Source of the DNA: Escherichia coli
Lineage (GTDB): Bacteria > Pseudomonadota > Gammaproteobacteria > Enterobacterales > Enterobacteriaceae
Length of the DNA stretch: 64,000 nucleotides
Direction: 5' to 3' (one strand)
NCBI RefSeq assembly: GCF_044324875.1
Contig: NZ_CP172185.1
Part shown: positions 1 to 64,000 of the stretch, in pieces
How positions within the stretch are numbered: the first letter of the stretch is position 1
How the letters are laid out: each line of letters starts with the position of its first letter
Notes under the pieces: model-generated
Database searches by the model: none
What the model saw: only the letters and a program-made list of their open reading frames with translations
Told to the model about the DNA's origin: nothing
Translations under genes and position numbers: made by a program

Positions 1-99
1 CAGCTGTGCGACCCGGTGTTCATCAATTGTCGCCAACACAACATCAACACCATCAAGGCTGGTGCCTGACATAACGCCAATAAAGCGGCCCGATTTCAT
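1..99 (-). CDS. anmK: anhydro-N-acetylmuramic acid kinase, 5' end only (gene continues beyond window start)
   Basis: Reverse-strand translation from ATG at 97-99 gives [28 protein letters not shown]..., the recognised AnmK N-terminus; synteny next to slyB. Confidence 0.8.
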
Positions 100-232
100 A
101 GTTCATCCTTTTTCAATCTGACGTTTGCGCACCACTCAAACATAAACTTTTCGTGAATACCATGCGGAATGACCGATTTTTACCGTTGGTAGTAAAACAT
201 TATCTTCAAATCAATAATCATCATGAATGTTT

Positions 233-249
233 TGTTTATAATTGGTTGA
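233..249 (+). promoter_or_regulatory. PhoP-box-like direct repeat TGTTTA-N5-GGTTGA upstream of slyB
   Basis: Hexamer direct repeat with 5-nt spacer seen in sequence; slyB is a known PhoP-activated gene. Confidence 0.4.
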
Positions 250-372
250 TCCTACTTTCATTATGATTTGCTCATATTTGGTAGAACATGTAACCATGGA
301 TTCACATATGCCATATACTTTGACCATGAGGGATGCTTGCGTGGCGTTTCATGGTGAACAGGAGATTTTTCA

Positions 373-840
373 ATGATTAAACGCGTATTGGTTGTTTCAA
401 TGGTAGGTCTGTCTCTTGTCGGTTGTGTTAATAACGACACCCTGTCAGGGGATGTTTATACCGCTTCTGAAGCGAAACAAGTACAGAATGTCAGCTATGG
501 CACCATCGTTAACGTACGTCCGGTACAGATTCAGGGCGGTGATGATTCCAACGTTATCGGCGCAATTGGCGGTGCTGTTCTTGGTGGTTTCCTGGGGAAT
601 ACTGTTGGTGGCGGAACCGGGCGTTCTCTGGCTACTGCAGCAGGCGCTGTTGCAGGTGGCGTAGCCGGTCAGGGCGTACAGAGTGCAATGAACAAAACGC
701 AGGGTGTCGAGCTGGAAATTCGTAAAGACGATGGTAATACCATCATGGTGGTACAGAAACAAGGCAACACTCGTTTCTCTCCGGGCCAACGTGTCGTACT
801 GGCCAGCAATGGCAGTCAGGTGACCGTTTCTCCGCGCTAA
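373..840 (+). CDS. slyB: outer membrane lipoprotein SlyB
   Basis: 155-aa ORF with lipoprotein signal (LVGC) and Gly-rich region; recognised sequence and synteny. Confidence 0.92.
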   Translation: MIKRVLVVSMVGLSLVGCVNNDTLSGDVYTASEAKQVQNVSYGTIVNVRPVQIQGGDDSNVIGAIGGAVLGGFLGNTVGGGTGRSLATAAGAVAGGVAGQGVQSAMNKTQGVELEIRKDDGNTIMVVQKQGNTRFSPGQRVVLASNGSQVTVSPR

Positions 841-885
841 ATAGTTTGCGTGTGGTCAGGTTACTGACCACACGCCTCCTTCATT

Positions 886-1320
886 TCACCCTTTGGCCTG
901 TAACTCAATGATATTATGCTCAAGTTTTGCGATGAGCTTAATCAGTTGTTCCAGTTCCTCTGCGGAGATGCCATGTAAAATTTCCGCGCGGGTTTTGTTA
1001 ATAACAGCTTCCATTTCGCTGATCAGCGGCTCTGCCTTTTCCGTCAGTTTAATACGTTTAGCCCGACGATCGCTGGCACAAGTTTGACGCGAAATTAACC
1101 CTTTTTCTTCCAGTTGGTCCAGAGTACGGACCAGTGATGGCTGCTCGATGCCAATCGCTTTTGCCAGTTGAATTTGCGACTGGTCTGGAGGTAACTGATG
1201 GATATTGTGTAACGTAACCCAATGGGTTTGTGTTAACTCCAGCGGTTTCAGGCGATGGTCTATCAGAGCACGCCATATGCGCACCAACCGTGCCAGATCA
1301 GAACCTAGTGGCGATTCCAA
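886..1320 (-). CDS. slyA: MarR-family transcriptional regulator SlyA (TTG start at 1318-1320 preferred; ATG at 1324-1326 lies too close to the SD)
   Basis: [29 protein letters not shown]...; winged-helix MarR family; synteny. Confidence 0.9.
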
Positions 1321-1520
1321 TTTCATCTCCTTATAATTAGCTTGCTAAGATATTATGCGGCTTTTAGAATAGTGTGCAGCAATTGTATTGCTAAAACAAA
1401 TGTATTGCTGCATTTGGTTACCGTCAGACATATTTTTCAGAAATTGCGCGTAAATTTTTCGCACTTAAAGAATATTTATTAATCTAACGCAATATATTCG
1501 GTCGTAAAGGAATCTACTTT

Positions 1521-1757
1521 GTGAAGTTTATGCTCAATGCAACAGGATTGCCCTTACAAGATCTGGTGTTCGGTGCGTCCGTCTACTTTCCTCCGTTTTT
1601 CAAAGCCTTCGCGTTTGGATTCGTCATCTGGCTTGTCGTACACCGCCTGCTTCGTGGCTGGATCTACGCCGGTGACATCTGGCATCCCTTGTTAATGGAT
1701 TTATCGCTGTTTGCGATTTGCGTTTGCCTTGCCCTGGCAATACTGATTGCGTGGTAA
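1521..1757 (+). CDS. ydhI: small inner-membrane protein (DUF1656-type)
   Basis: 78-aa hydrophobic ORF immediately upstream of ydhJ; synteny. Confidence 0.8.
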
Positions 1758-1759
1758 CT

Positions 1760-2617
1760 ATGTCAATTAAAACAATTAAGTATTTCTCAACAATCATTGT
1801 AGCGGTAGTTGCGGTTCTTGCCGGATGGTGGCTGTGGAATTATTACATGCAATCTCCGTGGACACGCGACGGGAAAATACGCGCAGAACAGGTTTCTATC
1901 ACCCCTCAGGTGTCGGGACGTATTGTTGAGCTGAATATAAAAGACAACCAACTGGTTAACGCGGGGGATCTTCTGCTCACGATCGATAAAACGCCCTTTC
2001 AGATCGCCGAGCTGAACGCACAGGCTCAGCTGGCGAAAGCGCAATCTGACCTCGCAAAAGCCAATAACGAAGCGAATCGTCGTCGTCATCTCTCACAAAA
2101 TTTTATTTCTGCCGAAGAACTCGATACCGCTAACCTCAATGTTAAAGCGATGCAGGCCAGTGTTGATGCCGCACAGGCGACGCTGAAACAGGCACAATGG
2201 CAACTGGCGCAAACGGAAATTCGCGCCCCGGTGAGTGGATGGGTGACTAACCTCACTACCCGCATCGGCGATTACGCTGACACCGGGAAACCGCTGTTTG
2301 CCCTTGTCGACAGCCACTCGTTTTACGTCATTGGTTATTTTGAAGAAACCAAGTTGCGCCATATCCGCGAAGGTGCACCAGCACAAATTACCCTCTATAG
2401 TGATAACAAAACGTTACAGGGTCACGTTTCCAGTATCGGTCGGGCGATTTATGATCAGAGCGTTGAAAGTGACTCAAGCCTTATTCCGGATGTGAAACCT
2501 AACGTCCCCTGGGTTCGACTTGCCCAACGCGTTCCCGTCCGCTTTGCGCTGGATAAAGTCCCAGGCGATGTCACGCTGGTGTCGGGCACCACCTGTAGCA
2601 TTGCCGTAGGTCAATAA
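1760..2617 (+). CDS. ydhJ: HlyD-family membrane fusion protein
   Basis: ATG at 1760 in the frame of ORF 1718..2617; N-terminal TM segment plus coiled-coil; 285 aa. Confidence 0.85.
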
Positions 2618-4629
2618 TGAACGCATCGTCATGGTCCTTGCGCAATTTGCCCTGGTTCAGGGCCACGCTGGCGCAATGGCGTTATGCGTTACGCAATACC
2701 ATTGCCATGTGTCTGGCGCTGACGGTTGCCTATTATTTAAATCTGGATGAACCCTATTGGGCGATGACCTCGGCTGCCGTGGTTAGCTTTCCCACCGTTG
2801 GCGGTGTCATCAGCAAAAGCCTCGGACGCATCGCTGGCAGTTTGCTCGGAGCCATTGCGGCACTGCTTCTTGCCGGACATACGCTCAATGAGCCGTGGTT
2901 TTTTCTTTTGAGCATGGCGGCGTGGCTTGGCTTTTGTACCTGGGCCTGTGCGCACTTCACGAATAATGTCGCGTATGCATTTCAACTGGCGGGCTACACG
3001 GCTGCCATCATCGCCTTTCCGATGGTTAATATTACTGAGGCCAGCCAGCTGTGGGATATCGCTCAGGCGCGCGTTTGCGAGGTGATTGTCGGTATTTTGT
3101 GCGGCGGCATGATGATGATGATCCTGCCGAGCAGTTCCGATGCTACTGCCCTTTTAACCGCATTGAAAAACATGCACGCCCGATTACTGGAACATGCCAG
3201 TTTACTCTGGCAGCCTGAAACAACCGATGCCATTCGTGCAGCACATGAGGGGGTGATTGGACAGATACTGACCATGAATTTGCTCCGTATCCAGGCTTTC
3301 TGGAGCCACTATCGTTTTCGCCAGCAAAACGCACGCCTTAATGCGCTGCTCCACCAGCAATTACGTATGACCAGTGTCATCTCCAGCCTGCGACGTATGT
3401 TGCTCAACTGGCCCTCACCGCCATGTGCCACACGAGAAATTCTCGAACAGCTGCTGACGGCGCTCGCCAGTTCGCAAACAGATGTTTACACCGTCGCACG
3501 TATTATCGCCCCGCTACGCCCGACCAACGTCGCCGACTACCGGCACGTCGCCTTCTGGCAGCGACTACGTTATTTTTGCCGCCTTTATCTGCAAAGTAGT
3601 CAGGAATTACATCGTCTGCAAAGCGGTGTGGATGATCATACCAGACTCCCACGGACATCCGGCCTGGCTCGTCATACCGATAACGCCGAAGCTATGTGGA
3701 GCGGACTGCGTACATTTTGTACGTTGATGATGATTGGCGCATGGAGTATTGCTTCGCAATGGGATGCCGGTGCCAATGCATTAACGCTGGCAGCAATTAG
3801 CTGCGTACTCTACTCCGCCGTCGCAGCACCGTTTAAGTCGTTGTCACTGCTGATGCGCACGCTGGTGTTACTTTCGCTATTCAGCTTTGTGGTCAAATTT
3901 GGCCTGATGGTCCAGATTAGCGATCTGTGGCAATTTTTACTGTTTCTCTTTCCACTGCTGGCGACGATGCAGCTTCTTAAATTGCAGATGCCCAAATTTG
4001 CCGCACTGTGGGGGCAACTGATTGTTTTTATGGGTTCGTTTATCGCTGTCACTAATCCCCCGGTGTATGATTTTGCTGATTTTCTTAACGATAATTTGGC
4101 AAAAATCGTTGGCGTCGCGTTGGCGTGGTTAGCGTTCGCCATTTTGCGTCCAGGGTCGGATGCTCGTAAAAGCCGTCGTCATATTCGCGCGCTGCGCCGG
4201 GATTTTGTCGATCAACTAAGCCGCCATCCAACACTGAGTGAAAGCGAATTTGAATCGCTCACTTATCATCACGTCAGTCAGTTGAGTAACAGCCAGGATG
4301 CGCTGGCTCGCCGTTGGTTATTACGCTGGGGTGTAGTGCTGCTGAACTGTTCTCATGTTGTCTGGCAATTACGCGACTGGGAATCGCGTTCCGATCCGTT
4401 ATCGCGAGTACGGGATAACTGTATTTCACTGTTGCGGGGAGTGATGAGTGAGCGTGGCGTTCAGCAAAAATCACTGGCGACCACACTTGAAGAATTACAG
4501 CGGATTTGTGACAGCCTTGCCCGTCATCATCAACCTGCTGCCCGTGAGCTGGCGGCAATTGTCTGGCGGCTGTACTGCTCGCTTTCGCAACTTGAGCAAG
4601 CACCGCCACAAGGTACGCTGGCCTCTTAA
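2617..4629 (+). CDS. ydhK: FUSC-family inner membrane efflux protein
   Basis: 670-aa polytopic membrane ORF whose start overlaps the ydhJ stop; synteny. Confidence 0.85.
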
Positions 4630-5151
4630 TTACTTAATTACACCACAGGCATAGCGTTCACCGCCACCGCCCAGCGGTTTAGGTTGATCGGACATATTAT
4701 CGCCGCCAACGTGGACCATCAGTGCTTTGTCTTTGACTTCATCCAGTGATTTCAGACGAGGTGCGATGACGGCATCGGTAGCTTTGCCGTCATTATTGAC
4801 GACCAGTGCAGGCAGATCGCCTAAATGCCCGGCACCTTCTGGCCCTTCATGTTTACCGGTATTTTGTGGATCAAGATGCCCGCCTGCGGATTCCGCGGCG
4901 CTGGCTTTGCCATCTTTGGTGGCTGGCTGGCAGCTTCCTTTGGCATGAATATGGAAGCCATGTTCACCGGGGGGTAATGCTTTCAGATCGGGCGAAAACT
5001 CCAGACCTTTATCGGTTTCAGTAATGGTGACGCTACCAATTGACTGCCCAACCCCTTGCGACGTGACGAGGTTCATCTCGACTTTTTCACTGGCAGCTTG
5101 TGCGCCGGTCGCAACAACCAGCGCCAGAATGGCCAGACTAAAACGTTTCAT
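4630..5151 (-). CDS. sodC: periplasmic Cu/Zn superoxide dismutase
   Basis: Start at internal MKRFSLAILALVVATGAQA signal peptide; His-rich Cu/Zn SOD motifs (GFHIHAKGSC, GGGGERYACGVI). Confidence 0.92.
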   Translation of the reverse strand: MKRFSLAILALVVATGAQAASEKVEMNLVTSQGVGQSIGSVTITETDKGLEFSPDLKALPPGEHGFHIHAKGSCQPATKDGKASAAESAGGHLDPQNTGKHEGPEGAGHLGDLPALVVNNDGKATDAVIAPRLKSLDEVKDKALMVHVGGDNMSDQPKPLGGGGERYACGVIK

Positions 5152-5231
5152 AGGACCTCCGTTCATTGTGCATTCCTGAATAAGTGTAAACCAGTGACAC
5201 ATTTTTGAACGGCGGCTATTCCTAAAAGTGC

Positions 5232-6128
5232 TTACGGTACGTCGTAACCCAGTGCCGCTTTACGGATACGGAACCATTGTTGACGGGTCATTTTCAGTGT
5301 TTCTGCTTCGACAGCTGCCCGTACGCGCTCAATTTTACCTGAGCCGATAATTGGCAGCGGCTGCGACGGTAAACGTAATACCCAGGCGTAAACCACCTGT
5401 TCAATCGAGCCCGCGTTTAACTCCTCCGCCACCACAGCCAGTTCATCACGCAGCGGCTGGAAATAATCATCATTAAACAGACGACCACCACCAAGGCAGG
5501 ACCACGCCATCGGACGAACACGCAGTTGTTGCAGTTGGTCGAGCGTGCCATCCAGCAGTAACGGCTGATGCACCGGGGATATTTCCACCTGATTAGTGGC
5601 AAGGGTAAACGGCAGACGTGATTGCAACAGGGCAAATTGCGCAGGCGTAAAGTTCGATACGCCAAAATGGCGCACTTTGCCGCTCTGATGCAGATGTTTA
5701 AACGCGTCCGCCACTTCATCGGCATCCATTAACGGGTCTGGTCGGTGGATTAACAGCAGATCCAGATGATCGGTCGCGAGATTAATTAGCGACTGTTCGG
5801 CGCTCTTAATGATGTGATCGCGGTCAGTGATGTAATGACCAATGACGTTTTCTTCACGCGCGGTCGTCGCGATACCGCATTTACTGACGATTTCCATCCG
5901 TTCACGCAGATGAGGTGCAAGTTTCAGCGCCTCGCCAAACGCCGCTTCGCACTGATAGCCACCATAAATATCAGCATGGTCCACGGTGGTCACGCCGAGA
6001 TCCAGATGCTCTTCAATAAAACTGACCAGCTGGCGGGCGGACATATTCCAGTCCATCAATCGCCAGTAGCCCATCACAAAACGGGAAAACTCCGGGCCTT
6101 GCGGCGCAATAGTAATACGCTGAACCAT
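5232..6128 (-). CDS. ydhF: aldo/keto reductase family oxidoreductase
   Basis: 298-aa ORF; recognised sequence and synteny. Confidence 0.85.
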   Translation of the reverse strand: MVQRITIAPQGPEFSRFVMGYWRLMDWNMSARQLVSFIEEHLDLGVTTVDHADIYGGYQCEAAFGEALKLAPHLRERMEIVSKCGIATTAREENVIGHYITDRDHIIKSAEQSLINLATDHLDLLLIHRPDPLMDADEVADAFKHLHQSGKVRHFGVSNFTPAQFALLQSRLPFTLATNQVEISPVHQPLLLDGTLDQLQQLRVRPMAWSCLGGGRLFNDDYFQPLRDELAVVAEELNAGSIEQVVYAWVLRLPSQPLPIIGSGKIERVRAAVEAETLKMTRQQWFRIRKAALGYDVP

Positions 6129-6176
6129 AATCGCTTCCTCTTATCAGATATGAGAGGAGTATACGCAAGATTAGAC

Positions 6177-6416
6177 TCAAAAGAGTGATGGTTGCTCCGG
6201 TTCGTCTGATGACGCTGGCTTATTTGCGCGTAATTTGCGCATTAATCGCTGCCGACAAAGGCGCAGCACCTCTTGTTTTTCGCCATCGCTCATTTTATTC
6301 CAGTTAAAACGCTCATCCCGACTACGAAAACAGCCGCGACAAAACCCGCGTTCGTCAGACTGGCAAATTCCCCGGCACGGGCTCTGTACGGGAAAGAACT
6401 CTAATTGCTCCGCCAC
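6177..6416 (-). CDS. ydhL: Cys-rich DUF1289 protein
   Basis: 79-aa ORF with CxxC...CxxC motifs; synteny. Confidence 0.75.
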   Translation of the reverse strand: MAEQLEFFPVQSPCRGICQSDERGFCRGCFRSRDERFNWNKMSDGEKQEVLRLCRQRLMRKLRANKPASSDEPEQPSLF

Positions 6417-6489
6417 TTCGCCCTCCTCAAAATAAGATTATTACCATTATTGAAGCTGTTAATGCCCAAAGTAGCAACTTTGCTTGCAC

Positions 6490-6505
6490 TAGACCGACTG
6501 GTCTA
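6490..6505. promoter_or_regulatory. palindrome TAGACC-N4-GGTCTA in nemR promoter region (candidate NemR operator)
   Basis: Perfect 6-bp inverted repeat with 4-bp spacer about 15 bp upstream of nemR start. Confidence 0.45.
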
Positions 6506-6519
6506 CTACACTCCAACGC

Positions 6520-7119
6520 ATGAACAAACACACCGAACATGATACTCGCGAACATCTCCTGGCAACGGGCGAGCAACTTTGCCTGCAACGTGGATTCACC
6601 GGGATGGGGCTAAGCGAATTACTAAAAACCGCTGAAGTGCCGAAAGGGTCCTTCTATCACTACTTTCGCTCTAAAGAAGCGTTTGGCGTTGCCATGCTTG
6701 AGCGCCATTACGCCGCATATCACCAGCGACTGACTGAGTTGCTGCAATCCGGCGAAGGTAACTACCGCGACCGCATACTGGCTTATTACCAGCAAACACT
6801 GAACCAGTTTTGCCAACATGGAACCATCAGTGGTTGCCTGACAGTAAAACTCTCTGCCGAAGTGTGCGATCTGTCAGAAGATATGCGTAGCGCGATGGAT
6901 AAAGGCGCTCGCGGCGTGATCGTTCTGCTCTCGCAGGCGCTGGAAAATGGCCGTGATAGCCATTGTTTAACCTTTTGTGGCGAACCGCTGCAACAGGCAC
7001 AAGTGCTTTACGCACTATGGCTGGGTGCGAATCTGCAGGCCAAAATTTCGCGCAATTCCGAGCCACTGGAAAACGCGCTGGCACATGTAAAAACCATTAT
7101 TGCGACGCCTGCCGTTTAG
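6520..7119 (+). CDS. nemR: TetR-family repressor NemR
   Basis: 199-aa ORF with N-terminal TetR HTH; directly upstream of nemA. Confidence 0.9.
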   Translation: MNKHTEHDTREHLLATGEQLCLQRGFTGMGLSELLKTAEVPKGSFYHYFRSKEAFGVAMLERHYAAYHQRLTELLQSGEGNYRDRILAYYQQTLNQFCQHGTISGCLTVKLSAEVCDLSEDMRSAMDKGARGVIVLLSQALENGRDSHCLTFCGEPLQQAQVLYALWLGANLQAKISRNSEPLENALAHVKTIIATPAV

Positions 7120-7155
7120 CAGGCATTTTTTATCACCAGACGACCGGGAGCCTTT

Positions 7156-8253
7156 ATGTCATCTGAAAAACTGTATTCCCCACTGAAAGTGGGCGCGATC
7201 ACGGCGGCAAACCGTATTTTTATGGCACCGCTGACGCGTCTGCGCAGTATTGAACCGGGTGACATCCCTACCCCGTTGATGGCGGAATACTATCGCCAAC
7301 GTGCCAGTGCCGGTTTGATTATTAGCGAAGCCACGCAAATTTCTGCCCAGGCAAAAGGGTATGCTGGTGCACCTGGCATCCATAGTCCGGAACAAATTGC
7401 CGCATGGAAAAAAATTACCGCTGGCGTTCATGCTGAAAATGGTCATATGGCCGTACAGCTGTGGCACACCGGACGCATTTCTCACGCCAGCCTGCAACCT
7501 GGCGGTCAGGCACCGGTAGCGCCTTCCGCACTTAGCGCGGGAACACGTACTTCTCTGCGCGATGAAAATGGTCAGGCGATCCGTGTTGAAACATCCATGC
7601 CGCGTGCGCTTGAACTGGAAGAGATTCCGGGTATCGTCAATGATTTCCGTCAGGCCATTGCTAACGCGCGTGAAGCCGGTTTTGATCTGGTAGAGCTCCA
7701 CTCTGCTCATGGTTATTTGCTGCATCAGTTCCTTTCTCCTTCTTCAAACCATCGTACCGATCAGTACGGCGGCAGCGTGGAAAATCGCGCACGTCTGGTG
7801 CTGGAAGTGGTCGATGCAGGGATTGAAGAATGGGGGGCCGATCGCATTGGCATTCGCGTTTCGCCAATCGGTACTTTCCAGAACACGGATAACGGCCCGA
7901 ATGAAGAAGCCGATGCACTGTATCTGATTGAACAACTGGGTAAACGCGGCATTGCTTATCTGCATATGTCAGAACCAGATTGGGCGGGAGGTGAACCGTA
8001 TACTGATGCGTTCCGCGAAAAAGTACGCGCCCGTTTCCACGGTCCGATTATCGGCGCAGGTGCATACACGGTAGAAAAAGCCGAAACGCTGATTGGCAAA
8101 GGGTTAATTGATGCGGTGGCATTTGGTCGTGACTGGATTGCGAACCCGGATCTGGTCGCCCGCTTGCAGCGCAAAGCTGAGCTTAACCCACAGCGTGCCG
8201 AAAGTTTTTACGGTGGCGGCGCGGAAGGCTACACTGATTACCCGACGCTATAA
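7156..8253 (+). CDS. nemA: N-ethylmaleimide reductase (Old Yellow Enzyme family)
   Basis: 365-aa OYE-family ORF; recognised sequence. Confidence 0.92.
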
Positions 8254-8333
8254 TCCAACATTGCGAGCGGCGCAAAGCCGCCGCTATACTAAAACAACAT
8301 TTTGAATCTGTTAGCCATTTTGAGGATATAAAG

Positions 8334-8741
8334 ATGCGTCTTCTTCATACCATGCTGCGCGTTGGCGATCTGCAACGCTCCATCGATTTTTATACCAAAG
8401 TACTGGGCATGAAACTGCTGCGTACCAGCGAAAACCCGGAATACAAATACTCACTGGCGTTTGTTGGCTACGGCCCGGAAACCGAAGAAGCGGTGATTGA
8501 ACTGACCTACAACTGGGGCGTGGATAAATACGAACTCGGCACTGCTTATGGTCACATCGCGCTTAGCGTTGATAACGCCGCTGAAGCGTGCGAAAAAATC
8601 CGTCAAAACGGGGGTAACGTCACCCGTGAAGCGGGTCCGGTAAAAGGCGGTACTACGGTTATCGCGTTTGTGGAAGATCCGGACGGTTACAAAATTGAGT
8701 TAATCGAAGAGAAAGACGCCGGTCGCGGTCTGGGCAACTAA
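8334..8741 (+). CDS. gloA: glyoxalase I (lactoylglutathione lyase)
   Basis: 135-aa [29 protein letters not shown]...; recognised. Confidence 0.93.
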
Positions 8742-8843
8742 TCTCCTGCCGGGCGTGAACTCATCGCGCCCGCATCTTTACTGCATCGACAAGTAATATT
8801 TGTCATAATGCGCGCTGCAATTTATCCGTATTAAGAGAATCAG

Positions 8844-9491
8844 ATGTCCGATAACGCTCAACTTACCGGTCTGTGCGACCGTTTTCGTGGTTTTTATCCT
8901 GTTGTGATCGATGTTGAAACAGCCGGATTTAACGCCAAAACCGATGCGCTGCTTGAGATTGCCGCCATCACCCTGAAAATGGATGAACAAGGCTGGCTGA
9001 TGCCGGACACCACATTACATTTCCACGTCGAACCATTTGTCGGCGCAAATTTGCAGCCAGAGGCCCTCGCCTTCAACGGCATTGACCCGAACGATCCCGA
9101 TCGCGGCGCGGTCAGCGAATACGAGGCGCTGCACGAAATTTTTAAAGCTGTACGTAAAGGCATTAAAGCGAGCGGCTGTAACCGCGCCATTATAGTGGCG
9201 CACAACGCCAATTTCGATCACAGCTTTATGATGGCCGCCGCAGAACGCGCCTCACTGAAACGTAACCCGTTCCACCCTTTCGCCACTTTTGACACTGCTG
9301 CACTTGCCGGGCTGGCACTCGGACAAACCGTATTGTCAAAGGCTTGCCAGACCGCTGGCATGGACTTCGACAGCACCCAGGCGCACTCCGCGCTGTACGA
9401 CACCGAACGCACTGCTGTGCTGTTTTGTGAAATCGTCAACCGCTGGAAACGTCTGGGAGGCTGGCCGCTACCTGCCGCCGAAGAGGTGTAA
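8844..9491 (+). CDS. rnt: ribonuclease T
   Basis: 215-aa DEDDh exonuclease ORF ([11 protein letters not shown] motif); recognised. Confidence 0.93.
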
Positions 9492-9583
9492 TCGAGTCGA
9501 TGCCTGATGACATGCAATGATTCAGGCATCTATAGTGAGGCTATTCCACGCATCATGCATGATATTCACGGGGAATAGCGTTA

Positions 9584-12500
9584 ATGGCAGATAATCCAAA
9601 CCTTTCATCGCCCCTGCCGGACGTGTTTTCACCGGCAACCCGCGACTGGTTTCTTCGCGCCTTTAAACAGCCGACCGCTGTCCAGTCGCAAACCTGGCAT
9701 GTGGCGGCGCGAGGCGAACATGCGCTGGTGATTGCACCGACTGGCTCCGGGAAAACGCTGGCAGCATTTCTCTACGCCCTCGATCAGCTCTTCCGCGAAG
9801 GCGGCGAAGATACCCGCGAGGCGCATAAACGTAAAACCTCACGCATCCTCTATATTTCACCGATCAAAGCTCTGGGCACCGACGTTCAGCGCAACTTGCA
9901 GATCCCGTTACAGGGTATTGCCGATGAACGGCGGCGGCGCGGCGAAACGGAAGTCAATCTTCGCGTGGGGATCCGTACTGGCGATACGCCTGCACAGGAA
10001 CGCAGCAAACTCACCCGTAATCCGCCGGATATTCTGATCACCACACCCGAATCACTCTATCTGATGCTGACCTCCCGCGCGCGCGAAACGCTACGCGGCG
10101 TCGAAACGGTAATTATTGATGAAGTCCACGCGGTAGCGGGCAGTAAACGTGGTGCGCATCTGGCGTTAAGTCTGGAGCGGCTCGATGCGCTGCTCCACAC
10201 CTCAGCACAGCGAATTGGCCTTTCTGCCACTGTACGCTCAGCCAGCGATGTTGCAGCATTTCTTGGTGGCGATCGCCCGGTTACGGTAGTAAACCCGCCC
10301 GCAATGCGCCATCCGCAGATACGGATTGTCGTACCGGTCGCCAATATGGATGATGTCTCATCGGTCGCCAGCGGCACCGGCGAAGACAGCCATGCCGGCC
10401 GAGAAGGCTCCATCTGGCCATATATTGAAACGGGTATCCTTGATGAAGTTTTGCGCCATCGCTCGACCATTGTCTTTACTAATTCACGCGGGCTGGCGGA
10501 AAAACTGACGGCACGATTGAATGAACTTTACGCCGCACGCTTACAGCGTTCCCCGTCTATCGCCGTTGATGCGGTCCATTTCGAGTCGACCTCCGGCGCA
10601 ACCTCTAACCGTGTACAAAATAGCGACATTTTTATTGCCCGCTCACACCACGGCTCCGTCTCTAAAGAACAACGAGCAATCACCGAACAGGCGCTGAAAT
10701 CGGGTGAATTACGCTGCGTGGTCGCAACCTCCAGTCTCGAACTGGGGATTGATATGGGCGCGGTGGATCTGGTGATTCAGGTGGCAACGCCGCTTTCTGT
10801 TGCCAGTGGGTTACAACGCATTGGACGTGCCGGACACCAGGTAGGTGGTATCTCCAAAGGGCTTTTTTTCCCCCGAACCAGGCGTGACTTAGTCGATTCC
10901 GCAGTCATTGTAGAGTGTATGTTCGCAGGCAGGCTGGAAAACCTGACACCGCCGCATAATCCACTCGACGTCCTTGCGCAGCAAACCGTTGCCGCCGCGG
11001 CGATGGATGCATTACAGGTAGACGAATGGTAATCCCGCGTACGCCGTGCCGCACCGTGGAAAGATCTGCCAAGACGTGTTTTTGACGCCACGCTGGATAT
11101 GCTTTCCGGGCGCTATCCCTCTGGCGATTTTTCTGCTTTTCGCCCCAAACTGGTCTGGAACCGGGAGACCGGGATATTGACCGCCCGACCTGGCGCTCAA
11201 TTGTTGGCGGTTACCAGCGGCGGCACCATTCCGGATCGTGGCATGTATAGCGTGTTATTACCCGAAGGTGAAGAACAGGCCGGTTCGCGGCGGGTGGGTG
11301 AACTGGATGAGGAGATGGTATATGAGTCGCGGGTGAACGACATTATCACTCTCGGCGCTACCTCATGGCGGATCCAGCAAATCACCCGCGATCAGGTGAT
11401 TGTGACTCCTGCTCCAGGTCGTTCTGCCCGCCTTCCCTTCTGGCGTGGTGAAGGTAACGGACGTCCGGCAGAATTAGGCGAGATGATCGGCGATTTTCTC
11501 CATTTACTGGCGGATGGCGCGTTCTTTTCCGGGACTATTCCCCCGTGGTTGGCAGAAGAAAATACGATCGCCAATATTCAGGGGTTGATTGACGAGCAGC
11601 GCAACGCGACGGGCATCGTTCCAGGTAGTCGTCATCTGGTCCTCGAACGGTGCCGTGATGAAATTGGTGACTGGCGTATTATTTTGCACTCTCCCTATGG
11701 AAGACGGGTGCATGAACCCTGGGCGCTGGCGATTGCCGGGCGAATACATGCACTATGGGGCGCTGACGCGTCTGTGGTTGCCAGTGATGACGGCATTGTT
11801 GCGCGCATTCCTGACACCGATGGTAAATTGCCTGATGCCGCGATTTTTTTGTTTGAACCAGAAAAGTTGCTGCAAATTGTCCGCGAGGCGGTAGGCAGCT
11901 CGGCACTTTTCGCCGCCCGTTTTCGCGAATGCTCCGCGCGGGCATTATTAATGCCGGGCCGCACGCCGGGCCATCGCACCCCGCTCTGGCAACAACGGCT
12001 GCGCGCCAGTCAGTTGCTGGAAATCGCTCAGGGATATCCGGATTTTCCGGTCATTCTCGAAACACTACGCGAATGTCTGCAAGATGTTTATGATCTTCCC
12101 GCGCTGGAACGTTTGATGCGTCGCCTGAACGGTGGCGAAATTCAAATATCCGATGTAACGACCACTACGCCTTCGCCTTTCGCCGCCAGTTTATTGTTCG
12201 GCTATGTCGCGGAATTTATGTACCAGAGCGACGCCCCGCTGGCAGAGCGCCGGGCATCCGTACTGTCGCTGGACAGCGAGTTACTGCGCAATCTACTCGG
12301 ACAGGTCGATCCGGGGGAATTACTCGACCCGCAGGTCATTCGCCAGGTGGAAGAAGAGTTGCAACGACTGGCTCCTGGCAGAAGAGCGAAAGGTGAAGAA
12401 GGATTGTTCGACCTGCTGCGCGAACTGGGGCCAATGACCGTTGAAGACCTGGCGCAACGACATACAGGCAGCAGTGAAGAGATTGCGTCGTATCTGGAAA

Positions 12501-13284
12501 ATCTTCTTGCAGTAAAACGAATCTTCCCGACCATGATTAGCGGGCAGGAGCGTCTTGCCTGTATGGATGATGCCGCCAGGCTGCGCGATGCTCTCGGCGT
12601 ACGACTACCAGAGTCACTGCCAGAGATTTATTTGCACCGAGTCAGTTACCCGCTTCGCGACCTCTTTCTGCGCTATCTCCGGGCTCATGCTCTGGTCACG
12701 TCTGAACAACTGGCTCATGAGTTTAGTCTCGGTACTGCCATTGTCGAAGAGCAACTTCAGCAACTGCGCGAACAGGGGCTGGTGATGAATCTGCAACAAG
12801 ACATCTGGGTGAGCGATGAAGTATTTCGTCGTCTGCGTTTGCGCTCGCTGCAAGCCGCCAGAGAAGCGACACGTCCCGTTGCGGCCACGACCTATGCGCG
12901 ATTGCTGCTGGAACGTCAGGGCGTATTACCCGCCACCGATGGTAGCCCGGCACTCTTTGCCTCAACATCGCCAGGCGTTTATGAGGGCGTGGATGGCGTG
13001 ATGCGGGTGATCGAACAGCTTGCTGGCGTTGGTTTACCCGCCTCACTCTGGGAAAGCCAGATCCTGCCTGCCCGCGTACGCGACTATTCGCCAGAAATGC
13101 TCGATGAATTACTGGCAACCGGTGCGGTTATCTGGTCGGGGCAAAAAAAGCTGGGTGAAGATGACGGTCTGGTGGCACTGCATCTACAGGAATATGCCGC
13201 AGAATCGTTCACTCCCGCCGAAGCAGATCAGGCGAATCGTTCGGCGCTGCAGCAAGCGATAATCGCTGTTCTGGCTGACGGAGG
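9584..13284 (+). pseudogene. lhr: lhr (large ATP-dependent helicase) 5' portion: in-frame TAA at 11030-11032, then truncated by prophage insertion
   Basis: ORFs 9584..11032 and 11099..13297 are in the same frame, separated by a single TAA; Walker A GSGKT and DEVH helicase motifs; frame runs into the prophage left end and stops at 13295-13297. Confidence 0.85.
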
Positions 13285-13297
13285 TGATCAGACATGA

Positions 13298-13327
13298 GAT
13301 AAATGAAGGGGGATCCGTGAGATAAAT
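13298..13327. repeat. left-end terminal repeats (GAGATAAAT x2), putative transposase binding sites
   Basis: GATAAAT at 13298-13304 and 13321-13327, mirrored at the right end. Confidence 0.4.
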
Positions 13328-13480
13328 AACGAATTGGAGTGGGTTAACATGGGTTCTGGTGAACAGAACTGAAATTCTTTTCCGCTATACGATAGATAAG
13401 TCGGGCATTGAAATCATCCTTCCTGGCAACTTAGAATCGAGTTTGCTGAAACATGACCCGCAACAAAAAGGATGATTCCA

Positions 13481-13642
13481 ATGACTACTCAAAACAATAA
13501 GCATGATAGCCTGGATTACTCAGAAAAGCCCAAAAGCAAGCACATCGTGACGTTCGAGCGCGATTCCGGTAGAAAAGGAGAATCGTCTTCCTCTGCCAAT
13601 AAAACCACTATGCCGGCAGCCCCTGCCCCAGGGAAAAAATAA
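13481..13642 (+). CDS. hypothetical small hydrophilic protein (53 aa); may be spurious
   Basis: ATG with AAGGA 9 bp upstream; low-complexity Ser/Lys-rich product; convergent with the membrane-protein gene (3-bp gap). Confidence 0.25.
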   Translation: MTTQNNKHDSLDYSEKPKSKHIVTFERDSGRKGESSSSANKTTMPAAPAPGKK

Positions 13643-13645
13643 ACA

Positions 13646-14278
13646 TCATTCATCGTTCGTTGCACGAACGCGCCTGATCTCCACTCTGGCAATCTGATCT
13701 GCTGGAATATAGGTTGCCAGAGCTCCCCAGTACTTATCAACCACGCCTTTATACTCTTCCCATTCGTTACTGCCTGAAGGGCTGCTGTGCGTGACGTAAA
13801 GAACCATATCGCCTTTATTCCCCAGGGTAAACGGACCGTTAGGCCACTCTTCAAAGTTCCCTGGCAGCCGTGACATCATACCGGAACCATCGCGAAGAAT
13901 CACTCTGACCTCGGTAACGCTGAAGCCTGTTTGATCAAACATTGCCTGCCATGCTGAGCTGGTATCGTCAGACCATGAAATATCATTATTCCACAGTAAT
14001 CTGTACATCCATTTGCGACCGTACCTGCGCCACCACGCACCGCATGTAACGGCACACAGAAGTGCTGGTGGTGTTGCCAGCCAGGCATTCAGACCTGCCC
14101 ACATAACAGCCTGGTAAGCCATCATTGCTGTCAGGCCAAAAATCAGCGAAGAAAAAGTCACCTCAATGGGCTTGTGGTGATCCTTCAGTCCCACATTCGC
14201 AATAAAATACCCAATATAGCCACTGGTCAGGGTCACCAGTGTTGCCCATGGCAGATTTAACAACGAAACGTCAAACAT
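13646..14278 (-). CDS. prophage accessory membrane protein (about 3 TM helices plus ~120-aa soluble C-terminal domain), function unknown
   Basis: Start at MFDVSLLNL with GGGAGA SD 7 nt upstream; the longer ORF to 14356 would begin inside the terminator hairpin. Confidence 0.6.
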   Translation of the reverse strand: MFDVSLLNLPWATLVTLTSGYIGYFIANVGLKDHHKPIEVTFSSLIFGLTAMMAYQAVMWAGLNAWLATPPALLCAVTCGAWWRRYGRKWMYRLLWNNDISWSDDTSSAWQAMFDQTGFSVTEVRVILRDGSGMMSRLPGNFEEWPNGPFTLGNKGDMVLYVTHSSPSGSNEWEEYKGVVDKYWGALATYIPADQIARVEIRRVRATNDE

Positions 14279-14315
14279 ATTTTCTCCCTGCATCCTGAAT
14301 ACTAAAGAGAGAGCA

Positions 14316-14351
14316 TAAAAAAAGCACGGTAAGGGGTCTACCGTGCTTTTA
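14316..14351. terminator. bidirectional rho-independent terminator between early operon (mor) and left-end accessory gene
   Basis: A-run, 9-bp stem AGCACGGTA / TACCGTGCT with 7-nt loop, T-run. Confidence 0.55.
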
Positions 14352-14392
14352 TACAATAAGGAGATTTTTGAAAGGACTTTAACAAGCAGGAA

Positions 14393-14791
14393 TTATCTGG
14401 ATTTGTTAACGTCTTTCGTCTCCTCTGGCAGATCTTCATCAAACAACCTGCCCTGCATCCGATCCAGTTCTTCTTTTCTGACCCGCTTAACCACGCTGTA
14501 GACCCACTGAAGCGAAACACCAAACTTGCGGGCCAGTTCGTGGTGGTTGCGTCCGTTAAACTCCCTGAAGATTTCCCGGTCGCGCTGACTGACCTTCCAT
14601 ACCATGCCCATCGGGAAATAAACGTTTTGCCCGCCCCAGACCTGCATCATTCGGTTCGCGACGGCCTGACCAATCTGGTCGGCAATTGCGGGCTCAATAT
14701 CAATAATCTCGCGAACGGTCTCAGAGGTATGCTGTGCCAGCTCCACCAGGAGTTCCGGCCCTTTACTTCGAAACTGATTCAGGTCGCTCAT
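14393..14791 (-). CDS. mor: Mor-family middle/late transcription activator
   Basis: 132-aa ORF with the C-terminal segment FREFNGRNHHELARKFGVSLQWVYSVVKRVRK matching Mu Mor. Confidence 0.8.
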   Translation of the reverse strand: MSDLNQFRSKGPELLVELAQHTSETVREIIDIEPAIADQIGQAVANRMMQVWGGQNVYFPMGMVWKVSQRDREIFREFNGRNHHELARKFGVSLQWVYSVVKRVRKEELDRMQGRLFDEDLPEETKDVNKSR

Positions 14792-15254
14792 GTTTTACTC
14801 CCGCAGCTCTGTGCTGCCACTTCTTCAGTTTCTCAATAACACTGCTTGCCTGTTCAGTATTGAGCCAGCGCAGGGCGCTGATGCCCGTTTCCCGCTTGAT
14901 CCACCGCGCTAATGCATTTTCTGAACGGTCACGAACAATGCCGGCAGCAGCCATTTCAAGCCATAGCGCACGGATTTTCCTGGACTGCGGATGGTTATCC
15001 AGCGGTAAACCGGAGCTGGCTTTTCCGGCAGGCTTAACGCGAAAGCCTTTCCTTTTCATGGATTCCAGCACGCAGTTTAGTTGTGTGGTATCCATTCCTT
15101 TGGTTGAGGCTTTACCGGTCAGCCCCTGTAACATCTGGCGATAGGTGTCTTCATCCATACCCAGTTCATTACGGGCAATATGAATGAGCTGGATAAGACG
15201 TTGTTTAGTCATCATCGTTGCTCCTTTTACCTGCGCCACCGATATAATCGACAT
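14763..15254 (-). CDS. GemA/gp16-like protein (DUF1018)
   Basis: 163-aa ORF immediately upstream of mor as in Mu; family recognised from memory. Confidence 0.6.
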   Translation of the reverse strand: MSIISVAQVKGATMMTKQRLIQLIHIARNELGMDEDTYRQMLQGLTGKASTKGMDTTQLNCVLESMKRKGFRVKPAGKASSGLPLDNHPQSRKIRALWLEMAAAGIVRDRSENALARWIKRETGISALRWLNTEQASSVIEKLKKWQHRAAGVKHERPESVSK

Positions 15255-15420
15255 ATAAAGGAAGCGCCACAGGCCAGCACAGGAACATCACCGACCAGCT
15301 AATCCAGTAGCCGGCACCACTGTAACGTGAATAAAACCCTGAACGGCGGTGCAGTTCAGCAGTACACCAACCGACAAAACAATACCAGAACAGGGCACAT
15401 ACAACAGATTCAGCCGTCAT
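15205..15420 (-). CDS. small membrane protein (about 72 aa)
   Basis: ATG overlaps upstream stop (ATGACGGCTGA); G-rich SD; hydrophobic product. Confidence 0.4.
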   Translation of the reverse strand: MTAESVVCALFWYCFVGWCTAELHRRSGFYSRYSGAGYWISWSVMFLCWPVALPLYVDYIGGAGKRSNDDD

Positions 15421-15640
15421 TCTGAATATCCCCCCAACTGATATGAATATTACGGGCAGCAATGACAGGGTCGTTATTCCACCATGCACCTGACATGTAT
15501 TTTTCAACCTGTTCGCGTCCGGCAATAACACCAATTGTGATCCCCGGCCTGACGTTCTTAAAAAAGGCGCGGGCAAAAAGGTATCTGGCAGATATTCGGC
15601 AGGCTTTTAATTTCCGGCTGTTACCTGATAGCGTAATCAT
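15410..15640 (-). CDS. hypothetical early protein (76 aa)
   Basis: ATG with TGGAGG SD; start overlaps stop of upstream gene. Confidence 0.4.
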   Translation of the reverse strand: MITLSGNSRKLKACRISARYLFARAFFKNVRPGITIGVIAGREQVEKYMSGAWWNNDPVIAARNIHISWGDIQNDG

Positions 15641-16320
15641 CTGGCCTCCAGTTTCTGTTGTTCCTGCCCACTGACCGGGCGGTGCAGTCTGACGTTCTGC
15701 CCTTCACGAAACCCCGCATAGCGCGAGGCGTCGCCATTGCGGCTTCTTCCCGGTTTACGCGCCCTGGTGGTTTGCGTCTGCGGGTATTTATGTTCCAGCC
15801 ACTGCTGCATCAGTTCACGCTCATCATCGGTCAGGGCAAAGGACTGTATTTCACTGATAACGGCCAGCACCCAGCCTTCGGCAAACTGGTCTCCACGGCT
15901 GGTGCGGGTGGCGGTTTTTATTCTTTTGTTCTGTGCACTGATATACTGCTGACGCGCCTTTTTCAGCTGACGGGCCAGCACTTCCCAGGTGTATGCAGCC
16001 AGTGCCGCACGTTCCCGGTTGCCGTAGAACCCCACAGACGGATGCGTGCCGGGGTGAATGATGGAGTTAACACCAAATACCTCGCGGATGATGTTCATCA
16101 GGCCTGGCATGTAGCGCGGTGGACGGAGACTGCCTGTCGGCCAGTAGTGACTGATGGTTTCATCAATATCACTCATAGCAATGTCGGAATGTGTGATGCC
16201 GTGAACATCCATCAGTTTACGGGCTCGGCGCAGTGCCAGAGCGGCCTCGTGCGGGTTGCCGGATGCGGCCAGCGCCAGCAACTTTTTCAGTTTCTCAATG
16301 TGTTTATTCTGGTCTGTCAT
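15637..16320 (-). CDS. early protein with DUF2786-like N-terminus (IEKLKKLLALAASGNPHEAALALRRARKLM)
   Basis: Start at MTDQNK with GGAG upstream, overlapping upstream stop (ATGA); family assignment tentative. Confidence 0.5.
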   Translation of the reverse strand: MTDQNKHIEKLKKLLALAASGNPHEAALALRRARKLMDVHGITHSDIAMSDIDETISHYWPTGSLRPPRYMPGLMNIIREVFGVNSIIHPGTHPSVGFYGNRERAALAAYTWEVLARQLKKARQQYISAQNKRIKTATRTSRGDQFAEGWVLAVISEIQSFALTDDERELMQQWLEHKYPQTQTTRARKPGRSRNGDASRYAGFREGQNVRLHRPVSGQEQQKLEAR

Positions 16321-16532
16321 TGTTCTGTATCTCCGGTATTTTTCTGCCGTTTCCATGCCCGGACAGCGTCGGACAGCTCTTTCAGGCTGTATGCTGCTTT
16401 AAGCTTTTCCCATAACCACTGTGTTGTTATGTGCATCAGCAGGGCAGCCAGGGCTGCCCCCGCACTGAGGCATGTCGCCAGGCCAGTAAGAATCAGTATC
16501 CATGCGGTGATTTCCCTGAGTATGTCAGCCAT
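16317..16532 (-). CDS. small membrane protein (71 aa)
   Basis: Hydrophobic core ILILTGLATCLSAGAALAALL; translationally coupled to downstream gene. Confidence 0.45.
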   Translation of the reverse strand: MADILREITAWILILTGLATCLSAGAALAALLMHITTQWLWEKLKAAYSLKELSDAVRAWKRQKNTGDTEQ

Positions 16533-16546
16533 TGAATGCCTCCCGG

Positions 16547-16843
16547 TTACTCGTTCGTGTAAATCACGCCCAGTCGTGCAGCCAGACGTTCCAGTTTTTT
16601 CTGTTTGTGGAAGTCAATCAGCCGGTCCATCCCCTGAAGGCGCAATTGCTCTGTCATGATTTCCACGTCTGCCAGCTCTGCCGCGAGGTCGCTTTCGCTG
16701 CCCTGTCCGTTCAGATTGCGGGCAGCACTGGCCGCCAGTTCAGCGGCCTCTTCTGTCAGTTTCAGGGCCTGTGCGTCCGGCCCGAAACGCTGCAGGGCCA
16801 GACGGTAGAGGGCGGTGCGGGTGAGTATGGTGTTCCGTGTCAT
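16547..16843 (-). CDS. hypothetical early protein (98 aa)
   Basis: ORF in co-directional tight array of early genes. Confidence 0.45.
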   Translation of the reverse strand: MTRNTILTRTALYRLALQRFGPDAQALKLTEEAAELAASAARNLNGQGSESDLAAELADVEIMTEQLRLQGMDRLIDFHKQKKLERLAARLGVIYTNE

Positions 16844-16852
16844 GCCGCGCCC

Positions 16853-17125
16853 TCAGTGCTTCCGGCTGACGGTGATGTGCAGGCCGCCTTCTGCAGTGGT
16901 TTCCATCCGGTACGGCACCTCATGCTCTGCCGTGTGGGTGAGTGTGTTCATCAGTACCTGCAGGGCAGCCGCCTTTCCGTTGGTTGCCACAATGGCCTGT
17001 GTGGTCATGCTGATTAGCGCCGTCAGGACGTGCTTCACATCGGTGAGGTCGCGGCATTCACACTCGTTGACATAGTGTTCAACAAGGGTTCGGGTGCGCT
17101 GTCGTGCTTCCTGTGGGGTAATCAT
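16853..17125 (-). CDS. hypothetical early protein (90 aa)
   Basis: ORF in early gene array; stop overlaps next start. Confidence 0.45.
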   Translation of the reverse strand: MITPQEARQRTRTLVEHYVNECECRDLTDVKHVLTALISMTTQAIVATNGKAAALQVLMNTLTHTAEHEVPYRMETTAEGGLHITVSRKH

Positions 17126-17316
17126 TGCGAGTCCTCCCTGTCAGGGCGGGAGAATTCCATGACGGGCACGTCTGCCGAAAAATGCTGGCTGCAGTACGGG
17201 CAGACCAGGGTGACGCGTACCGCAGGGATGTGGTATTTACCGGACATCACGGCGATGGCGCTGTGAAAACGCAGGGCTGTTATATCCCTCTCGCACTGAA
17301 TACATTTAAATATCAT
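17122..17316 (-). CDS. small zinc-ribbon protein (CxxC...CxxC)
   Basis: 64-aa ORF with CIQC and CPYC pairs. Confidence 0.45.
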   Translation of the reverse strand: MIFKCIQCERDITALRFHSAIAVMSGKYHIPAVRVTLVCPYCSQHFSADVPVMEFSRPDREDSQ

Positions 17317-17413
17317 GATTTAATTCTCCTCTGTTTCCGGCGTGCAGAAGCCCGCGGCGCTGACGCCGGAATAAAAAAGAAAATGTTTTTATTAAATAAT
17401 TAACGTGGTGTGT

Positions 17414-17944
17414 TTACTGCACATCCTGCTCAAAAGGAATTATTGAAAAATCCTCAATGTCGCTTTTAATGGAAATACCGGGAATATTTTTCACGGCCTC
17501 TTTTTCATTCAGGATAGCGTCTTTATTTATTTCCTCTTTTACACGAATAAAGCGCTCAAGCCCCAGACGTCTCAGTAATTCAATAACATTATCCGCCCCA
17601 CGGATACTGACTGATGGCGGACGGTTTCGCCACTGCACCTCGCCGGTGGTAAGGTTAGCGAACTTCACCTTCCCGTTGCCGGTCAGTTCATCACGGTGCG
17701 CCTCACACCATGTCTGGATACCGGACTGCAGTTCGGCCATGCGTTTTTTCAGGCTCTCGGTGAGCGGGGCATAACGTGCGGTGATATCGCCAATGGCGTC
17801 ATTCATTTCTGTTTCAGCCCTGACCAGTTCACGTTGTGCGTCACCGAGTAGTCTGATTCCCTCAATGACCTCTTCGCGTGTCCCTGGTACCCAGAGTGCC
17901 GCTGCGGCCTTGATACGTTTTGCCCCTTTTGTACTTTTTGCCAT
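17414..17944 (-). CDS. gam: Gam-like host-nuclease inhibitor (Mu Gam family)
   Basis: 176-aa ORF aligns along its length with recalled Mu Gam (TEMNDAI, WCEA.RDELT, RPPSVSIRG, GLERFIR, EDFSIIPFEQ). Confidence 0.85.
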   Translation of the reverse strand: MAKSTKGAKRIKAAAALWVPGTREEVIEGIRLLGDAQRELVRAETEMNDAIGDITARYAPLTESLKKRMAELQSGIQTWCEAHRDELTGNGKVKFANLTTGEVQWRNRPPSVSIRGADNVIELLRRLGLERFIRVKEEINKDAILNEKEAVKNIPGISIKSDIEDFSIIPFEQDVQ

Positions 17945-17971
17945 ATTTTATGATTTCTCCGGTTGTGCTGA

Positions 17972-18241
17972 TTACCACAAAGATTCCGGCCACACGACGC
18001 GACAGCCGTGCAGTTCGAAAACGCCCTGACGGAAATATCCCCTGTGGTCATGTCCGGTATACAGATAACAGGCCTTTCCCTGCTCAAGCATGCGCATGCA
18101 ATGCGCACTCCGGGAAACGCGGATGACAGGTTTGTTACCCCTGATGGTGATGCTTTGTACATCCGTGTTCGTCGCCTTAAGCGCCATAATGGCTGACTGC
18201 ACTTTGCTGATTTGCTGGTTGATACCTGTGGTGGATTTCAT
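17972..18241 (-). CDS. hypothetical early protein at the kil position (89 aa)
   Basis: Sits between MuB-like and gam-like genes, where kil lies in Mu; no sequence assignment. Confidence 0.4.
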   Translation of the reverse strand: MKSTTGINQQISKVQSAIMALKATNTDVQSITIRGNKPVIRVSRSAHCMRMLEQGKACYLYTGHDHRGYFRQGVFELHGCRVVWPESLW

Positions 18242-18243
18242 TA

Positions 18244-19410
18244 TTAAACTCCTTTGACAACGTCAGCGTTGACCTGTGGAACCCCGATTTCAGCGGCCAG
18301 ATTCATGGCGGCTATTACCAGGTTACTGACGGCCAGCGGATACAGCAGGCTGACCATATTTTTACGATGACTTCCCGGATTGCTCAGGCGGGCACGTATG
18401 GCATCCACTGCGCTGGCGTCCATAATGTCCGTCAGTTGTTTACCGGCCCGTTGCAGTTTGAACGTCAGAAATTCTTCAAGGTTATTGTCCAGAGGCAGAA
18501 GTTCGACCACCTCACAGCGCTGAACGACTTCACGGACTTCCATATTGCGTTCAGACAGTTTTGTCGCCAGTTCCGGCTGGCCAATCAGCACGATGGACAG
18601 CAGTTTTTTGAAACCGGACTCCAGCTCAAAAAAGCGTTTGAGGTGTTTCAGTGTCGGAATGGGCAGACTGTGGGCCTCCTCAATCACCAGAACGTGGCTG
18701 AACCCCGCCTGGCTGCTGTCTTTCAGGACGCGATGCAACTGGCGAAAGCGGGCGTCCTGACTGCGTCTGATGCTTTCCAGTGGTGCGATGGTACTGATAA
18801 TGGCTTCGGCAATAGCTGCTGCCTTCAGGGTTTTCCCTTTCACATCGTTGTCTTCCATAGCGATGATGTATGGCTCGATAACAATTACCGGCGCATTCTC
18901 GCGGTTAATACGTTCAGTCAGGTCGCGGCGCAGCGTGGATTTACCCGCACCGGACTCACCGATGACGGCCATAAACCCACCATGACGGGCTGTCTGGTAC
19001 AGCGCCTCACGCACGTAGCGAATGTCCGGGGTGGTGAACACATCATCAGAACCCTGCATGGCTTCATCGGCGAACGGGTCACGGAAAAGACCAAACGCTT
19101 TTTTGGTTGCTGGAAATAACACCTGTTTTTTGAGTAACATATTCTCTTCCTCACTGAGGCTCGTTTTATCTGTGGTACCCGCTGTACGGGGCGTGGCCGC
19201 GCCCTGTACAGCATCAAAACTCTTCGTTGTATCAATCCCCTGACTTTCCAGCCAGGACGCAAGACGCCGGCGCACTTCTCCGGGGCTGGTGCGGGGCCAC
19301 GCGTTATGATTCACAATCTGGGCCAGCGTGGCCTCAGAAACATCGACAGCTCTCGCCGCCACCGCCTGTGGAATACGGGCCTCTTTCAGTTGCTGCTTCA
19401 GTACCAGCAT
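18244..19410 (-). CDS. MuB-like transposition ATPase (AAA+)
   Basis: Walker A GESGAGKST; ATG at 19408-19410 preceded by GAGGAGGG SD; directly downstream of transposase. Confidence 0.75.
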   Translation of the reverse strand: MLVLKQQLKEARIPQAVAARAVDVSEATLAQIVNHNAWPRTSPGEVRRRLASWLESQGIDTTKSFDAVQGAATPRTAGTTDKTSLSEEENMLLKKQVLFPATKKAFGLFRDPFADEAMQGSDDVFTTPDIRYVREALYQTARHGGFMAVIGESGAGKSTLRRDLTERINRENAPVIVIEPYIIAMEDNDVKGKTLKAAAIAEAIISTIAPLESIRRSQDARFRQLHRVLKDSSQAGFSHVLVIEEAHSLPIPTLKHLKRFFELESGFKKLLSIVLIGQPELATKLSERNMEVREVVQRCEVVELLPLDNNLEEFLTFKLQRAGKQLTDIMDASAVDAIRARLSNPGSHRKNMVSLLYPLAVSNLVIAAMNLAAEIGVPQVNADVVKGV

Positions 19411-19420
19411 GTTTCCCTCC

Positions 19421-21190
19421 TCAGTTGCCGTTAACAATGCTGATAACGCTGCTGCGGGCCGGCGTGGTCAGCGTGGCCATGACTTCATCCAGTGCGGCTT
19501 CCGGTACGCCGTCCGGGTACTGTGCTGTTAACTGGCGGTAATGTTCCGGCGTCCAGGTCAGGCCGTCGGCGCTGAACTTATCGCGCAGGGCTTTCGCGGC
19601 CTCCACATGAGTCATGGGACGCTGTTCAGTGCGCGGTCCGCGTACGTCAGAGGCCTGACCACGCTTCGGTATACAGGCCGGAAGTGTGGCGTCATCAATA
19701 TGTTTATACGGGTCAAGCCGCCCGCCGAACGGCAGCGCCTTCGCCTTGCGTGCGGCAGCTGCATCTGCGGCGTTGTCTGTACCGGTGACCAGCGCTTCGG
19801 TTTCTTTTGCCGCCATCTGCGCCGGGGTTTCCGGCAGGGCTTTGTAACTTTCGCCAAATACCGCCGCGCCTTCAGCAAAGCCAAACTCGTTCTTTCTGAC
19901 CTCTTCGACCAGGAAGAACGTCTCGTGGCCGTCCTCACCGGTCAGAACCACCTGTGCCACATCGCTGCGCCACGGGTTACGGGTAATCATCAGTTTTTCA
20001 CCGACCAGTACGCCCGGTACCGTTGATACGTCAAATTCAGTGCCCCGGAACGAGACACGAAGTTTTGGCGTGACTTTGCGGAGTTCTGGTGCCGCCACAG
20101 CCAGTTCACGACATACCTCAACGGAAGGCGCTTTTTTCAGCTGCTCAGCAGTAATCTTCAGCCAGATATCCGTGCGGGTTTTACCGTGGCGGCTGTGAAC
20201 AGCCGTGGCGTTAAAGTGGCTGCGCCATTTCGCGGCCAGCGCGTTGAGTTCTTCCAGACTGTGAACCGGCCGGAACTTCAGACCCGGCTCCAGCTTGCGT
20301 TCGATAATGTCACGCGCCTTTTCCACCTGTCCGGTGGCGCGGGCGTTATGCGGCTTGTGCGCTATCAGGTCGATGCCCAGTGAGCGGCACATGTTTTTCG
20401 TCATACCCGCGGTGTTTGCCGAGCCGGGGTCGAGATAGAGTATTTTTGGCACGCCGTGCAGCACGTCTGCGCCGCCACGCTCCTGCATGGCGTTGATAAG
20501 CACAGAACACAGGTTCTCACCGGATTCCGCACCCGTCACATACTCAACGTAAATCCAGCCGCTGGCATGGTCGGTAATCTCGTAACTCCACACGCGGTCA
20601 CTGGCGATACGGGCAAGGTTAGCGGGCTTGTTTTTGTAGAATTTCGCGCTGTCCATCACCTGCAGCCCTTTATGTCCATTGCTCAGGTAGTAAAGCGTGC
20701 AGAGTGAGGCGTCAATCTGCCAGACATGATTGGGGTGCAGACTGGCCACTTCGGTATGCGGTGCAGGGGCATCCAGTTGTTCCGGGTGCAGGCCATAGTT
20801 ACGCAGGGCACGACTGATGGCATCTTCGGACAACGGGAAAAACTCACCGGTGGTTTCATCTGTTCTGCCTGCGGAGATAAAGCCGTTAGCCCGCAGGGTT
20901 TCCACTGCATCCGCGATGGAATAGAGACGCTTACCGTTCTTGCGGGTGGCCTCACGTAGTGTGGCAGATATCAGCGCGGCTTCGTCGCGGGTCAGGGTGC
21001 TGCGTCCGGCATCGGCGCGTTTTTTGCGTTTATCAGTCACAGAGACCTCCTTCAGCCTGCGCAGCAGAGTGGCGCGGGACATGCCAAGTTCAGCACAGGC
21101 AGCGTCGTATATTGCACCGCGTTTACCATGCCCCGCATTACGTGCCGCGCGGGCTGTTTCAACAAGTTTTTCAGTCAGTGCCGGGGTCAT
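19421..21190 (-). CDS. DDE transposase (Mu A-like function, rve-type catalytic core with N-terminal HTH)
   Basis: 589-aa ORF; HTH RATLLRRLKEV; HVWQIDASLC core; position upstream of MuB-like gene. Confidence 0.8.
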   Translation of the reverse strand: MTPALTEKLVETARAARNAGHGKRGAIYDAACAELGMSRATLLRRLKEVSVTDKRKKRADAGRSTLTRDEAALISATLREATRKNGKRLYSIADAVETLRANGFISAGRTDETTGEFFPLSEDAISRALRNYGLHPEQLDAPAPHTEVASLHPNHVWQIDASLCTLYYLSNGHKGLQVMDSAKFYKNKPANLARIASDRVWSYEITDHASGWIYVEYVTGAESGENLCSVLINAMQERGGADVLHGVPKILYLDPGSANTAGMTKNMCRSLGIDLIAHKPHNARATGQVEKARDIIERKLEPGLKFRPVHSLEELNALAAKWRSHFNATAVHSRHGKTRTDIWLKITAEQLKKAPSVEVCRELAVAAPELRKVTPKLRVSFRGTEFDVSTVPGVLVGEKLMITRNPWRSDVAQVVLTGEDGHETFFLVEEVRKNEFGFAEGAAVFGESYKALPETPAQMAAKETEALVTGTDNAADAAAARKAKALPFGGRLDPYKHIDDATLPACIPKRGQASDVRGPRTEQRPMTHVEAAKALRDKFSADGLTWTPEHYRQLTAQYPDGVPEAALDEVMATLTTPARSSVISIVNGN

Positions 21191-21205
21191 AGCTTGTCTT
21201 CCCTG

Positions 21206-21523
21206 TTATCCGATTCTGGCGGCAATTTTTCTGGCACGGTCGCGCAGGGTTTCGCCATCGCAGGTTTTCACCACGTTATTTACCGGTTGCGGCGCAACTG
21301 CCGGGCGCAATGCTGACTGATGCTGCAGACGTCTTATCTGCTGCATCAGCATCACTTCCATCGTCAGTACAAACGGATGCGCCTCCTGTGCGGGTACGCA
21401 GATTTCACCGGAAGGTGTCACCACGCGGAAACCCTGCACCATCTCCGGCAGCAGATTACACAGTGCGTGCCCCAGTGCCTCCGGGCTGTCCATCAGGATA
21501 TTTTGTGTGTTATCCGTGTTCAT
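21206..21523 (-). CDS. hypothetical early protein (105 aa)
   Basis: ORF between ner-like and transposase genes. Confidence 0.4.
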   Translation of the reverse strand: MNTDNTQNILMDSPEALGHALCNLLPEMVQGFRVVTPSGEICVPAQEAHPFVLTMEVMLMQQIRRLQHQSALRPAVAPQPVNNVVKTCDGETLRDRARKIAARIG

Positions 21524-22440
21524 TACTGCATGCCCTCCGGTCGGTTGATTTCAGGCTCCGGTTCGGTCAGCCATGCGGGGACATCGTTACCCGATGGTGC
21601 GGCATCAAGGTCGAACGTCTCACGCAATGCATGAACACTGCGTTCAATCTGGCAGACCAGACCGGCCATGAAATCTCTGGGGGTATCAATCATGTTTTTA
21701 CTGCAGTATTCACACAGGGTTTCAAAGGCACCGGAGAGCCGGACGGCGATGGCAGATTCCGCCTCAACCGCTAATGCGGTCACTTCCGCCCGCAGCTTCT
21801 TCACCTCTTCATCAGGCTCAGGCGGTTGAATACGGGATTTCTTCTCCAGTTTTGTGGCCAGTTCGTTGATTTTTTCGTCCTTTCCGGCAAGCACCTGTTG
21901 CTGAGCTGCGTTAGTTTCGCGCGCTTCACGCAGGGCCTGGCGAAGTTCACGTACTGACATGCGATCAACATCATCAAGCGTCAGGCCGGCAACTGTGCCG
22001 CCGTCGGCCAGTTCGGCAAGGTCTTCATCGTCTTCAGCAACAAGTTCAAATAATTTTGCCTTACCCAAAAGCGACAACGTTGTCGCTTTTGGCTCTAGTT
22101 TTGGTGAAAGGTATTTCAAAGATGCTTTCATCATTCGTTGTGCTGCGCGCACGTGCAAACCAAGTTGTTCTTCTACAATTCCAACAAAGTCCCCGTGTGG
22201 CTCATTTTCTTTTAAGATGATCAGCCGTTTACCCGCTTCCAGCATAGATTCAGCACTCTGCGCCATATAAAAACGTGCTTCGTGAACGATGCGATCACGT
22301 TCATAAGGCAGTCCATCACCAAACTGCTGCATGATCTCCATGCGATGCTGTGTCATGGCATTCAGGCTGACGTTGAGATCATCCGACAGCGGTACCTCGG
22401 CGTTCAGTTCAGTGTTAACCGGTGATTTGGTGCGTCCCAT
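21523..22440 (-). CDS. hypothetical early protein (305 aa, acidic coiled-coil region)
   Basis: ORF between ner-like and transposase genes; no confident family assignment. Confidence 0.45.
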   Translation of the reverse strand: MGRTKSPVNTELNAEVPLSDDLNVSLNAMTQHRMEIMQQFGDGLPYERDRIVHEARFYMAQSAESMLEAGKRLIILKENEPHGDFVGIVEEQLGLHVRAAQRMMKASLKYLSPKLEPKATTLSLLGKAKLFELVAEDDEDLAELADGGTVAGLTLDDVDRMSVRELRQALREARETNAAQQQVLAGKDEKINELATKLEKKSRIQPPEPDEEVKKLRAEVTALAVEAESAIAVRLSGAFETLCEYCSKNMIDTPRDFMAGLVCQIERSVHALRETFDLDAAPSGNDVPAWLTEPEPEINRPEGMQ

Positions 22441-22450
22441 TGATTACTCC

Positions 22451-22759
22451 TTACAAACGACTACCTGAAATGACACGTTGGTTGATTTCGTTAATGCGAT
22501 CCTGTGCACGTGCCATCTCGTTACTGTGGGCCATGGCGATCTGCAGCAACTGGATGCCCGGTGCGAAACGCCCGTTTTCCAGTTTCAGGGCCAGTCCTTC
22601 TTCAATGAGGGTGTTGAGTGCCCGGTTGATGTTTGCCGGTGACTCGTGCAGTGCTGCCGCCAGTTCACCATTGGAAATACCGTTCAGGGCATGACCGCGC
22701 AGCGCTTTGAGTACCCGGAGGATGCGACTGCCGGAGCTTGAAACATTCGTCTTACTCAT
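22451..22759 (-). CDS. winged-helix DNA-binding protein (about 102 aa)
   Basis: HTH-like segment ILRVLKALRGHALNGISNGELAAAL; start at MSKT has the better SD spacing. Confidence 0.45.
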   Translation of the reverse strand: MSKTNVSSSGSRILRVLKALRGHALNGISNGELAAALHESPANINRALNTLIEEGLALKLENGRFAPGIQLLQIAMAHSNEMARAQDRINEINQRVISGSRL

Positions 22760-22811
22760 CTGCATACCTCTTTTGCGATATGTGATAACCTTTTACAAAG
22801 AATCAAAATAT

Positions 22812-23000
22812 TCAGGCTGCCTGAGCTGTTGATTTCAGCCCCAGTTTCACGGCGATTTCATGGGATTTACCGTAACGTGCTTTGCTCTGCCCATTGAGAA
22901 CGCGGTATACCTCATTGCGGTTGTAGCCGTTTTCTTCTGCCCAGCGGGTGAAAGTGATCCCGCGCTGGCGGAAGAGAGCTTTGACTTGTTCTGCAGTCAT
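22812..23000 (-). CDS. ner: Ner-like small DNA-binding protein (Cro-equivalent)
   Basis: 62-aa ORF with AAGGAGA SD, divergent from the repressor; Ner-like HTH pattern. Confidence 0.55.
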   Translation of the reverse strand: MTAEQVKALFRQRGITFTRWAEENGYNRNEVYRVLNGQSKARYGKSHEIAVKLGLKSTAQAA

Positions 23001-23100
23001 CGTTGTCTCCTTTGTTGATGCAATGATGTTTGCCTTATGTGTGATAGATTATGGTGCAGATTATCTCACCAGTCAACTTAAAGAGTGCAGAAAAACTCAC
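23001..23100. promoter_or_regulatory. divergent early control region between ner and repressor (candidate operators)
   Basis: 100-bp AT-rich spacer containing the direct repeat AGATTAT twice (GATAGATTATGGTGCAGATTATCTC). Confidence 0.35.
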
Positions 23101-23439
23101 ATGATCGGGTTACGTATTAAAGAAGAAAGAGAGCGTCTATCTCTTACACAGCAAGGGTTGGCTGATGCTATCGGTGTGGCAAAGAGAACTTTTATTGATT
23201 GGGAAAAAGATCGCACTTCTCCTACTGCAGTGCAGTTATCTGCACTATCAGAAATCGGTGTAGATGTTTTGTATGTAGTTACTGGGGTGCGGAGTCAGCC
23301 TGTTGTTGCACCTTATATGTCACAAGAAAAGAAAGAGTTAATGGATGCATTCGACGAGATGAGCCCCGAACAACGGAGGGCAATTCTTGAGGTCGGCAAA
23401 GTCTTCATTCAACCCAAACCAAGCAAACTCGCAGGCTGA
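23101..23439 (+). CDS. XRE-family HTH repressor (c-like)
   Basis: Internal start MIGLRIKEERERLSLTQQGLADAIGVAKRTFIDWEKDRTSP, a classic XRE HTH; divergent from ner. Confidence 0.6.
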   Translation: MIGLRIKEERERLSLTQQGLADAIGVAKRTFIDWEKDRTSPTAVQLSALSEIGVDVLYVVTGVRSQPVVAPYMSQEKKELMDAFDEMSPEQRRAILEVGKVFIQPKPSKLAG

Positions 23440-23525
23440 TTCTGACCTGGACAGAAAGGACAGGTGGTTGATCTGGATGCTTTCAGAAAACGCCGTCAGT
23501 AGCATGGCAGAAATCGGCGGGCTTA

Positions 23526-23548
23526 CCGGAAAGCACTGTACTTTCCGG
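23526..23548. terminator. bidirectional terminator between convergent repressor and dam genes
   Basis: Stem CCGGAAA / TTTCCGG with 9-nt loop followed by T-rich tract. Confidence 0.5.
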
Positions 23549-23557
23549 TTATGGCTT

Positions 23558-24322
23558 TTAGAAATTGCAGATCACCAGCTCACGGCGTGGAGTTGATTTG
23601 CCTGCCAGACTGTAGTTGATGTTCACTGTCTGTATGTTCAGTCCAGTGAACACCTCGCGCATCTGCGGGATGTCGTTCACCGAAATTATCATCTTTCCTC
23701 TGATGCACCGGGCCAGCTCTGCCAGCCGCGAGTAGTTCCCTTCAGGAAAATCCACACCATAGCCTTCTGTACCCAGATACGGCGGGTCACAGTAGAACAG
23801 CGTGTGCGGACGGTCATAGCGCTCAATGCACTGTTGCCAGTCCATGTGTTCTATCACCGTTCTGGAAAGCCGCAGGTGTGCCGCTGACAGTTCTTCCTCG
23901 ATACGCAGCAGGTTGAAGCGTGGCGGGGATGTGGTGGAGGTGCCGAAGCTGTGCTCTGCCACCTTGCCGCCAAACGCCTGCTTCTGGAGGTAGTAGAACC
24001 GTGCTGCACGCTGGATATCCGTCAGTGTTTCTGTCGGGGTGATCTGCAGCCATTTGTAGATCTGCCGGCTGACCAGCGCCCATTTGAACTGGCGGACAAA
24101 TTCTTCCAGATGATGTTTTACCACCCGATACAGATTTACCAGTTCACCATTGATATCGTTAATGACTTCGAGCTTACCAGGTGTCTTAAGAAAATAGAGC
24201 GCTGCTGCGCCGCAGAACGGCTCCACGTAACATTCATGCGCCGGAAACAGCGGCAGGATGTGTTTTGCCAGGCGACGTTTGCCACCAATCCATGGAACGA
24301 TGGGTAATGTCTGCATTTTCAT
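23558..24322 (-). CDS. Dam-type N6-adenine DNA methyltransferase (D12 class)
   Basis: 254-aa ORF with DPPY catalytic motif and N-terminal FCGAAALYF SAM-binding motif. Confidence 0.8.
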   Translation of the reverse strand: MKMQTLPIVPWIGGKRRLAKHILPLFPAHECYVEPFCGAAALYFLKTPGKLEVINDINGELVNLYRVVKHHLEEFVRQFKWALVSRQIYKWLQITPTETLTDIQRAARFYYLQKQAFGGKVAEHSFGTSTTSPPRFNLLRIEEELSAAHLRLSRTVIEHMDWQQCIERYDRPHTLFYCDPPYLGTEGYGVDFPEGNYSRLAELARCIRGKMIISVNDIPQMREVFTGLNIQTVNINYSLAGKSTPRRELVICNF

Positions 24323-24514
24323 AATCTGTAAGCCTTTTACAATTATTAAAAATATGGCAGGCTAGTCTGGTCTCGCGAGACTGACTGAACCCCGGTCGGC
24401 TCACAGCGCATTCCTGTGGGACGATGGCCAGCCCGGTGGGTCCGAAGCACCGGGCTGGTCGTTCTTTCATGATGCGGCAGGGATGAAGTGATTTCTGTTA
24501 ATGTGGTTTAGGGA

Positions 24515-24730
24515 TTATCCGGGGCGATTTTCTGACCTTATCTGGTCCAGGGCATAAGTGATCCCTTCTGCAAAAACAGAAGTATCAAACTGCTTTTGTA
24601 TTTCCTGAAAATGAACAGTGGCACGACAGACACTCAGTTCTCCGCGATGTAACCGGATAATATCTTCCAGAACATTGTTCACTGCTTCGGCACGGCGCTG
24701 ATGTTCTGTTAACGTTAATCGGGGATTCAT
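24515..24730 (-). CDS. hypothetical 71-aa protein upstream of dam
   Basis: ATG with AAGGAG SD 8 nt upstream; no recognisable motif. Confidence 0.5.
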   Translation of the reverse strand: MNPRLTLTEHQRRAEAVNNVLEDIIRLHRGELSVCRATVHFQEIQKQFDTSVFAEGITYALDQIRSENRPG

Positions 24731-25107
24731 GATGCACTCCTTAAATGATGATTTTTATGTACTCACCGGCAAAATATTCTGCCGATTACTGAACACGCAT
24801 CCGGCTCCTCAGGTTTTGATTTATTCTGGTTTTTTCGATATCCCGGACCAGGTTGATCACGACAGAAAAAGTGCCGGTATTTTATTGATACGCTGATATG
24901 GCTTCGGGATAACAGCTATATTCGTTACTCTCAGTTGCTGGCTGTGGGAGCGGCTGATGTCGTCCTCACGGAAAAAACGCTCTGTCTGCTCAATGCCATG
25001 CCGACCTTTCTGCAGCCCCGGCCCGTACCATTTAAAGAGTCACTTCTGGATGCAGTAAAAACCGGTGAAAATGCAGTCATCGCTGAATGCGTATCCCGGA
25101 TTATGCG

Positions 25108-25656
25108 TTACGTGTTTAATGAACGTAAGTGAGGTTTATCCGCTGTCTGCATAATCCCGATAGCCAGTGCGAGGGGAAGCAATTCCGGGGAAACTCTTTC
25201 AAACAGCGATTCCCATTCTCCTCTCGCCATCACTCTGTCCAGCCCGCCCTCCAGCTGCATTTCAGCAATCTTCCTGATTTCCCGGAACAACGCCGCTTTG
25301 ATCTCTTCATGCTCAGCTTTATTTTCCGGTGTCAGAATGTATTCGTCGAAGAACCGGGGAGGCTGGTTAACGGGGGGCATGTTCACCGGGATGTGTTCCT
25401 GTATCCCGTACTCCGGGGCTGAAAAACATTTTGTTGTCTGACCGGTGAGTTTGCGTAACACCTTCATGAGTTGCTCCTGAAGCAGCTCATTCGTCCGACA
25501 GATACGCTCGTCGTCCACAACTGCGGCATCGACAATGACGCTTTTTCCAAATTCCTTTTTCACCATCTCTTTTATACGCGTCAGAACGTAACTTTTACCG
25601 CTGCCTACAGGCCCGGACACTCTGACGGTGATGGTCGGCTTCGGTGTGACTGTCAT
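25108..25656 (-). CDS. small P-loop NTPase (about 182 aa), function unknown
   Basis: Start MTVTPKPT with AAGGAG SD; Walker A GPVGSGKS and hhhhDD Walker B-like VIVDAAVVDDE. Confidence 0.6.
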   Translation of the reverse strand: MTVTPKPTITVRVSGPVGSGKSYVLTRIKEMVKKEFGKSVIVDAAVVDDERICRTNELLQEQLMKVLRKLTGQTTKCFSAPEYGIQEHIPVNMPPVNQPPRFFDEYILTPENKAEHEEIKAALFREIRKIAEMQLEGGLDRVMARGEWESLFERVSPELLPLALAIGIMQTADKPHLRSLNT

Positions 25657-25725
25657 TCTGTATCTCCTTTGTGAGTGATCCAGCGTGTATTCTGCATACC
25701 CCGAACACGCCTCTCTCTTAACGCG

Positions 25726-25736
25726 CTTTAAAATCC
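25726..25736 (+). promoter_or_regulatory. late-promoter-like motif GCTTTAAAATC about 60 bp upstream of first late gene
   Basis: One of four related motifs at matching distances from late-operon starts. Confidence 0.35.
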
Positions 25737-25787
25737 TCCGCGCCACGCTTTTGCCATGCTGTCTCCACACAACAAGGAGACATTTTC

Positions 25788-26138
25788 ATGAAACCATTCA
25801 CTTCCCTTATCGTTGACGTACAAAAAACCCGCCTGCGTGGATGGCTTGTTGCGGCCGTGCTGCTGCTCCTCATCATCGCGCTGGTCTCACCCCAGCAGTT
25901 GCCGGTGGTGGTGTACAAGCTCTCTCTCATCTCCCTCGCCGCCGTGCTCGGCTACTGGCTGGACCGCTCACTCTTCCCGAAGGCCCGTCCGGGGCAGTAC
26001 CTGAAGCATGACGAGCGCCTCATGGCTGAGGGGCGCTGGCCCGTACAGACCGGCCTTCACCTGGTGTTTTCTGCTGCGTTAATCCGCCGTGCACTGATTG
26101 TTGCAGCTGTCTGTCTGGCTGTTGCGATGGGGCTTTAA
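25788..26138 (+). CDS. putative holin / lysis membrane protein
   Basis: 116-aa ORF with two or three TM segments immediately upstream of the endolysin. Confidence 0.5.
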   Translation: MKPFTSLIVDVQKTRLRGWLVAAVLLLLIIALVSPQQLPVVVYKLSLISLAAVLGYWLDRSLFPKARPGQYLKHDERLMAEGRWPVQTGLHLVFSAALIRRALIVAAVCLAVAMGL

Positions 26139-26140
26139 TC

Positions 26141-26875
26141 ATGAACTGGCCACAGAGCACCTGGATTGTATGCATGTCCCTGAAACTGGCTTTCGAAGCC
26201 TTTCTGGTCTTCATCAGAACCGAACGCCTGTCAGTCCGTGTCGGGACCTTTCTGGTTCATATGGCATGGGTATTCTTTGTCGCAATGTTGCTCTGGTGTG
26301 GCGGCTTCTTCAGTCAGGCCCGCGCAGCGCAGCCTCCGCAGGCTGCGCTGCAGTATCGCGATGATGTGATCCGTAATGCCCGGCTTGAATGGGGGCTGTC
26401 TGCGCCGGTGGCCGATTTCGCCGCGCAACTGCATCAGGAAAGCGGCTGGCGGACTGATGCGGTCTCGCCGGTGGGCGCTCAGGGGCTGGCGCAGTTTATG
26501 CCCGCCACCGCTGACTGGATAAGCCAGTTGATGCCGGCGTTGAGCAGTCGTGAGCCGTTTAATCCGGCATGGGCCATCCGGGCGCTGGTCAGCTATGACC
26601 GCTGGCTGTGGCAGCGCATCAGCGCCGCCAGTGACTGCGAGCGTATGGCCATGACACTGTCGGGCTATAACGGTGGTCTGGGTTGGGTACAACGGGACAG
26701 GCGGCTCGCATCACAGAAAGGTCTGGACAGCACCCGCTGGTTCGGACATGTCGCCACGGTGAATGCCGGACGCAATGCTGCCAGCTGGCGGGAGAACCGC
26801 CATTATCCGCAGCGCATCCTGCACGAACTGGCCCCCCGTTATCTGACATGGGGGGGCGGCAGCTGTGTGGACTAA
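26141..26875 (+). CDS. lytic transglycosylase endolysin (SLT domain), probable signal-anchor (SAR) type
   Basis: SLT catalytic region HQESGWR...GAQGLAQFMPATA; hydrophobic N-terminal segment. Confidence 0.75.
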   Translation: MNWPQSTWIVCMSLKLAFEAFLVFIRTERLSVRVGTFLVHMAWVFFVAMLLWCGGFFSQARAAQPPQAALQYRDDVIRNARLEWGLSAPVADFAAQLHQESGWRTDAVSPVGAQGLAQFMPATADWISQLMPALSSREPFNPAWAIRALVSYDRWLWQRISAASDCERMAMTLSGYNGGLGWVQRDRRLASQKGLDSTRWFGHVATVNAGRNAASWRENRHYPQRILHELAPRYLTWGGGSCVD

Positions 26876-27167
26876 CCTGCTAAAAAATCTGCCGTGGCGC
26901 AGTCTGCTGCTGGCAGTGCTCATAAATGCTTTTCTGATTGGACTTTATTACCTGGGCTACAAAAGTGCAAAATGGCATCTGAATCGATCGCAGTTTGGCA
27001 TTCGAATCGATCATGATTTGGCATCCATCTCCGATCACAGTTTGGCATCACAATCGATCACGATTTGGCATGCTTCCGATCATTGATTGGCATCCTGCCA
27101 GTCACTCCGGGAATTAACTCTTTTCACCACAGTCTCCATTGCCGTGTTTAAACCAGTGGAGACGTCA

Positions 27168-28733
27168 ATGTCCAGAAAGAGAAAATCCAGGAGCACTATG
27201 GAAACCTGTTTTAAGATCCTTCAGCTCAAGTTCGACAAGAAGCTGACTAACCGTTGTATCGGACTGACGTTACACATCAGCGCCTCAACCGTTTTTGAGG
27301 TTCTTGCCCGCTTCAAAGCCTCTTCTCTGTCATGGCCATTACCTGCTGATATATCCCATGACACGCTGGAGAAACTCATTTTTCCGCCCAAAGACACCTT
27401 TGCATCAGAGCTTGTAATGCCTGACATGTTGTACTTCGATACGGAAATGAGAAAACCAGGTGTGACGCGGCAACTGTTGTGGATGGAATACAAGGCACAG
27501 GCGGGTAACAAAGCGATGGGATACTCGCACTTCTGCCGTTGCTACCGGGAGTGGAAAAAAACGCGACGTCTCTCCATGCGCCAGGAGCATCGTGCCGGCG
27601 AAAAGCTTTTTATCGACTTCTGTGGTCCTACGGTTCCTGTTATTAATCCGGACACCGGTGAGATACGCCGCGTGGCAATCTTCGTGGCCGTAATGGGGGC
27701 GTCCAACTATACCTACGTTGAAGCGTGCGAAGGTCAGGACATGATGTCATGGTTAAATGCCCACAGCCGTTGCCTGACCTTCCTGGGCGGCGTACCGAAG
27801 CTGCTCATCCCCGATAACCTCAGAAGCGCAGTGAAAAAGGCCGATCGATATGAGCCTGTCATCAACGACAGTTATCAGGCACTGGCTGAGCACTATGGCA
27901 CGGTTATCATCCCGGCCCGACCACGCAAACCTAAAGATAAACCAAAAGCAGAAAACGGCGTCCTCATCGTTGAACGATGGCTTCTTGCCCGCATCCGTAA
28001 TGAAACCTTCCACACGCTCAGGGCGCTGAATGCGCGCCTTAGGGAGTTACTGACAGACATGAATAACCGGCCAATGAAGGGGTACGGCAATCAAACCCGT
28101 GCAGAACGCTTCCGCATACTGGATGCGCCAGCACTCTCTCCGCTGCCTCTGGCACCTTATGAATACACGGAATACAAAGCTGTGAAGGTTGGCCCTGACT
28201 ACCACGTTGAATATGCCCGTCACTGGTACTCCGTTCCACACGAACTGGTCGGTCAGCGTCTGTCACTGAAGGCGGGGCAGTCGGTGGTACAGCTCTGGCA
28301 CAAGGGGCAGTGTGTGGCGCAACATCCGCGCAGCACACATGAATATAAACACACAACCAATCCGCTTCACATGCCAGAGCGCCACCGGCAGCACGGGACA
28401 TGGACACCGGAACGCCTGATCGAGCAGGGAAAACGTACGGGCCCGTCCACAGGCCGGGTGGTTGAATCCATGCTGAAGGCAAAACCCCATCCGGAACTGG
28501 CTTATCGTGCAGTTCTGGGGCTGCTGGCACTTCAGAAAAAATACGGCCCGGAACGGCTGGAAAAGGCCTGTTACGTTGCCCTGCACTATAACGCCCCTGA
28601 CAGACGCTTTATCGACAATCTGCTGCGTCACCATCGGGAGAACCTGGAGCTTCCATTATCCCGCCAGGGCGAACAACATCCGGCATATGCTTCAGAGCAT
28701 GAAAACCTGCGTGGTCCGGGCTACTACCACTGA
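27168..28733 (+). CDS. istA: IS21-family transposase IstA
   Basis: N-terminal HTH plus DDE core (FIDFCGP ... IPDNLRS ... VERW); start uncertain (27087 TTG to 27198 ATG). Confidence 0.8.
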   Translation: MSRKRKSRSTMETCFKILQLKFDKKLTNRCIGLTLHISASTVFEVLARFKASSLSWPLPADISHDTLEKLIFPPKDTFASELVMPDMLYFDTEMRKPGVTRQLLWMEYKAQAGNKAMGYSHFCRCYREWKKTRRLSMRQEHRAGEKLFIDFCGPTVPVINPDTGEIRRVAIFVAVMGASNYTYVEACEGQDMMSWLNAHSRCLTFLGGVPKLLIPDNLRSAVKKADRYEPVINDSYQALAEHYGTVIIPARPRKPKDKPKAENGVLIVERWLLARIRNETFHTLRALNARLRELLTDMNNRPMKGYGNQTRAERFRILDAPALSPLPLAPYEYTEYKAVKVGPDYHVEYARHWYSVPHELVGQRLSLKAGQSVVQLWHKGQCVAQHPRSTHEYKHTTNPLHMPERHRQHGTWTPERLIEQGKRTGPSTGRVVESMLKAKPHPELAYRAVLGLLALQKKYGPERLEKACYVALHYNAPDRRFIDNLLRHHRENLELPLSRQGEQHPAYASEHENLRGPGYYH

Positions 28734-28749
28734 CAGAAGGAACAACAGT

Positions 28750-29505
28750 ATGAGTGATAACCTGTTAAACAAACTGACCCAACTGAAACTCCCGGCGATG
28801 GCCGGGAGCCTGATACGGCAGCGGGAAACGCCTCAGACCTACGACGAACTGTCGTTCGAGGAAAGGCTGACGCTGCTGGTTGATGACGAGCTTCTGAGCA
28901 GGGAAAACAGCCGTGTGGCACGGTTGAGAAAAAATGCCGGCCTGAAATACCAGGCAACACCGGAAGGGCTGCGCTATCCGGCCTCAAGAGGTCTGCGGGC
29001 TGAACAGATGAGAGAACTGCTGAACGGCCACTACATAACCCACAGGAAAAACCTGCTGATAACCGGTCCGACAGGATGTGGCAAGAGCTGGATAGCCAAT
29101 GCGCTGGGCGAACAGGCATGTCGACAGAAACACAGCGTCCGGTACTGTAGAACCGGGCGATTACTGGAACAACTGGCTCAGGGACGTGTTGATGGCAGCT
29201 GGCTGAAATATCTGAAACAGTTGCAAAAAATACAGGTTCTAATCCTGGACGATCTGGGGCTGGAACAGTTAAGTAACGCCCAGTGTAATGACCTTCTGGA
29301 GCTCATAGAGGATCGTTACGGACAAAGCAGCACGATAGTGGTAAGCCAGTTCCCGGTAGATAAATGGCATGGTCTGATGGAGAACCCAACAACAGCAGAT
29401 GCCATCCTGGACAGACTGGTACATAACTCACACCGAGTGGTCCTTCAGGGAGAGTCACTGAGGAAAAATCCCCCGGTAGTGGAAAGCAGCGAAAAAACGC
29501 GTTAA
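28750..29505 (+). CDS. istB: IS21-family helper ATPase IstB
   Basis: 251-aa ORF with Walker A GPTGCGKSWIA; ATG at 28750 a few bp after istA stop. Confidence 0.85.
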   Translation: MSDNLLNKLTQLKLPAMAGSLIRQRETPQTYDELSFEERLTLLVDDELLSRENSRVARLRKNAGLKYQATPEGLRYPASRGLRAEQMRELLNGHYITHRKNLLITGPTGCGKSWIANALGEQACRQKHSVRYCRTGRLLEQLAQGRVDGSWLKYLKQLQKIQVLILDDLGLEQLSNAQCNDLLELIEDRYGQSSTIVVSQFPVDKWHGLMENPTTADAILDRLVHNSHRVVLQGESLRKNPPVVESSEKTR

Positions 29506-29856
29506 AAAGCGGTAGAAAAAGTTAAGTTCCCGGTTGATCGAATGGATGCGAATCGCTGATCGGACTTCGATGCCAATCCGTGATCGAATAGAGCGGAATA
29601 CGCAAAAGCGGGCATGAAAACGCCACGCGCGACGGCGATAAGGCGATCAGTGAGTTGCAGTCAGCATTCGACACATACAAAACGGAGCAGGCAATGCTTG
29701 AGAACGCTGCATTGCGAGCATGGGCAAAACGGTATCAGGAGCAGGTGGCCGCTGGGCAGCAGGCTGAGGCCGGTTATCTTGAGCAGATTGCTCAACTGGA
29801 GAGTCAGAACAAACAACTACAGGGGCAAATTAACGATGTCACACAGCGCTGGATTG

Positions 29857-30123
29857 ATGAAAAAGGTAAGAGCCATCCCATTGAGTGCGTGTTTACTCGC
29901 GGTTTCGTGCGCCAGTACAACGCCGCACTCGGGTATGACAACGCATCCGTCGACACCGGTCATTCAGACTCAGTTGCCGCCACTGGCACCCGCTCTGGCA
30001 CAGCGACCGGGCAACCTGAAACCACTGACACCCGGTTACGCGATTCGGGTGTCTCCCAGCGTGACGTTCTCGCCAACATCATCGACAACGCAGGACAATG
30101 TCGTCGCTGGCGGAACCAGATAA
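29857..30123 (+). CDS. Rz1-like o-spanin lipoprotein embedded in the Rz frame
   Basis: MKKVRAIPLSACLLAVSCAST lipobox followed by Pro-rich mature region, wholly inside the Rz C-terminal coding region in another frame. Confidence 0.5.
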   Translation: MKKVRAIPLSACLLAVSCASTTPHSGMTTHPSTPVIQTQLPPLAPALAQRPGNLKPLTPGYAIRVSPSVTFSPTSSTTQDNVVAGGTR

Positions 30124-30157
30124 ACGCGTTGCTGGATGAACGGGAAGGATTACAGAA

Positions 30158-30484
30158 ATGACACTGCAGGTTGAATTCTGGACGGTGGTGGGCTTTCTCA
30201 TCACCTTCATGAGCTTTGTTGGCGGTATGGCCAAATGGCTGTTCAGTAAAGCGGAGGAACGTCAGGCTGCACGTTTTGCCTCTCTTGAGCAGTCACTGCA
30301 GCAGTCCGCCTCCAGTTGGGGCGAGCTGGAAAAAGAATTGATGCGATTTAAAGCGGATTTACCGCTGAATTATGTCCGTCGCGAGGATTATATCCGTGGC
30401 CAGACAGTCATCGAGGCCAAACTGGACGCGCTTTACAACAAACTGGAAGTGGTACAGCAGTACCGCAATACCGGAGGTCAATAA
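30158..30484 (+). CDS. hypothetical late protein with N-terminal TM (108 aa)
   Basis: ORF overlapping Rz stop. Confidence 0.45.
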   Translation: MTLQVEFWTVVGFLITFMSFVGGMAKWLFSKAEERQAARFASLEQSLQQSASSWGELEKELMRFKADLPLNYVRREDYIRGQTVIEAKLDALYNKLEVVQQYRNTGGQ

Positions 30485-30795
30485 TGGTCGATATTACCCG
30501 GGTACGCCGTGAATCCCTGCGCTGGAGTCTGCTGGTTGCCCTTAACAAAACCCGCCCTTACACCGCCAGCGAGACGCTGCTGCTGGAAGTGTCCCGCGCC
30601 ATCTACCCGGACACCACGCAACTGGAACTGCGCCGTGAGCTTGATTACCTGGCAGATCGCAAAATGGTGGAACTGGAGAGGAGACCGTCCGGTGACTGGT
30701 TTGCCGATCTGAGTCGCCTTGGTGTGGATATTGTGGAATACACCGTGGAATGCGGCCCCGGTATTGCCCGCCCGGAAAAATACTGGAGTGAGTGA
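30484..30795 (+). CDS. hypothetical late protein (103 aa)
   Basis: ORF; start overlaps upstream stop. Confidence 0.45.
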   Translation: MVDITRVRRESLRWSLLVALNKTRPYTASETLLLEVSRAIYPDTTQLELRRELDYLADRKMVELERRPSGDWFADLSRLGVDIVEYTVECGPGIARPEKYWSE

Positions 30796-31340
30796 TTATG
30801 GGACGTCGCAGCAGCATTGATTCTCTGCCGAAGGAGGTCCGTCGCTGGCTTGAGCGGGCACTGACGGAGAATAATTTCACCGGCTATGCAGAGCTTGAAA
30901 GTCTGTTGAAGGAAAAGGGGTACAGCATCACCCGCTCTTCCCTGCAGCGGTTTGGCTACAAAATGGAGCAGCAACTGGCCCGTGTGCGGGCGGCAACCGA
31001 GGCAGCGCGTCTGCTTGCCCGGGAGGCCGGAGACGATCCTGATGACCGTTCAGCCGGACTGATAACCCTCGTCCAGACCGAAATGACGGATATCCTGATG
31101 CGCCTGCAGGAGTCGCGGGAAAACGACGATCCCTTCGCCCGGGCAAAACTGCTGGCAACGGCTTCAAAAAATATCGCCACACTGACCCGCGCCTCGGTCA
31201 ACCTCAAGCGCTATCAGGCAGAAGTCAGAGAGAGGGTTGAACGTGCTGCCGCTGCCGCCGAGAAAATTGCCCGTAAGGGCGGGCTCTCTGCGGAAGCCGT
31301 ACAGGCACTGCGCCGGGAAATTCTGGGGGTGGCGTCATGA
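30792..31340 (+). CDS. DUF3486-type protein (Mu gp27-like, putative small terminase)
   Basis: 182-aa ORF immediately upstream of large terminase; family recalled from memory. Confidence 0.55.
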   Translation: MIMGRRSSIDSLPKEVRRWLERALTENNFTGYAELESLLKEKGYSITRSSLQRFGYKMEQQLARVRAATEAARLLAREAGDDPDDRSAGLITLVQTEMTDILMRLQESRENDDPFARAKLLATASKNIATLTRASVNLKRYQAEVRERVERAAAAAEKIARKGGLSAEAVQALRREILGVAS

Positions 31341-32860
31341 CGGAGCTGCCGCCGCACATTCCTGACACCGCGAGTTATGAGACACCGCCGGTTCTGTTGC
31401 CTTACCAGCAGCGCTGGGTGGCAGATACCTCTCCGCTTAAGGTGATGGAAAAGAGCCGTCGTACCGGTATTACATGGGCTGAGGCATCCGATAACGTACT
31501 GACCGCAGCCTCTTCTGCGCCTGCAGGCGGGATGAATGTGTATTACATCGCCTATAACCAGGATATGACCGTCGAATACATTCAGGCGTGTGCGATGTGG
31601 GCGCGGGCATTCAACTATGCGGCCAGTGAAATTGAAGAAGGATTCTGGGAGGAGGACGACGACGATAAACACATCAGGACTTACACCATCAAATTTCCTG
31701 ACTCCGGCTTTCGCATTGTCGCGCTCTCCAGCCGCCCGTCTAACCTGCGTGGCCGTCAGGGTATTATTGTTATCGACGAAGCGGCGTTCCATGAGCAACT
31801 GGACGAACTGCTGAAAGCGGCGCTGGCGATGCTTATCTGGGGGGGCAAGGTACGCGTTATCTCCACCCATGACGGTGACGACAATCCATTCAGTACGCTT
31901 ATCGGAGATATCCGTGCCGGACGTCAGGGAGGCAGCGTACATCGCATCACTTTCCGGGAAGCCGTATCTGAGGGGCTGTTCCAGCGCGTTTGTCTGCGCA
32001 CCGGGAAGGAATGGTCGGAGGCATCCGAGCTGGCCTGGATGGCGTCGGTGTACAAATTCTACGGTGCCGGCGCATCCGAAGAGCTTGACTGTATTCCGGC
32101 CAACGGTGGCGGTGCCTGGCTGTCCCGTGCCCTGATAGAGTCCCGAATGTCCGCTGATACGCCAGTATTGCGTCTGACCTGCAAGGAAGGTTATGAACTG
32201 CTGTCTGATGAGGTTCGCTTCCACGAGACACAGGACTGGCTTGATGAGCATCTGAAACCCTTGCTGGAGGCACTCCCCACTGATGCCCGCTCTTTCCTGG
32301 GGCGCGACTTTGGTCGCAGCGGTGATTTGTCGGTGGACTATCCCCTGCTGCAGGAGAAGAACCTGGTACGACGCGTGCCATTCGTACTGGAGCTGCGTAA
32401 CGTGCCGTTCAGACAGCAGGAGCAAATCACCTGGTATCTGATGGATGGCCTGCCCGGTCTGCTGGGTGCAGCATTTGATGCCCGTGGTAATGGTGCCTAT
32501 CTGGCTGAATACGCCATGCAGCGCTACGGCTCCAGCCGGGTTCAGCAGGTGATGCCAACCGAAGGCTGGTACCGGGAGCATATGCCTCCGGTCAAAGCTG
32601 CACTGGAAGACGGTAACCTGCTGGACTTACCAAAAGATGAAGACACACTGGATGACCTGCGGGCCGTTCAGGTGGTGAACGGTGTCCCCCGCGTGCCGGA
32701 ACAACGCTCAAAAGCAAAGGCTGATGGTGGTAAACGCCACGGGGATTCAGCCATCGCACTGGCGCTGGCGTATTTCGCCAGCCGTGAAATTAACAAAGGG
32801 CCGGTGAAGGCAAGCTCACGACGTCGTCGTCAGGCGGCCCGTATGCTGGAGGGATTCTGA
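31337..32860 (+). CDS. terminase large subunit (Mu gp28-like)
   Basis: 507-aa ORF with IIVIDEAAF Walker B-like motif; precedes portal. Confidence 0.7.
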   Translation: MTELPPHIPDTASYETPPVLLPYQQRWVADTSPLKVMEKSRRTGITWAEASDNVLTAASSAPAGGMNVYYIAYNQDMTVEYIQACAMWARAFNYAASEIEEGFWEEDDDDKHIRTYTIKFPDSGFRIVALSSRPSNLRGRQGIIVIDEAAFHEQLDELLKAALAMLIWGGKVRVISTHDGDDNPFSTLIGDIRAGRQGGSVHRITFREAVSEGLFQRVCLRTGKEWSEASELAWMASVYKFYGAGASEELDCIPANGGGAWLSRALIESRMSADTPVLRLTCKEGYELLSDEVRFHETQDWLDEHLKPLLEALPTDARSFLGRDFGRSGDLSVDYPLLQEKNLVRRVPFVLELRNVPFRQQEQITWYLMDGLPGLLGAAFDARGNGAYLAEYAMQRYGSSRVQQVMPTEGWYREHMPPVKAALEDGNLLDLPKDEDTLDDLRAVQVVNGVPRVPEQRSKAKADGGKRHGDSAIALALAYFASREINKGPVKASSRRRRQAARMLEGF

Positions 32861-34356
32861 TGGCAAAAGGTATCTGGGTTTCACCCGATGAGTTCGTGGC
32901 GTTTGCCGAACCCAAAAAGTCACTGACCGCGCAGATTGCCTCCCGCAGCCGCGCCATCGACTTTTACGCTCTGGGAATGTACCTGCCCAACCCTGATCCC
33001 ATTCTCAAGGCTCAGGGACGGGATATCCGTATCTACCGCGAACTGCGCACCGACCCGCTGGTCGGGGGCTGTATCCGCAGACGTAAAGCAGCGGTCAAAT
33101 CGCTGGAACGTGGACTGGAGCGCGGTCACGCTTCTGCCCGGGTCTTCCGTTTCATCCGCGACATGCTCGACGATCTGGATCTGTCCCGCATCATCGGTGA
33201 GATGAGCGATGCCGTGCTCTACGGGTATCAGCCCTGTGAAATCATGTGGGGCCGTTCGGTCAGGGCGTGGGCGGTGACGGATATTGTCGGCAAACCGCCT
33301 GAGTGGTTTCAGTTTGATACGGACAACTGCCTGCGCTTCCGGGCTCGTGATGCGGGTGTGGAGGGTGAGCTGCTGTCACCGTCAAAATTCGTGGTGCCGG
33401 CACAGGATGCCTCGTATGACAATCCTTACGGTTTCCCGGACCTGTCCATGTGCTTCTGGCCGGTCGCCTTCAAGAAAGGCGGGATGAAATTCTGGCTCCG
33501 CTTTGCCGAAAAGTTTGGCTCCCCCTGGGTCATCGGTAAGCACCCGAGGGGTGCAAATGATGCAGAGATTGAAAAACTGCTGGACTCCATGGAGCAGATG
33601 GTGGAGGACGCGGTGGCCGCCATCCCTGATGACAGCAGCATCGAACTCAAAGCAGCGGATGGCAAGGCGGACAGCAGCGAGGTATTCCGCGAGCTGATCA
33701 CACTGTCACGCAGTGAGATCTCCATTGCATTACTCGGTCAGAATCAGACCACGGAAGCGAACAGTAACAAGGCCTCTGCACAGGCCGGGCTGGAGGTGAC
33801 GGCTGATATCCGCGATGCGGATGCGGACATCATTCAGGCGGCAGTGAATCAGGTCATAAGAACGGTGGTCACCCTGAACTTCGGCGATGTGCCGTGTCCG
33901 GTCTGGGCCATGTGGGAACAGGAGGCCATTGATGACACCCGTGCCACCCGCGATGAAAAACTCACCCGGGCGGGTCTGCGTCTGACCCCGCAATACTTCA
34001 AGCGTGAGTACCAGCTGCAGGACGGCGATATTGACGAGACACCACCGTCAGAATGCGAGAAGAACATGCTGCCGCTGTCATTTGCCGAGGCGATTGATGC
34101 CGATATTCAGGCTCAGCAGCAGCTTGACGACGCGCTGGACATTCTGATGAACGGAGGTGTGTTAAATGGCACGCTGGAACCCGTCCTGGCACCTCTGTTC
34201 AGACGGGTCGAAAACGGGGTTAACCCGACTGAGCTGCTGGGCGAACTGGCGGAGCTCTACCCTCAGATGAACACGGACGATCTGCAGGAGCGGCTGGCCC
34301 GTATTCTCTTTGTGGCAAATATCTGGGGGCATCTGCATGAGCGTGACAACGGCTGA
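32860..34356 (+). CDS. portal protein (DUF935, Mu gp29-like)
   Basis: 498-aa ORF after terminase; gene order. Confidence 0.7.
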   Translation: MAKGIWVSPDEFVAFAEPKKSLTAQIASRSRAIDFYALGMYLPNPDPILKAQGRDIRIYRELRTDPLVGGCIRRRKAAVKSLERGLERGHASARVFRFIRDMLDDLDLSRIIGEMSDAVLYGYQPCEIMWGRSVRAWAVTDIVGKPPEWFQFDTDNCLRFRARDAGVEGELLSPSKFVVPAQDASYDNPYGFPDLSMCFWPVAFKKGGMKFWLRFAEKFGSPWVIGKHPRGANDAEIEKLLDSMEQMVEDAVAAIPDDSSIELKAADGKADSSEVFRELITLSRSEISIALLGQNQTTEANSNKASAQAGLEVTADIRDADADIIQAAVNQVIRTVVTLNFGDVPCPVWAMWEQEAIDDTRATRDEKLTRAGLRLTPQYFKREYQLQDGDIDETPPSECEKNMLPLSFAEAIDADIQAQQQLDDALDILMNGGVLNGTLEPVLAPLFRRVENGVNPTELLGELAELYPQMNTDDLQERLARILFVANIWGHLHERDNG

Positions 34357-35158
34357 ACTGGCGTACTGCATGACGCTTCCCCCGAAGCGGGCAGTCAGCT
34401 ACCTGAAGTCCAAAGGGTATCAGATTACCTGGGACCAGGAAGAAATGTGGCAGGACGCCCATGCCCGCGCCTTTACCGTCGCTAAAGTGACCCGCCTGGA
34501 TATTCTGGAAGATATTCGCGGGACACTGCAGCAGGCTGTTGATGAAGGAAAAACCGATCGCTGGTTCCGGCAGGAGCTGGAGCCGGCGCTGAAGCGCAGG
34601 GGATGGTGGGGACCGCGTGACACGACTGACCCGGTAACGGGTGAGCCGGTCACCATTCAGCAGGGCAGTCCGTGGCGGCTCGATACCATCTTTCGCACCA
34701 ATATGTCCGTACTCTACAGCGCCGGTCGTTGGGCGGAGCAGATGGAAAACGTCGACGACAGGCCGTACTGGATGTATACCGGCATCAACGACAGCCATAC
34801 CCGCAGGAGCCATCTGGCGCTGCATGGTCTGGTGCTGCGCTGGGATGACCCGTTCTGGCAGGCATTTTACCCGCCGAACGGCTGGCGCTGCCGCTGTAGT
34901 GTGATTGCCCTGAGTGCGGCGGATGTACGTGCCCGTGGCCTGAAGGTTATCAGCTCCGGCTCTGCCATGGGCCAGGAACTGAAACTGGTCTCAGAGAAAA
35001 CCGGCGAAATGTGGAACGTGGCCACCTTTAATACCGGCACCACGAAGGTGACCACCGACGTCGGCTGGTCTTATGCACCGGGGGCAGCATACCGTCCCGA
35101 CCTGGCCCGCTATCAGGGTACGCTTCAGCCACTGGCACAACAGGAACTGAGAGGATAA
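34337..35158 (+). CDS. head morphogenesis protein (Mu F-like)
   Basis: ATG at 34337 overlapping portal 3' end; about 273 aa. Confidence 0.6.
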   Translation: MSVTTAELAYCMTLPPKRAVSYLKSKGYQITWDQEEMWQDAHARAFTVAKVTRLDILEDIRGTLQQAVDEGKTDRWFRQELEPALKRRGWWGPRDTTDPVTGEPVTIQQGSPWRLDTIFRTNMSVLYSAGRWAEQMENVDDRPYWMYTGINDSHTRRSHLALHGLVLRWDDPFWQAFYPPNGWRCRCSVIALSAADVRARGLKVISSGSAMGQELKLVSEKTGEMWNVATFNTGTTKVTTDVGWSYAPGAAYRPDLARYQGTLQPLAQQELRG

Positions 35159-35160
35159 CA

Positions 35161-35619
35161 ATGGCTTCCGATAACCTGGTCAGTGTCACCATTAATGATA
35201 AATCCCTGCGCCGGAGCCTCCGTGCGCTGGATCTGGCTGCCACAGACATGGAGCCTGCGATGCGCAAAATCGCCGGAACCCTGCTGGCGGAAACACAGTT
35301 TAACTTTCTTGATGAGGGGCGTCCGGGGTGGATGCCCTCGCTGGCAGCGGAAGAACGTAACGGACAGACACTGCAGGATACCGGGCGTCTGATGGGGTCA
35401 GTATCAACCGAGCATGACGACCGGCAGGCTGTTGTGGGGACCAACGTTGTTTACGGTGCCATTCACCAGTTCGGGGGTAAAACGGGGCGTAATGAGTCTG
35501 TTGAACTTCCGGCCCGCCCGTTCCTGCCGGTGACGGAGGATGGAGAGCTACAGCCTGAAGTGGTAGTCCCCATCCTCGATACCATTGTCCGCCATCTTGA
35601 AGCAGCGGCCCGTCGCTGA
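35161..35619 (+). CDS. virion morphogenesis protein (Mu G-like)
   Basis: 152-aa ORF; position and size. Confidence 0.55.
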   Translation: MASDNLVSVTINDKSLRRSLRALDLAATDMEPAMRKIAGTLLAETQFNFLDEGRPGWMPSLAAEERNGQTLQDTGRLMGSVSTEHDDRQAVVGTNVVYGAIHQFGGKTGRNESVELPARPFLPVTEDGELQPEVVVPILDTIVRHLEAAARR

Positions 35620-35769
35620 GTTTTCTCTCTTCAGGCGGGTGATTTATCATTGCCAGCGAATGAGGGGCTGTATTACCTTTATAAAGGCTTTACAGCCTCT
35701 GTTTTATAACTGCCTCCGGTTCACCACATTGCTTTCCCTGTCCTTCTCCCCTGATGTTTTCTAAAGCAG

Positions 35770-35781
35770 ATTAAAATCGCC
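35770..35781 (+). promoter_or_regulatory. late-promoter-like motif GATTAAAATCGCC upstream of protease/scaffold gene
   Basis: Second instance of the shared motif, about 60 bp upstream of ATG 35834 in a 214-bp noncoding gap. Confidence 0.35.
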
Positions 35782-35833
35782 GGGCCCGCATTTCTCACAA
35801 ACTGTCTCCGACAACATAACGCGGGACAGCAAA

Positions 35834-36949
35834 ATGTCAGCCATTCACATTTTTAAAGCCGGTACTCATACCGATATGCACGGCAAAAAACTGCCGTTCA
35901 CGCCAGACGATCTTGCCGCCTGCGTGAAAGCCTATGACCCGTCCGTCCATGAAGCACCACTCGTGATTGGTCATCCCAGAACGGAAGACCCGGCGTGGGG
36001 CTGGGTGAAAGCCCTGTCGCTCAGCGGCGTCGATCTGATGGCAGAGCCTGCCCAGCTGGACCCGCAGTTTGCTGAGATGGTCACCGACGGACGATTCAAA
36101 AAAGTGTCTGCCTCTTTCTACCTCCCGGATTCACCGTCCAATCCGAAGCCCGGCGTGCTCTACCTGCGCCATGTGGGCTTTCTTGGGGCACAGCCACCTT
36201 CCGTCAAAGGACTGAAACAGGTGTCCTTCAGTGAGCAGGAAGAAGGTGTGGTGGAGTTCGCCGACTGGCAGGCCATCACGAATGCCTCACTGTGGGGAAA
36301 GCTGCGCGATTTTCTGATCGCCCGCTTCAGTCTGGACGAAGCAGAAAAAGTTCTGCCGGAATGGCAGCTCAACAGTCTGCGCGAAGAGGCGTACCGCGAC
36401 ACACCGTCGCAGGATGCAGCAGGTGCGCAATTCAGTGAGACAGGCCAGGTGCCGTCTTCCGCAAGTAACGAGGAATCATCGATGACAAAAGAAGAGATTG
36501 AAGCCCTTCAGGCGGAGAACCGCCGCCTGAAGCAGCAGGCTGCTGATCGCGATGCGCGTGATGCACAGGTCAGACAGGAGCAACTGCATAAGGACAATGT
36601 GGCCTTTGCAGAAAAACTGGTCGCAGAGGGCCGTCTGGCTCCCCGCGCCTCCTCCGTGGTGGTTGCCCTGCTGGATTCCGTCGCCGGTGGCGACAAGCCG
36701 GTGGAGTTTGCTGAGGGGGAAAGCCGCACACCGCTGGCCACCGCCTTCCGTTCGCTGCTCTCCGACGGGGAGCCGGTGATGAACTTCGCCGAACAGGCCA
36801 CGAAGGAGCGTGTCGGCGACACGGTGAAAGTGGATGTGACGGAGTTTGCAGAAGCCGACCCTGACCGTCTGGCACTGCACCAGAAGGCTGTGGAACTGTC
36901 GAAAAAAGAAGGCATCAGCTATGAGGCTGCTGTCACACGCTGCCTGTAA
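35834..36949 (+). CDS. head protease/scaffold protein (Mu I-like)
   Basis: 371-aa ORF with acidic coiled-coil C-terminus, directly before major capsid gene. Confidence 0.6.
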   Translation: MSAIHIFKAGTHTDMHGKKLPFTPDDLAACVKAYDPSVHEAPLVIGHPRTEDPAWGWVKALSLSGVDLMAEPAQLDPQFAEMVTDGRFKKVSASFYLPDSPSNPKPGVLYLRHVGFLGAQPPSVKGLKQVSFSEQEEGVVEFADWQAITNASLWGKLRDFLIARFSLDEAEKVLPEWQLNSLREEAYRDTPSQDAAGAQFSETGQVPSSASNEESSMTKEEIEALQAENRRLKQQAADRDARDAQVRQEQLHKDNVAFAEKLVAEGRLAPRASSVVVALLDSVAGGDKPVEFAEGESRTPLATAFRSLLSDGEPVMNFAEQATKERVGDTVKVDVTEFAEADPDRLALHQKAVELSKKEGISYEAAVTRCL

Positions 36950-36958
36950 GGAGAAAGC

Positions 36959-37912
36959 ATGTCTGATTACTTAAAAAATAAACGCGTTGTTGATCCTGTT
37001 ATGACCAGCATCGCGCGTGGCTACAGGAATGCAGCCTTCATCGGAGAACATATATTTCCGGTTGTGTATACGGACAGAGAAGCGGTAACGGTCCCCGTTT
37101 TCGGGAGATCAGCGTTTGTGGAAGTTGATACCGTCCGTGCTGTGGGGGCAGACAGTAATGTTCTGATCAGGGAAAAGAGCAGTACGCTGGATCTGGTGTT
37201 GCATGAGCACGATCTTGCTGCACCTGTGGACTACCGTGAACAGACGGAGTCAATGTTCAACGAAGAGGCCAAGGCAATCCGGCGGGTGACAAATGGCATT
37301 CATCTTCGCCGTGAGCTTATTGCTGCCCGTCTTGCGCAGGACAAAAAAGTGTACCCGGCATCTTCGGTAAAGACGATGACGTCTGTTGAACGCTGGGAAG
37401 GAGGCCATGGTGATCCTGTTGAGGTCATTGAGGGAGGCATTGAAGCTGTGCGAAGTAAGATCGGGGTCAGACCCAATCTGATGGTCATGGGAGCCAGTGT
37501 GATGCCCCTGCTGAGATATCATCCAGCCATCACCACTGCTCTGGGACTTAATGAGAGAAAACGGATCACCCCGCAAATCCTCAGGGAGCTTTTTGGTCTG
37601 GACAAGGTCATTGTGGGTGAGCCTGTTTCCATGGCATCCATGACTGATGCAGGCAACCGGAACAAATATCCGGTGGACATCTGGGGAGATAATCTCATGC
37701 TCTTCTATGTCACTCCACCGCGAGAAGGTGCCGAAAGTGCCGACGAAAATGAACCATCGTTCGGGTATACCCTGCGACGTAAGGGGATGCCGGTGGCAGA
37801 TAAATACGATGGAGTGGGCGGAAAGGTGAAGTACTGCCGTTATACCGACATCTATAAGGTGGCGGTCGTGGGCGGGGATGCCGGTTATCTCGTTACAAAT
37901 ATAGTGAAGTAA
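36959..37912 (+). CDS. major capsid protein (Mu T-like)
   Basis: 317-aa ORF after scaffold gene; strong SD AAGGAGAA. Confidence 0.65.
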   Translation: MSDYLKNKRVVDPVMTSIARGYRNAAFIGEHIFPVVYTDREAVTVPVFGRSAFVEVDTVRAVGADSNVLIREKSSTLDLVLHEHDLAAPVDYREQTESMFNEEAKAIRRVTNGIHLRRELIAARLAQDKKVYPASSVKTMTSVERWEGGHGDPVEVIEGGIEAVRSKIGVRPNLMVMGASVMPLLRYHPAITTALGLNERKRITPQILRELFGLDKVIVGEPVSMASMTDAGNRNKYPVDIWGDNLMLFYVTPPREGAESADENEPSFGYTLRRKGMPVADKYDGVGGKVKYCRYTDIYKVAVVGGDAGYLVTNIVK

Positions 37913-37922
37913 GGAGAAGTCT

Positions 37923-38258
37923 ATGACTACACAGCAGGTCACTCTGACCATGACAGTCACAGCCAGTACTGCACTTACTCAGCAGAGGTTTGTGGGAGCA
38001 GATAACGGCGCATGTAAGCAGGGTGCCGTTGCCGTCGGTGTCGCCCAGGTGGATGCCCGTGCAGGTGATCTGACCCCGGTGAGTGTGACCGGGATCCTTG
38101 CAGTTGAAACGGGAGCGGCAGTTTCCAGAGGGGCACTGGTACAGTCTGATGCCAAATCAAGGGCTGTTCCTCAGGCTGACAGTGGTAAATCCTGTGGCAT
38201 TGCACTGGATGAGGCAAAGGCCGAAGGCGACATCATCCGTATCCTGCGCGGGGTGTGA
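37923..38258 (+). CDS. hypothetical head-associated protein (111 aa)
   Basis: ORF in head module. Confidence 0.45.
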   Translation: MTTQQVTLTMTVTASTALTQQRFVGADNGACKQGAVAVGVAQVDARAGDLTPVSVTGILAVETGAAVSRGALVQSDAKSRAVPQADSGKSCGIALDEAKAEGDIIRILRGV

Positions 38259-38259
38259 G

Positions 38260-38706
38260 ATGTACTGCACCCTGGAGGATTTGCTTGCGCAGGTGCCGGA
38301 ACGAACGCTGATCGAGCTCACCAGTGAAGATATGGACTTCGACTCGCCTGCAACAGTGAATACCCGTGTGGTGGACAGCTGTATCCGCTATGCCGACGAG
38401 CTGATTGATGCCCATCTGCGCGGACGCTATATCCTGCCGCTGGCGGAGATACCGACCGTTCTGCGGGACATTGCCATCACGCTGGTCCGTTACCGGCTCT
38501 ACGCCCGCCGCCCGGAAGGTGACCTCCCGGATACGGTGAAGGATGACCACAAAGAAGCGCTGCGGCAACTCAGGGAGTTACGTGATAACAGGCTCACGCT
38601 GGGGCTGCCGTCCACTCAGAAAGATGTGCCTGAGCCAGGAGAGTTTCGTGTACGCAGTCGCCCGGCCACTTTCGGCGGTCGTGACGGTTTACTGGAGAAA
38701 TACTGA
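38260..38706 (+). CDS. head-tail connector-type protein (148 aa)
   Basis: Start at MYCTLEDLL directly after upstream stop. Confidence 0.5.
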   Translation: MYCTLEDLLAQVPERTLIELTSEDMDFDSPATVNTRVVDSCIRYADELIDAHLRGRYILPLAEIPTVLRDIAITLVRYRLYARRPEGDLPDTVKDDHKEALRQLRELRDNRLTLGLPSTQKDVPEPGEFRVRSRPATFGGRDGLLEKY

Positions 38707-39170
38707 TGAACGTTCTGCCCGTCCTTGATGCGGTACTGGCCCGGTTACGCGAGAACCTGCCGCAACTGCAGGTGGAGTACTTCCCGGAGAAACCGGCTGA
38801 ATATCGCCTGAACCATCCGGTTGGCGCGTTGCTGCTGAGCTATGCCGGTTCGCGCTTTGACAGGCCGGATGATACCGGTGCGGTGATCCAGCCTCAGACT
38901 ATCCAGCTCTGCGTCACGGTGGTCTTCCGCCAGCTCAACGGTAAAAAAGGGGCGATTAATGTCCTGGATGCTGTCCGCCGCATTCTCGGTGGCTACACCC
39001 CGCCCGGCTGCCGCCGTCGTATCTGGCTGACCCGCGAGGTGTTTATCGGTGAAGTCAGGGGGCTGTGGCAATACGCCCTCGACTTCGCGACTGAAAGCGT
39101 CTTTATCGAAGACAGCGATTTACCGTCCGGCCCGCTGTTAACCGAAGTGAACTATGAGGAAAGCGAGTGA
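38706..39170 (+). CDS. hypothetical head completion protein (154 aa)
   Basis: ORF; start overlaps upstream stop. Confidence 0.5.
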   Translation: MNVLPVLDAVLARLRENLPQLQVEYFPEKPAEYRLNHPVGALLLSYAGSRFDRPDDTGAVIQPQTIQLCVTVVFRQLNGKKGAINVLDAVRRILGGYTPPGCRRRIWLTREVFIGEVRGLWQYALDFATESVFIEDSDLPSGPLLTEVNYEESE

Positions 39171-39421
39171 TGAAAGCATACCGCTATTCCGGCCCGGCCA
39201 GCGGCGTCACGCTGTCGGACGGAACCGAAATCCTGCTCTGGCCGGGGAAGACGTTTTCCCTGCCGGAGGAGCATGACTACGTGAAGGTACTGGTGGCGCT
39301 GAAACATCTGACGCCGGTACCTGAAGAGACTAAACTCGCCGGCACACCGGCTGTGCAGTCACCAAAGCGCAGAAGCAGCAGTGACAGCGAAGTGAAAACG
39401 GAGGACACCCATGGCAGCTAA
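39167..39421 (+). CDS. hypothetical protein (84 aa)
   Basis: ORF with overlapping start/stop in late operon. Confidence 0.4.
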   Translation: MMKAYRYSGPASGVTLSDGTEILLWPGKTFSLPEEHDYVKVLVALKHLTPVPEETKLAGTPAVQSPKRRSSSDSEVKTEDTHGS

Positions 39422-40838
39422 CTATCTGCATGGTCCCGAAACCATTGAGGTGGAAAACGGTGCCCGCCCGGTTAAAACGGTGAAATCTGCCGTTATTGGC
39501 CTGATTGGTACCGCCCCGATGGGGGACGTCAATACGCTGGTACAGTGCCTGTCTGAGAAAGACGCAGCGGCATTTGGCAGCCAGTTCACCGGCTTTACCA
39601 TTCCGCAGGCGCTGGATGCGATTTATGACCATGGTGCAGGCACCGTTCTGGTCATTAACGTCCTCGACCCGGCGAAACATAAAACGGCGATCCAGGGTGA
39701 AGTGGTTACCTTTGACAAATCGACAGGGCAGGCCAGACTTGCGCATCCGGTTGTCGCTAATGTGGTGGTGAAAAACAGTGAAGGCAGCACCACCCACACG
39801 GCGAACACGGACTACCGTGTTGATGCGCAGGCGGGTGTGCTCACGAACCTGGGCAAGGCTATTGAGGCCGGTGGCAGCGTGAAGGTGAGCTATGAGTACG
39901 CGGACCCGTCGAAGGTGACTGCGGCGGACATCATCGGCGGGGTGAACAGCGCCGGAAACCGAACCGGCATGAAGCTGCTTAACGACAGCTTCAACCTGTA
40001 CGGCTATTTTGCCAAAATTCTGATTGCGCCGGTGTTCTGCACCCAGAAGAGTGTAGCAGTTGAGCTTATCGCCATGACAGAGAAGCTGGGCGCGGTAACC
40101 TACATTGATGCGCCTGTCGGTACCACCTTTGCACAGGCTCTGGCAGGTCGTGGCCCGGAAGGCACCATTAACTTCAATACCAGCTCCGACCGCGTCCGTC
40201 TGTGCTATCCGCATGTGAAGGTATATGACCCGGTGACAAACACGGAGCGTCTGGAGCCGCTCAGCCAGCGTGCAGCAGGTCTGCGTGCCAGAGTCGATCT
40301 GGACAAGGGCTACTGGTGGTCATCCTCCAATCAGGAGATTCTGGGGATCACCGGCGTGGAGCGCCAGCTGTCCGCGATGATTGATGACCCGCAGAGTGAG
40401 GTGAACCTGCTTAACGAACAGGGGATCACCACGGTATTCAGCAGTTACGGCAGCGGCCTTCGTCTGTGGGGTAACCGGACGGCAGCATGGCCAACGGTCA
40501 CCCATATGCGTAACTTTGAGAACGTTCGCCGCACCGGTGATGTGATCAACGAGTCCATTCGTTATTTCAGCCAGCAGTACATCGACATGCCGATTACTCA
40601 GGCGCTGATTGATGCACTGACGGAGTCGGTCAACGCCTACGGTCGCAAAATGACTGGTGATGGTGCGGTACTGGGCTTCCGTTGCTGGTTTGATCCGGCC
40701 CGCAATCCGGAGACGGAGCTGGCCGCCGGGCACCTGTTGCTGAGCTACAAATATACGCCACCACCGCCGCTGGAGCGACTGACGTTTGAGACTGAGATCA
40801 CCTCGGAATACCTGTTAACCCTGAAAGGGGGCAACTGA
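39411..40838 (+). CDS. contractile tail sheath protein
   Basis: 475-aa ORF immediately before tail tube gene. Confidence 0.75.
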   Translation: MAANYLHGPETIEVENGARPVKTVKSAVIGLIGTAPMGDVNTLVQCLSEKDAAAFGSQFTGFTIPQALDAIYDHGAGTVLVINVLDPAKHKTAIQGEVVTFDKSTGQARLAHPVVANVVVKNSEGSTTHTANTDYRVDAQAGVLTNLGKAIEAGGSVKVSYEYADPSKVTAADIIGGVNSAGNRTGMKLLNDSFNLYGYFAKILIAPVFCTQKSVAVELIAMTEKLGAVTYIDAPVGTTFAQALAGRGPEGTINFNTSSDRVRLCYPHVKVYDPVTNTERLEPLSQRAAGLRARVDLDKGYWWSSSNQEILGITGVERQLSAMIDDPQSEVNLLNEQGITTVFSSYGSGLRLWGNRTAAWPTVTHMRNFENVRRTGDVINESIRYFSQQYIDMPITQALIDALTESVNAYGRKMTGDGAVLGFRCWFDPARNPETELAAGHLLLSYKYTPPPPLERLTFETEITSEYLLTLKGGN

Positions 40839-41359
40839 TGTCAAAGATTGAGATAAACCGCATCACGAATGCCAACATCTATCTGGATGGTACTAACCTG
40901 CTGGGACGGGCTGAGGAAGTTAAACTCCCCGATGTCTCCATGATTATGCAGGAACACAAGGCGCTGGGGATGGTGGGTAAGGTGGAACTCCCGGCTGGTT
41001 TTGACAAACTGGAAGGCGAAATCAAATGGAACAGCTTTTACCGCGATGCGATGCTGTCTGCCGCGAACCCGTACAGGTCGCTGGCACTGCAGTGTCGTTC
41101 CAGCGTCCAGCGCTACAGCTCGCAGGGGCTGATTGACGAAATCCCGCTGGTCACCTTCCTGACGATTATGTTCAAGAAGAACCCGCTGGGGACGTTCAAA
41201 CAGCACGAGAACGCCGAGTTCTCCAGTAGCTTCACATGCACGTATATCAGACAGGTACTGGATGGTGAAGAGCTGCTGCAACTGGACTATCTGGCCAACA
41301 TCTTCCGGGTCGGCGGTGTTGATCAACTGACTGACTACCGTATCAATATCGGGGGCTGA
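40838..41359 (+). CDS. tail tube protein
   Basis: 173-aa ORF after sheath. Confidence 0.7.
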   Translation: MSKIEINRITNANIYLDGTNLLGRAEEVKLPDVSMIMQEHKALGMVGKVELPAGFDKLEGEIKWNSFYRDAMLSAANPYRSLALQCRSSVQRYSSQGLIDEIPLVTFLTIMFKKNPLGTFKQHENAEFSSSFTCTYIRQVLDGEELLQLDYLANIFRVGGVDQLTDYRINIGG

Positions 41360-41361
41360 CG

Positions 41362-41643
41362 GTGAGTGTTGAACTGACGGATAAAGGAGGACGATGTGCG
41401 GCACTGGGCATGTCAAATGGTACGTGGTTTACCCTCCTTGATATTCCGGGGGTGGAAACCCTTTTTAATACCCGTAAAACCAATGACCCGATTGACTGCA
41501 CACGTTCAAAGGCCCGCAGACTGGCGGATTTGATTGAAGCATGGGAGCCTCCCGACCACTGGTTCTCCGGCACCGGCAAATCTGAGGGAAAGACGCTTCT
41601 CATCGCTTTCCTGCGTAACTGCAAGGGGTTTCGCACTTGCTGA
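41362..41643 (+). CDS. hypothetical small protein (start uncertain)
   Basis: ORF with GTG start; weak translation signals. Confidence 0.3.
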   Translation: MSVELTDKGGRCAALGMSNGTWFTLLDIPGVETLFNTRKTNDPIDCTRSKARRLADLIEAWEPPDHWFSGTGKSEGKTLLIAFLRNCKGFRTC

Positions 41644-41677
41644 CATCACAGGGGCTCCGGCCCCTTCTTCTTAATCT

Positions 41678-41690
41678 CCTTTAATATCCG
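41678..41690 (+). promoter_or_regulatory. late-promoter-like motif CCTTTAATATCCG upstream of tail chaperone/tape-measure genes
   Basis: 11-mer CCTTTAATATC identical to the motif at 48029; preceded by GC hairpin plus T-tract at 41651-41672. Confidence 0.4.
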
Positions 41691-41740
41691 TCACGCGCTT
41701 CTCCCGACATACTGCCCTGAACTTACACAGGAGCACAATC

Positions 41741-42076
41741 ATGTCACAGACCCCATCCGATACTTTTAAATTGTCTTATCCCTTCACCACTGCTGCAGGC
41801 ACCAGAATTGAGCTGGTTGAACTGAAACGCCTGACGGTAAAAGACCTGAAGCAGGTGCGCAAAATCAGCAAAAACCCGGCAGACTGGGACGAACCGCTGA
41901 TTGCCCGCAGTACTGGTCTTCTCCCGGAAGATCTCGACAATATGGATCTGGCTGATTACCTGCAGTTACAGAAACGATTTCAGCTCATCACGGGGATGGG
42001 TGAGAGCGACAAAGGCGCTGACGCAGGCGCAGGGGCTGCTGGCGAGATGGTTCCGGTTTCAGCCGGGGGAGATTGA
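41741..42076 (+). CDS. tail assembly chaperone (gpE/gpG-like)
   Basis: 111-aa acidic ORF between tube and tape measure; overlapping ORF 41901..42158 in +1 frame. Confidence 0.5.
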   Translation: MSQTPSDTFKLSYPFTTAAGTRIELVELKRLTVKDLKQVRKISKNPADWDEPLIARSTGLLPEDLDNMDLADYLQLQKRFQLITGMGESDKGADAGAGAAGEMVPVSAGGD

Positions 42077-42233
42077 TGCCCTCGATACTGACGATCTGGA
42101 GATGTGGCTGGAGCAGGCTGAAGAGCAAATAAAAAGCGAGTACGGCGACAAATCATAGTACAGACAGCCGCCAGTAGCGGCTGTTCTGCGTTATCCCCTC
42201 ACGTCTTTTCACCTTCCCCGGAGGTTAACCACT

Positions 42234-45185
42234 ATGTCGGGACAGTTTTCAGTCGGCGTTGTTATCGGCGGGATGATTGGCAGCACATTCCGTTCTGCAA
42301 TGAGCGGTACCCGCCGTGCGCTTGATTCCCTGAGCGATACCTCACGCCGCCTGCAGGAACGTCAGAACGCTTTAACCCGTGCAACAGAACGTTATGGTCA
42401 ACTGGGCTCTTCCCGGATGCAGCATCTCAACAGCGAGCTGCTGCGGGTAAGCCGCACCATGGAGCAAATTGAGCGCCAGCAGCGCCGTCTGTCAGCGGCA
42501 TCAGCCACCAGTGATGCGCTGAAAGCTAACCGCATGGCGCTGTATGGTCAGGGGATTGAAGCGTATGGCATGGCACAGACTGTTTATCATACGGTTTCCC
42601 CTGCCGTTCAGCAGTCCATGTCTTTTCAGGACAAAATGATTGATATGTCGATCACCGCAAAATATGACAATAAAACGCGGGATGCACTTGCCGGACAGAT
42701 AAAAGGCTGGGCGCAAAAATACAATCAGTATCAGGATGAACTGCAGGAGGCGGTGGGTTCGCTCATCAGCGACAATATTGATAACTTGTCAGATATCGGT
42801 TTTCTGATGCCGGATATTGCCCGCGCGGCAACGGCAACACGCACGTCATCTCAGGACTGGGCAAAAGTGGCCGCAGTCTGGCAAAACTCCCTGAAAGGTG
42901 CGGCCAGAGATTTTAGTGCCGTCCAGAATATTATGGCTTATGCCGGTGACCAGGGGTCATTTGAAATCCCGGATCAGGTCAAGTGGATGCAGTCCCTGGC
43001 CCCAATGATGGCGGGTATTGCCAGTGGAAAAGAGGCTGTTGCTGAAATCGGGGCCAGTCTCCAGATAGCAAAAATCGGTGCGGGCTCCACCGACGAAGCA
43101 GCCAATAATTTTAAAAACTTTCTTACCAAAATTTTTGCCCGCGATACTCAGAAACAGTTTGCTGATCTGGGTATTGATTTGCAGGGTTCTGTTGCGAGTT
43201 ATAAGGCTGCGGGGATCTCTCCGATTGAAGGGATGTTGAGTGTTATAGAACGTTACCTCAATGCCAAAAGCCCCGAAGCGCTGGCCGGCTTCAAATCCGC
43301 CATGAAAATAAAGAATGATACGGCAAGAGATGAGGCACTTCAGGCTCTGGCGAAAAACTTTGGTCTGGGCGATATGTTCGCGGATATGCAGGTCATGGCA
43401 TTTATCCGCCCGATGCTGGCCAACATGGACAGATATCGCGAGATCCGTGCCGGTGCTCTCAGGGCTGCGGATAACGATTTGCTTGCCAGTGCTTACGATC
43501 AGCGGCTGAAATCTCCCCTTGAAGCCACTAAAGCGCTTATGGTCAGCAGTCGCGATCTGGCTATTACGCTGGGCGATCAGCTCGCCCCCTCTTTTATTTC
43601 TCTGACTCAGGAGCTGATCCCACTCATTCAGGGGGCAAAACACTGGGTGGCGACTCACCCGCAATTTGTCAGTGGGGCTTTTAAGCTCATCAGTGCGCTC
43701 CTTGCGATTAAGATAGCGACTGTTGGTCTCAAACTGGGGCTGAATCTCCTTATTTCCCCCTTTGTGAACGTCTGGAAAACTGCTGTTTTACTCCGGACCA
43801 ACTGGCATCGACTGACTACCGCACTAGGAGAAGGTGGCAAATTACGCTGGCTTGTCACTGGATTTAGCCGACTGACCAGCGGAGGACTGAAACTCAGCAA
43901 AGTTCTGGCGGGCAGCCTCGTTCGCGGTTTTATGAGCGCTGCACGTGCCGTTCTCTGGATTGGGCGAGCGCTGATGATGAATCCCATCGGTCTCGTTATC
44001 ACCGCTGTCGCGGCAGCAGCTTACCTTATCTACCGCAACTGGGGGACAGTCAGTGGCTGGTTTAAACAGCGCTGGGCTGACATTCAGGAAGCCTTTAACG
44101 GCGGTATCGCGGGAACTGGTAAGCTGCTGATTAACTGGTCGCCGGCAGGGCTGCTCTATAAAGCCTTTGCGGCTGCGCTGAAATATTTCGGCGTTGCTCT
44201 GCCGGCAAAGTTCACCGACTTCGGTGGCCATCTTGTCGACGGTCTGATTAACGGTATCAAAAACAAATGGGGGTCGCTCAAATCCAGTGTAACCGGAATG
44301 GGTGACAGCATCAGTAGCTGGTTTAAACAGTGCTGGTCTGACATTCAGGAGGCCTTTAACGGCGGTATCGCGGGAACTGGTAAGCTGCTGATTAACTGGT
44401 CGCCGGCAGGTCTGCTCTATAAAGCCTTTGCAGCTGCGCTGAAATATCTTGGTGTTGATCTGCCGGCAAAGTTCACCGACTTCGGTGGCCATCTTGTCGA
44501 CGGTCTGATTAACGGTATCAAAAACAAATGGGAGTCGCTCAAATCCAGTGTAACCGGAATGGGTGACAGCATCAGTGGCTGGTTCAGTGAAAAGCTGGGT
44601 ATTCATTCGCCGAGCCGCGTGTTTATGGGCTTTGGTGACAATATCGCGCAGGGGGCCGCCATTGGCCTGCAGCGGAGCACTCCGATTGCAGCTCTGGCCG
44701 GGCAGCGAATGGCCAGTGAACTGCTCCCCAGAATGCCCGTGAGCATTCAGGGGCCAGAAATACGGGATAACACTTCAGGTGTTCGCTTCAGTATGCCGTT
44801 GCCCGATATCAACGGGTTTATGTCGTCTGCTAAAAATGCGATCGGATCCGTAATCAATAGTTTGTCTTCCATGCCCGCTATTCCGATCTCCACCCGGGCA
44901 TCGACTTTACCAGGTCAACGTCTGGCAAATGAGATGACACCGGATGTTCCCCGTATCCCCTCGCCTGAAATCCTGGCTGCCGGATATTCAGGCCGTGGTG
45001 CAGCTGCAACCGGCGGTGGAACGTCTGGTGGTATCCAGGTCAGCTTTAATCCTCAGTTTTTCCTCAATGGCAGGGAAACCACAGCGCCTGCAGGACTGAC
45101 TGGTGCCCTGAATATGAGTCTGCATGAGCTGGAAAAAATGCTGGAGCGTCTGCTGGCTCAGAAACAACGTAAGGAGTACCGCTGA
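42234..45185 (+). CDS. tail tape measure protein
   Basis: 983-aa ORF with coiled-coil N-terminus, TM segments and internal tandem duplication. Confidence 0.8.
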   Translation: MSGQFSVGVVIGGMIGSTFRSAMSGTRRALDSLSDTSRRLQERQNALTRATERYGQLGSSRMQHLNSELLRVSRTMEQIERQQRRLSAASATSDALKANRMALYGQGIEAYGMAQTVYHTVSPAVQQSMSFQDKMIDMSITAKYDNKTRDALAGQIKGWAQKYNQYQDELQEAVGSLISDNIDNLSDIGFLMPDIARAATATRTSSQDWAKVAAVWQNSLKGAARDFSAVQNIMAYAGDQGSFEIPDQVKWMQSLAPMMAGIASGKEAVAEIGASLQIAKIGAGSTDEAANNFKNFLTKIFARDTQKQFADLGIDLQGSVASYKAAGISPIEGMLSVIERYLNAKSPEALAGFKSAMKIKNDTARDEALQALAKNFGLGDMFADMQVMAFIRPMLANMDRYREIRAGALRAADNDLLASAYDQRLKSPLEATKALMVSSRDLAITLGDQLAPSFISLTQELIPLIQGAKHWVATHPQFVSGAFKLISALLAIKIATVGLKLGLNLLISPFVNVWKTAVLLRTNWHRLTTALGEGGKLRWLVTGFSRLTSGGLKLSKVLAGSLVRGFMSAARAVLWIGRALMMNPIGLVITAVAAAAYLIYRNWGTVSGWFKQRWADIQEAFNGGIAGTGKLLINWSPAGLLYKAFAAALKYFGVALPAKFTDFGGHLVDGLINGIKNKWGSLKSSVTGMGDSISSWFKQCWSDIQEAFNGGIAGTGKLLINWSPAGLLYKAFAAALKYLGVDLPAKFTDFGGHLVDGLINGIKNKWESLKSSVTGMGDSISGWFSEKLGIHSPSRVFMGFGDNIAQGAAIGLQRSTPIAALAGQRMASELLPRMPVSIQGPEIRDNTSGVRFSMPLPDINGFMSSAKNAIGSVINSLSSMPAIPISTRASTLPGQRLANEMTPDVPRIPSPEILAAGYSGRGAAATGGGTSGGIQVSFNPQFFLNGRETTAPAGLTGALNMSLHELEKMLERLLAQKQRKEYR
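44058..44590 (+). repeat. 240-bp tandem duplication inside tape measure gene (two full units plus start of a third)
   Basis: Protein repeat WFKQ(R/C)W(A/S)DIQEAFNGGIAGTGKLLINWSPAGLLYKAFAAALKY... occurs twice 80 aa apart. Confidence 0.7.
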
Positions 45186-46069
45186 TGTTTGCCGTACTGG
45201 GTGATATTGAGTTTGATCTGATTACCTACTGGGACGGCTTCGAGGCCACGTTCGGCGTCGATTATGCGGAGCATGCCCGCATCGGGGGTAAGCCTGGCCT
45301 GCAGTTCGTCGGCGACAGGCTGGACGAAATCCAGATAAGTCTGGTCTTCCATCAGCATTATTGTGCACCCGATGTGGAGCTGGCGAGACTGCGAACAACC
45401 ATGAAAGCCCATCAGGCACTGGCGCTGGTCTTCGGCAACGGTGACTATCGTGGCTGGTTCGTGATTACCGATGTGACCGCAACCAGCGAGCAGACAGACA
45501 GCACCGGTAACGTGCTGGCTGTCAGTGCCACCGTGTCTCTCCGGGAATACACCGGTGATCCGAAAAATCCTCTGCAACCACCGGCAATACGCACGAAGCT
45601 CCCGGGTGTCGGGGCGGTCTCCGGTGCCATTCCTTCACCTTCAGGGGTGGCGCAGTTCATCCGCAACGGCGTCAACTATGCGAAACAGGCGCAGTCTGTA
45701 CTCCAGACCACTATCAGCGCCGTTCGGGTGACACAGAAAATGAAGGATAACCCCGTTGTCGCACTGACCCGTGTGCCGGGGCTGATGAGCGGACTGGGTA
45801 ATATCTCCGGGGCTCTGGGGAAAAGTGTTCCGGCGTTTAACGCACTCTCTGAATCCATGCCCGATGCCATCAGTCTGGCCAGAACAGCCAGCGAAGCAGC
45901 CACGTATGTACAGCAGGCACAGTCTGCGCTGAGTGGTGTGGACAAAAGAAATATTGCAGGTGCTCTGGATACCGTTTCCGGGCAGCTTAACGCCGCCAGC
46001 ACAGCATTCAACCGCATGTCTCCGGGATTAAGTGCAATGGCCGCCAGAATACTGACGAGGAGTGTGTGA
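45185..46069 (+). CDS. tail protein (Mu N / DNA-circularisation-like)
   Basis: 294-aa ORF directly after tape measure; assignment by order. Confidence 0.5.
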   Translation: MFAVLGDIEFDLITYWDGFEATFGVDYAEHARIGGKPGLQFVGDRLDEIQISLVFHQHYCAPDVELARLRTTMKAHQALALVFGNGDYRGWFVITDVTATSEQTDSTGNVLAVSATVSLREYTGDPKNPLQPPAIRTKLPGVGAVSGAIPSPSGVAQFIRNGVNYAKQAQSVLQTTISAVRVTQKMKDNPVVALTRVPGLMSGLGNISGALGKSVPAFNALSESMPDAISLARTASEAATYVQQAQSALSGVDKRNIAGALDTVSGQLNAASTAFNRMSPGLSAMAARILTRSV

Positions 46070-46281
46070 TGTTTCTTGAACATGTTACCCGTGACGGAGA
46101 GCGCTGGGATTCGCTGGCATGGCAGTACTACGGTGACCCGCTGGGCTATCCCCGGATTATTGCCGCCAATCCGCACGTGGCCATCACGCCGGTGCTGCCC
46201 TCCGGGCTGTTGTTACTGATCCCGGTGATTGAGGCTGAAGAAGCCCGTACAGAAGAGGATATTGCCCCATGGCTGAGATAA
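46066..46281 (+). CDS. small tail protein (P2 gpX-like)
   Basis: 71-aa ORF in P2/Mu-type tail gene order. Confidence 0.45.
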   Translation: MMFLEHVTRDGERWDSLAWQYYGDPLGYPRIIAANPHVAITPVLPSGLLLLIPVIEAEEARTEEDIAPWLR

Positions 46282-47423
46282 ACAGCACTGCGCAAGTCAC
46301 TTCAGCGTTAACCAGCGTCAGCGATGTGCTGACACCGGTGTTCACTCTGTGGTATCTGCAGAAAAACATCACCTCTGATATCGCGCCTTATGTCACCCGT
46401 GTGACCTGGAGCGATAACATCAAAAATGAGTCCGATACCATTGAGGTGGAGCTGGACGACACCGATGGCCGCTGGCTGGATAAGTGGTATCCGGGCAAGG
46501 GTGACACGCTGACGCTGAAAATGGGCTATCAGGGCGAGAAGCTGCTGTCCTGCGGTACGTTCTCTATAGACGAGATCGAAGTGAGTTCGCCCGCTTCCGT
46601 TGTTTCTATCCGTGGGGTGGCCACCTCGGTTAACAGTGCTCTGCGGACTAAAACCAGTCGTGGTTTTGAGAACACCACGCTGGCAGCTGTTGCGGGGCGG
46701 ATTGCCAGAAAGCACCGACTGAAACTGGTGGGCAGCATTGAGTCCATCAGAATCGACCGGGTGACCCAGTATGCTGAAACCGACGTGGGTTTTCTGCGCC
46801 GGCTGGCCAGCGAGTATGGTTATGCAGTGAAAGTGGTCAGTGACCAGCTGATTTTTTCTCATCTGGCCACACTGCGCAGTCAGGAGCCGGTCAGGCAGTT
46901 AAAACCGCAGGATGTGGCCCGCTTTTCCCTGCGTGACACCATCAACCGGGTCTATAAATCTGCAAAGGTAAAACACCAGAAAAGCAGCAGTAAAAAACTG
47001 ATCGTCTACGAAGCTGATGGTGGTACCCGTGAAAGCGACAAAAAGCTCAAAGGTGGTAAGGTTACCAGCGCTGACTCACTTAAAGTTAACAGCCGCGTCA
47101 GCGACCCGGACAGTGCCCGGATTAAAGCGGATTCAGCACTGGCCAGACATAACGAATACCAGCAGAACGGCTCCCTGACGCTGACGGGAACACCTCAACT
47201 GACAGCAGGCAACAAAATTGAACTGGTGGGTTTTGGGCAGTTATCCGGGCCATGGCTCATAACCACTGCCCGCCATGCGTTTGACCGTAACAGCGGCTAC
47301 ACCACAGAGCTGGAAGTGGCACGGGGGCCAGTCACAAGAGGGAAAAAACAAAAAACTCAGAAACTCACGGTTTATCACCCGGATGGCAGTACATCGACGG
47401 TGATTAAGGAGAAGAAAAAATGA
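46269..47423 (+). CDS. tail protein (P2 gpD / Mu P-like)
   Basis: 384-aa ORF; size and order. Confidence 0.55.
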   Translation: MAEINSTAQVTSALTSVSDVLTPVFTLWYLQKNITSDIAPYVTRVTWSDNIKNESDTIEVELDDTDGRWLDKWYPGKGDTLTLKMGYQGEKLLSCGTFSIDEIEVSSPASVVSIRGVATSVNSALRTKTSRGFENTTLAAVAGRIARKHRLKLVGSIESIRIDRVTQYAETDVGFLRRLASEYGYAVKVVSDQLIFSHLATLRSQEPVRQLKPQDVARFSLRDTINRVYKSAKVKHQKSSSKKLIVYEADGGTRESDKKLKGGKVTSADSLKVNSRVSDPDSARIKADSALARHNEYQQNGSLTLTGTPQLTAGNKIELVGFGQLSGPWLITTARHAFDRNSGYTTELEVARGPVTRGKKQKTQKLTVYHPDGSTSTVIKEKKK

Positions 47424-48016
47424 CTGGTGTCACTCGTCAGGTCGGTACGGTCAGTGCCGTTGATGCCGACAGGGTTCAGGCCCGCGTTCGTCTGCCTGAA
47501 TGCGATAACCTGCGCACAAACTGGCTTAACGTGCTGCAGCGCAATACCCAGGATAACAAAGATTACTGGCTCCCTGACGTGGGGGAGCAGGTTGAGGTGC
47601 TGCTCGATGCCAACGGCGAGGATGGTGTTATTCTGGGCGCGGTGTATTCAGACGTCGATAAACCACCGTTCAGTGACAAAAATATCCGGGGAACCCGGTT
47701 TGCTGATGGTGCAGAGTACAGCTACAACCGGAAGACGCACACTCTGACCATCCGGGGCGGCATTGAGCATATTGTCATTGAGTGTGGTGCTGATGTGGTA
47801 TTGAAAACACAGAAAGCCACGATTGACGCACCGGAAACCGAACTTACCGGAGATCTGCGTGTCAGGGGAAAGCTGATTTACGAAGGAGGCATGGCGGGTT
47901 CTGGTGGTAAAGGTGTTACCGCGACCATCCATGGCAATATCGAGATTAAAGGGAATGCCCATGCCACGGGCAGTATGCTGTCTGATGGCGAAAACTCCAG
48001 CCACCACTCCCACTGA
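47420..48016 (+). CDS. baseplate spike protein (gpV-like)
   Basis: 198-aa ORF with Gly-rich, His-rich C-terminus. Confidence 0.6.
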   Translation: MTGVTRQVGTVSAVDADRVQARVRLPECDNLRTNWLNVLQRNTQDNKDYWLPDVGEQVEVLLDANGEDGVILGAVYSDVDKPPFSDKNIRGTRFADGAEYSYNRKTHTLTIRGGIEHIVIECGADVVLKTQKATIDAPETELTGDLRVRGKLIYEGGMAGSGGKGVTATIHGNIEIKGNAHATGSMLSDGENSSHHSH

Positions 48017-48028
48017 GCTTCTTAAACG

Positions 48029-48040
48029 CCTTTAATATCA
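48029..48040 (+). promoter_or_regulatory. late-promoter-like motif CCTTTAATATCA upstream of baseplate genes
   Basis: Shared 11-mer; followed by hairpin GGGGGCA-ATAC-TGCCCCC at 48053-48070 abutting the ATG. Confidence 0.4.
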
Positions 48041-48070
48041 GCGTTCCCGCACGGGGGCAATACTGCCCCC

Positions 48071-48418
48071 ATGAAAACGACCTCAGTATTCTGGCAACCA
48101 GCCCTGCAGGCTCCCGGCGAAATTGTCCGGGGGCTGGATGATATCCGGCAGGCGATTCAAATTATCCTGCGGACTCCCCGCGGCAGCGACCCGCATCGCC
48201 CGGAGTTCGGCAGCAATCTGCATCTTTATATCGACTGGCCTGTAGACCGGGCCATTCCGCATGTGGTGCGCGAATCCGTCGATGCCATCCGGCGCTGGGA
48301 GCCCCGCTGCCAGCTTATGTCAGTTAAACCCGCCGTCGACGGCGAACATCTTACGCTCCGGGTGAGCTGGAAAGGCTCAGACGGACAGACCCGGACTCAG
48401 GAGCTGCTATGGCGCTGA
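48071..48418 (+). CDS. baseplate protein (gpW / gp25-like)
   Basis: 115-aa ORF; size and order. Confidence 0.6.
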   Translation: MKTTSVFWQPALQAPGEIVRGLDDIRQAIQIILRTPRGSDPHRPEFGSNLHLYIDWPVDRAIPHVVRESVDAIRRWEPRCQLMSVKPAVDGEHLTLRVSWKGSDGQTRTQELLWR

Positions 48419-49512
48419 CAGAACCCGATTTTATTGAACGCGATGCCGACAAAATCACGGCAGAAATGATTGCGAAGTATGAAGCGGATACCGGCAAAAC
48501 GCTGTACCCGGCACAGGCAGAACGTCTGCTGATTGATCTGTGGGCCTATCGCGAAATGCTGGTCAGGGTTGCGGTACAGGAGGCAGCAAAGCAGAATCTG
48601 GTCGCCTTTGCCCGTGAGCCGATGATTGATTACCTCGGTGAACTGGTCGGTGTATACCGTCTTGCCGCGCAGCCTGCCACCACCACGCTCCAGTTCTCCG
48701 TAGATGAGGCACTGGCCATTGATGTGCTGATCCCGGCAGGCACCCGCGTCAGCGCTTCCGACAGCGTTATTTTTGCCACCGATACAGATGTGGTACTGAA
48801 GCCCGGATTGCTGCTGGTCAATGTCACGTCCACCTGTACCGAACCCGGTACCGCTGGTAACGGCTGGCAACCTGCGCAGGTCAGTCAGTTACTCGATGAG
48901 ATTGATAACGTCGACCTGCTGGTGAGCAATCTGACGGCCAGTTCCGGCGGTTCAGAACAGGAAGACGATGACAGGCTCCGGGAGCGTATCAGGCTGGCCC
49001 CGGAGTCATTCACCAATGCCGGAAGCCGTGGCGCATACCGCTTTCATGCCATGCAGGCCCATCCCAACATTGTCGATGTTGCTGTGCTTTCCCCGGTTCC
49101 CGGGACCGTAGATCTGTATCCGCTGCTCAGTACCGGTCTGCCGGACGGCGGTGTTCTCACGCTGGTAGAGAGTTTCTGCTCTGATGAGAAAGTCAGGCCA
49201 CTCACTGATACAGTGCGGGCTAAAACACCAGTGAAGGTGGATTACACCATTGAAGCCAGGATTACGATCTATCGTGATCAGGATGCCAGGTCTGTAAAAG
49301 ATGCCGCTAACAGCGCCATACAGAACTGGGTGGCATCACGTGCCGCCACGCTGGGGCGTGATATTGTCCCCAGCCAGATTATCAGTGCATTGTCCGTTTC
49401 CGGGGTGTACCAGGTTGAACTGGTGACACCGGCACTGCGGGTGGTGGCAGAAAACGAATGGGCAAACTGTACGGCAATCACTCTTAACATGAGTGGAGTG
49501 TCTGATGACTGA
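48409..49512 (+). CDS. baseplate protein J-like
   Basis: 367-aa ORF; order. Confidence 0.65.
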   Translation: MALTEPDFIERDADKITAEMIAKYEADTGKTLYPAQAERLLIDLWAYREMLVRVAVQEAAKQNLVAFAREPMIDYLGELVGVYRLAAQPATTTLQFSVDEALAIDVLIPAGTRVSASDSVIFATDTDVVLKPGLLLVNVTSTCTEPGTAGNGWQPAQVSQLLDEIDNVDLLVSNLTASSGGSEQEDDDRLRERIRLAPESFTNAGSRGAYRFHAMQAHPNIVDVAVLSPVPGTVDLYPLLSTGLPDGGVLTLVESFCSDEKVRPLTDTVRAKTPVKVDYTIEARITIYRDQDARSVKDAANSAIQNWVASRAATLGRDIVPSQIISALSVSGVYQVELVTPALRVVAENEWANCTAITLNMSGVSDD

Positions 49513-50083
49513 GCCATTACAACTCCCGCCACCGCTTGAGGGTGATATCAGTCTCAGGACGCTGGGAAGACTGGCAGGACGGCTGGATAACATCGACCTG
49601 AGCGTACTGATGGTCTTTCTCGTCGATATCGTCGACAGTTCCGCGCTGCCATGGCTGGGCGAGCAGTTCTCACTGTCTGGCGATGGCTGGGAGCTGGCGG
49701 AATCGGACGATGTTCGCCGCATGCTTATAAAAGCAGCCATCGAACTGCACCGGTATAAAGGGACGCCGTGGTCAATCCGGGAAGTTATCCGCCGTTTTGG
49801 CTTTGGTGAAGTGGATCTGATTGAAGGCACAGGTCGTCTCAGTTACGACGGCAATCGCAGCTATAACGGACTGTTTGTTCATGGAGATGCAGCCGCCTGG
49901 GCAGTTTATCGCGTTATTCTGAAACAGCCCATTACTAACGATCAGGCCGCGATGCTGCGTCAGACGCTGGCTGCATTTGCACCGGCCCGCTGCCATCTGG
50001 CCAGCCTGGAGTATCAGTCTGTGGCCATTCGCTATAACAATACCGCCATCCATGATGGCAGTTATAACCACGGGAGCAGTTGA
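49493..50083 (+). CDS. tail protein (gpI-like)
   Basis: 196-aa ORF before tail fibre. Confidence 0.55.
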   Translation: MECLMTEPLQLPPPLEGDISLRTLGRLAGRLDNIDLSVLMVFLVDIVDSSALPWLGEQFSLSGDGWELAESDDVRRMLIKAAIELHRYKGTPWSIREVIRRFGFGEVDLIEGTGRLSYDGNRSYNGLFVHGDAAAWAVYRVILKQPITNDQAAMLRQTLAAFAPARCHLASLEYQSVAIRYNNTAIHDGSYNHGSS

Positions 50084-51798
50084 TTATGGGAAACCTGAAT
50101 GAAACAGAAAAGTGGGAAGAAAATATCTATCAACTGGAGACATCAGATCCGGTTCTGGGTGGTGCAGACGGGATATCAAATCGAGCCCCCCGGCAACTGG
50201 CAAACAGGACGAAATGGCTGAAGAAGAAAACGGAGGAAGCCGCACAGTCACTGGCTGAACACGTACGTTCCCGTAACCACCCGGACGCGACACTGACAGC
50301 TAAGGGGTTCACCCAACTGAGCAGTGCCACCAACAGCACCTCTGAAACGCTGGCCGCCACACCAAAAGCGGTCAAGGCTGCATACGACCTGGCAGCCGGC
50401 AAGGCGCCTGCCAGCCACACTCACCCGTGGAGTCAGATAACGGGAGTGCCTGCGGCTTCACTGACGGCAAAAGGCACCGTACAACTGAGCAGCGCCACGG
50501 ACAGTCAATCAGAAACTGAGGCTGCCACGCCGAAGGCTGTGAAAATCGCGTATGATCTGGCCCGGGGAAAATACACAGCCCAGGATGCAACAACGACCCG
50601 TAAAGGGATCGTACAACTGAGCAGTGCCATCAACAGCACGTCTGAAACGCTGGCCGCCACACCGAAAGCGGTCAAGGCTGCATACGACCTGGCAGCCGGC
50701 AAGGCGCCTGCCAGCCACACTCACCCGTGGAGTCAGATAACGGGAGTGCCTGCGGCTTCACTGACGGCAAAAGGCACCGTACAACTGAGCAGCGCCACGG
50801 ACAGTCAATCAGAAACTGAGGCTGCCACGCCGAAGGCTGTGAAAATCGCGTATGATCTGGCCCGGGGAAAATACACAGCCCAGGATGCAACAACGACCCG
50901 TAAAGGGATCGTACAACTGAGCAGTGCCATCAACAGCACGTCTGAAACGCTGGCCGCCACACCGAAAGCGGTCAAGGCTGCATACGACCTGGCAGCCGGC
51001 AAGGCGCCTGCCAGCCACACTCACCCGTGGAGTCAGATAACGGGAGTGCCTGCGGCCTCGCTGACGGCAAAAGGCACCGTACAACTGAGCAGTGCCATCA
51101 ACAGCACGTCTGAAATACTGGCCGCCACACCGAAAGCGGTCAAGGCTGCATACGATCTGGCAAACGGAAAACAACCGGCAGATGCCACGCTCACTGCTCT
51201 GGCAGGACTTGCCACTGCAGCAGATCGGTTGCCTTATTTTACCGGAGCAGACCGCGCAGCGCTGGCAACCCTTACAGCTATTGGTCGCGCTATTATCGCT
51301 AAGGGCAGTATAAAAGATGTCCTCAATTACCTTGGTTTGGGGGAAGGCTCTGCATTGCCTGTTGGTGTACCGGTTCCATGGCCCACCGCCACACCGCCAG
51401 CAGGCTGGTTACAGTGCAACGGAGCTACGTTCACCAAAGAACAATATCCTGTTCTGGCCAGAGTCTACCCGACCCTCCGTCTTCCCGATTTGCGCGGTGA
51501 GTTTATCCGTGGATGGGACGGTGGTCGCAAGGTTGATACCGGGCGTGCGCTACTTTCATTTCAGGAAGGGACTATCGTATCCGGTTTTGATGATAATGAT
51601 ACCGGAGATATCAGTTCGCTCGGCTCTACACAATACGGATTTGGTGACGCTTTAACCTCTAATCAACTGGGGGTCATAAATGGCAAAAAGTGGATATTTG
51701 ATGCATCCTCTAAAGGTGCACAAAGATATGACTGGTGGGCTTATGTATCAGCTCGCCCCCGCAATATCGCATTTAACTATATCGTGAGGGCGGCGTGA
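50080..51798 (+). CDS. side tail fibre protein (Stf-like) with invertible variable C-terminus
   Basis: 572-aa ORF with repeated TAKGxVQLSSAxNSTSETLAATPKAVK motifs, PWP region and C-terminal NIAFNYIVRAA as in lambda Stf. Confidence 0.8.
   Translation: MIMGNLNETEKWEENIYQLETSDPVLGGADGISNRAPRQLANRTKWLKKKTEEAAQSLAEHVRSRNHPDATLTAKGFTQLSSATNSTSETLAATPKAVKAAYDLAAGKAPASHTHPWSQITGVPAASLTAKGTVQLSSATDSQSETEAATPKAVKIAYDLARGKYTAQDATTTRKGIVQLSSAINSTSETLAATPKAVKAAYDLAAGKAPASHTHPWSQITGVPAASLTAKGTVQLSSATDSQSETEAATPKAVKIAYDLARGKYTAQDATTTRKGIVQLSSAINSTSETLAATPKAVKAAYDLAAGKAPASHTHPWSQITGVPAASLTAKGTVQLSSAINSTSEILAATPKAVKAAYDLANGKQPADATLTALAGLATAADRLPYFTGADRAALATLTAIGRAIIAKGSIKDVLNYLGLGEGSALPVGVPVPWPTATPPAGWLQCNGATFTKEQYPVLARVYPTLRLPDLRGEFIRGWDGGRKVDTGRALLSFQEGTIVSGFDDNDTGDISSLGSTQYGFGDALTSNQLGVINGKKWIFDASSKGAQRYDWWAYVSARPRNIAFNYIVRAA
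50287..51178 (+). repeat. tandem repeats in tail fibre gene (300-bp units, near-identical, with ~100-bp sub-repeats)
   Basis: Identical reverse-frame ORFs 50372..50593 and 50672..50893 show an exact 300-bp period; protein repeat of about 100 aa x3. Confidence 0.75.
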
Positions 51799-51804
51799 TA
51801 CCGT

Positions 51805-52419
51805 TCAGCCGGCAAGCGCCAGTGGCGCTTCCGGCCAGCTGATTTCAGGTGCCTTGCTGATATCCAGTGCGTTCAGCTCGTCGATATAATCCAGCACGGC
51901 GTTCAGTTTTGCCGTTTCTTCTGGTTTCAGACTGCGACCTGCCCGCAGTTTGAGGTTGATGAGGTCGATGGACTTCATCGCCTGATCCACCCGTTCCTGG
52001 CGTTGCAGTCTGGCAACCTCCAGCTCTGCGGCTCGCTGCCGTTCAGTATCGGTTACCCACGCCTCACCGTTCCAGGTATCCCATGGCGTGGCCGGCTGTT
52101 TTGTGGTGGTGTCCGCCGGGTAATCACCCGGCTGGGTAATCTGAACGGGAGTACCGTTCTCCGTGCTGTATACCGTCTCGCCGCGGTGATCAGGCACATG
52201 TTCCCACCCGTTCAGCGTGGCAGTCCGGCAAACCACGTAACCCGAAATTGCCTCCGGCGGTGCATCGGCGCACGAATGTGCCGGAGTACCCACCCCAAGG
52301 GCGAGATACTCCACAGAGGATGAGGTGTATTCCCGGGTTTCCTCGTCATAGTGATATACAGTGATATCGCCCGCTACAGTGGCGATACCGTTTTCATCCA
52401 GAACTGCAGTGTTACTCAT
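51805..52419 (-). CDS. tail fibre assembly protein (Tfa/U-like), cognate to the alternative fibre tip
   Basis: 204-aa ORF of Tfa type downstream of the alternative fibre C-terminus on the minus strand. Confidence 0.7.
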   Translation of the reverse strand: MSNTAVLDENGIATVAGDITVYHYDEETREYTSSSVEYLALGVGTPAHSCADAPPEAISGYVVCRTATLNGWEHVPDHRGETVYSTENGTPVQITQPGDYPADTTTKQPATPWDTWNGEAWVTDTERQRAAELEVARLQRQERVDQAMKSIDLINLKLRAGRSLKPEETAKLNAVLDYIDELNALDISKAPEISWPEAPLALAG

Positions 52420-52901
52420 TAAACTGCCCTCACAATGTAATTAAGTGCAATGCTACGGGGTCTGACAGTGATACCCTTCGCATACCCGCTTCTGATAGAG
52501 GTCAGAATAGTAGCCTGCATACCATTGTCTGACATTGCCACGACAGGATCGCTGAATGTTGTCCCGTCCGGCATTTTAAAGCTGCCCTCACGAAGGTCTG
52601 TAATGGAATCTTCATTGTTGAATCCCATGCCGACTATCCCCGAGGTTCCCGTAGTGTCCTGGTTATAATAATCCAGCATTGCTGTTCTTAACAGCGTTGC
52701 CCCTTGTGCGGACAGCAACTTACGTCCTGTATCAACTTTGCGCCCGTCGTCCCATCCACGGATAAACTCACCGCGCAAATCGGGAAGACGGAGGGTCGGG
52801 TAGGCTCTGGCCAGAACAGGATATTGTTCTTTTGTAAAGGCGCGCCCGTCGCACTTTAACCAGCCTGCTGGCGGTGTGGCGGTGGGCCACGGAACAGGCA
52901 C
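52419..52901 (-). CDS. alternative tail fibre C-terminal cassette (promoterless in current orientation)
   Basis: Begins PVPWPTATPPAGWL..., paralogous to the plus-strand fibre tip, ends NYIVRAV; lies inside the invertible segment. Confidence 0.7.
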   Translation of the reverse strand: MPVPWPTATPPAGWLKCDGRAFTKEQYPVLARAYPTLRLPDLRGEFIRGWDDGRKVDTGRKLLSAQGATLLRTAMLDYYNQDTTGTSGIVGMGFNNEDSITDLREGSFKMPDGTTFSDPVVAMSDNGMQATILTSIRSGYAKGITVRPRSIALNYIVRAV

Positions 52902-53002
52902 ACCAACGGGTAGCGCCGAGCCTTCTCCTAAACCAACGTTTATCTCTCAAATCCTCCTCACATTATCTCAGTACTTTAACCACTCAAAAGGGAGTATTTT
53001 TA

Positions 53003-53575
53003 ATGCTGATTGGCTACATACGTGTGTCAACAAATGACCAAAACACAGATTTGCAACGCAATGCATTAATGTGCGCAGGATGTGAACAGATTTTTGAGGA
53101 CAAAATGAGCGGAACCAAGTCGGAACGACCAGGCCTGAAACGCGCTTTAAAGTGCCTTAAAAGAGGGGATACATTGGTGGTCTGGAAGCTGGATCGGTTG
53201 GGTAGAAGAATGAAACACCTCATTGCTCTCACAGAAGAGCTACGCGCAAAAGGTGTCAATTTTCGCAGTCTGACGGATTCAATCGATACCAGCACTCCGA
53301 TGGGAAGGTTCTTTTTTCATATGATGGGTGCACTGGCAGAAATGGAGCGTGAACTGATAGTTGAGCGCACGCTGGCAGGACTGGCTGCTGCGCGAGCACA
53401 AGGGAGAGTTGGAGGACGTCGCCCGAAACTGACGAAGGAGCAGCATGAGCAGATCGCAAGATTGCTCCAGAAAGGGTATGACAGAAAGCGGCTGGCAATT
53501 ATCTATGATATTGGACTGTCAACGATCTACCGCTATCACCCTGTTGGGACTGTCATAACGGAACCTGAAATGTAA
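53003..53575 (+). CDS. gin: Gin/Hin/Cin-family serine DNA invertase
   Basis: MLIGYIRVSTNDQNTDLQRNAL... closely matches Mu Gin; ATG at 53003 with AAAGGGAG SD. Confidence 0.9.
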   Translation: MLIGYIRVSTNDQNTDLQRNALMCAGCEQIFEDKMSGTKSERPGLKRALKCLKRGDTLVVWKLDRLGRRMKHLIALTEELRAKGVNFRSLTDSIDTSTPMGRFFFHMMGALAEMERELIVERTLAGLAAARAQGRVGGRRPKLTKEQHEQIARLLQKGYDRKRLAIIYDIGLSTIYRYHPVGTVITEPEM

Positions 53576-53610
53576 TTCTTTTTCAAATAATGAAACGCCG
53601 CGTGGATGCC

Positions 53611-53640
53611 ATTTATCGCACAAGATAGAGCGCATTTATC
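53611..53640. repeat. right-end terminal repeats (ATTTATC x2), putative transposase binding sites
   Basis: CATTTATC at 53611-53617 and 53634-53640, inverted relative to left-end GATAAAT motifs. Confidence 0.4.
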
Positions 53641-53659
53641 GCGCGGCGCATCACGGAGG

Positions 53660-54575
53660 AGCCTGGTTTGCACAACAAATCAGCCAACGGATACGCGATA
53701 AAATCGGCGAATCGGTTGATCCCTCAGCCATGCAAGAGGCGTTATGGGCGCTGGTCTGGCAAGGCGTCATCACCAGCGACATTTGGGCACCGTTACGCGC
53801 CCTCACCCGCAGCAGTTCCAACGCACGCACCTCGACTCGCCGCAGTCACCGGGCTCGTCGTGGGCGTCCTGTCTATGCACAACCCGTCTCGCCACGGGTA
53901 TCTTACAACACACCAAATCTTGCTGGACGCTGGTCGTTATTGCAGGTGGAGCCACTAAACGATACCGAAAGGATGCTGGCGCTGGCGGAAAATATGCTCG
54001 ACCGCTACGGCATCATCAGTCGTCAGGCGGTGATAGCCGAAAATATCCCTGGCGGGTTTCCATCGATGCAAACGCTTTGTCGAAGTATGGAAGACTCCGG
54101 GCGAATTATGCGAGGTCGTTTTGTAGAAGGTCTGGGGGGTGCGCAATTCGCTGAACGTCTGACTATTGACCGATTGCGCGATCTGGCGACACAAGCCACG
54201 CAAACGCGCCACTATACACCAGTGGCGCTCTCCGCCAACGATCCGGCTAATGTGTGGGGAAATCTTCTGCCCTGGCCTGCACATCCGGCAACGCTGGTTC
54301 CAACGCGTCGGGCGGGTGCGCTGGTGGTCGTTTCTGGCGGCAAATTGTTACTCTATCTGGCGCAAGGCGGCAAAAAAATGCTGGTCTGGCAGGAAAAAGA
54401 TGAATTACTCGCCCCAGAGATTTTCCAGGCGCTGACCACCGCACTGCGTCGCGAACCACGGCTGCGCTTTACGCTAACAGAAGTGAATGATCTACCGGTC
54501 CGGCAAACGCCGATGTTTACGCTGCTGCGTGAGGCGGGATTTTCAAGTTCGCCACAAGGGCTGGATTGGGGATAG
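53660..54575 (+). pseudogene. lhr: lhr 3' portion downstream of prophage
   Basis: Frame continues from the junction through ORF 53730..54575; 5' plus 3' parts total 4617 nt. Confidence 0.85.
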
Positions 54576-54592
54576 ATAAAGAACTGACGGAT

Positions 54593-54616
54593 GCCCGTTC
54601 GCATCCGTCAGTACTG
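54593..54616. terminator. hairpin between convergent lhr and grxD
   Basis: Stem GACGGATGC / GCATCCGTC. Confidence 0.4.
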
Positions 54617-54625
54617 CAGGACGGA

Positions 54626-54973
54626 TTATTCCGCGTCCGGCTCTTCAGACTTGTATTTAGCGGCAGTTTCTTTGATCAGCTGCTGCAGTTCGCCACGCTG
54701 ATACATTTCGATCACGATATCACAACCGCCGACCAGCTCGCCGTCAACCCACAGTTGCGGGAAAGTCGGCCAGTTAGCATATTTCGGCAGTTCCGCACGA
54801 ATGTCCGGATTCTGCAGAATATCAACATAGGCAAAACGTTCGCCACATGCGGCAAGCGCCTGGACTGCCTGGGCAGAGAAACCGCAGCTCGGCAGTTTCG
54901 GTGAACCTTTCATGTACAGCAGGATCGGGTTTTCAGCAATCTGGCGTTGGATTTTTTCGATAGTGGTGCTCAT
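54626..54973 (-). CDS. grxD: monothiol glutaredoxin Grx4
   Basis: 115-aa ORF with CGFS active site (PSCGFS); recognised. Confidence 0.93.
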   Translation of the reverse strand: MSTTIEKIQRQIAENPILLYMKGSPKLPSCGFSAQAVQALAACGERFAYVDILQNPDIRAELPKYANWPTFPQLWVDGELVGGCDIVIEMYQRGELQQLIKETAAKYKSEEPDAE

Positions 54974-55307
54974 TGTCTTGCTTCCTCAAACTTCTTTACG
55001 GCAGTAATCTGACATTGTAGCGGGTCAGTGCGGCATCGGAAAATAACATTTTCATCACGCTTTTGCTATTTTATCCCTTTGCTCTATTTGTTGCATTTCA
55101 AATATTCGTTTCTTCCCTGACGCAAGGCAAACTGGCGTATTTATGACCATTTTTAGCTTTCACTGCTGCATTTTTTTGCGCTCGCCGACGAAACGTATTT
55201 TTTAACAATAAAAGCTATTAACTTTCTCTTCTTCTATGCATTAGAATCATCAAGTTTTGTAAATCAGACGCAGGCATGATAGACCTGCCTTAACAGAGGG
55301 ACGCTCA

Positions 55308-56135
55308 GTGGCGCGGATAAACCGTATTTCGATCACGCTCTGTGCTTTACTTTTTACCACCCTGCCTTTAACGCCTATGGCCCATGCTTCAAAGCAAGCC
55401 AGGGAGAGTTCTGCTACTACTCATATCACCAAAAAAGCAGATAAAAAGAAAAGCACGGCAACCACCAAAAAGACCCAGAAAGCCAGCCAGAAAACAGCGA
55501 AAAAAGCCGCCAGTAAAAGTACGATCAAAAGCAAAACCGCTTCTTCCGTTAAAAAATCTTCCATTACCGCTTCTAAAAACGCCAAAACTCGCAGCAAACA
55601 CGCCGTCAATAAAACGGCCTCAGCCAGCTTTACCGAAAAGTGTACCAAACGTAAGGGCTATAAATCGCATTGTGTGAAAGTCAAAAATGCCGCGTCAGGA
55701 ACTCTTGCCGACGCGCACAAAGCGAAGGTGCAAAAAGCCACGAAAGTGGCAATGAATAAACTGATGCAGCAAATTGGTAAGCCATATCGTTGGGGTGGCA
55801 GCTCACCGCGTACCGGTTTTGATTGCAGCGGCCTGGTTTATTACGCTTATAAAGATTTGGTGAAAATTCGTATTCCGCGTACAGCGAATGAAATGTATCA
55901 CCTGCGTGATGCAGCACCTATCGAACGTAGTGAGCTGAAAAACGGCGACCTGGTCTTTTTCCGTACTCAGGGACGCGGTACAGCCGATCATGTCGGCGTG
56001 TATGTCGGCAACGGCAAATTTATTCAGTCACCGCGTACGGGTCAGGAAATTCAAATCACTTCTCTCAGTGAAGACTACTGGCAGCGCCACTATGTTGGCG
56101 CTCGCCGGGTAATGACCCCAAAAACACTTCGCTAA
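55308..56135 (+). CDS. mepH: NlpC/P60-family peptidoglycan endopeptidase
   Basis: Signal peptide, Lys/Thr-rich linker, NlpC/P60 domain with catalytic Cys (DCSGLV). Confidence 0.85.
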   Translation: MARINRISITLCALLFTTLPLTPMAHASKQARESSATTHITKKADKKKSTATTKKTQKASQKTAKKAASKSTIKSKTASSVKKSSITASKNAKTRSKHAVNKTASASFTEKCTKRKGYKSHCVKVKNAASGTLADAHKAKVQKATKVAMNKLMQQIGKPYRWGGSSPRTGFDCSGLVYYAYKDLVKIRIPRTANEMYHLRDAAPIERSELKNGDLVFFRTQGRGTADHVGVYVGNGKFIQSPRTGQEIQITSLSEDYWQRHYVGARRVMTPKTLR

Positions 56136-56262
56136 AACTTTACCCTGTTGTTACGGCAACAGGGTAAGTTCATCTTTTGTCTCACCTTTTAATTTGCTAC
56201 CCTATCCATACGCACAATAAGGCTATTGTACGTATGCAAATTAATAATAAAGGAGAGTAGCA

Positions 56263-56844
56263 ATGTCATTCGAATTACCTGCACTACCATATGCTAAAGA
56301 TGCTCTGGCACCGCACATTTCTGCGGAAACCATCGAGTATCACTACGGCAAGCATCATCAGACTTATGTCACTAACCTGAACAACCTGATTAAAGGTACC
56401 GCGTTTGAAGGTAAATCACTGGAAGAGATTATTCGCAGCTCTGAAGGTGGCGTATTCAACAACGCAGCTCAGGTCTGGAACCATACTTTCTACTGGAACT
56501 GCCTGGCACCGAACGCGGGTGGCGAACCGACTGGAAAAGTCGCTGAAGCTATCGCCGCATCTTTTGGCAGCTTTGCCGATTTCAAAGCACAGTTTACTGA
56601 TGCAGCAATCAAAAACTTTGGTTCTGGCTGGACCTGGCTGGTGAAAAACAGCGATGGCAAACTGGCTATCGTTTCAACCTCTAACGCGGGTACTCCGCTG
56701 ACCACCGATGCAACTCCGCTGCTGACCGTTGATGTCTGGGAACACGCTTATTACATCGACTATCGCAATGCACGTCCTGGCTATCTGGAGCACTTCTGGG
56801 CGCTGGTGAACTGGGAATTCGTAGCAAAAAATCTCGCTGCATAA
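56263..56844 (+). CDS. sodB: Fe superoxide dismutase
   Basis: 193-aa [35 protein letters not shown]...; recognised. Confidence 0.95.
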
Positions 56845-56867
56845 TAACTGATGGCAAATGCAACATT

Positions 56868-56927
56868 GCCTGATGCGCTTCGCTTACCATGCCAACTCGG
56901 ATGAAGCGTTAACACCGCATCCGGCAA
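56868..56927. repeat. REP-like palindromic element downstream of sodB
   Basis: GCCTGATGCG... and ...CGCATCCGGCA imperfect palindromic units. Confidence 0.4.
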
Positions 56928-56955
56928 GATAAATCGCACGTTGCCAGCAACTGTA

Positions 56956-56986
56956 ACGCAGAAGGTTATCCTTCTGCGTTTTTGTT
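56956..56986. terminator. rho-independent terminator between convergent sodB and ydhP
   Basis: Stem ACGCAGAAGG / CCTTCTGCGT, loop TTAT, then TTTTTGTTT. Confidence 0.6.
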
Positions 56987-56989
56987 TAA

Positions 56990-58159
56990 TTAGCTGTTGG
57001 CAACGCAAACTGCTTCAGGTTGTTTTCTGGCTGACATAAACACCAGCAATAATGCCAGTCCCGCGACAATCGCCCCCATCACCGGCACAAAACTGTATCC
57101 CAGCCCAGCGGAAATTACCGCACCACCAGCAGCTGCTCCCAGCGCATTTCCAAGATTAAAGGCACCAATATTGACTGATGAAGACAGACCTGGCGCTTCA
57201 CTGGCGACACGCATCACGCGCATCTGTAACGGCGGTACGACCGCAAAGGTTGCAGCTCCCCACACCACCATGCTAATAGCTGCGCCGAACTCATTGCGGG
57301 CCAGGAACGGGATTGCCAGCATAATCACCATCAGCAACAACAAAAAGCCTTTCAACGTGCTGTTAACTGAACGATCTGCCAGTTTGCCGCCGAGATAGTT
57401 ACCGATAGAGAATCCGACACCAATCAGCACCAGCATTGCCGTAACGAACACCGGTGTTGCGTGGGTAATACTTTGCAGTACCGGAGAGATATAGGTGTAG
57501 AGGGTAAACATTGCACCAGCTCCCAGTACCGTCGTCAGCAATGCAGACAGCACCTGCGGACGCATTAATACCGCCAGCTCTTTTTTCACTTCAGGTCGCG
57601 CCCCTGCGCCACCTTTAGGTAATGAGAAGAACAGACTTACCATTGAAATCACTCCCAGCCCCGCCGTTGCCAGAAATGACATCCGCCAGCCGATGGTTTC
57701 ACCCAACCAAGTCGCCGCCGGTACGCCACCGATATTTGCCAGGGTTAACCCCATAAACATAGTGGCAACTGCGCTGGCCTGTTTATGTTTTGGCACCACG
57801 CTTGCGGCCACAACTGAACCCAAACCAAAAAATGCTCCGTGATTCAGGCTGGTCAAAATGCGTGAAAGCATGAGAGTCATATAATCCGGCGCGATGGCGG
57901 AAAGTACGTTGCCGAGCGTGAAAATCGCCATCAGGAAAATCAACGCACTGCGGCGAGCACGATGAGAAAGTAGAAGCGTCATCAGCGGCGCGCCAACCAT
58001 TACGCCAACTGCATAGGCACTGATTAACATTCCGGCAGCGGGAATCGAGACATCCACACCGCGCGCAATGACGGGCAATAAGCCCATTGGCGAGAACTCC
58101 GTTGTCCCAATACCAAACGCACCAATCGCCAGCGCCAGCAACGGATAGTTAATTTTCAT
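56990..58159 (-). CDS. ydhP: MFS transporter
   Basis: 389-aa 12-TM ORF; synteny. Confidence 0.85.
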   Translation of the reverse strand: MKINYPLLALAIGAFGIGTTEFSPMGLLPVIARGVDVSIPAAGMLISAYAVGVMVGAPLMTLLLSHRARRSALIFLMAIFTLGNVLSAIAPDYMTLMLSRILTSLNHGAFFGLGSVVAASVVPKHKQASAVATMFMGLTLANIGGVPAATWLGETIGWRMSFLATAGLGVISMVSLFFSLPKGGAGARPEVKKELAVLMRPQVLSALLTTVLGAGAMFTLYTYISPVLQSITHATPVFVTAMLVLIGVGFSIGNYLGGKLADRSVNSTLKGFLLLLMVIMLAIPFLARNEFGAAISMVVWGAATFAVVPPLQMRVMRVASEAPGLSSSVNIGAFNLGNALGAAAGGAVISAGLGYSFVPVMGAIVAGLALLLVFMSARKQPEAVCVANS

Positions 58160-58324
58160 GCCTTATCTCCACCTCTTCGCGTCATTACGCGATATTCATT
58201 AAAGTGGCGAAAGCATGACAGCAATCACAAAAAAATGAAAATAACAAAAAGAGAAAACACTTTTGCCATTTTGCTAACAAACAGGAAGGAGATGCGAGGG
58301 AGAACGCGCTCCCTCGAGAGGAAA

Positions 58325-58414
58325 TCAGTGCAGCGCGGCAGTCAAACCCACGGCCACGATCAAACCGAGGACGATAATCGTTGTTACCAGTGAAAATTTA
58401 AGGTCGGTGCTCAT
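58325..58414 (-). CDS. ynhF: 29-aa small membrane protein
   Basis: Reverse-strand ORF MSTDLKFSLVTTIIVLGLIVAVGLTAALH between ydhP and purR. Confidence 0.65.
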   Translation of the reverse strand: MSTDLKFSLVTTIIVLGLIVAVGLTAALH

Positions 58415-58653
58415 CAAGTTTTCTCCTTTTTTATTACCACACAAAAAGTGATATTACGCATTTTTACACACTGTGATGAAAAAATCTCCCGTCATTTATA
58501 ATGATAAGTGTTTTTACCACTTCCCCTTTTCGTCAAGATCGGCCAAAATTCCACGCTTACACTATTTGCGTACTGGCCATTGACCCCTTCCTGACGCTCC
58601 GTGTCGTTTTTCCGGCGTACCGCAACACTTTTGTTGTGCGTAAGGTGTGTAAA

Positions 58654-58667
58654 GGCAAACGTTTACC
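58654..58667. promoter_or_regulatory. PUR box (PurR operator) in purR leader
   Basis: GGCAAACGTTTACC palindrome upstream of purR ATG. Confidence 0.5.
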
Positions 58668-58712
58668 TTGCGATTTTGCAGGAGCTGAAGTTAGGGTCTG
58701 GAGTGAAATGGA

Positions 58713-59738
58713 ATGGCAACAATAAAAGATGTAGCGAAACGAGCAAACGTTTCCACTACAACTGTGTCACACGTGATCAACAAAACACGTTTCGTCGCTG
58801 AAGAAACGCGCAACGCCGTGTGGGCAGCGATTAAAGAATTACACTACTCCCCTAGCGCGGTGGCGCGTAGTCTGAAGGTTAACCACACCAAGTCTATCGG
58901 TTTGCTGGCGACCAGCAGCGAAGCGGCCTATTTTGCCGAGATCATTGAAGCGGTTGAAAAAAATTGCTTCCAGAAAGGTTACACCCTGATTCTGGGCAAT
59001 GCGTGGAACAATCTTGAGAAACAGCGGGCTTATCTGTCGATGATGGCGCAAAAACGCGTCGATGGTCTGCTGGTGATGTGTTCTGAGTACCCAGAGCCGT
59101 TGCTGGCGATGCTGGAAGAGTATCGCCATATCCCAATGGTGGTGATGGACTGGGGTGAAGCAAAAGCTGACTTCACCGATGCGGTCATTGATAACGCGTT
59201 CGAAGGCGGCTACATGGCCGGGCGTTATCTGATTGAACGCGGTCACCGCGAAATCGGCGTCATCCCCGGCCCGCTGGAACGTAACACCGGCGCAGGCCGC
59301 CTTGCCGGTTTTATGAAGGCGATGGAAGAAGCGATGATCAAGGTGCCGGAAAGCTGGATTGTGCAGGGTGACTTTGAACCCGAATCTGGTTATCGCGCCA
59401 TGCAGCAAATCCTGTCGCAGCCGCATCGCCCTACTGCCGTCTTCTGTGGTGGCGATATCATGGCAATGGGCGCACTTTGTGCTGCTGATGAAATGGGCCT
59501 GCGCGTCCCGCAGGATGTTTCGCTGATTGGTTATGATAACGTGCGCAACGCCCGCTATTTTACGCCGGCGCTGACCACGATCCATCAGCCAAAAGATTCG
59601 CTGGGCGAAACGGCGTTCAATATGCTGTTGGATCGTATCGTCAATAAACGCGAAGAACCGCAATCCATTGAAGTGCATCCGCGGTTGATTGAACGCCGCT
59701 CCGTGGCTGACGGCCCGTTCCGCGACTATCGTCGTTAA
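58713..59738 (+). CDS. purR: purine repressor PurR (LacI family)
   Basis: 341-aa [30 protein letters not shown]...; recognised. Confidence 0.95.
58742..58755. promoter_or_regulatory. second PUR-box-like site inside purR 5' coding region
   Basis: AGCAAACGTTTCCA. Confidence 0.4.
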
Positions 59739-60667
59739 TCACCCGTTGCGGGAGTCTCTTCCGGCTCCCGCAGCCACTCCTTATTCAGCGTCTCACTATC
59801 GCCGAGATACTCAAGCAACCAGGTTAACGCAGGCGACATATCATTTTGCTGCCATGTCAGACAGCATGCCGAATCCGGGAAGGGGTTTTCCAGTTCTAGT
59901 GCTACCCACTTACCCTCATTAAGCCACGGTTTGGCGAAATGTGTTGGCACCATCCCTATGCATAATCCTGCCGAGATACAGGTTGCCGATGATTCCCAGT
60001 CAGGCACGACAAGTCTTTTTTGGTTATCCAGCAACCAGGTAATACGTTTAGGTAGCGTTCGCGAGGTGTCTTCGCGCACCAACGACGGCCAGTTGCGCAA
60101 CGTATCATCGCTGAACGGGCCATCCATCAACGCCAGCGGGTGGTGACTGGCAACAACGCAACTCCAGCTTAGCATCCCCATATCCCGGAAGGCATAACGA
60201 CCGCCTACCGGAATCGCGCGTGTTGCGCCAATCGCCAGTTCCACGCGCCCGTCGGAAAGCGCATCCCAGACACCGTTGAACACTTCCTGAAAGACAAGAA
60301 GTTCGACATCATCAAAATGGCGATAAAAATCAACGATCATCTGCCGTGTACGTTCTGGCCTGACAATATTATCCACTGCGATAGCTAACTGACCGCGCCA
60401 GCCGTTCGCTATCTGCTGACATTGCTGCCGGGTGATCTGCATTTTTTTGACAACAGAGCGCCCTTCTTTGAGAAACCACGCCCCGGCAGCGGTCAGTTCC
60501 ACATCACGGTGACGTCGTTCAAACAGCGGCACCGCCAGCCACTCTTCCAGCTGACGCACGGTATAGCTGACCGCAGAAGGAACGCGATGCAACTCCTGTG
60601 CCGCAGCGCTAAAACTACCATTACGCGCTACCGCATCAACAACTTCGAGTGAATATTCTGACCACAT
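59735..60667 (-). CDS. punR: LysR-family transcriptional regulator
   Basis: 310-aa LysR-type ORF divergent from punC; synteny (ydhB). Confidence 0.85.
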
Positions 60668-60779
60668 AGTCTGCCTGCAAAATTTTTGAAACCAGTCATC
60701 AAATATTACCGTTTCACAACACTAATTTCACTCCCTACACTTTGCGGCGGTGTTTAATTGAGAGATTTAGAGAATATAC

Positions 60780-61991
60780 ATGCAACCTGGGAAAAGATTT
60801 TTAGTCTGGCTGGCGGGTTTGAGCGTACTCGGTTTTCTGGCAACCGATATGTATCTGCCTGCTTTCGCCGCCATACAGGCCGACCTGCAAACGCCTGCGT
60901 CTGCTGTCAGTGCCAGCCTTAGTCTGTTCCTTGCCGGTTTTGCCGCAGCCCAGCTTCTGTGGGGGCCGCTCTCCGACCGTTATGGTCGTAAACCGGTATT
61001 ATTAATCGGCCTGACAATTTTTGCGTTAGGTAGTCTGGGGATGCTGTGGGTAGAAAACGCCGCTACGCTGCTGGTATTGCGTTTTGTACAGGCTGTGGGT
61101 GTCTGCGCCGCGGCGGTTATCTGGCAAGCGTTAGTGACGGATTATTATCCTTCACAGAAAGTTAACCGTATTTTTGCGACCATCATGCCGCTGGTGGGTC
61201 TATCTCCGGCACTGGCTCCTCTGTTAGGAAGCTGGCTGCTGGTCCATTTTTCCTGGCAGGCGATTTTCGCCACCCTGTTTGCCATTACCGTGGTGCTGAT
61301 TCTGCCTATTTTCTGGCTCAAACCCACGACGAAGGCCCGTAACAATAGTCAGGATGGTCTGACCTTTACCGACCTGCTACGTTCTAAAACCTATCGCGGC
61401 AACGTGCTGATATATGCAGCCTGTTCAGCCAGTTTTTTTGCATGGCTGACCGGCTCACCGTTCATCCTTAGTGAAATGGGCTACAGCCCGGCAGTTATTG
61501 GTTTAAGTTATGTCCCGCAAACTATCGCGTTTCTGATTGGTGGTTATGGCTGTCGCGCCGCACTGCAGAAATGGCAAGGCAAGCAGTTATTACCGTGGTT
61601 GCTGGTACTGTTTGCTGTCAGCGTCATTGCGACCTGGGCTGCGGGCTTCATTAGCCATGTGTCGCTAGTCGAAATCCTGATCCCATTCTGTGTGATGGCG
61701 ATTGCCAACGGCGCAATCTACCCGATTGTTGTCGCCCAAGCGCTGCGTCCCTTCCCACATGCAACTGGTCGCGCCGCAGCGTTGCAGAACACTCTACAAC
61801 TGGGTCTGTGCTTCCTCGCAAGTCTGGTAGTTTCCTGGCTTATCAGTATCAGCACGCCATTGCTCACCACCACCAGCGTGATGTTATCAACAGTAGTGCT
61901 GGTCGCTCTGGGTTACATGATGCAACGTTGTGAAGAAGTAGACTGCCAGAATCATGGCAATGCCGAAGTCGCTCATAGCGAATCACACTGA
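60780..61991 (+). CDS. punC: MFS transporter (purine nucleoside)
   Basis: 403-aa 12-TM ORF; synteny (ydhC). Confidence 0.85.
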
Positions 61992-62281
61992 TCTATATCG
62001 ATATACTTATACTTAGGCTGCTAACAAAATTTTGTTGTATGATTGAAATTAGCGGCCTATACTAATTTCGAGTTGTTAAAGCTACGATAAATATTATGTT
62101 TTTACGGGGACAGGATCGTTCCCGACTCACTATGGATGGTCATTTCGGCAAGGGTTCCTCCTTTCCCTCTGTTCTACGTCGGATTATAGACTCGCGGTTT
62201 TTTCTGCGAGATTTCTCACAAAGCCCAAAAAGCGTCTACGCTGTTTTAAGGTTCTGATCACCGACCAGTGATGGAGAAACT

Positions 62282-63430
62282 ATGAGTTCATCGTGTATAG
62301 AAGAAGTCAGTGTACCGGATGACAACTGGTACCGTATCGCCAACGAATTACTTAGCCGTGCCGGTATAGCCATTAACGGTTCTGCCCCGGCGGATATTCG
62401 TGTGAAAAACCCCGATTTTTTTAAACGCGTTCTGCAGGAAGGATCGTTGGGGTTAGGCGAAAGTTATATGGATGGCTGGTGGGAATGTGACCGACTGGAT
62501 ATGTTTTTTAGCAAAGTCTTACGCGCAGGTCTCGAGAACCAACTCCCCCATCATTTCAAAGACACGCTGCGTATTGCCGGCGCTCGTCTCTTCAATCTGC
62601 AGAGTAAAAAACGTGCCTGGATAGTCGGCAAAGAGCATTACGATTTGGGTAATGACTTGTTCAGCCGCATGCTTGATCCCTTCATGCAATATTCCTGCGC
62701 TTACTGGAAAGATGCCGATAATCTGGAATCTGCCCAGCAGGCGAAGCTCAAAATGATTTGTGAAAAATTGCAGTTAAAACCAGGGATGCGCGTACTGGAT
62801 ATTGGCTGCGGCTGGGGCGGACTGGCGCACTACATGGCATCTAATTATGACGTAAGCGTGGTTGGCGTCACCATTTCTGCCGAACAGCAAAAAATGGCTC
62901 AGGAACGCTGTGAAGGCCTGGATGTCGCCATTTTGCTGCAAGATTATCGTGACCTGAACGACCAGTTTGATCGTATTGTTTCTGTGGGGATGTTCGAGCA
63001 CGTCGGACCGAAAAATTACGATACCTATTTTGCGGTGGTGGATCGTAATTTGAAACCGGAAGGCATATTCCTGCTCCATACTATCGGTTCGAAAAAAACC
63101 GATCTGAATGTTGATCCCTGGATTAATAAATATATTTTTCCGAACGGTTGCCTGCCCTCTGTACGCCAGATTGCTCAGTCCAGCGAACCCCACTTTGTGA
63201 TGGAAGACTGGCATAACTTCGGTGCTGATTACGATACTACGTTGATGGCGTGGTATGAACGATTCCTCGCCGCATGGCCAGAAATTGCGGATAACTACAG
63301 TGAACGCTTTAAACGAATGTTTACCTATTATCTGAATGCCTGTGCAGGTGCTTTCCGCGCCCGTGATATTCAGCTCTGGCAGGTGGTGTTCTCTCGCGGA
63401 GTCGAAAACGGCCTTCGAGTCGCTCGCTAG
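62282..63430 (+). CDS. cfa: cyclopropane-fatty-acyl-phospholipid synthase
   Basis: 382-aa SAM-dependent methyltransferase (VLDIGCGWGG); recognised. Confidence 0.93.
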   Translation: MSSSCIEEVSVPDDNWYRIANELLSRAGIAINGSAPADIRVKNPDFFKRVLQEGSLGLGESYMDGWWECDRLDMFFSKVLRAGLENQLPHHFKDTLRIAGARLFNLQSKKRAWIVGKEHYDLGNDLFSRMLDPFMQYSCAYWKDADNLESAQQAKLKMICEKLQLKPGMRVLDIGCGWGGLAHYMASNYDVSVVGVTISAEQQKMAQERCEGLDVAILLQDYRDLNDQFDRIVSVGMFEHVGPKNYDTYFAVVDRNLKPEGIFLLHTIGSKKTDLNVDPWINKYIFPNGCLPSVRQIAQSSEPHFVMEDWHNFGADYDTTLMAWYERFLAAWPEIADNYSERFKRMFTYYLNACAGAFRARDIQLWQVVFSRGVENGLRVAR

Positions 63431-63440
63431 AGGCTATTCT

Positions 63441-63463
63441 ATCGCCCCCGCTCCGGGGGCGAT
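63441..63463. terminator. bidirectional terminator between convergent cfa and ribC
   Basis: Stem TCGCCCCC / GGGGGCGA with short loop and flanking T. Confidence 0.55.
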
Positions 63464-63469
63464 TTCAGA

Positions 63470-64000
63470 TCAGGCTTCTGTACCTGGTTGATTCATGGCA
63501 TTTTCTCGTGCCGCCAGCACTCGTTCTACCGTATCTACCACTGCCTGAGTTTGTGGATCGATTTCAATGTTGACGCGTGCGCCAAGTTTTTTCTTCCCAA
63601 GAGTCGTGCGTTCCAGGGTTTCCGGAATTAAATGGACGCAAAAACGCGTTGGCGTGACTTCGCCGACGGTCAGGCTAATACCGTCGATGCCAATAAATCC
63701 TTTGTACAGAATATATTTCATCAACTGACTATCCTGGACTTTAAACCAGATCTGGCGATTATTTTCCGAGGTTAATATTTTCGCCACTTCAGCGGTGGTC
63801 ATAATATGACCTGACATTAAGTGTCCGCCAATTTCATCACTGAATTTCGCCGCACGCTCAACGTTTACCCAATCCCCCACTTTTAAATCGCCAAGATTGG
63901 TAATGCGTAACGTTTCTTTCATGAGGTCAAAACTGACATGGTTGCCGTTAATTTCCGTTACGGTCAGGCAGCAACCGTTATGCGCCACGGACGCACCGGT
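63470..64000 (-). CDS. ribC: riboflavin synthase, 3' portion (gene start lies beyond window end)
   Basis: Reverse-strand frame open to the window edge (...[20 protein letters not shown]...); lumazine-binding repeat. Confidence 0.85.

Follow-up and report, generated by a model that had tools for sequence, protein, structure and literature searches.

The lhr gene in the window, by which we mean the whole 64,000-nucleotide stretch of Escherichia coli DNA that was analysed, carries two separate lesions, an in-frame TAA at codon 483 and a 40,369-bp Mu-like prophage at codon 1234. Comparison with intact and with prophage-bearing relatives indicates that the stop most probably arose as a recent C-to-A nonsense mutation at Tyr483, in a sublineage in which lhr was already split by the prophage. 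The stop is an ordinary secondary nonsense mutation, part of the decay of a disrupted and dispensable gene, and calls for no new biology.

Direct reading of the sequence shows TAA at positions 11030-11032, in frame within lhr. The open reading frames 9584..11032 and 11099..13297 lie in one frame, offset by 1515 nt or 505 codons. Translation from 9584 gives a sole stop, in the context ...LQVDEW-stop-SRVRRAAPWKDL..., with Lhr sequence on either side, and reaches the end of the frame at 13297. Among complete alleles the lhr of E. coli GN25 (NZ_CP139196.1) is the closest; it occupies the usual locus, nemR-nemA-gloA-rnt-lhr-grxD. Nucleotides 1-3701 of GN25 lhr correspond to window 9584-13284 (3,701 bp), and nucleotides 3695-4617 to 53653-54575 (923 bp). 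The two alleles differ at exactly one of the 4,617 bp of the gene, with A in the window versus C in GN25 at 11032, a C-to-A transversion that converts codon 483 from TAC (Tyr) to TAA. An in-frame stop that replaces a sense codon of an intact orthologue and is followed by homology in the same frame, here with the other 4,616 nt identical to GN25 lhr, is the mark of a nonsense pseudogene. A sequence-only reading had taken the TAA to be a nonsense mutation within lhr and not a gene boundary, had held that the gene was inactivated twice, and had proposed finding the ancestral codon by alignment of lhr orthologues. Single-frame translation and the GN25 alignment bear out the first of these claims, the stop and the prophage are the two lesions of the second, and the alignment gives TAC, Tyr, for the third. 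Two antisense ORFs (10777..11091 and 11012..11200, minus strand) were set aside as genes; they lie wholly inside lhr coding DNA that is identical to GN25, where RefSeq annotates lhr only.

The approximately 1.1 kb around the stop matches lhr, annotated as 'ATP-dependent helicase', in 4,382 complete E. coli genomes, at best with 99.9% identity; none of these 4,382 genomes is identical to the window over this segment. The flanks of lhr differ from GN25 by 0.17-0.66%, and because of this divergence GN25 is, as far as sequence can tell, no clone-mate of the window strain, yet its lhr allele is the same. At window position 842, in the intergenic sequence just after slyB, the window has one A fewer than GN25, and Logan assemblies are identical to the window there.

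Pfam analysis of the intact GN25 protein identified DEAD (residues 31-218), Helicase_C (349-417), WH_Lhr (446-616), DEAD_assoc (679-867), WH2 (912-1016), WH3 (1130-1206) and WH4 (1334-1416), and the protein matched the Mycobacterium smegmatis Lhr structures 7LHL (E = 0) and 5V9X over its full length. In the window, the 5' fragment of the gene (9584..11029, plus strand; codons 1-482, equal to GN25 lhr nt 1-1446) encodes DEAD/RecA1, Helicase_C/RecA2 and the first ~37 residues of WH_Lhr. Its 482-aa product lists the same two families, DEAD and Helicase_C, that make up the SF2 core of Lhr proteins. The premature stop (11030..11032, plus strand) stands in place of TAC for Tyr483, the codon found both in GN25 and in the prophage-bearing assembly SRR21142071, its derived base being the A at 11032. 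The middle fragment (11033..13284, plus strand; codons 484-1234), now untranslated, contains the rest of WH_Lhr including W620, DEAD_assoc, WH2 and WH3, so that the coding sequence for WH_Lhr and DEAD_assoc, which complete the ~877-aa Core, is present but lies 3' of the stop. The 3' fragment (53660..54575, plus strand; codons 1235-1538 and the native stop) encodes WH4 and the following modules, the beta-barrel and D1536, and is 100% identical to GN25. The prophage interrupts, at codon 1234, the large C-terminal tandem-WH domain that further characterises the family. Both W620 and D1536 are encoded in the window allele.

A base-calling or assembly error at the stop would mean a true C at 11032 and an lhr with the prophage as its sole lesion. 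Consistent with such an error, the change involves a single base, and a 61-bp stop-centred query carrying the TAA allele had no exact match in the 4,366 complete E. coli genomes that contain this stretch (5,426 searched). However, the exact 482-aa product was found on three Logan contigs, SRR31073000, SRR31072984 and ERR14764776, and over 21.0, 22.2 and 11.2 kb, respectively, these contigs match the window at 100% identity. The three sets of reads, two SRR and one ERR, thus yield the same base directly, and the same TAA assemblies share with the window a second derived base, at 6387, that is linked to the stop. The site also lies outside any homopolymer (context GAATGGTAATCCCGC). The agreement of three read sets that were assembled separately from the window makes an error very unlikely; identical or closely related isolates may have been sequenced repeatedly in these runs, and the window may derive from one of them. 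Since the TAA allele is absent from all 4,366 complete genomes with this stretch, it is, on the sequences compared, private to a small sublineage. The ERR14764776 contig ends 204 bp past the TAA (at window position 11236), well before the prophage junction.

The second lesion is a transposable Mu-like prophage of 40,369 bp (13285..53653) with TG...CA ends, whose limits coincide with the limits of matches in other E. coli genomes. Comparison of its flanks with GN25 lhr revealed a 6-bp duplication of lhr sequence, CGGAGG (lhr nt 3696-3701), with the left copy of the target-site duplication (TSD) at 13279..13284 and the right copy at 53654..53659. The left junction reads ...GACGGAGG followed directly by TGATCAG..., and the insertion splits codon 1234 such that the upstream frame continues ...ADGG-DQT-stop. 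The same lhr::prophage junction was found in none of the complete E. coli genomes. Near-identical copies of the prophage with the same start and end (13285 and 53653) are present elsewhere in E. coli, in unrelated genes such as those for phosphopentomutase, php, paaJ, gspL and yjjI. The TG...CA ends, the 6-bp TSD, an rve transposase with an AAA_22 partner and the many insertion sites together identify the element as a Mu-like prophage.

The early operon of the prophage, assigned by Pfam domains, is on the minus strand and comprises Mor, nearest the left end, GemA, Gam, an AAA+ B-like protein (AAA_22; 18244-19437) and the rve transposase (19421-21190), a protein of 589 aa with the rve core only. 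Also on the minus strand is a D12-class N6-adenine DNA methyltransferase (23558-24322). The plus strand carries a repressor-like HTH gene (22948-23439), an SLT lysin, head and tail genes and, at the right end, a Gin-like serine invertase (52874-53575). A plus-strand tail-fibre gene (50080-51798) precedes minus-strand ORFs for tail fibre and tail-fibre assembly (51805-52901) that adjoin the invertase, and the segment 51805-53575 looks like an invertible host-range segment, now in one orientation. One SRR21141407 contig, together with four similar ones, has an extra A in the invertase at window position 53376, giving a resolvase ORF of 148 aa versus 190 aa; this extra A is absent from the window and from SRR21142071. 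Between the lysin and lipoprotein genes of the prophage sits an IS21-family element (~26960-29600) with IstA-like (27087-28733; rve and Mu-transpos_C_2) and IstB-like (28507-29505) genes and multiple ~20-nt terminal repeats. The nearest sequenced phages, Escherichia phage PhiKM and Klebsiella phage KP12, share 84-94% identity with the prophage over part of the genome, and have ~850 bp at the IS21 site versus ~3.5 kb in the window. Canonical Mu was considered and rejected, in that the transposase has the rve core only and Mor is the gene nearest to the left end in an early operon that faces this end. TG...CA termini and an Rve-core transposase are characteristic of BcepMu-related Mu-like prophages (PMC2628397), and we tentatively assign the element to the BcepMu type.

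Because the TAA allele and the lhr::prophage junction are both absent from complete genomes, the order of the two lesions was established from read-set assemblies and contigs. The products expected of each allele were constructed and then looked up by exact sequence. The 1237-aa product that retains Tyr483 and ends at the junction (...ADGGDQT-stop) is present on 6-7 contigs in NCBI and Logan. One prophage-bearing TAC sample, SRR21142071, was compared with the window base by base. It combines TAC with the same junction, and over 30,375 bp (23,297 + 7,078) only two positions, 6387 and 11032, set it apart from the window; the second contig, which spans the right junction, is identical to the window over its 7,078 bp. 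At both variable positions SRR21142071 has the base of the outgroup GN25, and the TAA assemblies have that of the window.

These comparisons of assembled sequence show that the ancestral allele is TAC, that a lineage with TAC and the prophage exists, and that the TAA sublineage is nested within it. The stop is younger than the prophage insertion because close relatives with the identical junction retain TAC. The reverse order, in which the prophage entered a gene already killed by the nonsense mutation, would give the same final sequence, and insertion of Mu-like elements is near-random as to target. Against it stand the 6-7 contigs that combine the identical junction with Tyr483, and the outgroup state of the nearly identical SRR21142071 at both variable sites. 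It would further require either that TAA reverted exactly to TAC or that the prophage inserted twice at the identical site. The 1033-aa product expected of TAA without the prophage is not on record, a weak negative since the look-up needs the exact sequence and the same start codon. We therefore regard the reverse order as highly improbable, and the parsimonious history as one that leads from an intact lhr through prophage insertion to a C-to-A change at codon 483 in a subclone. The sequence-only reading had called the stop independent of the prophage. In physical terms this is correct, for the junction lies 2.25 kb downstream of the stop; in historical terms it is not, as the stop arose on a prophage-bearing background. 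The same reading had offered relaxed selection or a sequencing error as the cause. The former is supported by a stop that postdates the disruption, with TAC in relatives that have the same junction; the latter is contradicted by the three read-set assemblies.

Residues 1-877 of EcoLhr form a monomeric Core that has ATPase and translocase activity in vitro; Trp620 is needed there to couple ATP hydrolysis with translocation, and it is the C-terminal domain that makes the protein oligomerise (PMC8053096). The uracil-DNA glycosylase (UDG) activity of EcoLhr depends on its active-site aspartate, which was tested as the D1536A mutant, and strains lacking lhr are viable, with conditional phenotypes only, namely mild sensitivity to AZT and marked sensitivity to peroxide (PMC10953399). 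Prophage insertion alone leaves the frame of the 877-aa helicase core open. It would have removed residues 1235-1538, which include the glycosylase residue D1536 and part of the oligomerisation domain. The stop, and not the prophage, appears to be the lesion that abolishes the helicase, with most of WH_Lhr, W620 and DEAD_assoc lost. A stub that lacks both W620 and D1536 is predicted to have lost the ATPase, 3'-5' translocase and uracil-DNA glycosylase activities, and the window strain is probably a natural lhr null.

These predictions would fail if the stop were bypassed, by a suppressor tRNA, by programmed read-through or by a functional split into two polypeptides, and Lhr function were kept. 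Nothing specific speaks for such a bypass beyond a downstream frame that is still open as far as the prophage junction. The TAA is conserved in no relative (0 of 4,366 complete genomes), and the window, prophage included, contains no tRNA gene, which disposes of a suppressor tRNA carried by the prophage. Re-initiation at the first downstream in-frame ATG (11099) was likewise rejected, since no Shine-Dalgarno-like sequence is present there and the product would be without any helicase motif. Even with read-through, translation would go no further than the prophage junction. Truncated N-terminal fragments of Lhr that are on record are of scattered length, 195-622 aa, and share no conserved split point. 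Neither the conservation of the stop nor the decoding tRNA that would mark programmed recoding or a conserved split gene was found, and the probability that Lhr function is kept in this way is close to negligible.

Loss of lhr is not rare in the species. While 4,382 of the 5,425 complete E. coli genomes with any match keep at least 80% of lhr, the remaining 1,043 (~19%) do not. Two of the 1,043 were inspected: JCM 5491 has a 229-bp lhr remnant between rnt and grxD, annotated as a partial pseudogene, and HH45 has two short lhr end fragments of ~105 and 123 nt in the rnt-grxD interval, annotated as partial pseudogenes. Because about 19% of complete genomes are without at least 80% of the gene, lhr is, to judge from its distribution, dispensable in E. 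coli in nature. At 90% identity, 1,052 N-terminal fragments of Lhr, scattered in length, fall into one cluster; some of these are contig-end partials. Other split lhr alleles were found in public assemblies through a shared 281-aa C-terminal ORF (L010-L014, L017 and L018). One of them, L010, has a clean GGA-to-TGA change at codon 1234; most of the others have 1-bp deletions in an A7 (nt 3554-3560) or a T7 (near nt 1280) tract, with both deletions in L017 and L018. We did not accept these alleles as proof of recurrent decay, as homopolymer sites may be slippage hot spots or sequencing artefacts.

We propose that a Mu-like prophage transposed at random and split lhr at codon 1234. The resulting loss of residues 1235-1538, with oligomerisation modules and the uracil-glycosylase site, would have left little or no selection on the remaining frame. 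A random nonsense mutation may then have drifted to fixation in a subclone, drift being possible because the insertion relaxed constraint on the rest of the frame. The outcome would be a 482-aa stub of two RecA-like domains, with helicase function lost too. By computation, ~3.4% of the possible substitutions in lhr nt 1-3701 give a stop, and 6.5% of those that are G:C-to-T:A; in a gene no longer fully constrained, a nonsense mutation is thus unremarkable. Neutral drift would here be inseparable from selection for a full null. The core frame survived the prophage insertion, and that the gene was already non-functional is therefore something that we infer.

An alternative is that the second hit was adaptive. 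A 1237-aa deregulated core helicase, or transcription from rnt-lhr into the left end of the prophage, may have been costly, and an early stop, with Rho-dependent polarity, would then have been selected. In keeping with this, the 877-aa core remains open after the prophage insertion, and by itself it acts as a monomeric ATPase and translocase (PMC8053096). Furthermore, only 3.4% of the possible substitutions are nonsense, yet a nonsense mutation is one of the two SNPs in 30 kb. This last argument is post hoc, as the site was flagged for being a stop, and it concerns a single event (n = 1). In addition, at least seven assemblies retain the 1237-aa frame, indicating that it is tolerated. We consider selection for the stop unlikely.

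Still less probable, in our estimate, is that the stop is a footprint of the first lesion, the loss of glycosylase activity having raised the rate of G:C-to-T:A changes; a related reading is the selection, considered above, for silencing a deregulated monomeric core helicase. Both differences between SRR21142071 and the window are G:C-to-T:A, namely 6387 G-to-T (synonymous, in ydhL, minus strand) and 11032 C-to-A, although two changes are too few for a spectrum. If the stop were such a footprint, lhr would have helped to cause its own second hit, via the lost C-terminal uracil/oxidised-cytosine glycosylase.

We favour secondary decay after the prophage insertion, and this has consequences for annotation and for the strain. 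Annotation should treat the gene as a single pseudogene that bears two lesions, and not as two or three helicase genes. By analogy with the published phenotypes of lhr deletion, the window strain would be expected to be mildly sensitive to AZT and sensitive to peroxide. The A at 11032 together with the T at 6387 provides a clean marker of a sublineage within the lhr::prophage clone. The case is also a small worked example of how two lesions in one gene can be ordered by means of public read-set assemblies. Many E. coli strains are without lhr, and a gene once disrupted can be expected to gather further mutations.

The prophage resembles those of the BcepMu type in its TG...CA ends, rve-core transposase, AAA+ B-like protein, Gam, GemA, Mor and short TSD, a likeness judged by Pfam domains (Mor, GemA, Phage_Mu_Gam and rve) and by DNA similarity to PhiKM and KP12. 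In contrast to these relatives, the copy in the window has an additional IS21-family element. The disrupted gene has the same locus, nemRA-gloA-rnt-lhr-grxD, and the same domain set as E. coli Lhr, a DNA-repair helicase of 1538 aa named large helicase-related protein (rnt-lhr locus). Unlike the intact gene, it has become a pseudogene whose three pieces span codons 1-482, 484-1234 and 1235-1538. Natural deletions of lhr, for example that of JCM 5491, are likewise a natural route to an lhr null. However, deletion is old and widespread, whereas the window allele is recent, private and two-step, with nearly all of its sequence retained. In multi-hit pseudogenes, secondary mutations accumulate after a first inactivating insertion. 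The lhr of the window follows the same course, with insertion of a mobile element first and an upstream nonsense mutation in the same frame later, the order being given by relatives that have the first hit only. It differs from the usual multi-hit pseudogene in that the catalytic helicase core was still open after a first hit near the C-terminal end, so that the second hit was not strictly redundant.

Follow-up and report, generated by a model that had tools for sequence, protein, structure and literature searches.

A transposable prophage, very probably of the BcepMu/B3 type, interrupts lhr in Escherichia coli

The 64,000-nt stretch of Escherichia coli contig NZ_CP172185.1 (assembly GCF_044324875.1) analysed here, referred to below as the window, contains 40,369 bp of foreign DNA within the lhr gene (nt 13285–53653). 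This segment is very probably a temperate transposable phage, almost intact and of the BcepMu/B3 type, that carries a Tn552-related rve transposase and entered lhr by DDE transposition. Without the IS element that it contains, the prophage measures 37,730 bp. The assignment to the BcepMu/B3 group is based on its rve-type transposase (TnpA), a 6-bp target-site duplication, TG...CA ends with inverted subterminal repeats, and an inverted early operon in which TnpB lies beside TnpA while GemA and Mor are distal; insertions were also found at many unrelated sites. The kind of element is already known, and nothing about it is new in kind. A first-pass annotation made from the window had called the prophage Mu-like, which describes its lifestyle well but not its family, as the 6-bp duplication, the lack of similarity to MuA and MuB, and the inverted early operon are BcepMu/B3-like. 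The features of the locus are listed in Table 1.

The lhr reading frame enters the foreign DNA after nt 13284 and picks up again at nt 53660. Joined, the two parts (nt 9584–13284 and 53660–54575) give 4617 nt, the length annotated for lhr in E. coli 042 (nt 1898415–1903031), and excision of the prophage together with one copy of CGGAGG restores lhr as it stands intact, at 4617 nt, in strain GN25. Across the joined junction, 0 of 200 positions were mismatched against GN25 and 3 of 200 against strain 042. The first-pass annotation had proposed both the interruption and the joined length, and the alignment it recommended, of the flanks to an lhr-intact genome, confirmed the empty site; its junction coordinates, shared CGGAGG, end sequences and GATAAAT repeats were each found where it had placed them. 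The restored gene is not open, as codon 483 is an in-frame TAA (nt 11030–11032; Tyr483, TAC to TAA), so that two separate lesions make lhr a pseudogene in this strain.

Taken by itself, the window leaves the length of the duplication ambiguous: with the ends shifted, GGAGG or CGGAG would also fit, as in the 5 bp originally proposed. Six other insertions of the element show that the duplication is 6 bp and that the element begins with TG and ends with CA, and the 5-bp figure, which also conflicted with the CGGAGG reported alongside it, was wrong. In all seven independent insertions, at unrelated loci of E. coli genomes, the 6-bp duplication is exact and the ends are unchanged (5'-TGATCAG...GCGCATCA-3'). 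The flanking hexamers, one per insertion, are CGGAGG, TCCTGT, GCGGAA, ACTAGC, AATAAT, ATATCC and CGCTGT, and no obvious target consensus was seen among these seven. At both ends, GATAAAT occurs at tip positions 14–20 and 37–43, within GnGATAAAT repeats at positions 12–20 and 35–43. The 9-mer GNGATAAAT has five occurrences in the 64-kb window, four of which are the terminal repeat positions. From their position and their conservation with BcepMu, L1/L2 and R1/R2 are presumed to be transposase-binding sites.

Table 1. Features of the interrupted lhr locus and its prophage (nt positions in the window).
Feature	Position	Strand	Remarks
lhr 5' part, ATP-dependent helicase	9584–13284	+	broken after nt 3701
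Left target-site duplication copy	13279–13284		6 bp, CGGAGG
Left-end repeats L1, L2	13296–13327	+	L1 13296–13304, L2 13319–13327; both GAGATAAAT, 23 bp apart
Mor-family activator of late transcription	14393–14791	-	phrog_532; 56% to BcepMu gp01, 31% to Mu Mor
GemA (Mu gp16 family)	14763–15254	-	Pfam PF06252, E 2e-40
Gam, DNA-end-protecting nuclease inhibitor, Mu-type	17414–17944	-	phrog_491; 62% to Mu Gam
TnpB, AAA+ (AAA_22/ExeA-family) transposition ATPase	18244–19437	-	Walker A GESGAGKS
TnpA, rve-type DDE transposase	19421–21190	-	589 aa; triad D160, D254, E290
Immunity region	22812–23439		
Small DNA-binding protein	22812–23000	-	first gene of leftward early operon
HTH repressor-like gene	about 23101–23439	+	divergent from early operon
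Orphan Dam-family DNA adenine methyltransferase	23558–24322	-	
Holin	25788–26138	+	
SLT-type endolysin	26141–26875	+	
Rz-like spanin gene	26865–30161	+	split by IS: 26865–26965 and about 29605–30161
IS21-family element (ISSso4-like)	26966–29604	+	istA, istB; 2,639 bp, TG...CA ends, AAAG flanks
Head/packaging module	30792–37912	+	small terminase-like protein, large terminase, portal, Mu F-like and G-like proteins, protease/scaffold, major head protein
P2-type contractile tail	39411–51798	+	sheath, tube, tape measure, baseplate, tail fibre (50080–51798)
Invertible tail-fibre segment	51329–52939		229-nt inverted repeats 51329–51557 and 52711–52939
Fibre-assembly gene	51805–52419	-	inside invertible segment
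Alternative fibre C-terminus	52419–52901	-	inside invertible segment
Gin-type serine DNA invertase	53003–53575	+	190 aa; 76% to Mu Gin
Right-end repeats R2, R1	53611–53642	-	R2 53611–53619, R1 53634–53642; both GCGATAAAT; mirror L2 and L1
Right target-site duplication copy	53654–53659		6 bp, CGGAGG
lhr 3' part	53660–54575	+	

Over its full length, TnpA shares 68% identity with TnpA of BcepMu and 56% with that of Pseudomonas B3; its DDE triad is intact and conserved with BcepMu. TnpB retains an intact Walker A motif and is 59% identical to BcepMu gp08. Pfam returned rve as the sole match to TnpA and none of the Mu-transposase families, and NCBIfam gave only sub-threshold matches of TnpA to IS481 and IS21; family-level NCBIfam names were not obtained for Gam, Mor, GemA or the spanin. 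Searches of TnpA and TnpB against solved structures returned weak retroviral-integrase and generic P-loop matches only, and MuA was not found. The gene list of the first-pass annotation (a DDE transposase, an ATPase, and Gam, GemA, Mor and Gin) is otherwise sound, but BLAST gives no support to its 'MuB-like' label for the ATPase. The BLAST comparison it recommended bore out Gam and returned no MuA or MuB match for the transposase and ATPase.

The spanin gene is uninterrupted in a second copy of the element, that of MS1494, where it encodes 217 aa and matches phrog_1403 (E 2e-89). In the present copy it is split by the IS21-family element, so host lysis is probably impaired. As the invertible segment is oriented here, no assembly gene follows the tail-fibre gene on the same strand. 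The Mu gix 26-mer gave no match with up to seven substitutions in nt 50000–53700, and the only gix-like sequences, which are weaker, mark the outer borders of the two 229-nt inverted repeats. Rfam and tRNA scans returned nothing inside the element. A search for defence cargo (PADLOC) detected only the orphan methyltransferase and a weak SngB-like match (E 6e-4), the latter taken as chance.

From what is known of Mu, B3 and BcepMu, we infer a cycle of replicative transposition under Mor control. TnpA would bind the GnGATAAAT repeats, L1/L2 and their mirror images R1/R2, and bring the two TG...CA ends together, with the AAA+ ATPase TnpB delivering the target DNA. Attack by the 3'-OH ends at target positions staggered by 6 bp, followed by repair of the gaps, would leave the CGGAGG duplication. 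Upon induction, the early operon is predicted to be read leftward from about nt 23000, specifying TnpA, TnpB, Gam, GemA and lastly Mor, and the genome would be replicated by repeated transposition. Mor would next activate the lysis, head and tail genes, which run rightward, and headful packaging would take in the DNA together with flanking host sequence; inversion of the segment by Gin would exchange the tail-fibre tip.

Copies with the same ends occur at many loci, among them kefF, yodD, a phosphopentomutase gene and a LysR-family regulator gene; each is bordered by its own duplication, and the flanking genes differ between copies. The MS1494 copy sits in kefF and shows 8 SNPs across 37.7 kb and no indels relative to the present copy, making the two 99.98% identical apart from the 2.64-kb IS. 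Such near-identity at another locus points to recent mobility. The transposase gene occupies 707 positions spread over 638 complete E. coli genomes, and at least 80% of it is carried by 629 of 5,426 complete E. coli genomes, or about one in nine. These transposase-gene counts were used for prevalence in preference to matches to the left end (758 records), a figure inflated by partial and possibly also flank-only matches. Insertions have probably also occurred in clbG, irp1 and several flagellar genes; the element is common, and insertional mutation in E. coli does arise from it. Annotation pipelines leave this prophage mostly as 'hypothetical protein' or 'DDE-type integrase'; the gain for annotation lies in the exact ends (nt 13285 and 53653), the 6-bp duplication and the right family.

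Related isolated phages are PhiKM (94–98% DNA identity to the element), Phi06_2974 B and Klebsiella KP12; a literature search for phage PhiKM gave unrelated phage papers only. It is conceivable, if rather doubtful, that the element and these phages form a distinct and formally undescribed genus in which Gam and Gin modules derived from Mu are joined to a BcepMu backbone. Transposition with a 6-bp stagger could then be studied in E. coli beside Mu, and the IS21-disrupted copy may be non-lysing yet still able to transpose.

It is very improbable that the element is a true Mu-family (Muvirus-type) prophage with MuA/MuB and a 5-bp duplication. Several of its proteins match those of Mu (Gam 62%, Gin 76%, large terminase 49%, F 48%, GemA 36% and Mor 31%), the ends are TG...CA, and insertion is independent of a specific site. 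However, the duplication is 6 bp in seven of seven insertions, tblastn at E<=1e-3 matched neither TnpA (with rve alone in Pfam) nor TnpB to Mu, and the 69 phage records matched by TnpA do not include Mu. The early operon also runs opposite to that of Mu, and no more than 3.3% of the element could be aligned with Mu DNA. At the family level, the length of the duplication and the missing homology to MuA and MuB refute this reading. Less probable still is a prophage or genomic island that an integrase placed at an att site in lhr. Short direct repeats do flank the insert, but they differ at every locus, and seven different hexamers leave no att core and refute this reading. The 'recombinase family protein' encoded at the right end, which might be taken for an integrase, is the 190-aa Gin-type serine invertase beside its inverted-repeat-bounded segment; no integrase was found among ORFs of more than 300 aa, and the window contains no tRNA. 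That entry was by transposition and not by an integrase, as first proposed, agrees with the many loci with their own duplications and with the absence of a tyrosine integrase and a tRNA.

For the BcepMu/B3-type prophage itself, a further possibility concerns its state and not its kind. The chances are evenly balanced that this copy is lysis-defective, perhaps still transposing and replicating but unable to complete lysis owing to the IS in the spanin gene. The 2,639-bp IS is missing from the otherwise nearly identical MS1494 copy, the gene it splits belongs to an Rz-like spanin family, and Rz/Rz1 occupy the same position in BcepMu. Spanins are required in Gram-negative hosts to disrupt the outer membrane. 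On the other hand, spanin defects are conditional in the laboratory, for example upon shaking or at low divalent cation levels, and all other genes are intact, with 8 substitutions and no indels. Polar effects of the IS on downstream late genes could, moreover, widen the defect beyond lysis.

The Burkholderia phage BcepMu was reportedly described by Summer et al. in 2004. Sequence comparison with its reference record (NC_005882; relatives include phiE255) shows homology and synteny, with 37 of 53 ORFs of the element matching and their order kept. Common to both are the whole-genome gene order, a leftward early operon ending in GemA and Mor, a lysis cassette of holin, SLT endolysin and Rz, a Mu-type head with a P2-type tail, TGA... 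tips, and G[A/C]GATA[A/T][A/T]T repeats at positions 12–20 and 35–43 of both ends. The element alone carries a Mu-type Gam, Gin with the invertible fibre segment, and the Dam methylase, none of which has a BcepMu match, whereas an acyltransferase (gp53) is found only in BcepMu. As 24.6% of the element DNA aligns to BcepMu, at 67.6% identity, and the criterion for the genus Bcepmuvirus (ICTV) is about 70% genome-wide nucleotide identity, the element does not belong to that genus in the strict sense. BcepMu-related prophages have been described as having an rve core and TG...CA termini (PMC2628397).

B3 resembles the element in its TnpA (56% identical), inverted early operon, 6-bp duplication and TG-CA ends (PMC8705779, PMC5977238), but is a siphovirus with a flexible tail, whereas the element specifies a contractile P2-type tail and has other late genes. 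In B3-like genomes the early operon is inverted and the transposition proteins are unlike those of Mu (PMC5977238). B3 TnpA has been called Tn552-related, and transposases of the B3/Tn552 family produce TG-CA ends and a 6-bp duplication, a footprint ascribed to that family (PMC8705779). The BcepMu transposase is likewise annotated as Tn552/IS1604-type. By annotation and literature, the element is like Tn552 of Staphylococcus in combining an rve-type DDE transposase with an ATPase, although Tn552 is a small transposon and the element a phage. With Mu it shares the inferred lifestyle (transposition, a Mor-controlled late switch, Gam, GemA and Gin fibre switching), the TG...CA ends and homologous terminase, portal, F and G proteins. 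Mu differs in its 5-bp duplication, in MuA and MuB that are unrelated at the BLAST level, in rightward early genes, in three transposase sites per end of other sequence, and in its own tail type and com/mom. A BcepMu/B3-type system native to E. coli would offer a handy comparison with Mu, setting a 6-bp against a 5-bp stagger, with an unrelated transposase and ATPase.

Sequence of the Escherichia coli lhr gene lies on both sides of the prophage, left of nt 13285 and right of nt 53659. For a 600-bp flank, 4,382 complete E. coli genomes gave a match in lhr, the one in strain GN25 being 100% identical. Strains 042 and GN25 have the empty site, GCTGACGGAGGAGCCTGG; in the window the site is occupied, with GCTGACGGAGG followed by the prophage (TGATCAG...GCGCATCA) and then CGGAGGAGCCTGG. 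When nt 13284 is joined to nt 53660, the flanks differ from GN25 at none of 200 bp and from 042 at three, and the two parts of lhr sum to 4617 nt, the annotated length of the gene in 042. These comparisons confirm the junctions proposed in the first-pass annotation, which was also correct about the CGGAGG shared by both junctions, the end sequences and the GATAAAT repeats. The 64-kb window has five copies of the motif GNGATAAAT; four of these form the mirrored repeats L1/L2 and R1/R2, at positions 12-20 and 35-43 from the tip of each end.

As a duplication of 5 bp cannot be told from one of 6 bp in the window alone, other copies were sought. Hundreds of complete E. coli genomes contain the end sequences, adjoining different genes, and six further insertions were compared (strains MS1494, TUM13770, Ec1117, AR_0085, PK8275 and one ST131 isolate). 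All start with TGATCAG, finish with GCGCATCA and lie between exact 6-bp direct repeats (TCCTGT, GCGGAA, ACTAGC, AATAAT, ATATCC and CGCTGT). With CGGAGG of the window, the same termini and an exact hexamer are present in 7/7 insertions, which fixes the limits of the 40,369-bp prophage and corrects the 5-bp duplication reported initially to 6 bp. In the same genome collection, the left-end query also matched 105 places on plasmids, and 140 records at 80-90% identity form a class of their own. Coverage of the greater part of the 416-bp left end was seen in only 117 records, compared with 595 for the right end, so the stretch just inside the left tip appears to be variable within this prophage family.

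The lhr gene also carries an in-frame stop, Tyr483 (TAC) having become TAA because base 11032 is A rather than C. An identical 300-bp stretch around this stop was found in none of the 4,381 matching genomes; the best matches were one base off, and in strain 104 (the one examined) that base is 11032. Together with the insertion, this means that lhr is disrupted twice in the source strain.

Gene content was taken from the PGAP annotation of a near-identical copy in strain MS1494 and from PHROGs and Pfam searches. The leftward early operon specifies a small DNA-binding protein, an HTH protein, a DUF3102 protein, the DDE transposase TnpA, the AAA+ ATPase TnpB and Gam; several small ORFs come next, and GemA and Mor close the operon. 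Between it and the rightward late block lie a repressor-like gene, transcribed divergently, and the gene of a Dam methylase. The late block begins with holin, SLT endolysin, Rz-like spanin, terminase and portal genes, continues with head genes (Mu F-like and G-like proteins, protease, major head protein) and P2-type tail genes (sheath, tube, tape measure, baseplate, fibre), and has the invertible fibre segment and the Gin-type invertase gene at its far end. PADLOC returned no convincing match among the two groups of small genes of unknown function. The group next to the holin gene differs between the MS1494 and TUM13770 copies, and so may be accessory cargo.

Features of the window and their coordinates
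Feature	Position (nt)	Strand	Remarks
lhr, left part	9584-13284		
lhr in-frame stop	11030-11032		
Prophage	13285-53653		
Small genes of unknown function	13481-14278		extreme left end, beyond Mor
Gam	17414-17944		
Small genes of unknown function	24515-25770		between Dam methylase and holin
IS21-family element	26966-29604		ISSso4-like; istA and istB; inside prophage, flanked by AAAG
Tandem repeat, tape-measure gene	44050-44584		in-frame; 261-bp unit, 2 copies, 95%
Tandem repeat, tail-fibre gene	50314-51097		in-frame; 300-bp unit, 2.6 copies, 98% matches
Tail-fibre segment	51329-52939		between 229-nt inverted repeats, 86% complementary
Gin	53003-53575		
lhr, right part	53660-54575		
STnc550 sRNA family (Rfam RF02081)	58322-58712	-	full-length match, 396 bits; enterobacterial; outside prophage

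The tail-fibre segment is probably inverted by Gin. In its present orientation the fibre has 572 aa and no assembly gene lies downstream on its strand, while simulated inversion gives a 589-aa fibre with the assembly gene directly after it; as the segment holds one fibre-assembly gene, only the inverted orientation provides this arrangement. The Mu gix 26-mer was not found at the segment, where only weak gix-like sequences occur, at the repeat edges.

Across 37.7 kb, the window prophage and the copy in kefF of strain MS1494 differ by only eight substitutions and no indels, which indicates recent spread. The sole large difference is the 2,639-bp IS element, missing from the otherwise 99.98% identical MS1494 copy and 99.6-99.9% identical to copies in other E. 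coli genomes among the matches listed. The gene it splits matches, in intact form, the Rz-like spanin family phrog_1403 (E 2e-89), and BcepMu has Rz/Rz1 at this position. Lysis of the window copy is probably impaired, and possibly downstream late-gene expression as well.

Among 5,426 complete E. coli genomes, 629 carry the transposase gene (coverage at least 80%); the gene occupies 707 places, at most three of them in any one genome. E. coli ST131 has been reported to harbour Bcepmuvirus-type prophages (bioRxiv 10.1101/2022.05.07.487787), and the GenBank phages Escherichia PhiKM, Escherichia Phi06_2974 B and Klebsiella KP12 show close DNA similarity. This kind of element is already described, as are the length of its duplication and its occurrence in E. 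coli; new here is only the insertion site, as the lhr junction was absent from every genome of the E. coli collection searched with the end sequences.

An integrase-based prophage in lhr is excluded: neither an integrase nor a tRNA was found, and flanking hexamers without any common sequence rule out an att core. At unrelated sites, insertion leaves a 6-bp duplication of the target, the mirrored subterminal repeats are conserved, and both transposition proteins are intact. TnpA (589 aa) has a Pfam match to rve only, its catalytic residues D160, D254 and E290 are conserved in the BcepMu protein and line up with the triad of retroviral integrases, and TnpB has a Walker A motif. By analogy with Mu, B3 and BcepMu, TnpA would bind L1/L2 and R1/R2 and pair the ends, TnpB would capture the target, and strand transfer would follow with a 6-bp stagger. 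Lytic growth would proceed by replicative transposition, with late genes switched on by Mor and headful packaging that includes host flanks.

At the family level, a phage of true Mu type is excluded: the duplication is 6 bp, the early operon is inverted and homology to MuA/MuB is lacking. B3 is likewise reported to duplicate 6 bp, described as the footprint of a B3/Tn552-family transposase, and both Mu-like and B3-like phages are reported to conserve TG-CA ends (PMC8705779); inversion of the early operon and different transposition proteins set B3-like genomes apart from Mu (PMC5977238). BcepMu-related prophages combine an rve core with TG...CA termini (PMC2628397), and the BcepMu ends share the layout seen here (TGA tip; G[A/C]GATA[A/T][A/T]T at 12-20 and 35-43 of both ends). 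Over its full length, TnpA is 68% identical to that of BcepMu and 56% to that of Pseudomonas phage B3, and Mu is absent among the 69 phage records matching it. At the DNA level, 24.6% of the prophage aligns to BcepMu (67.6% identity) and 3.3% to Mu. ORF-by-ORF tblastn of the 53 prophage ORFs found BcepMu homologues for 37, in the same order (TnpB 59%, Mor 56%, GemA 44%, sheath 76% identity), whereas Mu matched nine, TnpA and TnpB not among them. Eight of these were substantial (Gam 62%, Gin 76%, large terminase 49%, F 48%, GemA 36%, Mor 31%, G 28%, portal 26%), the ninth being a 39-aa stretch of tail fibre. Gam and Gin have no BcepMu counterpart. The prophage is a mosaic, with Mu-like Gam and Gin in an otherwise BcepMu-like genome.

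Follow-up and report, generated by a model that had tools for sequence, protein, structure and literature searches.

Paired 23-bp repeats as candidate transposase sites at both ends of a BcepMu/B3-type transposable prophage in Escherichia coli

RESULTS

A transposable prophage interrupts lhr

The DNA analyzed here is a 64-kb stretch of an E. coli genome, referred to below as the window. It holds a complete transposable prophage, whose main genes are listed here with the element itself.

13285 to 53653, plus strand: whole transposable prophage, in lhr; collinear with BcepMu and with the DEF10 relative
14393 to 14791, minus strand: Mor-type activator
14763 to 15254, minus strand: GemA
18244 to 19437, minus strand: AAA+ transposition ATPase (TnpB/MuB-like role, ExeA type); PHROG 296 "DNA transposition protein," 5e-93
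19421 to 21190, minus strand: DDE transposase TnpA, 589 amino acids; PHROG 310, 8e-147; Pfam rve
22948 to 23439, plus strand: repressor-like gene
23558 to 24322: Dam-type methylase
52874 to 53575: Gin-like serine invertase

Read from the left, the order is Mor, GemA and, further in, the ATPase and the transposase, all transcribed leftward, followed by a regulatory region with Ner-like and repressor-like regulators around 22.8 to 23.4 kb and then by Dam. Lysis, head, and P2-like tail genes come after Dam, with the Gin-like invertase at the right end, and several small helix-turn-helix (HTH) proteins are encoded as well. The early region is thus inverted relative to that of Mu, with Mor, GemA, the ATPase, and the transposase on the minus strand and the repressor-like gene on the plus strand; the same inversion has been described for BcepMu-type phages (PMC3091646). 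The position of the ATPase gene matches that of BcepMu gp08, and its product is presumed to be the target-capture partner of the transposase.

Two further arrangements were seen in the prophage. The Gin-like invertase gene adjoins two minus-strand open reading frames (ORFs) (51805 to 52419 and 52419 to 52901) directly after the tail-fiber gene, so that window positions 51805 to 53575 look like an invertible host-range switch of the Mu G-segment type; the DEF10 relative is without this arrangement. A 16-nt inverted repeat (13406 to 13421 and 13468 to 13483; 94% complementary, 46-nt loop) that is conserved in DEF10 lies in the interval separating the left end from the first gene transcribed leftward. 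The right arm of this repeat extends into the beginning of a small conserved plus-strand ORF (13472 to 13642), and the repeat may act as a terminator or as an RNA element.

The prophage boundaries are exact

The sequence flanking the prophage is that of the E. coli lhr helicase gene. Comparison with the uninterrupted lhr of E. coli 042 set the limits of the insert at 13285 and 53653, a length of 40,369 bp. The empty site reads GGCTGA CGGAGG AGCCTGG, and in the window CGGAGG is present on either side of the insert, giving a 6-bp target-site duplication and prophage termini of the form 5'-TG...CA-3' (TGATC...GCATCA by the same comparison). DEF10, a divergent relative in E. coli, is inserted in xylR and flanked by the duplication AGAAGC, and an internally deleted relative in IMG/VR (L067) has the 6-bp duplication CCATGA. 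We considered a 5-bp duplication, which is possible for a single insertion if the extra base is given to the element, but the DEF10 insertion excludes it. Six base pairs with TG..CA tips is the reading we adopted, since it is the only one that fits both fully analyzed insertions, those of the window and of DEF10. The exact empty site, the TG..CA tips, and the 6-bp duplication together establish 13285 to 13330 and 53608 to 53653 as true transposon ends.

The prophage splits lhr into window positions 11099 to 13297 and a part that runs from 53654 onward. The upstream part of the reading frame meets a stop codon 13 nt into the prophage (…ADGGDQT, then stop).

Each end carries two abutting 23-bp repeats

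Read on the plus strand from 13285, the left end is TGATCAGACATGAGATAAATG-AAGGGGGATCC-GTGAGATAAATAACG. The right end, read on the minus strand from 53653 as the reverse complement, is TGATGCGCCGCGCGATAAATG-CGCTCTATCTT-GTGCGATAAATGGC. Each end consists of two adjacent 23-bp imperfect direct repeats, named L1 and L2 on the left and R1 and R2 on the right, in mirror orientation between the ends. The features of the ends are as follows.

13279 to 13284, no strand: left copy of the target-site duplication CGGAGG (host lhr), from the E. coli 042 empty site
13285 to 13307, plus strand: L1, outer left 23-bp repeat; tip TG at 13285 to 13286, core ATGAGATAAAT at 13294 to 13304
13308 to 13330, plus strand: L2, inner left 23-bp repeat; core GTGAGATAAAT at 13317 to 13327
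13330 to 13365, plus strand: left-end G-rich motifs TGGAG, TGGGT, and TGGGT, phased by about 10 bp and immediately inward of L2
53608 to 53630, minus strand: R2, inner right 23-bp repeat; core GTGCGATAAAT at 53611 to 53621
53631 to 53653, minus strand: R1, outer right 23-bp repeat; core GCGCGATAAAT at 53634 to 53644; the plus strand ends with CA at 53652 to 53653
53654 to 53659, no strand: right copy of the target-site duplication CGGAGG, from the E. coli 042 empty site

At either end, the two copies of the core GYGMGATAAAT begin at distances of 10 and 33 nt from the tip. Within them, GATAAAT is found at 13298 and 13321 on the plus strand and at 53640 and 53617 on the minus strand; measured from the respective tip, the offsets are 14 and 37, a 23-bp period at both ends. 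An earlier reading made from the sequence alone had quoted strings for the two ends and described GATAAAT cores at equal spacing; the strings are indeed present at 13285 (plus) and 53653 (minus), and the equal spacing holds. Its 14-nt spacer was a miscount: the spacer measures 11 nt, and 14 nt separate the 9-mers GAGATAAAT. The block at the right end, which that reading had placed at 53605 to 53653, accordingly spans 53608 to 53653.

The same period was recovered by an independent repeat search, in which 10-nt direct repeats 23 nt apart were found at both ends. The window holds 14 copies of GATAAAT, counting both strands, and the end sites account for four of them. The longer core GYGMGATAAAT has three exact matches in the window, all at the ends, and L1 matches it with one mismatch. 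A search of the window, DEF10, and BcepMu for a third, Mu-like site at each end revealed none within 500 bp, and each end of the window element has exactly two abutting sites.

The ends were also predicted with a matrix trained only on those of BcepMu, B3, and PM105, which are non-enterobacterial phages of Burkholderia and Pseudomonas. On either strand of the window, the site pair with the highest score predicted the tips at 13285 and 53653 exactly, with scores of 22.6 and 30.2, respectively, whereas the maximum in 20 shuffled windows was 19.5. Since the predicted tips coincide to the base with the boundaries given by the empty site, a chance match is excluded.

The two-site layout is conserved in related elements

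The left end of BcepMu is TGAAGAGAGGTGAGATATTTCC-AAGGGAGAAC-GCGCGATATTTCC and its right end is TGAAGCGCGGCGCGATATTTCA-GCACGTCGAC-GCGCGATAAATTC, with cores at offsets 14 and 37 in both. The ends of DEF10 begin with TGATGAGACATGAGATAAATG... on the left and TGATGCGGCGCGCGATAAATAAG... on the right. B3 and PM105 are organized likewise, but their cores have drifted to GAAATAC, GATAAAG, and GAAATTT, and their R1 and R2 are spaced 22 nt apart. The offset of L1 thus recurs in BcepMu, B3, PM105, and DEF10, and the core drifts across relatives from GATAAAT to GATATTT to GAAATAC or GAAATTT with the layout retained.

We extended the comparison to 80 IMG/VR loci (2.4 Mb), which were retrieved through the transposase protein alone at 59 to 99% identity and searched, on both strands, with an 11-nt matrix for paired sites spaced by 22 to 24 nt. 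Among pairs scoring at least 24 in these 2.4 Mb, all 24 have TG exactly 9 nt before the first core, and TG is absent from the scan matrix. Twenty-two of the 24 lie 3 to 9.5 kb downstream of tnpA and point inward; the remaining two are the right ends of L067 and L068. The IMG/VR ends were found by motif, which makes this survey partly circular, with the TG tip, the position, and the orientation as its only independent checks. In total, 26 distinct left ends, adjoining transposases 61 to 99% identical to that of the window, have the two-repeat layout, and all of them begin with TGA; at least 25 different hexamers flank them. When only loci with at least 6.2 kb of sequence downstream of tnpA were considered (n = 16), 13 had a strong pair and one (L087) had a weak pair, while the matrix scan of this region gave no strong site pair in L072 or L083. 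A motif-free repeat search for ends in L072, L083, and L087 gave nothing convincing.

The layout that the sequence-only reading had proposed to check in related prophages is thus kept in BcepMu, B3, PM105, DEF10, and the 26 IMG/VR left ends. The consensus derived for the family is TGA-N6-GYGMGAWAWWT-N3, twice per end.

Two of the IMG/VR loci, L067 (133 to 10842; UViG 2630968859_000003) and L068, hold an internally deleted derivative of a related prophage, 10.7 kb long in L067. In L067, head and tail genes are truncated, the transposase, ATPase, Mor, and Dam genes are kept, and both ends are intact. The survey also revealed reassortment of ends and transposases. Nearly the same left end, TGATTAGACTTGAGATAAATGAC..., is found in L010, L014, L020, L030, and L040 and in L079 and L084; it adjoins transposases 90 to 99% identical to that of the window in some loci and 61 to 62% identical in others. 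Conversely, a transposase 99% identical to that of the window occurs with two different left-end types. Because near-identical ends accompany divergent transposases and the same transposase accompanies two end types, ends and transposases are mosaic and interchangeable within the family.

The transposase is related to Tn552 p480 and is predicted to fold like TnsB

The transposase is 68% identical to BcepMu gp09, 56% identical to B3 TnpA (both over the full length), and 49% identical to that of PM105. Residues D160, D254, and E290 are invariant in an alignment of 118 sequences and form the DD(35)E triad. When the profile of these 118 sequences was compared with p480 of Tn552 from pN315, hhalign gave a probability of 98.8% and an E value of 5.5e-17 over 356 columns, the N-terminal helix-turn-helix included. 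By BLASTP, the identity to p480 in the DDE core is 23%, so the homology is distant. A relationship of BcepMu-type transposases to Tn552 has been noted before (PMC2628397, PMC8705779). The PHROG alignment of the transposase begins at profile position 130. Against NCBIfam, the transposase gave only a subthreshold IS481 match, and a tblastn search against plasmids gave mostly IS481-family matches, with no staphylococcal match among those listed. The element is a BcepMu/B3-type (Mu-like) transposable prophage with a Tn552-related DDE transposase.

An AF2 model of the transposase (pLDDT 90) predicts two N-terminal helical domains (about residues 3 to 49 and 68 to 139), an RNase H-like core, a beta-barrel, and C-terminal helices. 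The best solved structures in a Foldseek search with this model were TnsB chains of ShCAST and Tn7 transpososomes (8ea3_W, 7svw_B, 8aa5, and 7pik) and IstA of IS21. The TnsB matches reached E values down to 7e-19 over 536 aligned columns at 15 to 16% sequence identity, and the MuA core was only a distant fold match, at rank 47. At the sequence level, phmmer against PDB sequences returned only weak matches to retroviral-integrase cores and neither MuA nor TnsB.

The left and right ends differ

L1 and R1 of the window differ systematically (AGAC-ATGAGA versus GCGCCGCGCGA). The difference is family-wide: in the window, BcepMu, B3, PM105, DEF10, and L067, the outer left site conforms to TGA-(A/G)GAG-NN-TGAGA and the outer right site to TG-N2-GCGC(G/C)GCGCGA. 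This conservation suggests that the two ends are functionally distinguished, and a second protein could help to distinguish them. The motif CGATAAATGCG in window R1 is also present in the R2 site of Mu, which is probably a coincidence.

The G-rich motifs just inward of L2 in the window weakly reproduce an array of GGGA motifs found in relatives at offsets 46, 56, 66, and 76. GGGA or TGGA motifs are present at offsets of about 46 to 80 from the tip in the left ends of L010, L020, L030, L035, L036, L040, L062, L069, L070, L079, L084, B3 (L005), and BcepMu (L004), and 35 of the 68 intervals between them are exactly 10 bp. In the few right ends inspected by eye, GGGA motifs were not evident. The array is a candidate packaging (pac) or accessory-protein site.

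A third element is shared by the two ends. On the plus strand of the window, the 9-mer AATTCTTTT is present only at 13373 to 13381, 89 nt from the left tip, and at 53574 to 53582, 80 nt from the right one; the two copies are thus in direct orientation and do not mirror each other. At about this position, the left ends of relatives have related TGYAA-N5-TTKC motifs, as do the right ends of DEF10, B3, and BcepMu. We tentatively propose, at fairly low confidence, that this phage family may have an end identity code made up of the L1 and R1 sequences, the left-only array of three or four GGGA motifs phased exactly 10 bp apart, and a direct-oriented TGWAATTCTTTT(K)C about 80 to 90 nt from both tips. 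No description of such a code was found in the literature examined.

GATC occurs in L1 (13286 to 13289) and L2 (13312 to 13315), and the prophage encodes a Dam-type methylase. Control of the ends by Dam was rejected as a family feature, since the tips of most relatives are TGATT, TGATG, TGAAG, or TGAGA; at best, methylation control of the ends is specific to this lineage.

The element is widespread in E. coli

The left-end type of the window was found in 117 complete E. coli genomes, and 654 of 5,426 complete genomes contain the right end of the element. The left end was found inside many different genes, including rstB, tdh, yejF, gudD, and xylR. Homologues of the transposase are widespread in Enterobacterales and Burkholderia.

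A 145-bp relic of a left end was also identified at positions 4001 to 4144 of L003 (pAPEC-O2-211A-ColV) and in about 196 other E. coli records, among them many ColV-type plasmids and some chromosomes. It is equivalent to window positions 13294 to 13438 at 88 to 90% identity and lies in an unannotated gap beside a LysR gene and insertion sequence remnants. The relic keeps the L1 core and L2 and is without the TGATCAGAC tip.

DISCUSSION

Relationship to known transposition systems

Among the closest known counterparts are the Burkholderia phages BcepMu and phiE255 (Bcepmuvirus). The window element shares with BcepMu Mor and GemA at the left tip, a transposase transcribed toward the left end, a P2-like tail, TGA... 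tips, and ends built of two neighboring repeats whose cores lie at offsets 14 and 37. It differs in that the core is GATAAAT rather than the GATATTT of most BcepMu sites, in that the host is E. coli rather than Burkholderia, and in that it has a Gin-like invertase and Dam and lacks the BcepMu acyltransferase. The ends of phiE255 and BcepMu have been described as "23-bp imperfect direct repeats" and proposed to be likely transposase sites (PMC2920897). B3 (Beetrevirus, Pseudomonas) has 6-bp target duplications, and TG-CA tips are conserved generally (PMC8705779). The window element resembles B3 in both respects and in having two-site ends at the same offsets, whereas B3 has a siphovirus-type tail, drifted cores, and an R1-R2 spacing of 22 rather than 23 nt.

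Tn552 is a staphylococcal element that encodes p480 and the ATP-binding protein p271. It shares with the prophage a homologous transposase and an adjacent ATPase partner, but it is a 6.5-kb resistance transposon and not a phage. Its transposase is reported (Rowland et al., EMBO J, 1995) to footprint two adjacent 23-bp direct repeats per end; these sites reportedly lie within long terminal inverted repeats, and the duplications are reportedly 6 to 7 bp. In the rearranged Tn552 copy of pN315, terminal inverted repeats were not found.

The ends of Mu comprise L1, a gap of about 80 bp, L2, and L3 on the left and R1 to R3 on the right, and Mu makes a 5-bp duplication. Mu and the D3112-like phages resemble the window element in having mirrored transposase sites of about 22 bp by TG..CA tips, a partner ATPase, and replicative transposition, but they have three sites per end at unequal spacing (PMC4378225). 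The window element, in contrast, has a 6-bp duplication, a pair of abutting sites at each end where those phages have three spaced sites, and a transposase without homology to MuA at the sequence level, and for these reasons it is not of the Mu/MuA type.

The predicted model links the transposase to TnsB of Tn7 and of the type V-K CAST elements, with which it would share two N-terminal DNA-binding domains, an RNase H core, and a beta-barrel. TnsB binds repeated end sites of about 20 to 22 bp and acts in a four-protomer strand-transfer complex; Tn7 has three and four sites at its two ends and a 5-bp duplication. The gene map of the prophage contains no TnsA, TnsC, TniQ/TnsD, or Cas protein and only one ATPase, which is of the ExeA type; the other genes surrounding the transposase are all of phage kind. 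The transposase is a functional analogue of TnsB, and the element is not Tn7-like.

Function of the end repeats

We are confident that 13285 to 13330 and 53608 to 53653 are the functional attL and attR of a BcepMu/B3-type prophage, bound and joined by its transposase as proposed. The sequence-only reading had put the repeats forward as candidate transposase sites at both prophage ends, and that proposal gains support from the conservation of the repeats across the family and from the like proposal in PMC2920897. We presume that it is the transposase, rather than another protein, that contacts L1, L2, R1, and R2; in light of the predicted fold, contact is likely to be made through its N-terminal domains. 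In the mechanism that we envisage, each 23-bp repeat would be bound by one transposase protomer through the two N-terminal helical domains, and four bound protomers would pair both ends in a tetrameric transpososome. This complex would nick the DNA at the terminal 5'-TG/CA-3' and would join the 3' ends, with a 6-bp stagger, to target DNA captured by the neighboring AAA+ ATPase. Repair or replication across the stagger would then produce the CGGAGG duplication. One protomer per repeat is the simplest mechanism in view of the known Mu, Tn7, and CAST transpososomes, and by analogy with such systems we infer the four-protomer stoichiometry and the role of the ATPase.

Other proteins might instead be the main readers of the repeats. 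IHF, HU, Fis, a Ner- or repressor-type regulator, or the small terminase could organize or regulate the ends, with the transposase contacting the tip only. Such a second factor could account for the L1/R1 difference that is conserved across the family, and the prophage encodes several small HTH proteins. However, the operator of a regulator is not expected to be inverted at both ends, whereas four mirror-symmetric sites at a fixed 13 nt from the cleaved TG are arranged as transposase sites are in Mu, Tn7, and ShCAST. The site pair is, moreover, laid out in this way in most relatives whose transposases are 61 to 99% identical to that of the window. We regard recognition mainly by another protein as very unlikely; a regulator or host-factor site in addition to the transposase sites is possible.

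It is highly improbable that the repeats are a terminase pac signal, which would be expected at one end only, whereas the repeats are at both; the 10-bp-phased GGGA motifs, which were evident at left ends only, at offsets 46 to 76, are the better pac candidate. The cores are short, which leaves some room for chance resemblance or for an inert relic, but the sites match independently mapped ends to the base, they are conserved where transposase identity is only 49 to 68%, and the element is found at many different sites in E. coli. We give this last explanation practically no credence. The preferred reading is that the repeats are the transposase sites of the prophage.

Significance

The end layout had already been described for BcepMu and phiE255, and the present findings leave the understanding of transposable phages unchanged. 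They add ends mapped to the base for the E. coli lineage, a consensus that covers the family, a site count of two for each end, and the prediction that the transposase folds like TnsB. The base-exact ends and the consensus aid prophage annotation and could serve mini-transposon tools built on a Tn552/TnsB-like phage transposase. If the proposed end identity code is real, it could enable the transpososome and the terminase to distinguish the left end from the right, which would allow directional packaging and asymmetric transpososome assembly. For the host, the element inactivates the genes into which it inserts, in this case lhr.

Follow-up and report, generated by a model that had tools for sequence, protein, structure and literature searches.

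What does the DNA lodged between the left end of a Mu-like prophage and its mor gene do? Prophage morons are a main source of new anti-phage and host-fitness functions, and the locus analysed here, part of a 64,000-nucleotide stretch of Escherichia coli DNA (the window), had been read in an initial annotation as such a moron: a single, terminator-insulated gene for a membrane protein at the phage left end. That end is real. A transposable, BcepMu-like (Mu-like) prophage of 40.4 kb (13285-53653, TG...CA) sits within lhr, bounded by a 6-bp target-site duplication, CGGAGG (left 13279-13284, right 53654-53659), and both junctions were read directly. Its left terminus (13285-13404) starts TGATCAGACA and bears two TGAGATAAAT repeats, at 13295-13304 and 13318-13327, presumed to be transposase-binding sites; independent prophages, like PhiKM, end in this terminal sequence too. 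The allele present here occurs in 117 of 5,426 complete E. coli genomes, including ABU 83972 and one O25b:H4-ST131 isolate, with prophage insertion sites that vary across the chromosomes. A set of 105 plasmid matches proved to be remnants of the phage end and not copies of the cassette.

The membrane-protein gene (13646-14278, minus strand) starts with an ATG at 14278, 5-6 nt after the Shine-Dalgarno (SD) sequence GGGAGA, and encodes 210 aa. The proposed architecture, three N-terminal transmembrane (TM) helices followed by a soluble C-terminal domain, is borne out by the AF2 model, with three hydrophobic helices (residues 11-27, 37-60 and 65-97) and a beta-barrel at residues ~115-205 (pLDDT ~90). 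The helices are moderately hydrophobic (Kyte-Doolittle 19-residue peaks of 1.2-1.5), a pattern kept across the family. With no K/R residues at the N-terminus or in loop 2, two in loop 1 and five following helix 3, the predicted topology in the inner membrane is N-out/C-in, and the C-terminal domain is predicted to be a cytoplasmic small beta-barrel of the Sm/SH3-like type. Residues conserved over 52 remote family members are Gly, aromatic and Pro; as none is of a catalytic type, the protein most likely works by binding, oligomerisation or pore formation rather than by catalysis. It belongs to phrog_12870, a PHROGs family of unknown function, and the family comprises about 530 clusters at 50% identity, whose longer members carry extensions that are merely low-complexity or miscalled, with no domain fusions among them.

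Facing this gene is a plus-strand ORF of 53 aa (13481-13642, matching phrog_15726) with the SD sequence AAGGA (13468-13472) 8 nt before its ATG, and the two stop codons lie 3 bp apart (13643-13645). A hydrophilic ORF with a good SD, converging on the membrane gene across a 3-bp gap, had been mentioned as a side remark; its description was accurate, and the ORF is an integral, selected partner of the membrane gene. Upstream of it is a sigma-70 promoter-like site (13408-13437, plus strand; TTGAAA, 18 nt, TAGAAT) that agrees with the consensus at 10 of 12 positions, and whose hexamers and spacing (TTGAAA-N17/18-TAGAAT) are kept between variable flanking sequences across six divergent enteric lineages. 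The product is hydrophilic and predicted to be disordered, with a DYSEKPK motif and a Pro-rich basic tail (...PAAPAPGKK). For the three closest pairs, pN/pS was 0.01/0.15, 0.23/0.69 and 0.17/0.64, and this excess of pS over pN in close pairs marks the small ORF as coding and under purifying selection; between lineages it diverges fast (pN 0.3-0.5). Homologous small proteins can be aligned, hold their frame, orientation and length (~45-57 aa) from alpha- to gammaproteobacteria, and share a [YF][ST][EY]xP[KRQ] motif and a Pro-rich tail. Tail and charge nevertheless vary, net charge spanning +4 to about -10: that of Proteus is strongly acidic, the one at locus L061 has no Pro tail, and the enteric tails are weak. 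The idea that the tail is an SH3 ligand found no support, given that no more than about 10 of 24 distinct small proteins carry a PxxPx[K/R] motif there and that an AF2 model of the two proteins, fused through a linker and built on a shallow MSA, left the small protein disordered (pLDDT ~30) and gave no docking.

The pairing extends well beyond this prophage. Of 25 distinct loci, 22 have from one to five convergent small ORFs beside the membrane gene, most of them spaced from it by -4 to +7 nt; this recurrence, together with pN well below pS, places the convergent ORF beyond chance. The density of Pro-tailed ORFs is 0.66 per kb immediately downstream of the membrane gene, where all lie on the convergent strand, versus 0.076 per kb elsewhere, and they can be present as tandem copies (five on plasmid L067, two each in L015 and L009). 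A pattern scan of the genome collection, using an over-strict pattern, returned 6 loci. The relatives span alpha- and gammaproteobacteria, and the pair is found after mor in prophages of Proteus, Serratia, Citrobacter and Salmonella; in siphovirus modules, between tail genes, after the tape-measure gene or between terminase and portal; beside an S24 (CI-like) repressor; on small plasmid-like elements adjoining ImmA/IrrE modules; and in a Bradyrhizobium chromosome. Some plasmid and chromosomal copies, that of Bradyrhizobium included, have no phage genes nearby. The unit is thus a conserved two-gene or multi-gene cassette that moves between unrelated phages and plasmids, not a single gene. In every phage context examined, the membrane gene points the same way as the phage operon that precedes it, an orientation that fits a role in the lytic cycle equally well.

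Comparison with related phages, which had been proposed as a check of the left-end cargo, showed that the contents of the slot differ even where Mor is 91-93% identical: it is empty or holds another gene. In PhiKM about 155 bp separate the mor stop from the shared terminal repeat and there is no cassette, KP12 has a different 110-aa gene in its place, and BcepMu and JBD25-type phages end with mor as their terminal gene, the cassette being absent. The insert has a GC content of 48.9% versus 54.5% for the prophage, and a GC3 of 52% versus 64% for mor. By these comparisons the cassette, of about 0.9 kb (roughly 13405-14315), is horizontally mobile accessory cargo, which entered a BcepMu-like prophage between its left end and the terminator of the early operon. 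Morons are recognised as extra DNA relative to related phages, with deviating base composition, their own promoter, their own terminator and expression from the repressed prophage (PMC3594210). The cassette is extra DNA of deviating composition, so that the moron reading is borne out on the comparative side (absence from PhiKM and BcepMu, replacement in KP12, low GC). Concerning an own promoter, judged from the sequence, the small ORF has the near-consensus sigma-70 site and the membrane gene a non-conserved -10-like hexamer; an own terminator was not found, the sole strong one being part of the early-operon backbone.

That terminator and the gene it follows define the right-hand border. The last backbone gene of the early operon is mor (14393-14791, minus strand; phrog_532, RefSeq Mor family), which encodes a Mor/C-family activator, and its operon ends in an intrinsic terminator at 14317-14350 (minus strand) made of a stem (14324-14346) with an A/U extension and seven U (14317-14323). 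Read on the minus strand, the element is AAAAGCACGGUA-GACCCC-UUACCGUGCUUUU followed by U7, with a dG of -19.1 kcal/mol (z -7.1), and 0 of 200 shuffles matched this stability. The plus-strand form of the stem is weaker (-16.7, z -4.7) and has a tail of only UUUUAUAC. The annotation of a strong bidirectional terminator thus holds in part. Relatives have four covarying stem types at this position, each followed by a T-run, a pattern by which the terminator is conserved as structure and not as sequence. The hairpin is identical in the Serratia locus L036 despite a downstream membrane gene of merely 63% identity, and hence belongs to the early-operon backbone and not to the insert. Ahead of the membrane gene, E. 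coli, Serratia and Proteus have a strong terminator; the L042/L044 lineage has none, its membrane gene directly abutting the upstream gene (0-nt gap), so that insulation varies with the lineage.

The leader of the membrane gene (14283-14304, minus strand) contains its SD sequence (14283-14288) and a -10-like TAGTAT (14299-14304) with no -35. The hexamer (TAGTAT or TAATAT) is held solely within the E. coli group and is missing in other lineages, and comparison of the leader across lineages revealed no conserved promoter for the membrane gene itself. No terminator was found after either gene or between them. The earlier proposal, made for the membrane gene, of probable transcription on its own, also in the lysogen, has sequence support for the small ORF alone, through its conserved promoter; the membrane gene has its non-conserved hexamer behind the terminator.

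Database searches returned no core phage function for the 210-aa protein, homology to which had been named as the finding that would overturn the annotation: neither PHROGs nor Pfam showed any, and PHROGs gave families of unknown function only. Nothing informative for the cassette came from NCBIfam, PDB sequences or Rfam, and neither cassette protein nor 10 remote relatives matched any defence model in PADLOC (PADLOC-DB v2). A nucleotide search against isolated phages gave no match to the cassette, and the sole tblastn match was a plasmid-like Synechococcus 'phage' record. In Pfam, the 210-aa protein had no match to DUF6338 (PF19865) even at E<=10; 7 of 26 and 3 of 52 relatives did match it at E<=1e-3, and six homologues carry precomputed PF19865 flags. 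On these profile matches, the family is a peripheral or sister group to DUF6338. The literature, queried with accession, locus tag or PHROG id, yielded neither a function nor a publication for the cassette.

What, then, might the cassette do? The anatomy, mobility, pair conservation, promoter and terminator are observed; what we infer is an antagonism between the two genes and an exclusion or abortive-infection function, the pair being a putative switch for phage exclusion or cell killing. Our tentative proposal, a serious possibility if somewhat short of probable, is that of a membrane effector which the small gene facing it restrains and which acts in phage exclusion. In the lysogen the small-gene promoter would dominate, and the membrane protein would be kept low or inactive by the small protein together with its transcript, which would continue in antisense through the membrane gene for want of a terminator between the genes. 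An infecting phage that shuts off host expression would upset this balance, as might, alternatively, strong phage-operon transcription reading into the co-oriented membrane gene. The membrane protein would then build up, and its action at the inner membrane would exclude the phage or abort the infection, in a logic akin to that of toxin-antitoxin or 'excludon' arrangements.

Other explanations have to be weighed against this. One, on the unlikely side, is more explicit about molecules: one to five tandem polyproline-tailed microproteins would bind the cytoplasmic Sm/SH3-like barrel of an oligomeric 3-TM protein, the facing genes would form a transcriptional lysogeny/infection switch, and the membrane protein, once released, would collapse the membrane or block DNA entry. 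Also unlikely is a membrane protein that serves as an accessory of the lytic cycle, made by read-through or co-transcription (early in Mu-like phages, late in siphoviruses), with the small gene merely a brake in the lysogen; its role could be to exclude secondary infection during lytic growth, to depolarise the membrane or to time lysis. The constant co-orientation with the upstream operon in phage contexts, the terminator-free 0-nt junction in L042/L044, the failure to find a conserved promoter for the membrane gene and a match of one remote family member to Phage_holin_9 (E 7.6e-4) speak for such an accessory. The gene is, however, dispensable, with closely related isolated phages lacking it; copies exist on small plasmids and at chromosomal sites without phage genes; the holin and SLT genes of this prophage, at about 25.8-26.9 kb, are far away; and the gene is preceded by a strong terminator in E. 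coli, Serratia and Proteus.

Decidedly unlikely is a scheme in which the Pro-tailed peptides are themselves the products, whether bacteriocin-like, RiPP-like, signalling or targeted to ribosomes or chaperones, with the 3-TM protein acting as an exporter, receptor or immunity factor for them. Tandem paralogous small genes with a shared C-terminal motif (five in L067, two in L015 and L009, three in Pseudomonas stutzeri) would suit it, as would the presence of DUF6338 in biosynthetic clusters as well, and the view that high proline may mean antimicrobial roles or else disordered segments (PMC10433244). Yet the small proteins lack both signal peptide and leader, the neighbourhood encodes neither modifying enzymes nor an ABC transporter, the wide range of net charge and the weak enteric tails fit poorly, and 210 aa with three TM helices is small for a transporter. 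Highly improbable is the proposal that the hairpin at 14324-14346 doubles as the Mor-binding dyad of a Pm-like middle promoter, with the membrane gene Mor-activated and in the position of Mu C. In Mu Pm, a promoter without a -35, the Mor dyad is centred at -43.5 (PMC4287176). The likeness to the Mu mor-terminator-Pm-C arrangement is that the membrane gene comes next after mor and the early terminator, with a similar dyad/-10 geometry: with TAGTAT taken as the -10, the dyad would be centred about 43 bp ahead of the predicted start, a -35 again being absent, and there is a resemblance between the -10 region and candidate late promoters of the prophage (TTTAAAATCC / TTAAAATCG / TTTAATATCC). It differs in that the product is a membrane protein and not a Mor/C activator, and that the dyad is unconserved as sequence; the four stem sequences in relatives are unrelated to one another, which fits RNA structure better than a protein-binding site. 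Moreover, the dyad has no second copy within the window, the -10 hexamer is unconserved outside the E. coli group, and k-mer comparison with the candidate late promoters found only CTCTCTCTT and -10-like similarity at inconsistent spacing. Hardly credible, finally, is a 53-aa ORF that is non-functional as a protein, its open frame explained by antisense RNA alone or by chance. Predicted disorder, low complexity and fast divergence between lineages might point that way, against which stand the frame, orientation, length, motifs and tail kept from alpha- to gammaproteobacteria, the low pN relative to pS in close pairs, the strong SD and the detection of analogous P. stutzeri proteins by mass spectrometry (PMC10433244).

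The cassette links the orphan Pfam family DUF6338 to phage biology, and it ties a 3-TM/Sm-like protein to proline-tailed microproteins in just two genes and about 0.9 kb, a cheap experimental target. If its role lies in defence or exclusion, a mechanism that relies on a microprotein and on convergent transcription would join those known; should the binding of microproteins to the barrel also be true, it would represent a new abortive-infection/exclusion family and a widespread, undescribed phage- and plasmid-borne module.

Several known systems resemble parts of the cassette. Three TM helices with a small cytoplasmic beta-barrel are also found in MscS channels and in truncated NfeD proteins such as YuaF, and Sm-like barrels tend towards rings, which would suggest an oligomeric channel. 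The likeness to the 210-aa protein is one of overall layout alone: neither MscS nor NfeD is among the top structural matches listed for it, and membership as an MscS-like mini-channel was rejected (hhalign probability against E. coli MscS 0.6%, no MS_channel Pfam matches). TM helices joined to a small beta-barrel are likewise the layout of known membrane-disrupting defence effectors. Among these, Cap15, reportedly described by Duncan-Lowey et al. in 2021, is an S-2TM-beta CBASS effector said to combine transmembrane helices with a ligand-binding beta-barrel. It shares with our protein N-terminal TM helices and a small cytoplasmic barrel in about 200 aa, and one family member is named an S-2TM-beta domain protein in AFDB; it differs in having two helices and an eight-stranded barrel, versus three helices and an Sm/SH3-like barrel here. 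None of 78 family members matched Pfam S_2TMBeta, PADLOC found none in 12 family proteins, and no CD-NTase or other cyclase or signal-generating gene is adjacent in any context examined. With no model matching and no cyclase neighbour, membership in the Cap15/S-2TM-beta group was rejected.

Closer in genetic logic are type I toxin-antitoxin and 'excludon' systems with convergent, overlapping transcription, such as txpA/ratA and phage exclusion of the hok/sok type. Shared with these are facing genes without a terminator between them, a predicted strong, constitutive promoter on the small partner, a membrane-protein partner and carriage by prophages and mobile elements. On the other hand, the putative toxin here has 210 aa and a folded domain, versus a peptide of under 60 aa, and the small partner is protein-coding and selected, not merely an RNA; toxicity itself is putative. 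Classical morons for superinfection-exclusion proteins of the inner membrane, HK97 gp15, P22 SieA and Cor, resemble the cassette in being extra DNA of deviating GC with a small inner-membrane product, in their place within temperate-phage operons, early or tail, and in having homologues outside prophages (PMC3594210). They show no kinship to it in sequence or fold, and the cassette differs in being a gene pair, with at least one obligatory convergent small gene and a folded cytoplasmic barrel on the membrane protein, for which exclusion is only putative.

The sole published trace of such a pair comes from P. stutzeri, where three proline-rich small proteins adjoin the DUF6338 gene Pstu14405_RS12030 (PMC10433244). 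The small proteins were abundant in mass spectrometry, in which the DUF6338 protein went undetected and membrane fractions were left out, and they were judged not to be conserved beyond the species and to be possibly the products of de novo genes (PMC10433244). Their genes are co-directional with the DUF6338 gene and not convergent as here, so that convergence is not universal at greater distance. Both arrangements nonetheless join a membrane protein of about 200 aa to adjacent hydrophilic small proteins, which in P. stutzeri end in PPPPKK, PPPPPKR and PPPPPKKGG, tails of the same kind as those at loci L047, L002 and L067 and, with weaker likeness, that of the 53-aa protein described here.

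The cassette, a 210-aa membrane-protein gene (13646-14278, minus strand) and a facing 53-aa small ORF (13481-13642, plus strand), lies in a 40.4-kb transposable prophage of the BcepMu type inside the E. coli chromosome. Early genes for the transposase (19421-21190), a B-like ATPase (18244-19437), gam (17414-17944), gemA/gp16 (14763-15254) and mor (14393-14791) are on the minus strand; the plus strand carries the lysis, head and tail genes, beginning near 25.8 kb. The prophage starts at 13285 with TGATCAGACA TGAGATAAAT... and ends at 53653 with ...GCGCATCA, splitting lhr between copies of a 6-bp target duplication, CGGAGG (13279-13284 and 53654-53659), and 117 complete E. coli genomes carry the same prophage at other chromosomal sites, such as rstB in ABU 83972. 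Differing insertion sites and the flanking duplication identify a real, randomly integrating element with the cassette at its true left end. The upstream Lhr ORF, annotated as ending in ...ADGGDQT before the stop, takes its last codons from phage DNA, and two CATTTATCGC(A/G)C repeats at the right end mirror the TGAGATAAAT repeats at the left.

Other features of the prophage and its ends are recorded here. The terminal 139-180 bp (window 13300-13479; comparison loci L065, 4001-4138, and L066, 4001-4180), including the small-ORF promoter, match many other E. coli records at 89-91% identity and at unannotated sites, most of those listed being APEC ColV-type plasmids of 170-290 kb. A further match is to one end of another Mu-like prophage, located beside ppdD in strain SCU-387, where the small ORF is reduced to two codons followed by other DNA; the scattered matches look like remnants of phage ends. 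At the right end, a Gin/Hin-like serine recombinase gene (52419-53575) beside a tail-fibre fragment of opposite orientation suggests an invertible host-range segment in the fashion of Mu, and the tail-fibre region is unlike that of the ABU 83972 copy. A DNA adenine methylase gene (23558-24322, minus strand) lies between the immunity region and the lysis genes.

The initial observation was correct, every element that it named being present in the sequence. The initial annotation had called the membrane gene a moron, that is, accessory phage cargo, and rightly so, since the cassette is missing from close relatives and is GC-poorer than the prophage (48.9% for the insert versus 54.5%). With the 210-aa protein as query, tblastn gave no match in the three phage records whose Mor is most similar (91-93% identity). 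In Escherichia phage PhiKM the same terminal repeat (...CATTTATCTCA) comes about 155 bp after the mor stop; mor is the last gene in BcepMu (gp01, 389-721) and in JBD25/Fc02-type Pseudomonas phages; and in Klebsiella phage KP12 (L051, 3410-3739) an unrelated 110-aa gene (MARPSNIDKLPEDVRAEL...) stands between mor and the end of the phage. By eye, the KP12 product may resemble the N-terminal region of a DUF3486/small-terminase-like protein. The hairpin after mor and the sequence upstream of it recur unchanged in the L036 prophage of Serratia, whose membrane protein is only 63% identical to ours, and similarity ends directly after the T-run, so that the terminator belongs to the backbone and insert alleles are swapped behind it. 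The data firmly support a mobile accessory cassette, made up of a membrane-protein gene and at least one opposing small gene, that entered the end of the prophage just beyond the early-operon terminator. A different Mu-like lineage, with a 198-aa Mor bearing a C-terminal extension, has an extra gene between mor and the membrane gene (L042, 5743-6000; L044, 5651-5977). The L042 gene, an 85-aa ORF, ends in a stop codon directly next to the ATG of the membrane gene, and there is no terminator, so cargo builds up stepwise at this site.

More interesting than the moron call is the conserved pairing across unrelated mobile elements. As initially described, the small ORF has a good SD (AAGGA, 8 nt ahead of the ATG) and converges on the membrane gene with stop codons 3 bp apart. 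Every locus that could be fetched was inspected, 25 distinct ones in all; in 22 of them a small hydrophilic ORF faces the membrane gene convergently from beyond its 3' end, most often leaving -4 to +7 nt between the two. The pair follows mor in Mu-like prophages of Proteus, Serratia, Citrobacter, Salmonella and symbionts; it also occurs between siphovirus tail genes, immediately 3' of a tape-measure gene, between terminase and portal genes of an HK97/GTA-like element, adjoining an S24 (CI-like) repressor, in a Bradyrhizobium chromosome, and near ImmA/IrrE modules on an Allosphingosinicella contig and a 16.6-kb Rhodobacteraceae plasmid. On that plasmid (CP081163.1; L067, 5056-5830), five tandem small ORFs of 37-76 aa, none annotated in the record, converge on the membrane gene and all end in PPPPKK, PPPPKR or PPPKPKR; two further loci (L015 and L009) have two small ORFs each. 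Proline-tailed ORFs occur at 0.66 per kb within 1.5 kb 3' of the membrane gene versus 0.076 per kb in the rest of these loci; those downstream of it are on the convergent strand without exception. The small proteins can be aligned from alpha- to gammaproteobacteria and share an N-terminal M-[ST], a [YF][ST][EY]xP[KRQ] motif and a Pro-rich, usually basic C-terminus; they are probably disordered. Because the three closest pairs show far less non-synonymous than synonymous change (0.01 vs 0.15, 0.23 vs 0.69 and 0.17 vs 0.64), the small ORF is, judged by its substitutions, a selected and fast-evolving coding gene, and that it is non-coding is extremely improbable. A 20-kb record deposited as 'Synechococcus phage Ssp-JY41' (L008, PP438431.1), which has a family member of 29% identity at its very start, encodes RepA, ParA, a YoeB toxin and an integrase, with no annotated virion genes, and looks like a plasmid.

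The 210-aa ORF has a strong SD, and the proposed three helices and soluble C-terminal domain agree with an AF2 model (mean pLDDT 84) showing helices at 11-27, 37-60 and 65-97 and then a beta-barrel. The helices are moderately hydrophobic (Kyte-Doolittle 19-residue peaks of 1.2-1.5, under the classical threshold of 1.6), a pattern kept across the family, and charge distribution predicts an N-out/C-in topology. The family is large and uniform: at E<=1e-3 it comprises 530 clusters of 50% identity, in which protein length stays near 200-215 aa and domain fusions are absent. Matches in AFDB are uncharacterised members, one labelled S-2TM-beta effector and three DUF421; with Pfam, some relatives reach no more than a marginal DUF6338 score, PADLOC matched neither the cassette proteins nor 10 remote relatives, and a relationship to MscS was rejected by profile comparison. 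Conservation among remote members falls on Gly, aromatic and Pro residues and not on residues of catalytic type, which favours a binding, oligomerising or pore role. In an AF2 model of the fused pair (20-row paired alignment) the small protein was undocked with pLDDT ~30, a weak negative.

The hairpin after mor (about 14317-14350), initially taken for a strong bidirectional terminator, is one in the mor direction (dG -19.1 kcal/mol, z -7.1, U7), the other strand being weaker (-16.7, poor U tail). Four different stem sequences, each followed by a T-run, occupy this site in relatives; what is conserved is the RNA structure. Six divergent enteric lineages keep TTGAAA-N17/18-TAGAAT ahead of the small ORF while the flanks vary, good sequence evidence for a putative constitutive sigma-70 promoter aimed into the cassette from the phage end. 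As no terminator lies between the two genes, the first plus-strand hairpin being the mor terminator itself, transcription of the small gene should continue in antisense into the membrane gene unless Rho halts it earlier. The sequence does not establish the proposal that the membrane gene is terminator-insulated and transcribed on its own: in the only about 40 bp between terminator and gene, the conservation of a -10-like TAGTAT stops at the E. coli group, the L042/L044 lineage has a 0-nt gap to the preceding gene and no terminator, and the gene shares the orientation of the upstream operon in every phage context. Read-through or co-transcription from the phage operon is at least as likely.

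What the cassette does can be proposed only tentatively: the small gene, via its protein and/or an antisense transcript, would counter the membrane protein, whose action at the inner membrane would exclude phages or abort infection. Typical moron roles (PMC3594210), the layout of TM helices plus barrel, the toxin-antitoxin-like arrangement, and neighbourhoods on plasmids and beside ImmA/IrrE modules all point this way. It is unlikely that the membrane protein serves a phage-autonomous role in the lytic cycle, and more unlikely still that the system centres on the peptide, with the membrane protein as its exporter or immunity factor. The hairpin might also be a Mor site driving Mor-dependent middle expression, which would be compatible with several functions; its dyad centre near -43 fits the -43.5 of Mu Pm (PMC4287176), but the dyad is single-copy in the window and its sequence is not conserved, and we regard this as very unlikely. 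Intergenic regions before the lysis, head and tail operons (25700-25745, 35770-35790 and 41690-41710) share a -10-like element (TTTAAAATCC, TTAAAATCG and TTTAATATCC), and these may be Mor-dependent late promoters; 17 nt 5' of the tail-region copy are a GC hairpin, GGGGCTCCGGCCCC, and a T-rich run, the same layout as 5' of the 210-aa gene.

Literature searches by accession, locus tag or PHROG id returned nothing on the cassette proteins, nor did the searchable literature yield any account of proline-tailed small proteins being paired with such a membrane protein on unrelated mobile elements. The one paper retrieved on DUF6338, a proteogenomics study of P. stutzeri, did detect three novel proline-rich small proteins beside a DUF6338 gene, with 44-114 spectra each and tails ...APTAPPPPKK, ...KAPPPPPKRDSK and ...SAPPPPPKKGG, which its authors judged not conserved beyond the species; the DUF6338 membrane protein went undetected, membrane fractions being outside the scope of that study (PMC10433244). 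These spectra are independent evidence that such small proteins get made. The P. stutzeri small genes are co-directional with the DUF6338 gene, whereas those of the cassette are convergent, but their products have the same kind of Pro tails, and the comparison suggests that the small-protein association reaches canonical DUF6338.

Follow-up and report, generated by a model that had tools for sequence, protein, structure and literature searches.

Inverted early block of an Escherichia coli transposable prophage as the standard gene layout of BcepMu/B3-type phages

In phages of the genus Muvirus, all genes except c are read rightward, a MuA transposase and MuB are encoded together with c and Ner at the left end, and com/mom lie at the right end. 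The virion DNA of BcepMu-like phages carries variable host flanks, which result from replicative transposition and headful packaging. A published classification assigned two gene clusters to the BcepMu-like phages, bottom-strand early genes ending in a left-end Mor and top-strand late genes, with the control of lysogeny where the two clusters meet inside the genome; according to it, BcepMu lacks a system for tail-fibre inversion (PMC2771037). Their termini were given as 5'-TG...CA-3' in another description (PMC2628397). Their transposase has no relationship to MuA, belongs to the rve / Tn552-IS1604 type and is paired with an ExeA-like AAA ATPase. B3-like phages were described as siphoviruses with B3-type transposition proteins and an early operon inverted relative to that of Mu and D3112 (PMC5977238).

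The window, a 64,000-nucleotide stretch of E. coli DNA, contains, with a probability of about 0.93, a BcepMu/B3-lineage transposable prophage that inserted into the host gene lhr by transposition and has the standard two-cluster plan. Within the lineage it falls in an enterobacterial branch whose closest member is Escherichia phage PhiKM. The inverted early block of this prophage is real, yet it is the standard layout of BcepMu/B3-type phages and is common in E. coli. The prophage and its termini were delimited as follows.

13279..13284, no strand: target-site duplication, left copy CGGAGG (sequence read and empty site)
13285..53653, no strand: whole transposable prophage in lhr, 40,369 bp, or 37,730 bp without the insertion sequence
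13285..13330, plus strand: left terminus, TGATCAGACA-TGAGATAAAT-(13 nt)-TGAGATAAAT (sequence read)
53608..53653, minus strand: right terminus, as reverse complement, TGATGCGCCG-CGCGATAAAT-(13 nt)-TGCGATAAAT (compared with the BcepMu ends)
53654..53659, no strand: target-site duplication, right copy CGGAGG (sequence read and empty site)

Matches in other E. coli genomes begin at 13285, and host lhr sequence resumes at 53653/4. The empty site, GCTGA-CGGAGG-AGCC, was intact in strain GN25 and occurred there once. The prophage ends were TGA...TCA, and both contained the 10-bp motif YGMGATAWWT at positions 11–20 and 34–43, which in the left terminus forms two putative transposase-binding repeats. 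Such TG...CA termini with repeated subterminal motifs are a BcepMu-like trait. The same prophage end adjoined kefF, tdh, flgA, flgJ, gudD, clbG and others in different E. coli genomes; insertion at many sites by transposition with a short target duplication, a further BcepMu-like trait, was also found.

The early block occupied the minus strand of the window from 14393 to 23000 and diverged from the plus-strand repressor gene. It was composed of the following features, together with those beyond mor.

13646..14278, minus strand: extra 210-aa ORF, phrog_12870 (E 1e-133; residues 27–236 of the longest ORF)
14320..14350, minus strand: terminator-like hairpin, 13-pair stem and T run, directly downstream of mor
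14393..14791, minus strand: mor, Mor/C-family late activator (phrog_532; 56% identity to BcepMu gp1, 31% to Mu Mor)
14763..15254, minus strand: gemA-like gene (44% identity to BcepMu gp2, 36% to Mu gp16)
17414..17944, minus strand: gam, Mu-type DNA end-protection protein (phrog_491; 61.5% identity to Mu Gam)
17972..18241, minus strand: 89-aa ORF (ORF call)
18244..19437, minus strand: transposition ATPase of the ExeA-like AAA_22 type, MuB position (Pfam AAA_22; 59% identity to BcepMu gp8)
19421..21190, minus strand: DDE (rve) transposase of the BcepMu/B3 type (68% identity to BcepMu gp9, 56% to the B3 transposase)
Between the transposase and DUF3102 genes, minus strand: 105-aa ORF (ORF call)
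21523..22440, minus strand: DUF3102 protein (homologue of BcepMu gp10 and B3 ORF13)
22451..22765, minus strand: small wHTH regulator (homologue of BcepMu gp12 and B3 ORF14)
22812..23000, minus strand: 62-aa HTH gene of the BcepMu gp16 family, Ner position, first early gene (TIGR04111)

Small minus-strand genes were located between the gemA-like gene and gam. Queries with Mu Mor and Mu C matched one gene alone (14393–14791), the sole member of the Mor/C family in the window. The hairpin at 14350–14320 is probably the end of the early operon. A preliminary description had mor abutting the left end of the prophage, which is not the case: the end at 13285 is about 1.1 kb away, and between them lie the strong terminator and, on its far side, the 210-aa ORF, for which a PADLOC search gave no match. 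The Mu-like gene order stood as an analogous order, but the genes for the wHTH regulator, DUF3102 protein and 105-aa product intervened between the ner-position gene and the transposase gene. The names c, ner, transposase and MuB-like were likewise apt for position in Mu, but in BLASTP the repressor showed no similarity to Mu c, the Ner-position protein none to Mu Ner, the transposase none to MuA and the ATPase none to MuB. Assignment of the ATPase (18244–19437) as MuB was rejected on this result and on its AAA_22 domain. The transposase contained the Pfam domain rve only, with no Mu-specific transposase domains, and its pairing with an ExeA-like AAA ATPase is that of the BcepMu-like phages. 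The Ner-position protein scored 98 bits against the TIGR04111 'BcepMu gp16 family' model, whose cutoff is 34.

The control region and the early/late junction contained the following features.

23048..23076, minus strand: sigma-70-like promoter, TTGACT-17-CATAAT, leftward (consensus match only)
23098..23439, plus strand: XRE/cI-type repressor, c position (Pfam HTH_3; DicA/RstR-like)
23525..23549, plus strand: hairpin separating the repressor gene from the methylase gene, which converge
23558..25770, minus strand: accessory module of three genes at the early/late junction (ORF calls)
23558..24322, minus strand: Dam-type methyltransferase of the accessory module
24515..24730, minus strand: 71-aa ORF of the accessory module
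25108..25770, minus strand: 220-aa ORF of the accessory module, with a P-loop-like motif

The site at 23048–23076 is a candidate early promoter. The longest ORF of the repressor spanned 22948–23439, with 23098 as the probable start, and the product shared 37% identity with BcepMu gp17. As in BcepMu-like phages, the gp16-family HTH gene was divergent from a cI/XRE-type repressor gene. The c-position gene, said to lie internally and face the late operon, was indeed internal and on the plus strand, but the hairpin and the three minus-strand genes were interposed. The accessory module was found at the early/late junction, at 23.4–25.8 kb, where it had been placed. Accessory genes occur at the same junction in BcepMu (gp18-20) and B3 (ORF20-23), and the gene content differs from relative to relative.

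The genes for lysis, head and tail, like gin, were all on the plus strand, so that the strands of the ORFs agreed with the minus-strand early block and the plus-strand late operon running to gin that had been proposed.

25788..26875, plus strand: holin and SLT-type endolysin, start of the late cluster (homology to BcepMu)
26966..29604, plus strand: IS21-family insertion sequence (istA, istB), which interrupts an Rz-like lysis gene and is outside the phage layout
30792..51798, plus strand: terminase, head genes, P2-like tail genes and tail fibre (collinear with BcepMu gp27-52)
51329..52939, no strand: invertible tail-fibre segment, with 229-nt inverted repeats at 51329–51557 and 52711–52939
About 53003..53575, plus strand: gin-type serine invertase, right end (77% identity to Mu Gin)

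The tail sheath shared 76% identity with BcepMu gp39 and was accompanied by a tube and a P2-like baseplate. The succession of holin, SLT endolysin and Rz past the junction, followed by a Mu-like head and a P2-like tail, is a BcepMu-like trait. No Mor-dependent late promoter was located in the prophage.

It seems that the regulatory cascade includes just one Mor/C activator. The internal divergent control region, with the XRE-type repressor on one side and the gp16-family HTH gene on the other, would drive a leftward early operon that comprises the regulators, DUF3102 protein, rve transposase, AAA+ ATPase, Gam, GemA and Mor and would stop at the terminator close to where the phage ends on the left. 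On the far side of the junction, the genes for lysis, head and tail and gin run rightward. By analogy with Mor/C of Mu and with BcepMu, the one protein of the Mor/C family, which would be made last from the early transcript, may act in trans on the late promoters. Early-to-late coupling of this kind would need no read-through, so that the way in which the two blocks face each other would cost the phage nothing functionally. Variable accessory genes would then have a slot between c and the lysis genes. The direction of transcription, the Mor-dependence of the late promoters and the function of the terminator were deduced from sequence.

When the gene order was compared with that of BcepMu by gene-level tblastn, all window ORFs with a BcepMu homologue (36/36) were on the same strand and collinear, with a Kendall tau of 1.0. 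The comparison with B3 covered its first 16 kb and gave 16 of 16 matches on the same strand and collinear (Kendall tau 1.0). The annotated BcepMu and B3 records have a bottom-strand Mor at the left end, an HTH gene and a repressor gene that diverge at ~9–10 kb, and accessory genes, holin and endolysin beyond them. When compared with Mu, mor, gemA and gam, to which the Mu homologues of the early block were limited, were on the opposite strand (n = 3), whereas six late genes, including those for terminase, portal, F, G and gin, were on the same strand. This comparison, suggested in the preliminary description, bore out both points made there: when Mu is the reference, the early block is inverted with respect to the late one, and the layout is that of BcepMu-type phages.

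The nearest phage was PhiKM (PQ738613), with 94% identity over 34 of 37.7 kb, and 94.7% over 87% of the query in another comparison, in a record that is partial and permuted and in which the ends are not visible; it is filed as Bcepmuvirus in the NCBI taxonomy. Klebsiella phage KP12 clone KP12_2 (OM835952) shared 84% identity over 27.8 kb. The early and late blocks of both were in the same relative orientation as in the window phage, and the three are essentially the same phage type. The layout is already known, as published descriptions of BcepMu and B3 report the same plan. The proviso that this orientation could simply be the norm for a known genus thus applies, and the observation was correct but not novel. 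The term 'block-inverted' is a description and does not stand for a demonstrated inversion event, as Mu has no homologues of the transposition and immunity genes. Since these genes are non-orthologous to their Mu counterparts, the layout is a lineage trait and not a rearrangement in this genome.

A tentative and rather doubtful reading is that the enterobacterial BcepMu-like prophages (PhiKM, KP12_2 and the window prophage) make up a genus-level mosaic of their own that still lacks a formal description. The BcepMu/B3 early module and termini would be combined with a Mu-derived Gam and Gin/G-segment, and the c-to-lysis junction would be a conserved cargo slot whose contents (the orphan Dam-type methylase and the P-loop-motif protein) have an unrecognised role in host/phage defence. 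The orientation would still be a known trait if this were true.

Recent inversion of the early block, by Gin or by inverted-repeat recombination from a Mu-oriented ancestor, in the window prophage or in its E. coli lineage, is very improbable. The phage does encode a close relative of Mu Gin, and its homologues of Mu Mor, GemA and Gam are in inverted orientation. However, the orientation is common to Burkholderia BcepMu, Pseudomonas B3 and Klebsiella KP12_2 and is therefore older than the E. coli lineage. No flanking inverted repeats of at least 18 nt were found, only imperfect 22–27-nt pairs inside genes, and the early core genes (A, B and immunity) are not Mu homologues.

Even less credible is an assembly artefact, or two adjacent elements (transposon-like early, P2/Mu-like late) instead of one phage, the misassembly that had been named as a possible refutation. 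An IS21-family element lies inside the prophage, and copies of insertion sequences can cause short-read misjoins; neither its junction in the prophage nor the exact lhr insertion junction, a site unique to the window copy, had a match in the E. coli genome collection. Nevertheless, the early/late junction (20500–27050, transposase through endolysin) was present in one uninterrupted piece in 477 of the 5,426 complete E. coli genomes (~9%), with 100% identity in strain LH10-b-1, and a misassembly is therefore excluded. The order was the same in the PhiKM and KP12_2 records and in the virion-derived BcepMu and B3 genomes. Furthermore, one 6-bp duplication and matching inverted termini bracketed 13285–53653, with the empty site intact elsewhere, and the IS21-family element, which has its own short duplication, was among the lysis genes, at a distance of 3.5 kb from the c gene on the right. 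A true Mu-genus phage (like Mu, D108 and SfMu) with a rearranged left end is just as hard to credit: the host is E. coli and Gam, Gin, TerL, portal, F and G resemble their Mu counterparts at 27–77% identity, but BLASTP and tblastn comparisons with the prophage gave no homologue of Mu A, B, c, Ner, Kil, C, Com or Mom, the tail genes matched the P2-like set of BcepMu and not that of Mu, and blastn against Mu gave just four short segments.

The BcepMu/B3-lineage assignment gives the layout little weight as a discovery, as the layout is described for BcepMu and B3-like phages and the phage type occurs in ~9% of complete E. coli genomes. Its value is in annotation: Mu gene names (A, B, c, ner) and the label 'rearranged Mu' should be avoided for such prophages. 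Their genes for transposase, ATPase and immunity are members of another family. The precise ends, the target duplication and the position of the IS, as defined above, allow the prophage to be delimited correctly.

When compared with BcepMu (NC_005882, Bcepmuvirus), the window phage shared the two-cluster plan with internal lysogeny control. The leftward genes for Mor, GemA, ATPase, rve transposase, DUF3102 protein, small regulator and gp16-family HTH protein were common to both, as were the divergent XRE repressor, accessory slot, holin, SLT endolysin and Rz, the Mu-like terminase/head genes with P2-like tail genes, and the TGA and two 10-bp repeats (11–20 and 34–43) at each end. In contrast, Mu-type Gam, which had no tblastn match in BcepMu, Gin with the invertible tail-fibre segment, the Dam-type methylase at the junction and the additional ORF that separates mor from the left end were features of the window phage, and no homologue of the BcepMu right-end acyltransferase gp53 was found in it by tblastn. 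The strict, ICTV-style genus criterion is ~70% nucleotide identity over the genome. Only 9.9 of 37.7 kb (~26%) aligned with BcepMu at ~68% nucleotide identity (blastn), which places the window phage outside a strictly defined Bcepmuvirus; on this measure it is best regarded as a relative of BcepMu and not as a close congener.

The order and strand of the early region were common to the window phage and Pseudomonas phage B3 (Beetrevirus), with identities of 55% for the ATPase, 56% for the transposase, 52% for the DUF3102 protein, 56% for the regulator and 71% for the gp16-family HTH protein. Mor and GemA were also shared, as was the divergent repressor, beyond which come accessory genes, holin, endolysin and Rz. 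The prophage had the inverted early operon and B3-type transposition proteins of B3-like phages, whereas its tail genes were the P2-like contractile-tail genes of BcepMu (sheath, tube and P2-like baseplate) instead of the non-contractile siphovirus tail module of Beetrevirus. It differed from PhiKM and KP12_2 in the IS21-family insertion in the Rz-like gene, which belongs to the window copy, and KP12_2 had other accessory genes at the junction.

Mu (NC_000929, genus Muvirus) and the window phage are both transposable phages that insert at random and duplicate a short target. Their Mor, GemA, Gam, TerL, portal, F, G and Gin are homologous, the gene order of their early operons is functionally analogous, and both have gin at the right end; Gin with an invertible tail-fibre (G) segment is a Muvirus trait present in the prophage. 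The Muvirus set of MuA, MuB and left-end Mu c/Ner was absent, as was the combination of rightward genes, Mor-then-C cascade and com/mom, the early block being oriented oppositely relative to the late genes and com/mom lacking. The Mu repressor is at the left end, whereas the control region of the window phage is internal, ~10 kb from the left end. Mu has a Mor-then-C cascade, while the window phage has a single Mor/C regulator and a P2-like tail.

The prophage occupied positions 13285–53653 (40,369 bp); it lies in lhr, a helicase gene of the host, and is flanked by a 6-bp target duplication, as followed from its boundaries, the flanking CGGAGG copies (13279–13284 and 53654–53659) and the empty site. 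The left boundary was placed where matches to other E. coli genomes started (13285), and on the right the lhr sequence picked up again at 53653/4. The uninterrupted site, GTTCTGGCTGACGGAGGAGCCTGGTTTGC, occurred once in strain GN25. The insertion cut lhr in two (11099–13284 and 53654–54575), and a search with the lhr/prophage junction across 5,426 complete E. coli genomes did not find this insertion site. Other genomes carried the same prophage end next to kefF, tdh, flgA, flgJ, gudD, clbG and further genes, as expected for transposition.

The ORF listing of the window gave an unbroken minus-strand gene block at 14393–23000, followed by a divergent repressor gene and plus-strand late genes.

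Features of the prophage (coordinates, strand, description)
13646–14278, minus: 210-aa ORF, phrog_12870, lying between the left end and the terminator that follows mor
14350–14320, minus: strong terminator hairpin after mor, 13-pair stem
14393–14791, minus: mor, Mu homologue
14763–15254, minus: gemA-like gene, Mu homologue
after the gemA-like gene, minus: several small ORFs
16547–16843, minus: MazG-like ORF
17414–17944, minus: gam, Mu-type, 61.5% identity to Mu Gam
between gam and the ATPase gene, minus: 89-aa ORF
18244–19437, minus: AAA+ ATPase, AAA_22 (ExeA-like), 59% identity to BcepMu gp8
19421–21190, minus: transposase, 589 aa, Pfam rve core
between the transposase and DUF3102 genes, minus: 105-aa ORF
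21523–22440, minus: DUF3102 protein
22451–22765, minus: wHTH regulator
22812–23000, minus: 62-aa HTH protein in the ner position, NCBIfam TIGR04111
22948–23439 (longest ORF), plus: HTH repressor, XRE/HTH_3, divergent from the early block
from 25788 on, plus: holin, endolysin, terminase, head, tail, tail-fibre and gin genes
26966–29604: IS21-family insertion sequence (istA 27087–28733 and istB with its end at 29505, each scoring above its NCBIfam cutoff)
51805–52419, minus: assembly-protein-like ORF inside the invertible segment
52419–52901, minus: alternative fibre C-terminus inside the invertible segment

The repressor probably starts at 23098, where its HTH domain begins. The preliminary description had Mor abutting the left end, which was approximately correct; strictly, ~1.1 kb lay between them, holding the terminator and the 210-aa ORF. 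This ORF, which may be a moron, had no PADLOC match and no tblastn match in BcepMu or Mu. A small plus-strand ORF (13472–13642) and a promoter-like site (13408–13437) were located nearby.

Gene order and strand were compared by tblastn of the coding-strand ORFs of the window against Mu (NC_000929), BcepMu (NC_005882) and the first 16 kb of B3. All three early matches to Mu (mor, gemA, gam) were on the opposite strand and all six late matches (TerL, portal, F, G, a tail-fibre fragment, gin) on the same strand, with a tau of 0.83; the early block was thus inverted against the late genes relative to Mu, as had been proposed from the sequence. The parallel to BcepMu, which the preliminary description had raised, also proved right: 7 early and 28 late matches, or 36 of 36 ORFs with the repressor, were on the same strand (tau 1.0). 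In B3, 8 early and 7 late matches (16 ORFs with the repressor) likewise agreed in strand, with a tau of 1.0. The annotated plan of the BcepMu and B3 records was identical to that of the window prophage, with Mor on the bottom strand at the left end, then GemA, ATPase, transposase, DUF3102 and regulator, a small HTH gene divergent from the repressor, and then a few accessory genes, holin, endolysin, Rz and terminase. The Klebsiella phage KP12_2 (OM835952) was reverse-complemented as a whole genome, with the relative early/late orientation unchanged.

Phages from Burkholderia, Pseudomonas, Klebsiella and Escherichia, four host genera, therefore had this orientation in common, which rules out both an assembly error and a recent event as the source of the layout. 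A recent lineage-specific inversion was rejected on this shared orientation and on the absence of inverted repeats flanking the early block that could mediate it. A misassembly joining two elements, which the preliminary description had named as a possible refutation, or a pair of separate elements was contradicted by segment 20500–27050, which runs from the transposase over the control region and the accessory genes to the endolysin gene: of 5,426 complete E. coli genomes, 477 carried it contiguously (at least 80% of the segment in one place), strain LH10-b-1 with 100% identity. The one target duplication round the whole unit and independent phage genomes spoke against it as well. The other ground for refutation in the preliminary description, that close relatives show the orientation to be normal for a known genus, does apply, because a known group has this layout as its norm. 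With small corrections the observation holds, and its interpretation is right; the layout is already known for the BcepMu/B3-type group and is described in PMC2771037, PMC2628397 and PMC5977238.

The early order had also been called Mu-like, which stood for analogous positions, whereas by sequence comparison the only Mu homologues in the early block are Mor, GemA and Gam. The transposase, ATPase, ner-position protein and repressor (an XRE/HTH_3 protein) gave no significant BLASTP alignment with Mu A, B, Ner and c, so the resemblance in order was largely positional. The transposase was 98.8% identical to that of the Escherichia phage PhiKM, 68% to BcepMu gp9 and 56% to the B3 transposase; Pfam found the rve core only, with no Mu-specific transposase domain. 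The ner-position protein matched NCBIfam TIGR04111, 'BcepMu gp16 family', at 98 bits (cutoff 34). Mu Mor and Mu C both matched one gene only (14393–14791). Membership in Muvirus was rejected on this single Mor/C gene and on the lack of Mu A, B, Ner, c, Kil, Com and Mom homologues in the window prophage.

The early genes were tightly packed or overlapping up to mor, with the strong terminator after it. A candidate sigma-70-like promoter, TTGACT-17-CATAAT, ran from 23076 to 23048 on the minus strand within a control region of ~97 bp. A hairpin after the repressor gene (23525–23549) was shared with the convergent methylase gene. A sigma-70 consensus scan of 25.1–25.8 kb gave nothing convincing as a late promoter, which is consistent with, and no proof of, an activator-dependent one. 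By analogy with Mu Mor/C, the single Mor/C protein would be expected to turn on late promoters in trans, in which case there would be no functional constraint on how the early operon is oriented to the late cluster.

The IS21-family element was flanked by a short AAAG/AAAAG duplication and interrupted an Rz-like gene for lysis (26865... / ...30161); lysis by this copy of the prophage may therefore be defective. The prophage/IS junction was absent from the 5,426 complete E. coli genomes.

The closest phage, PhiKM (PQ738613; 94% identical), is placed under Bcepmuvirus in the NCBI taxonomy. The assembly in its public record is partial and permuted, has a sequencing gap within the tape-measure gene and lacks the true phage ends; the single Mor/C gene goes under 'protein C' there, the ATPase under 'Eha protein'. 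Lavigne et al. assign the lysogeny control of BcepMu to genes 16/17, with the lysis cassette next; they describe its transposase as Tn552-IS1604-type, unrelated to MuA, and report kindred prophages outside Burkholderia. Reports of BcepMu-like prophages in Salmonella are routine (e.g. PMC7302871).

The termini were also alike. The left end read TGATCAGACA TGAGATAAAT (13 nt) TGAGATAAAT and the right end, in reverse complement, TGATGCGCCG CGCGATAAAT (13 nt) TGCGATAAAT; the BcepMu ends read TGAAGAGAGG TGAGATATTT (13 nt) CGCGATATTT and TGAAGCGCGG CGCGATATTT (13 nt) CGCGATAAAT. Both phages had TGA...TCA ends, each end with two 10-bp repeats of the motif YGMGATAWWT, at positions 11–20 and 34–43. Termini of 5'-TG...CA-3' are reported for BcepMu-related prophages carrying the Rve integrase core (PMC2628397).

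However, DNA similarity to BcepMu was patchy, with 9.9 of 37.7 kb aligned at ~68% identity, and on this comparison the prophage is a family-level, not a close, relative. It differed from BcepMu in its junction cargo, all on the minus strand (23558–25770): an orphan Dam-type (type II-like) methyltransferase, a 71-aa ORF (phrog_4490) and a 220-aa ORF (phrog_3787) with a P-loop-like motif, GPVGSGKS. PADLOC gave only methyltransferase matches and very weak P-loop matches among the accessory ORFs. The content of this slot also differed in KP12_2, BcepMu and B3.

A further difference was the invertible tail-fibre segment between two 229-nt inverted repeats (51329–51557 and 52711–52939), with Gin; PMC2771037 describes BcepMu as having no tail-fibre inversion system. 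The tail-fibre region (50080–52939) held a fibre gene (572 aa) whose several internal repeats resemble a short stretch of Mu S; in the present orientation of the segment, no plus-strand ORF of at least 110 aa followed the fibre gene. The Mu-type Gam (17414–17944; 61.5%), another difference from BcepMu, and Gin (53003–53575; 77%) were far nearer Mu than any other gene of the BcepMu-type backbone, which suggests that modules were exchanged with Mu-like phages in enterobacteria.
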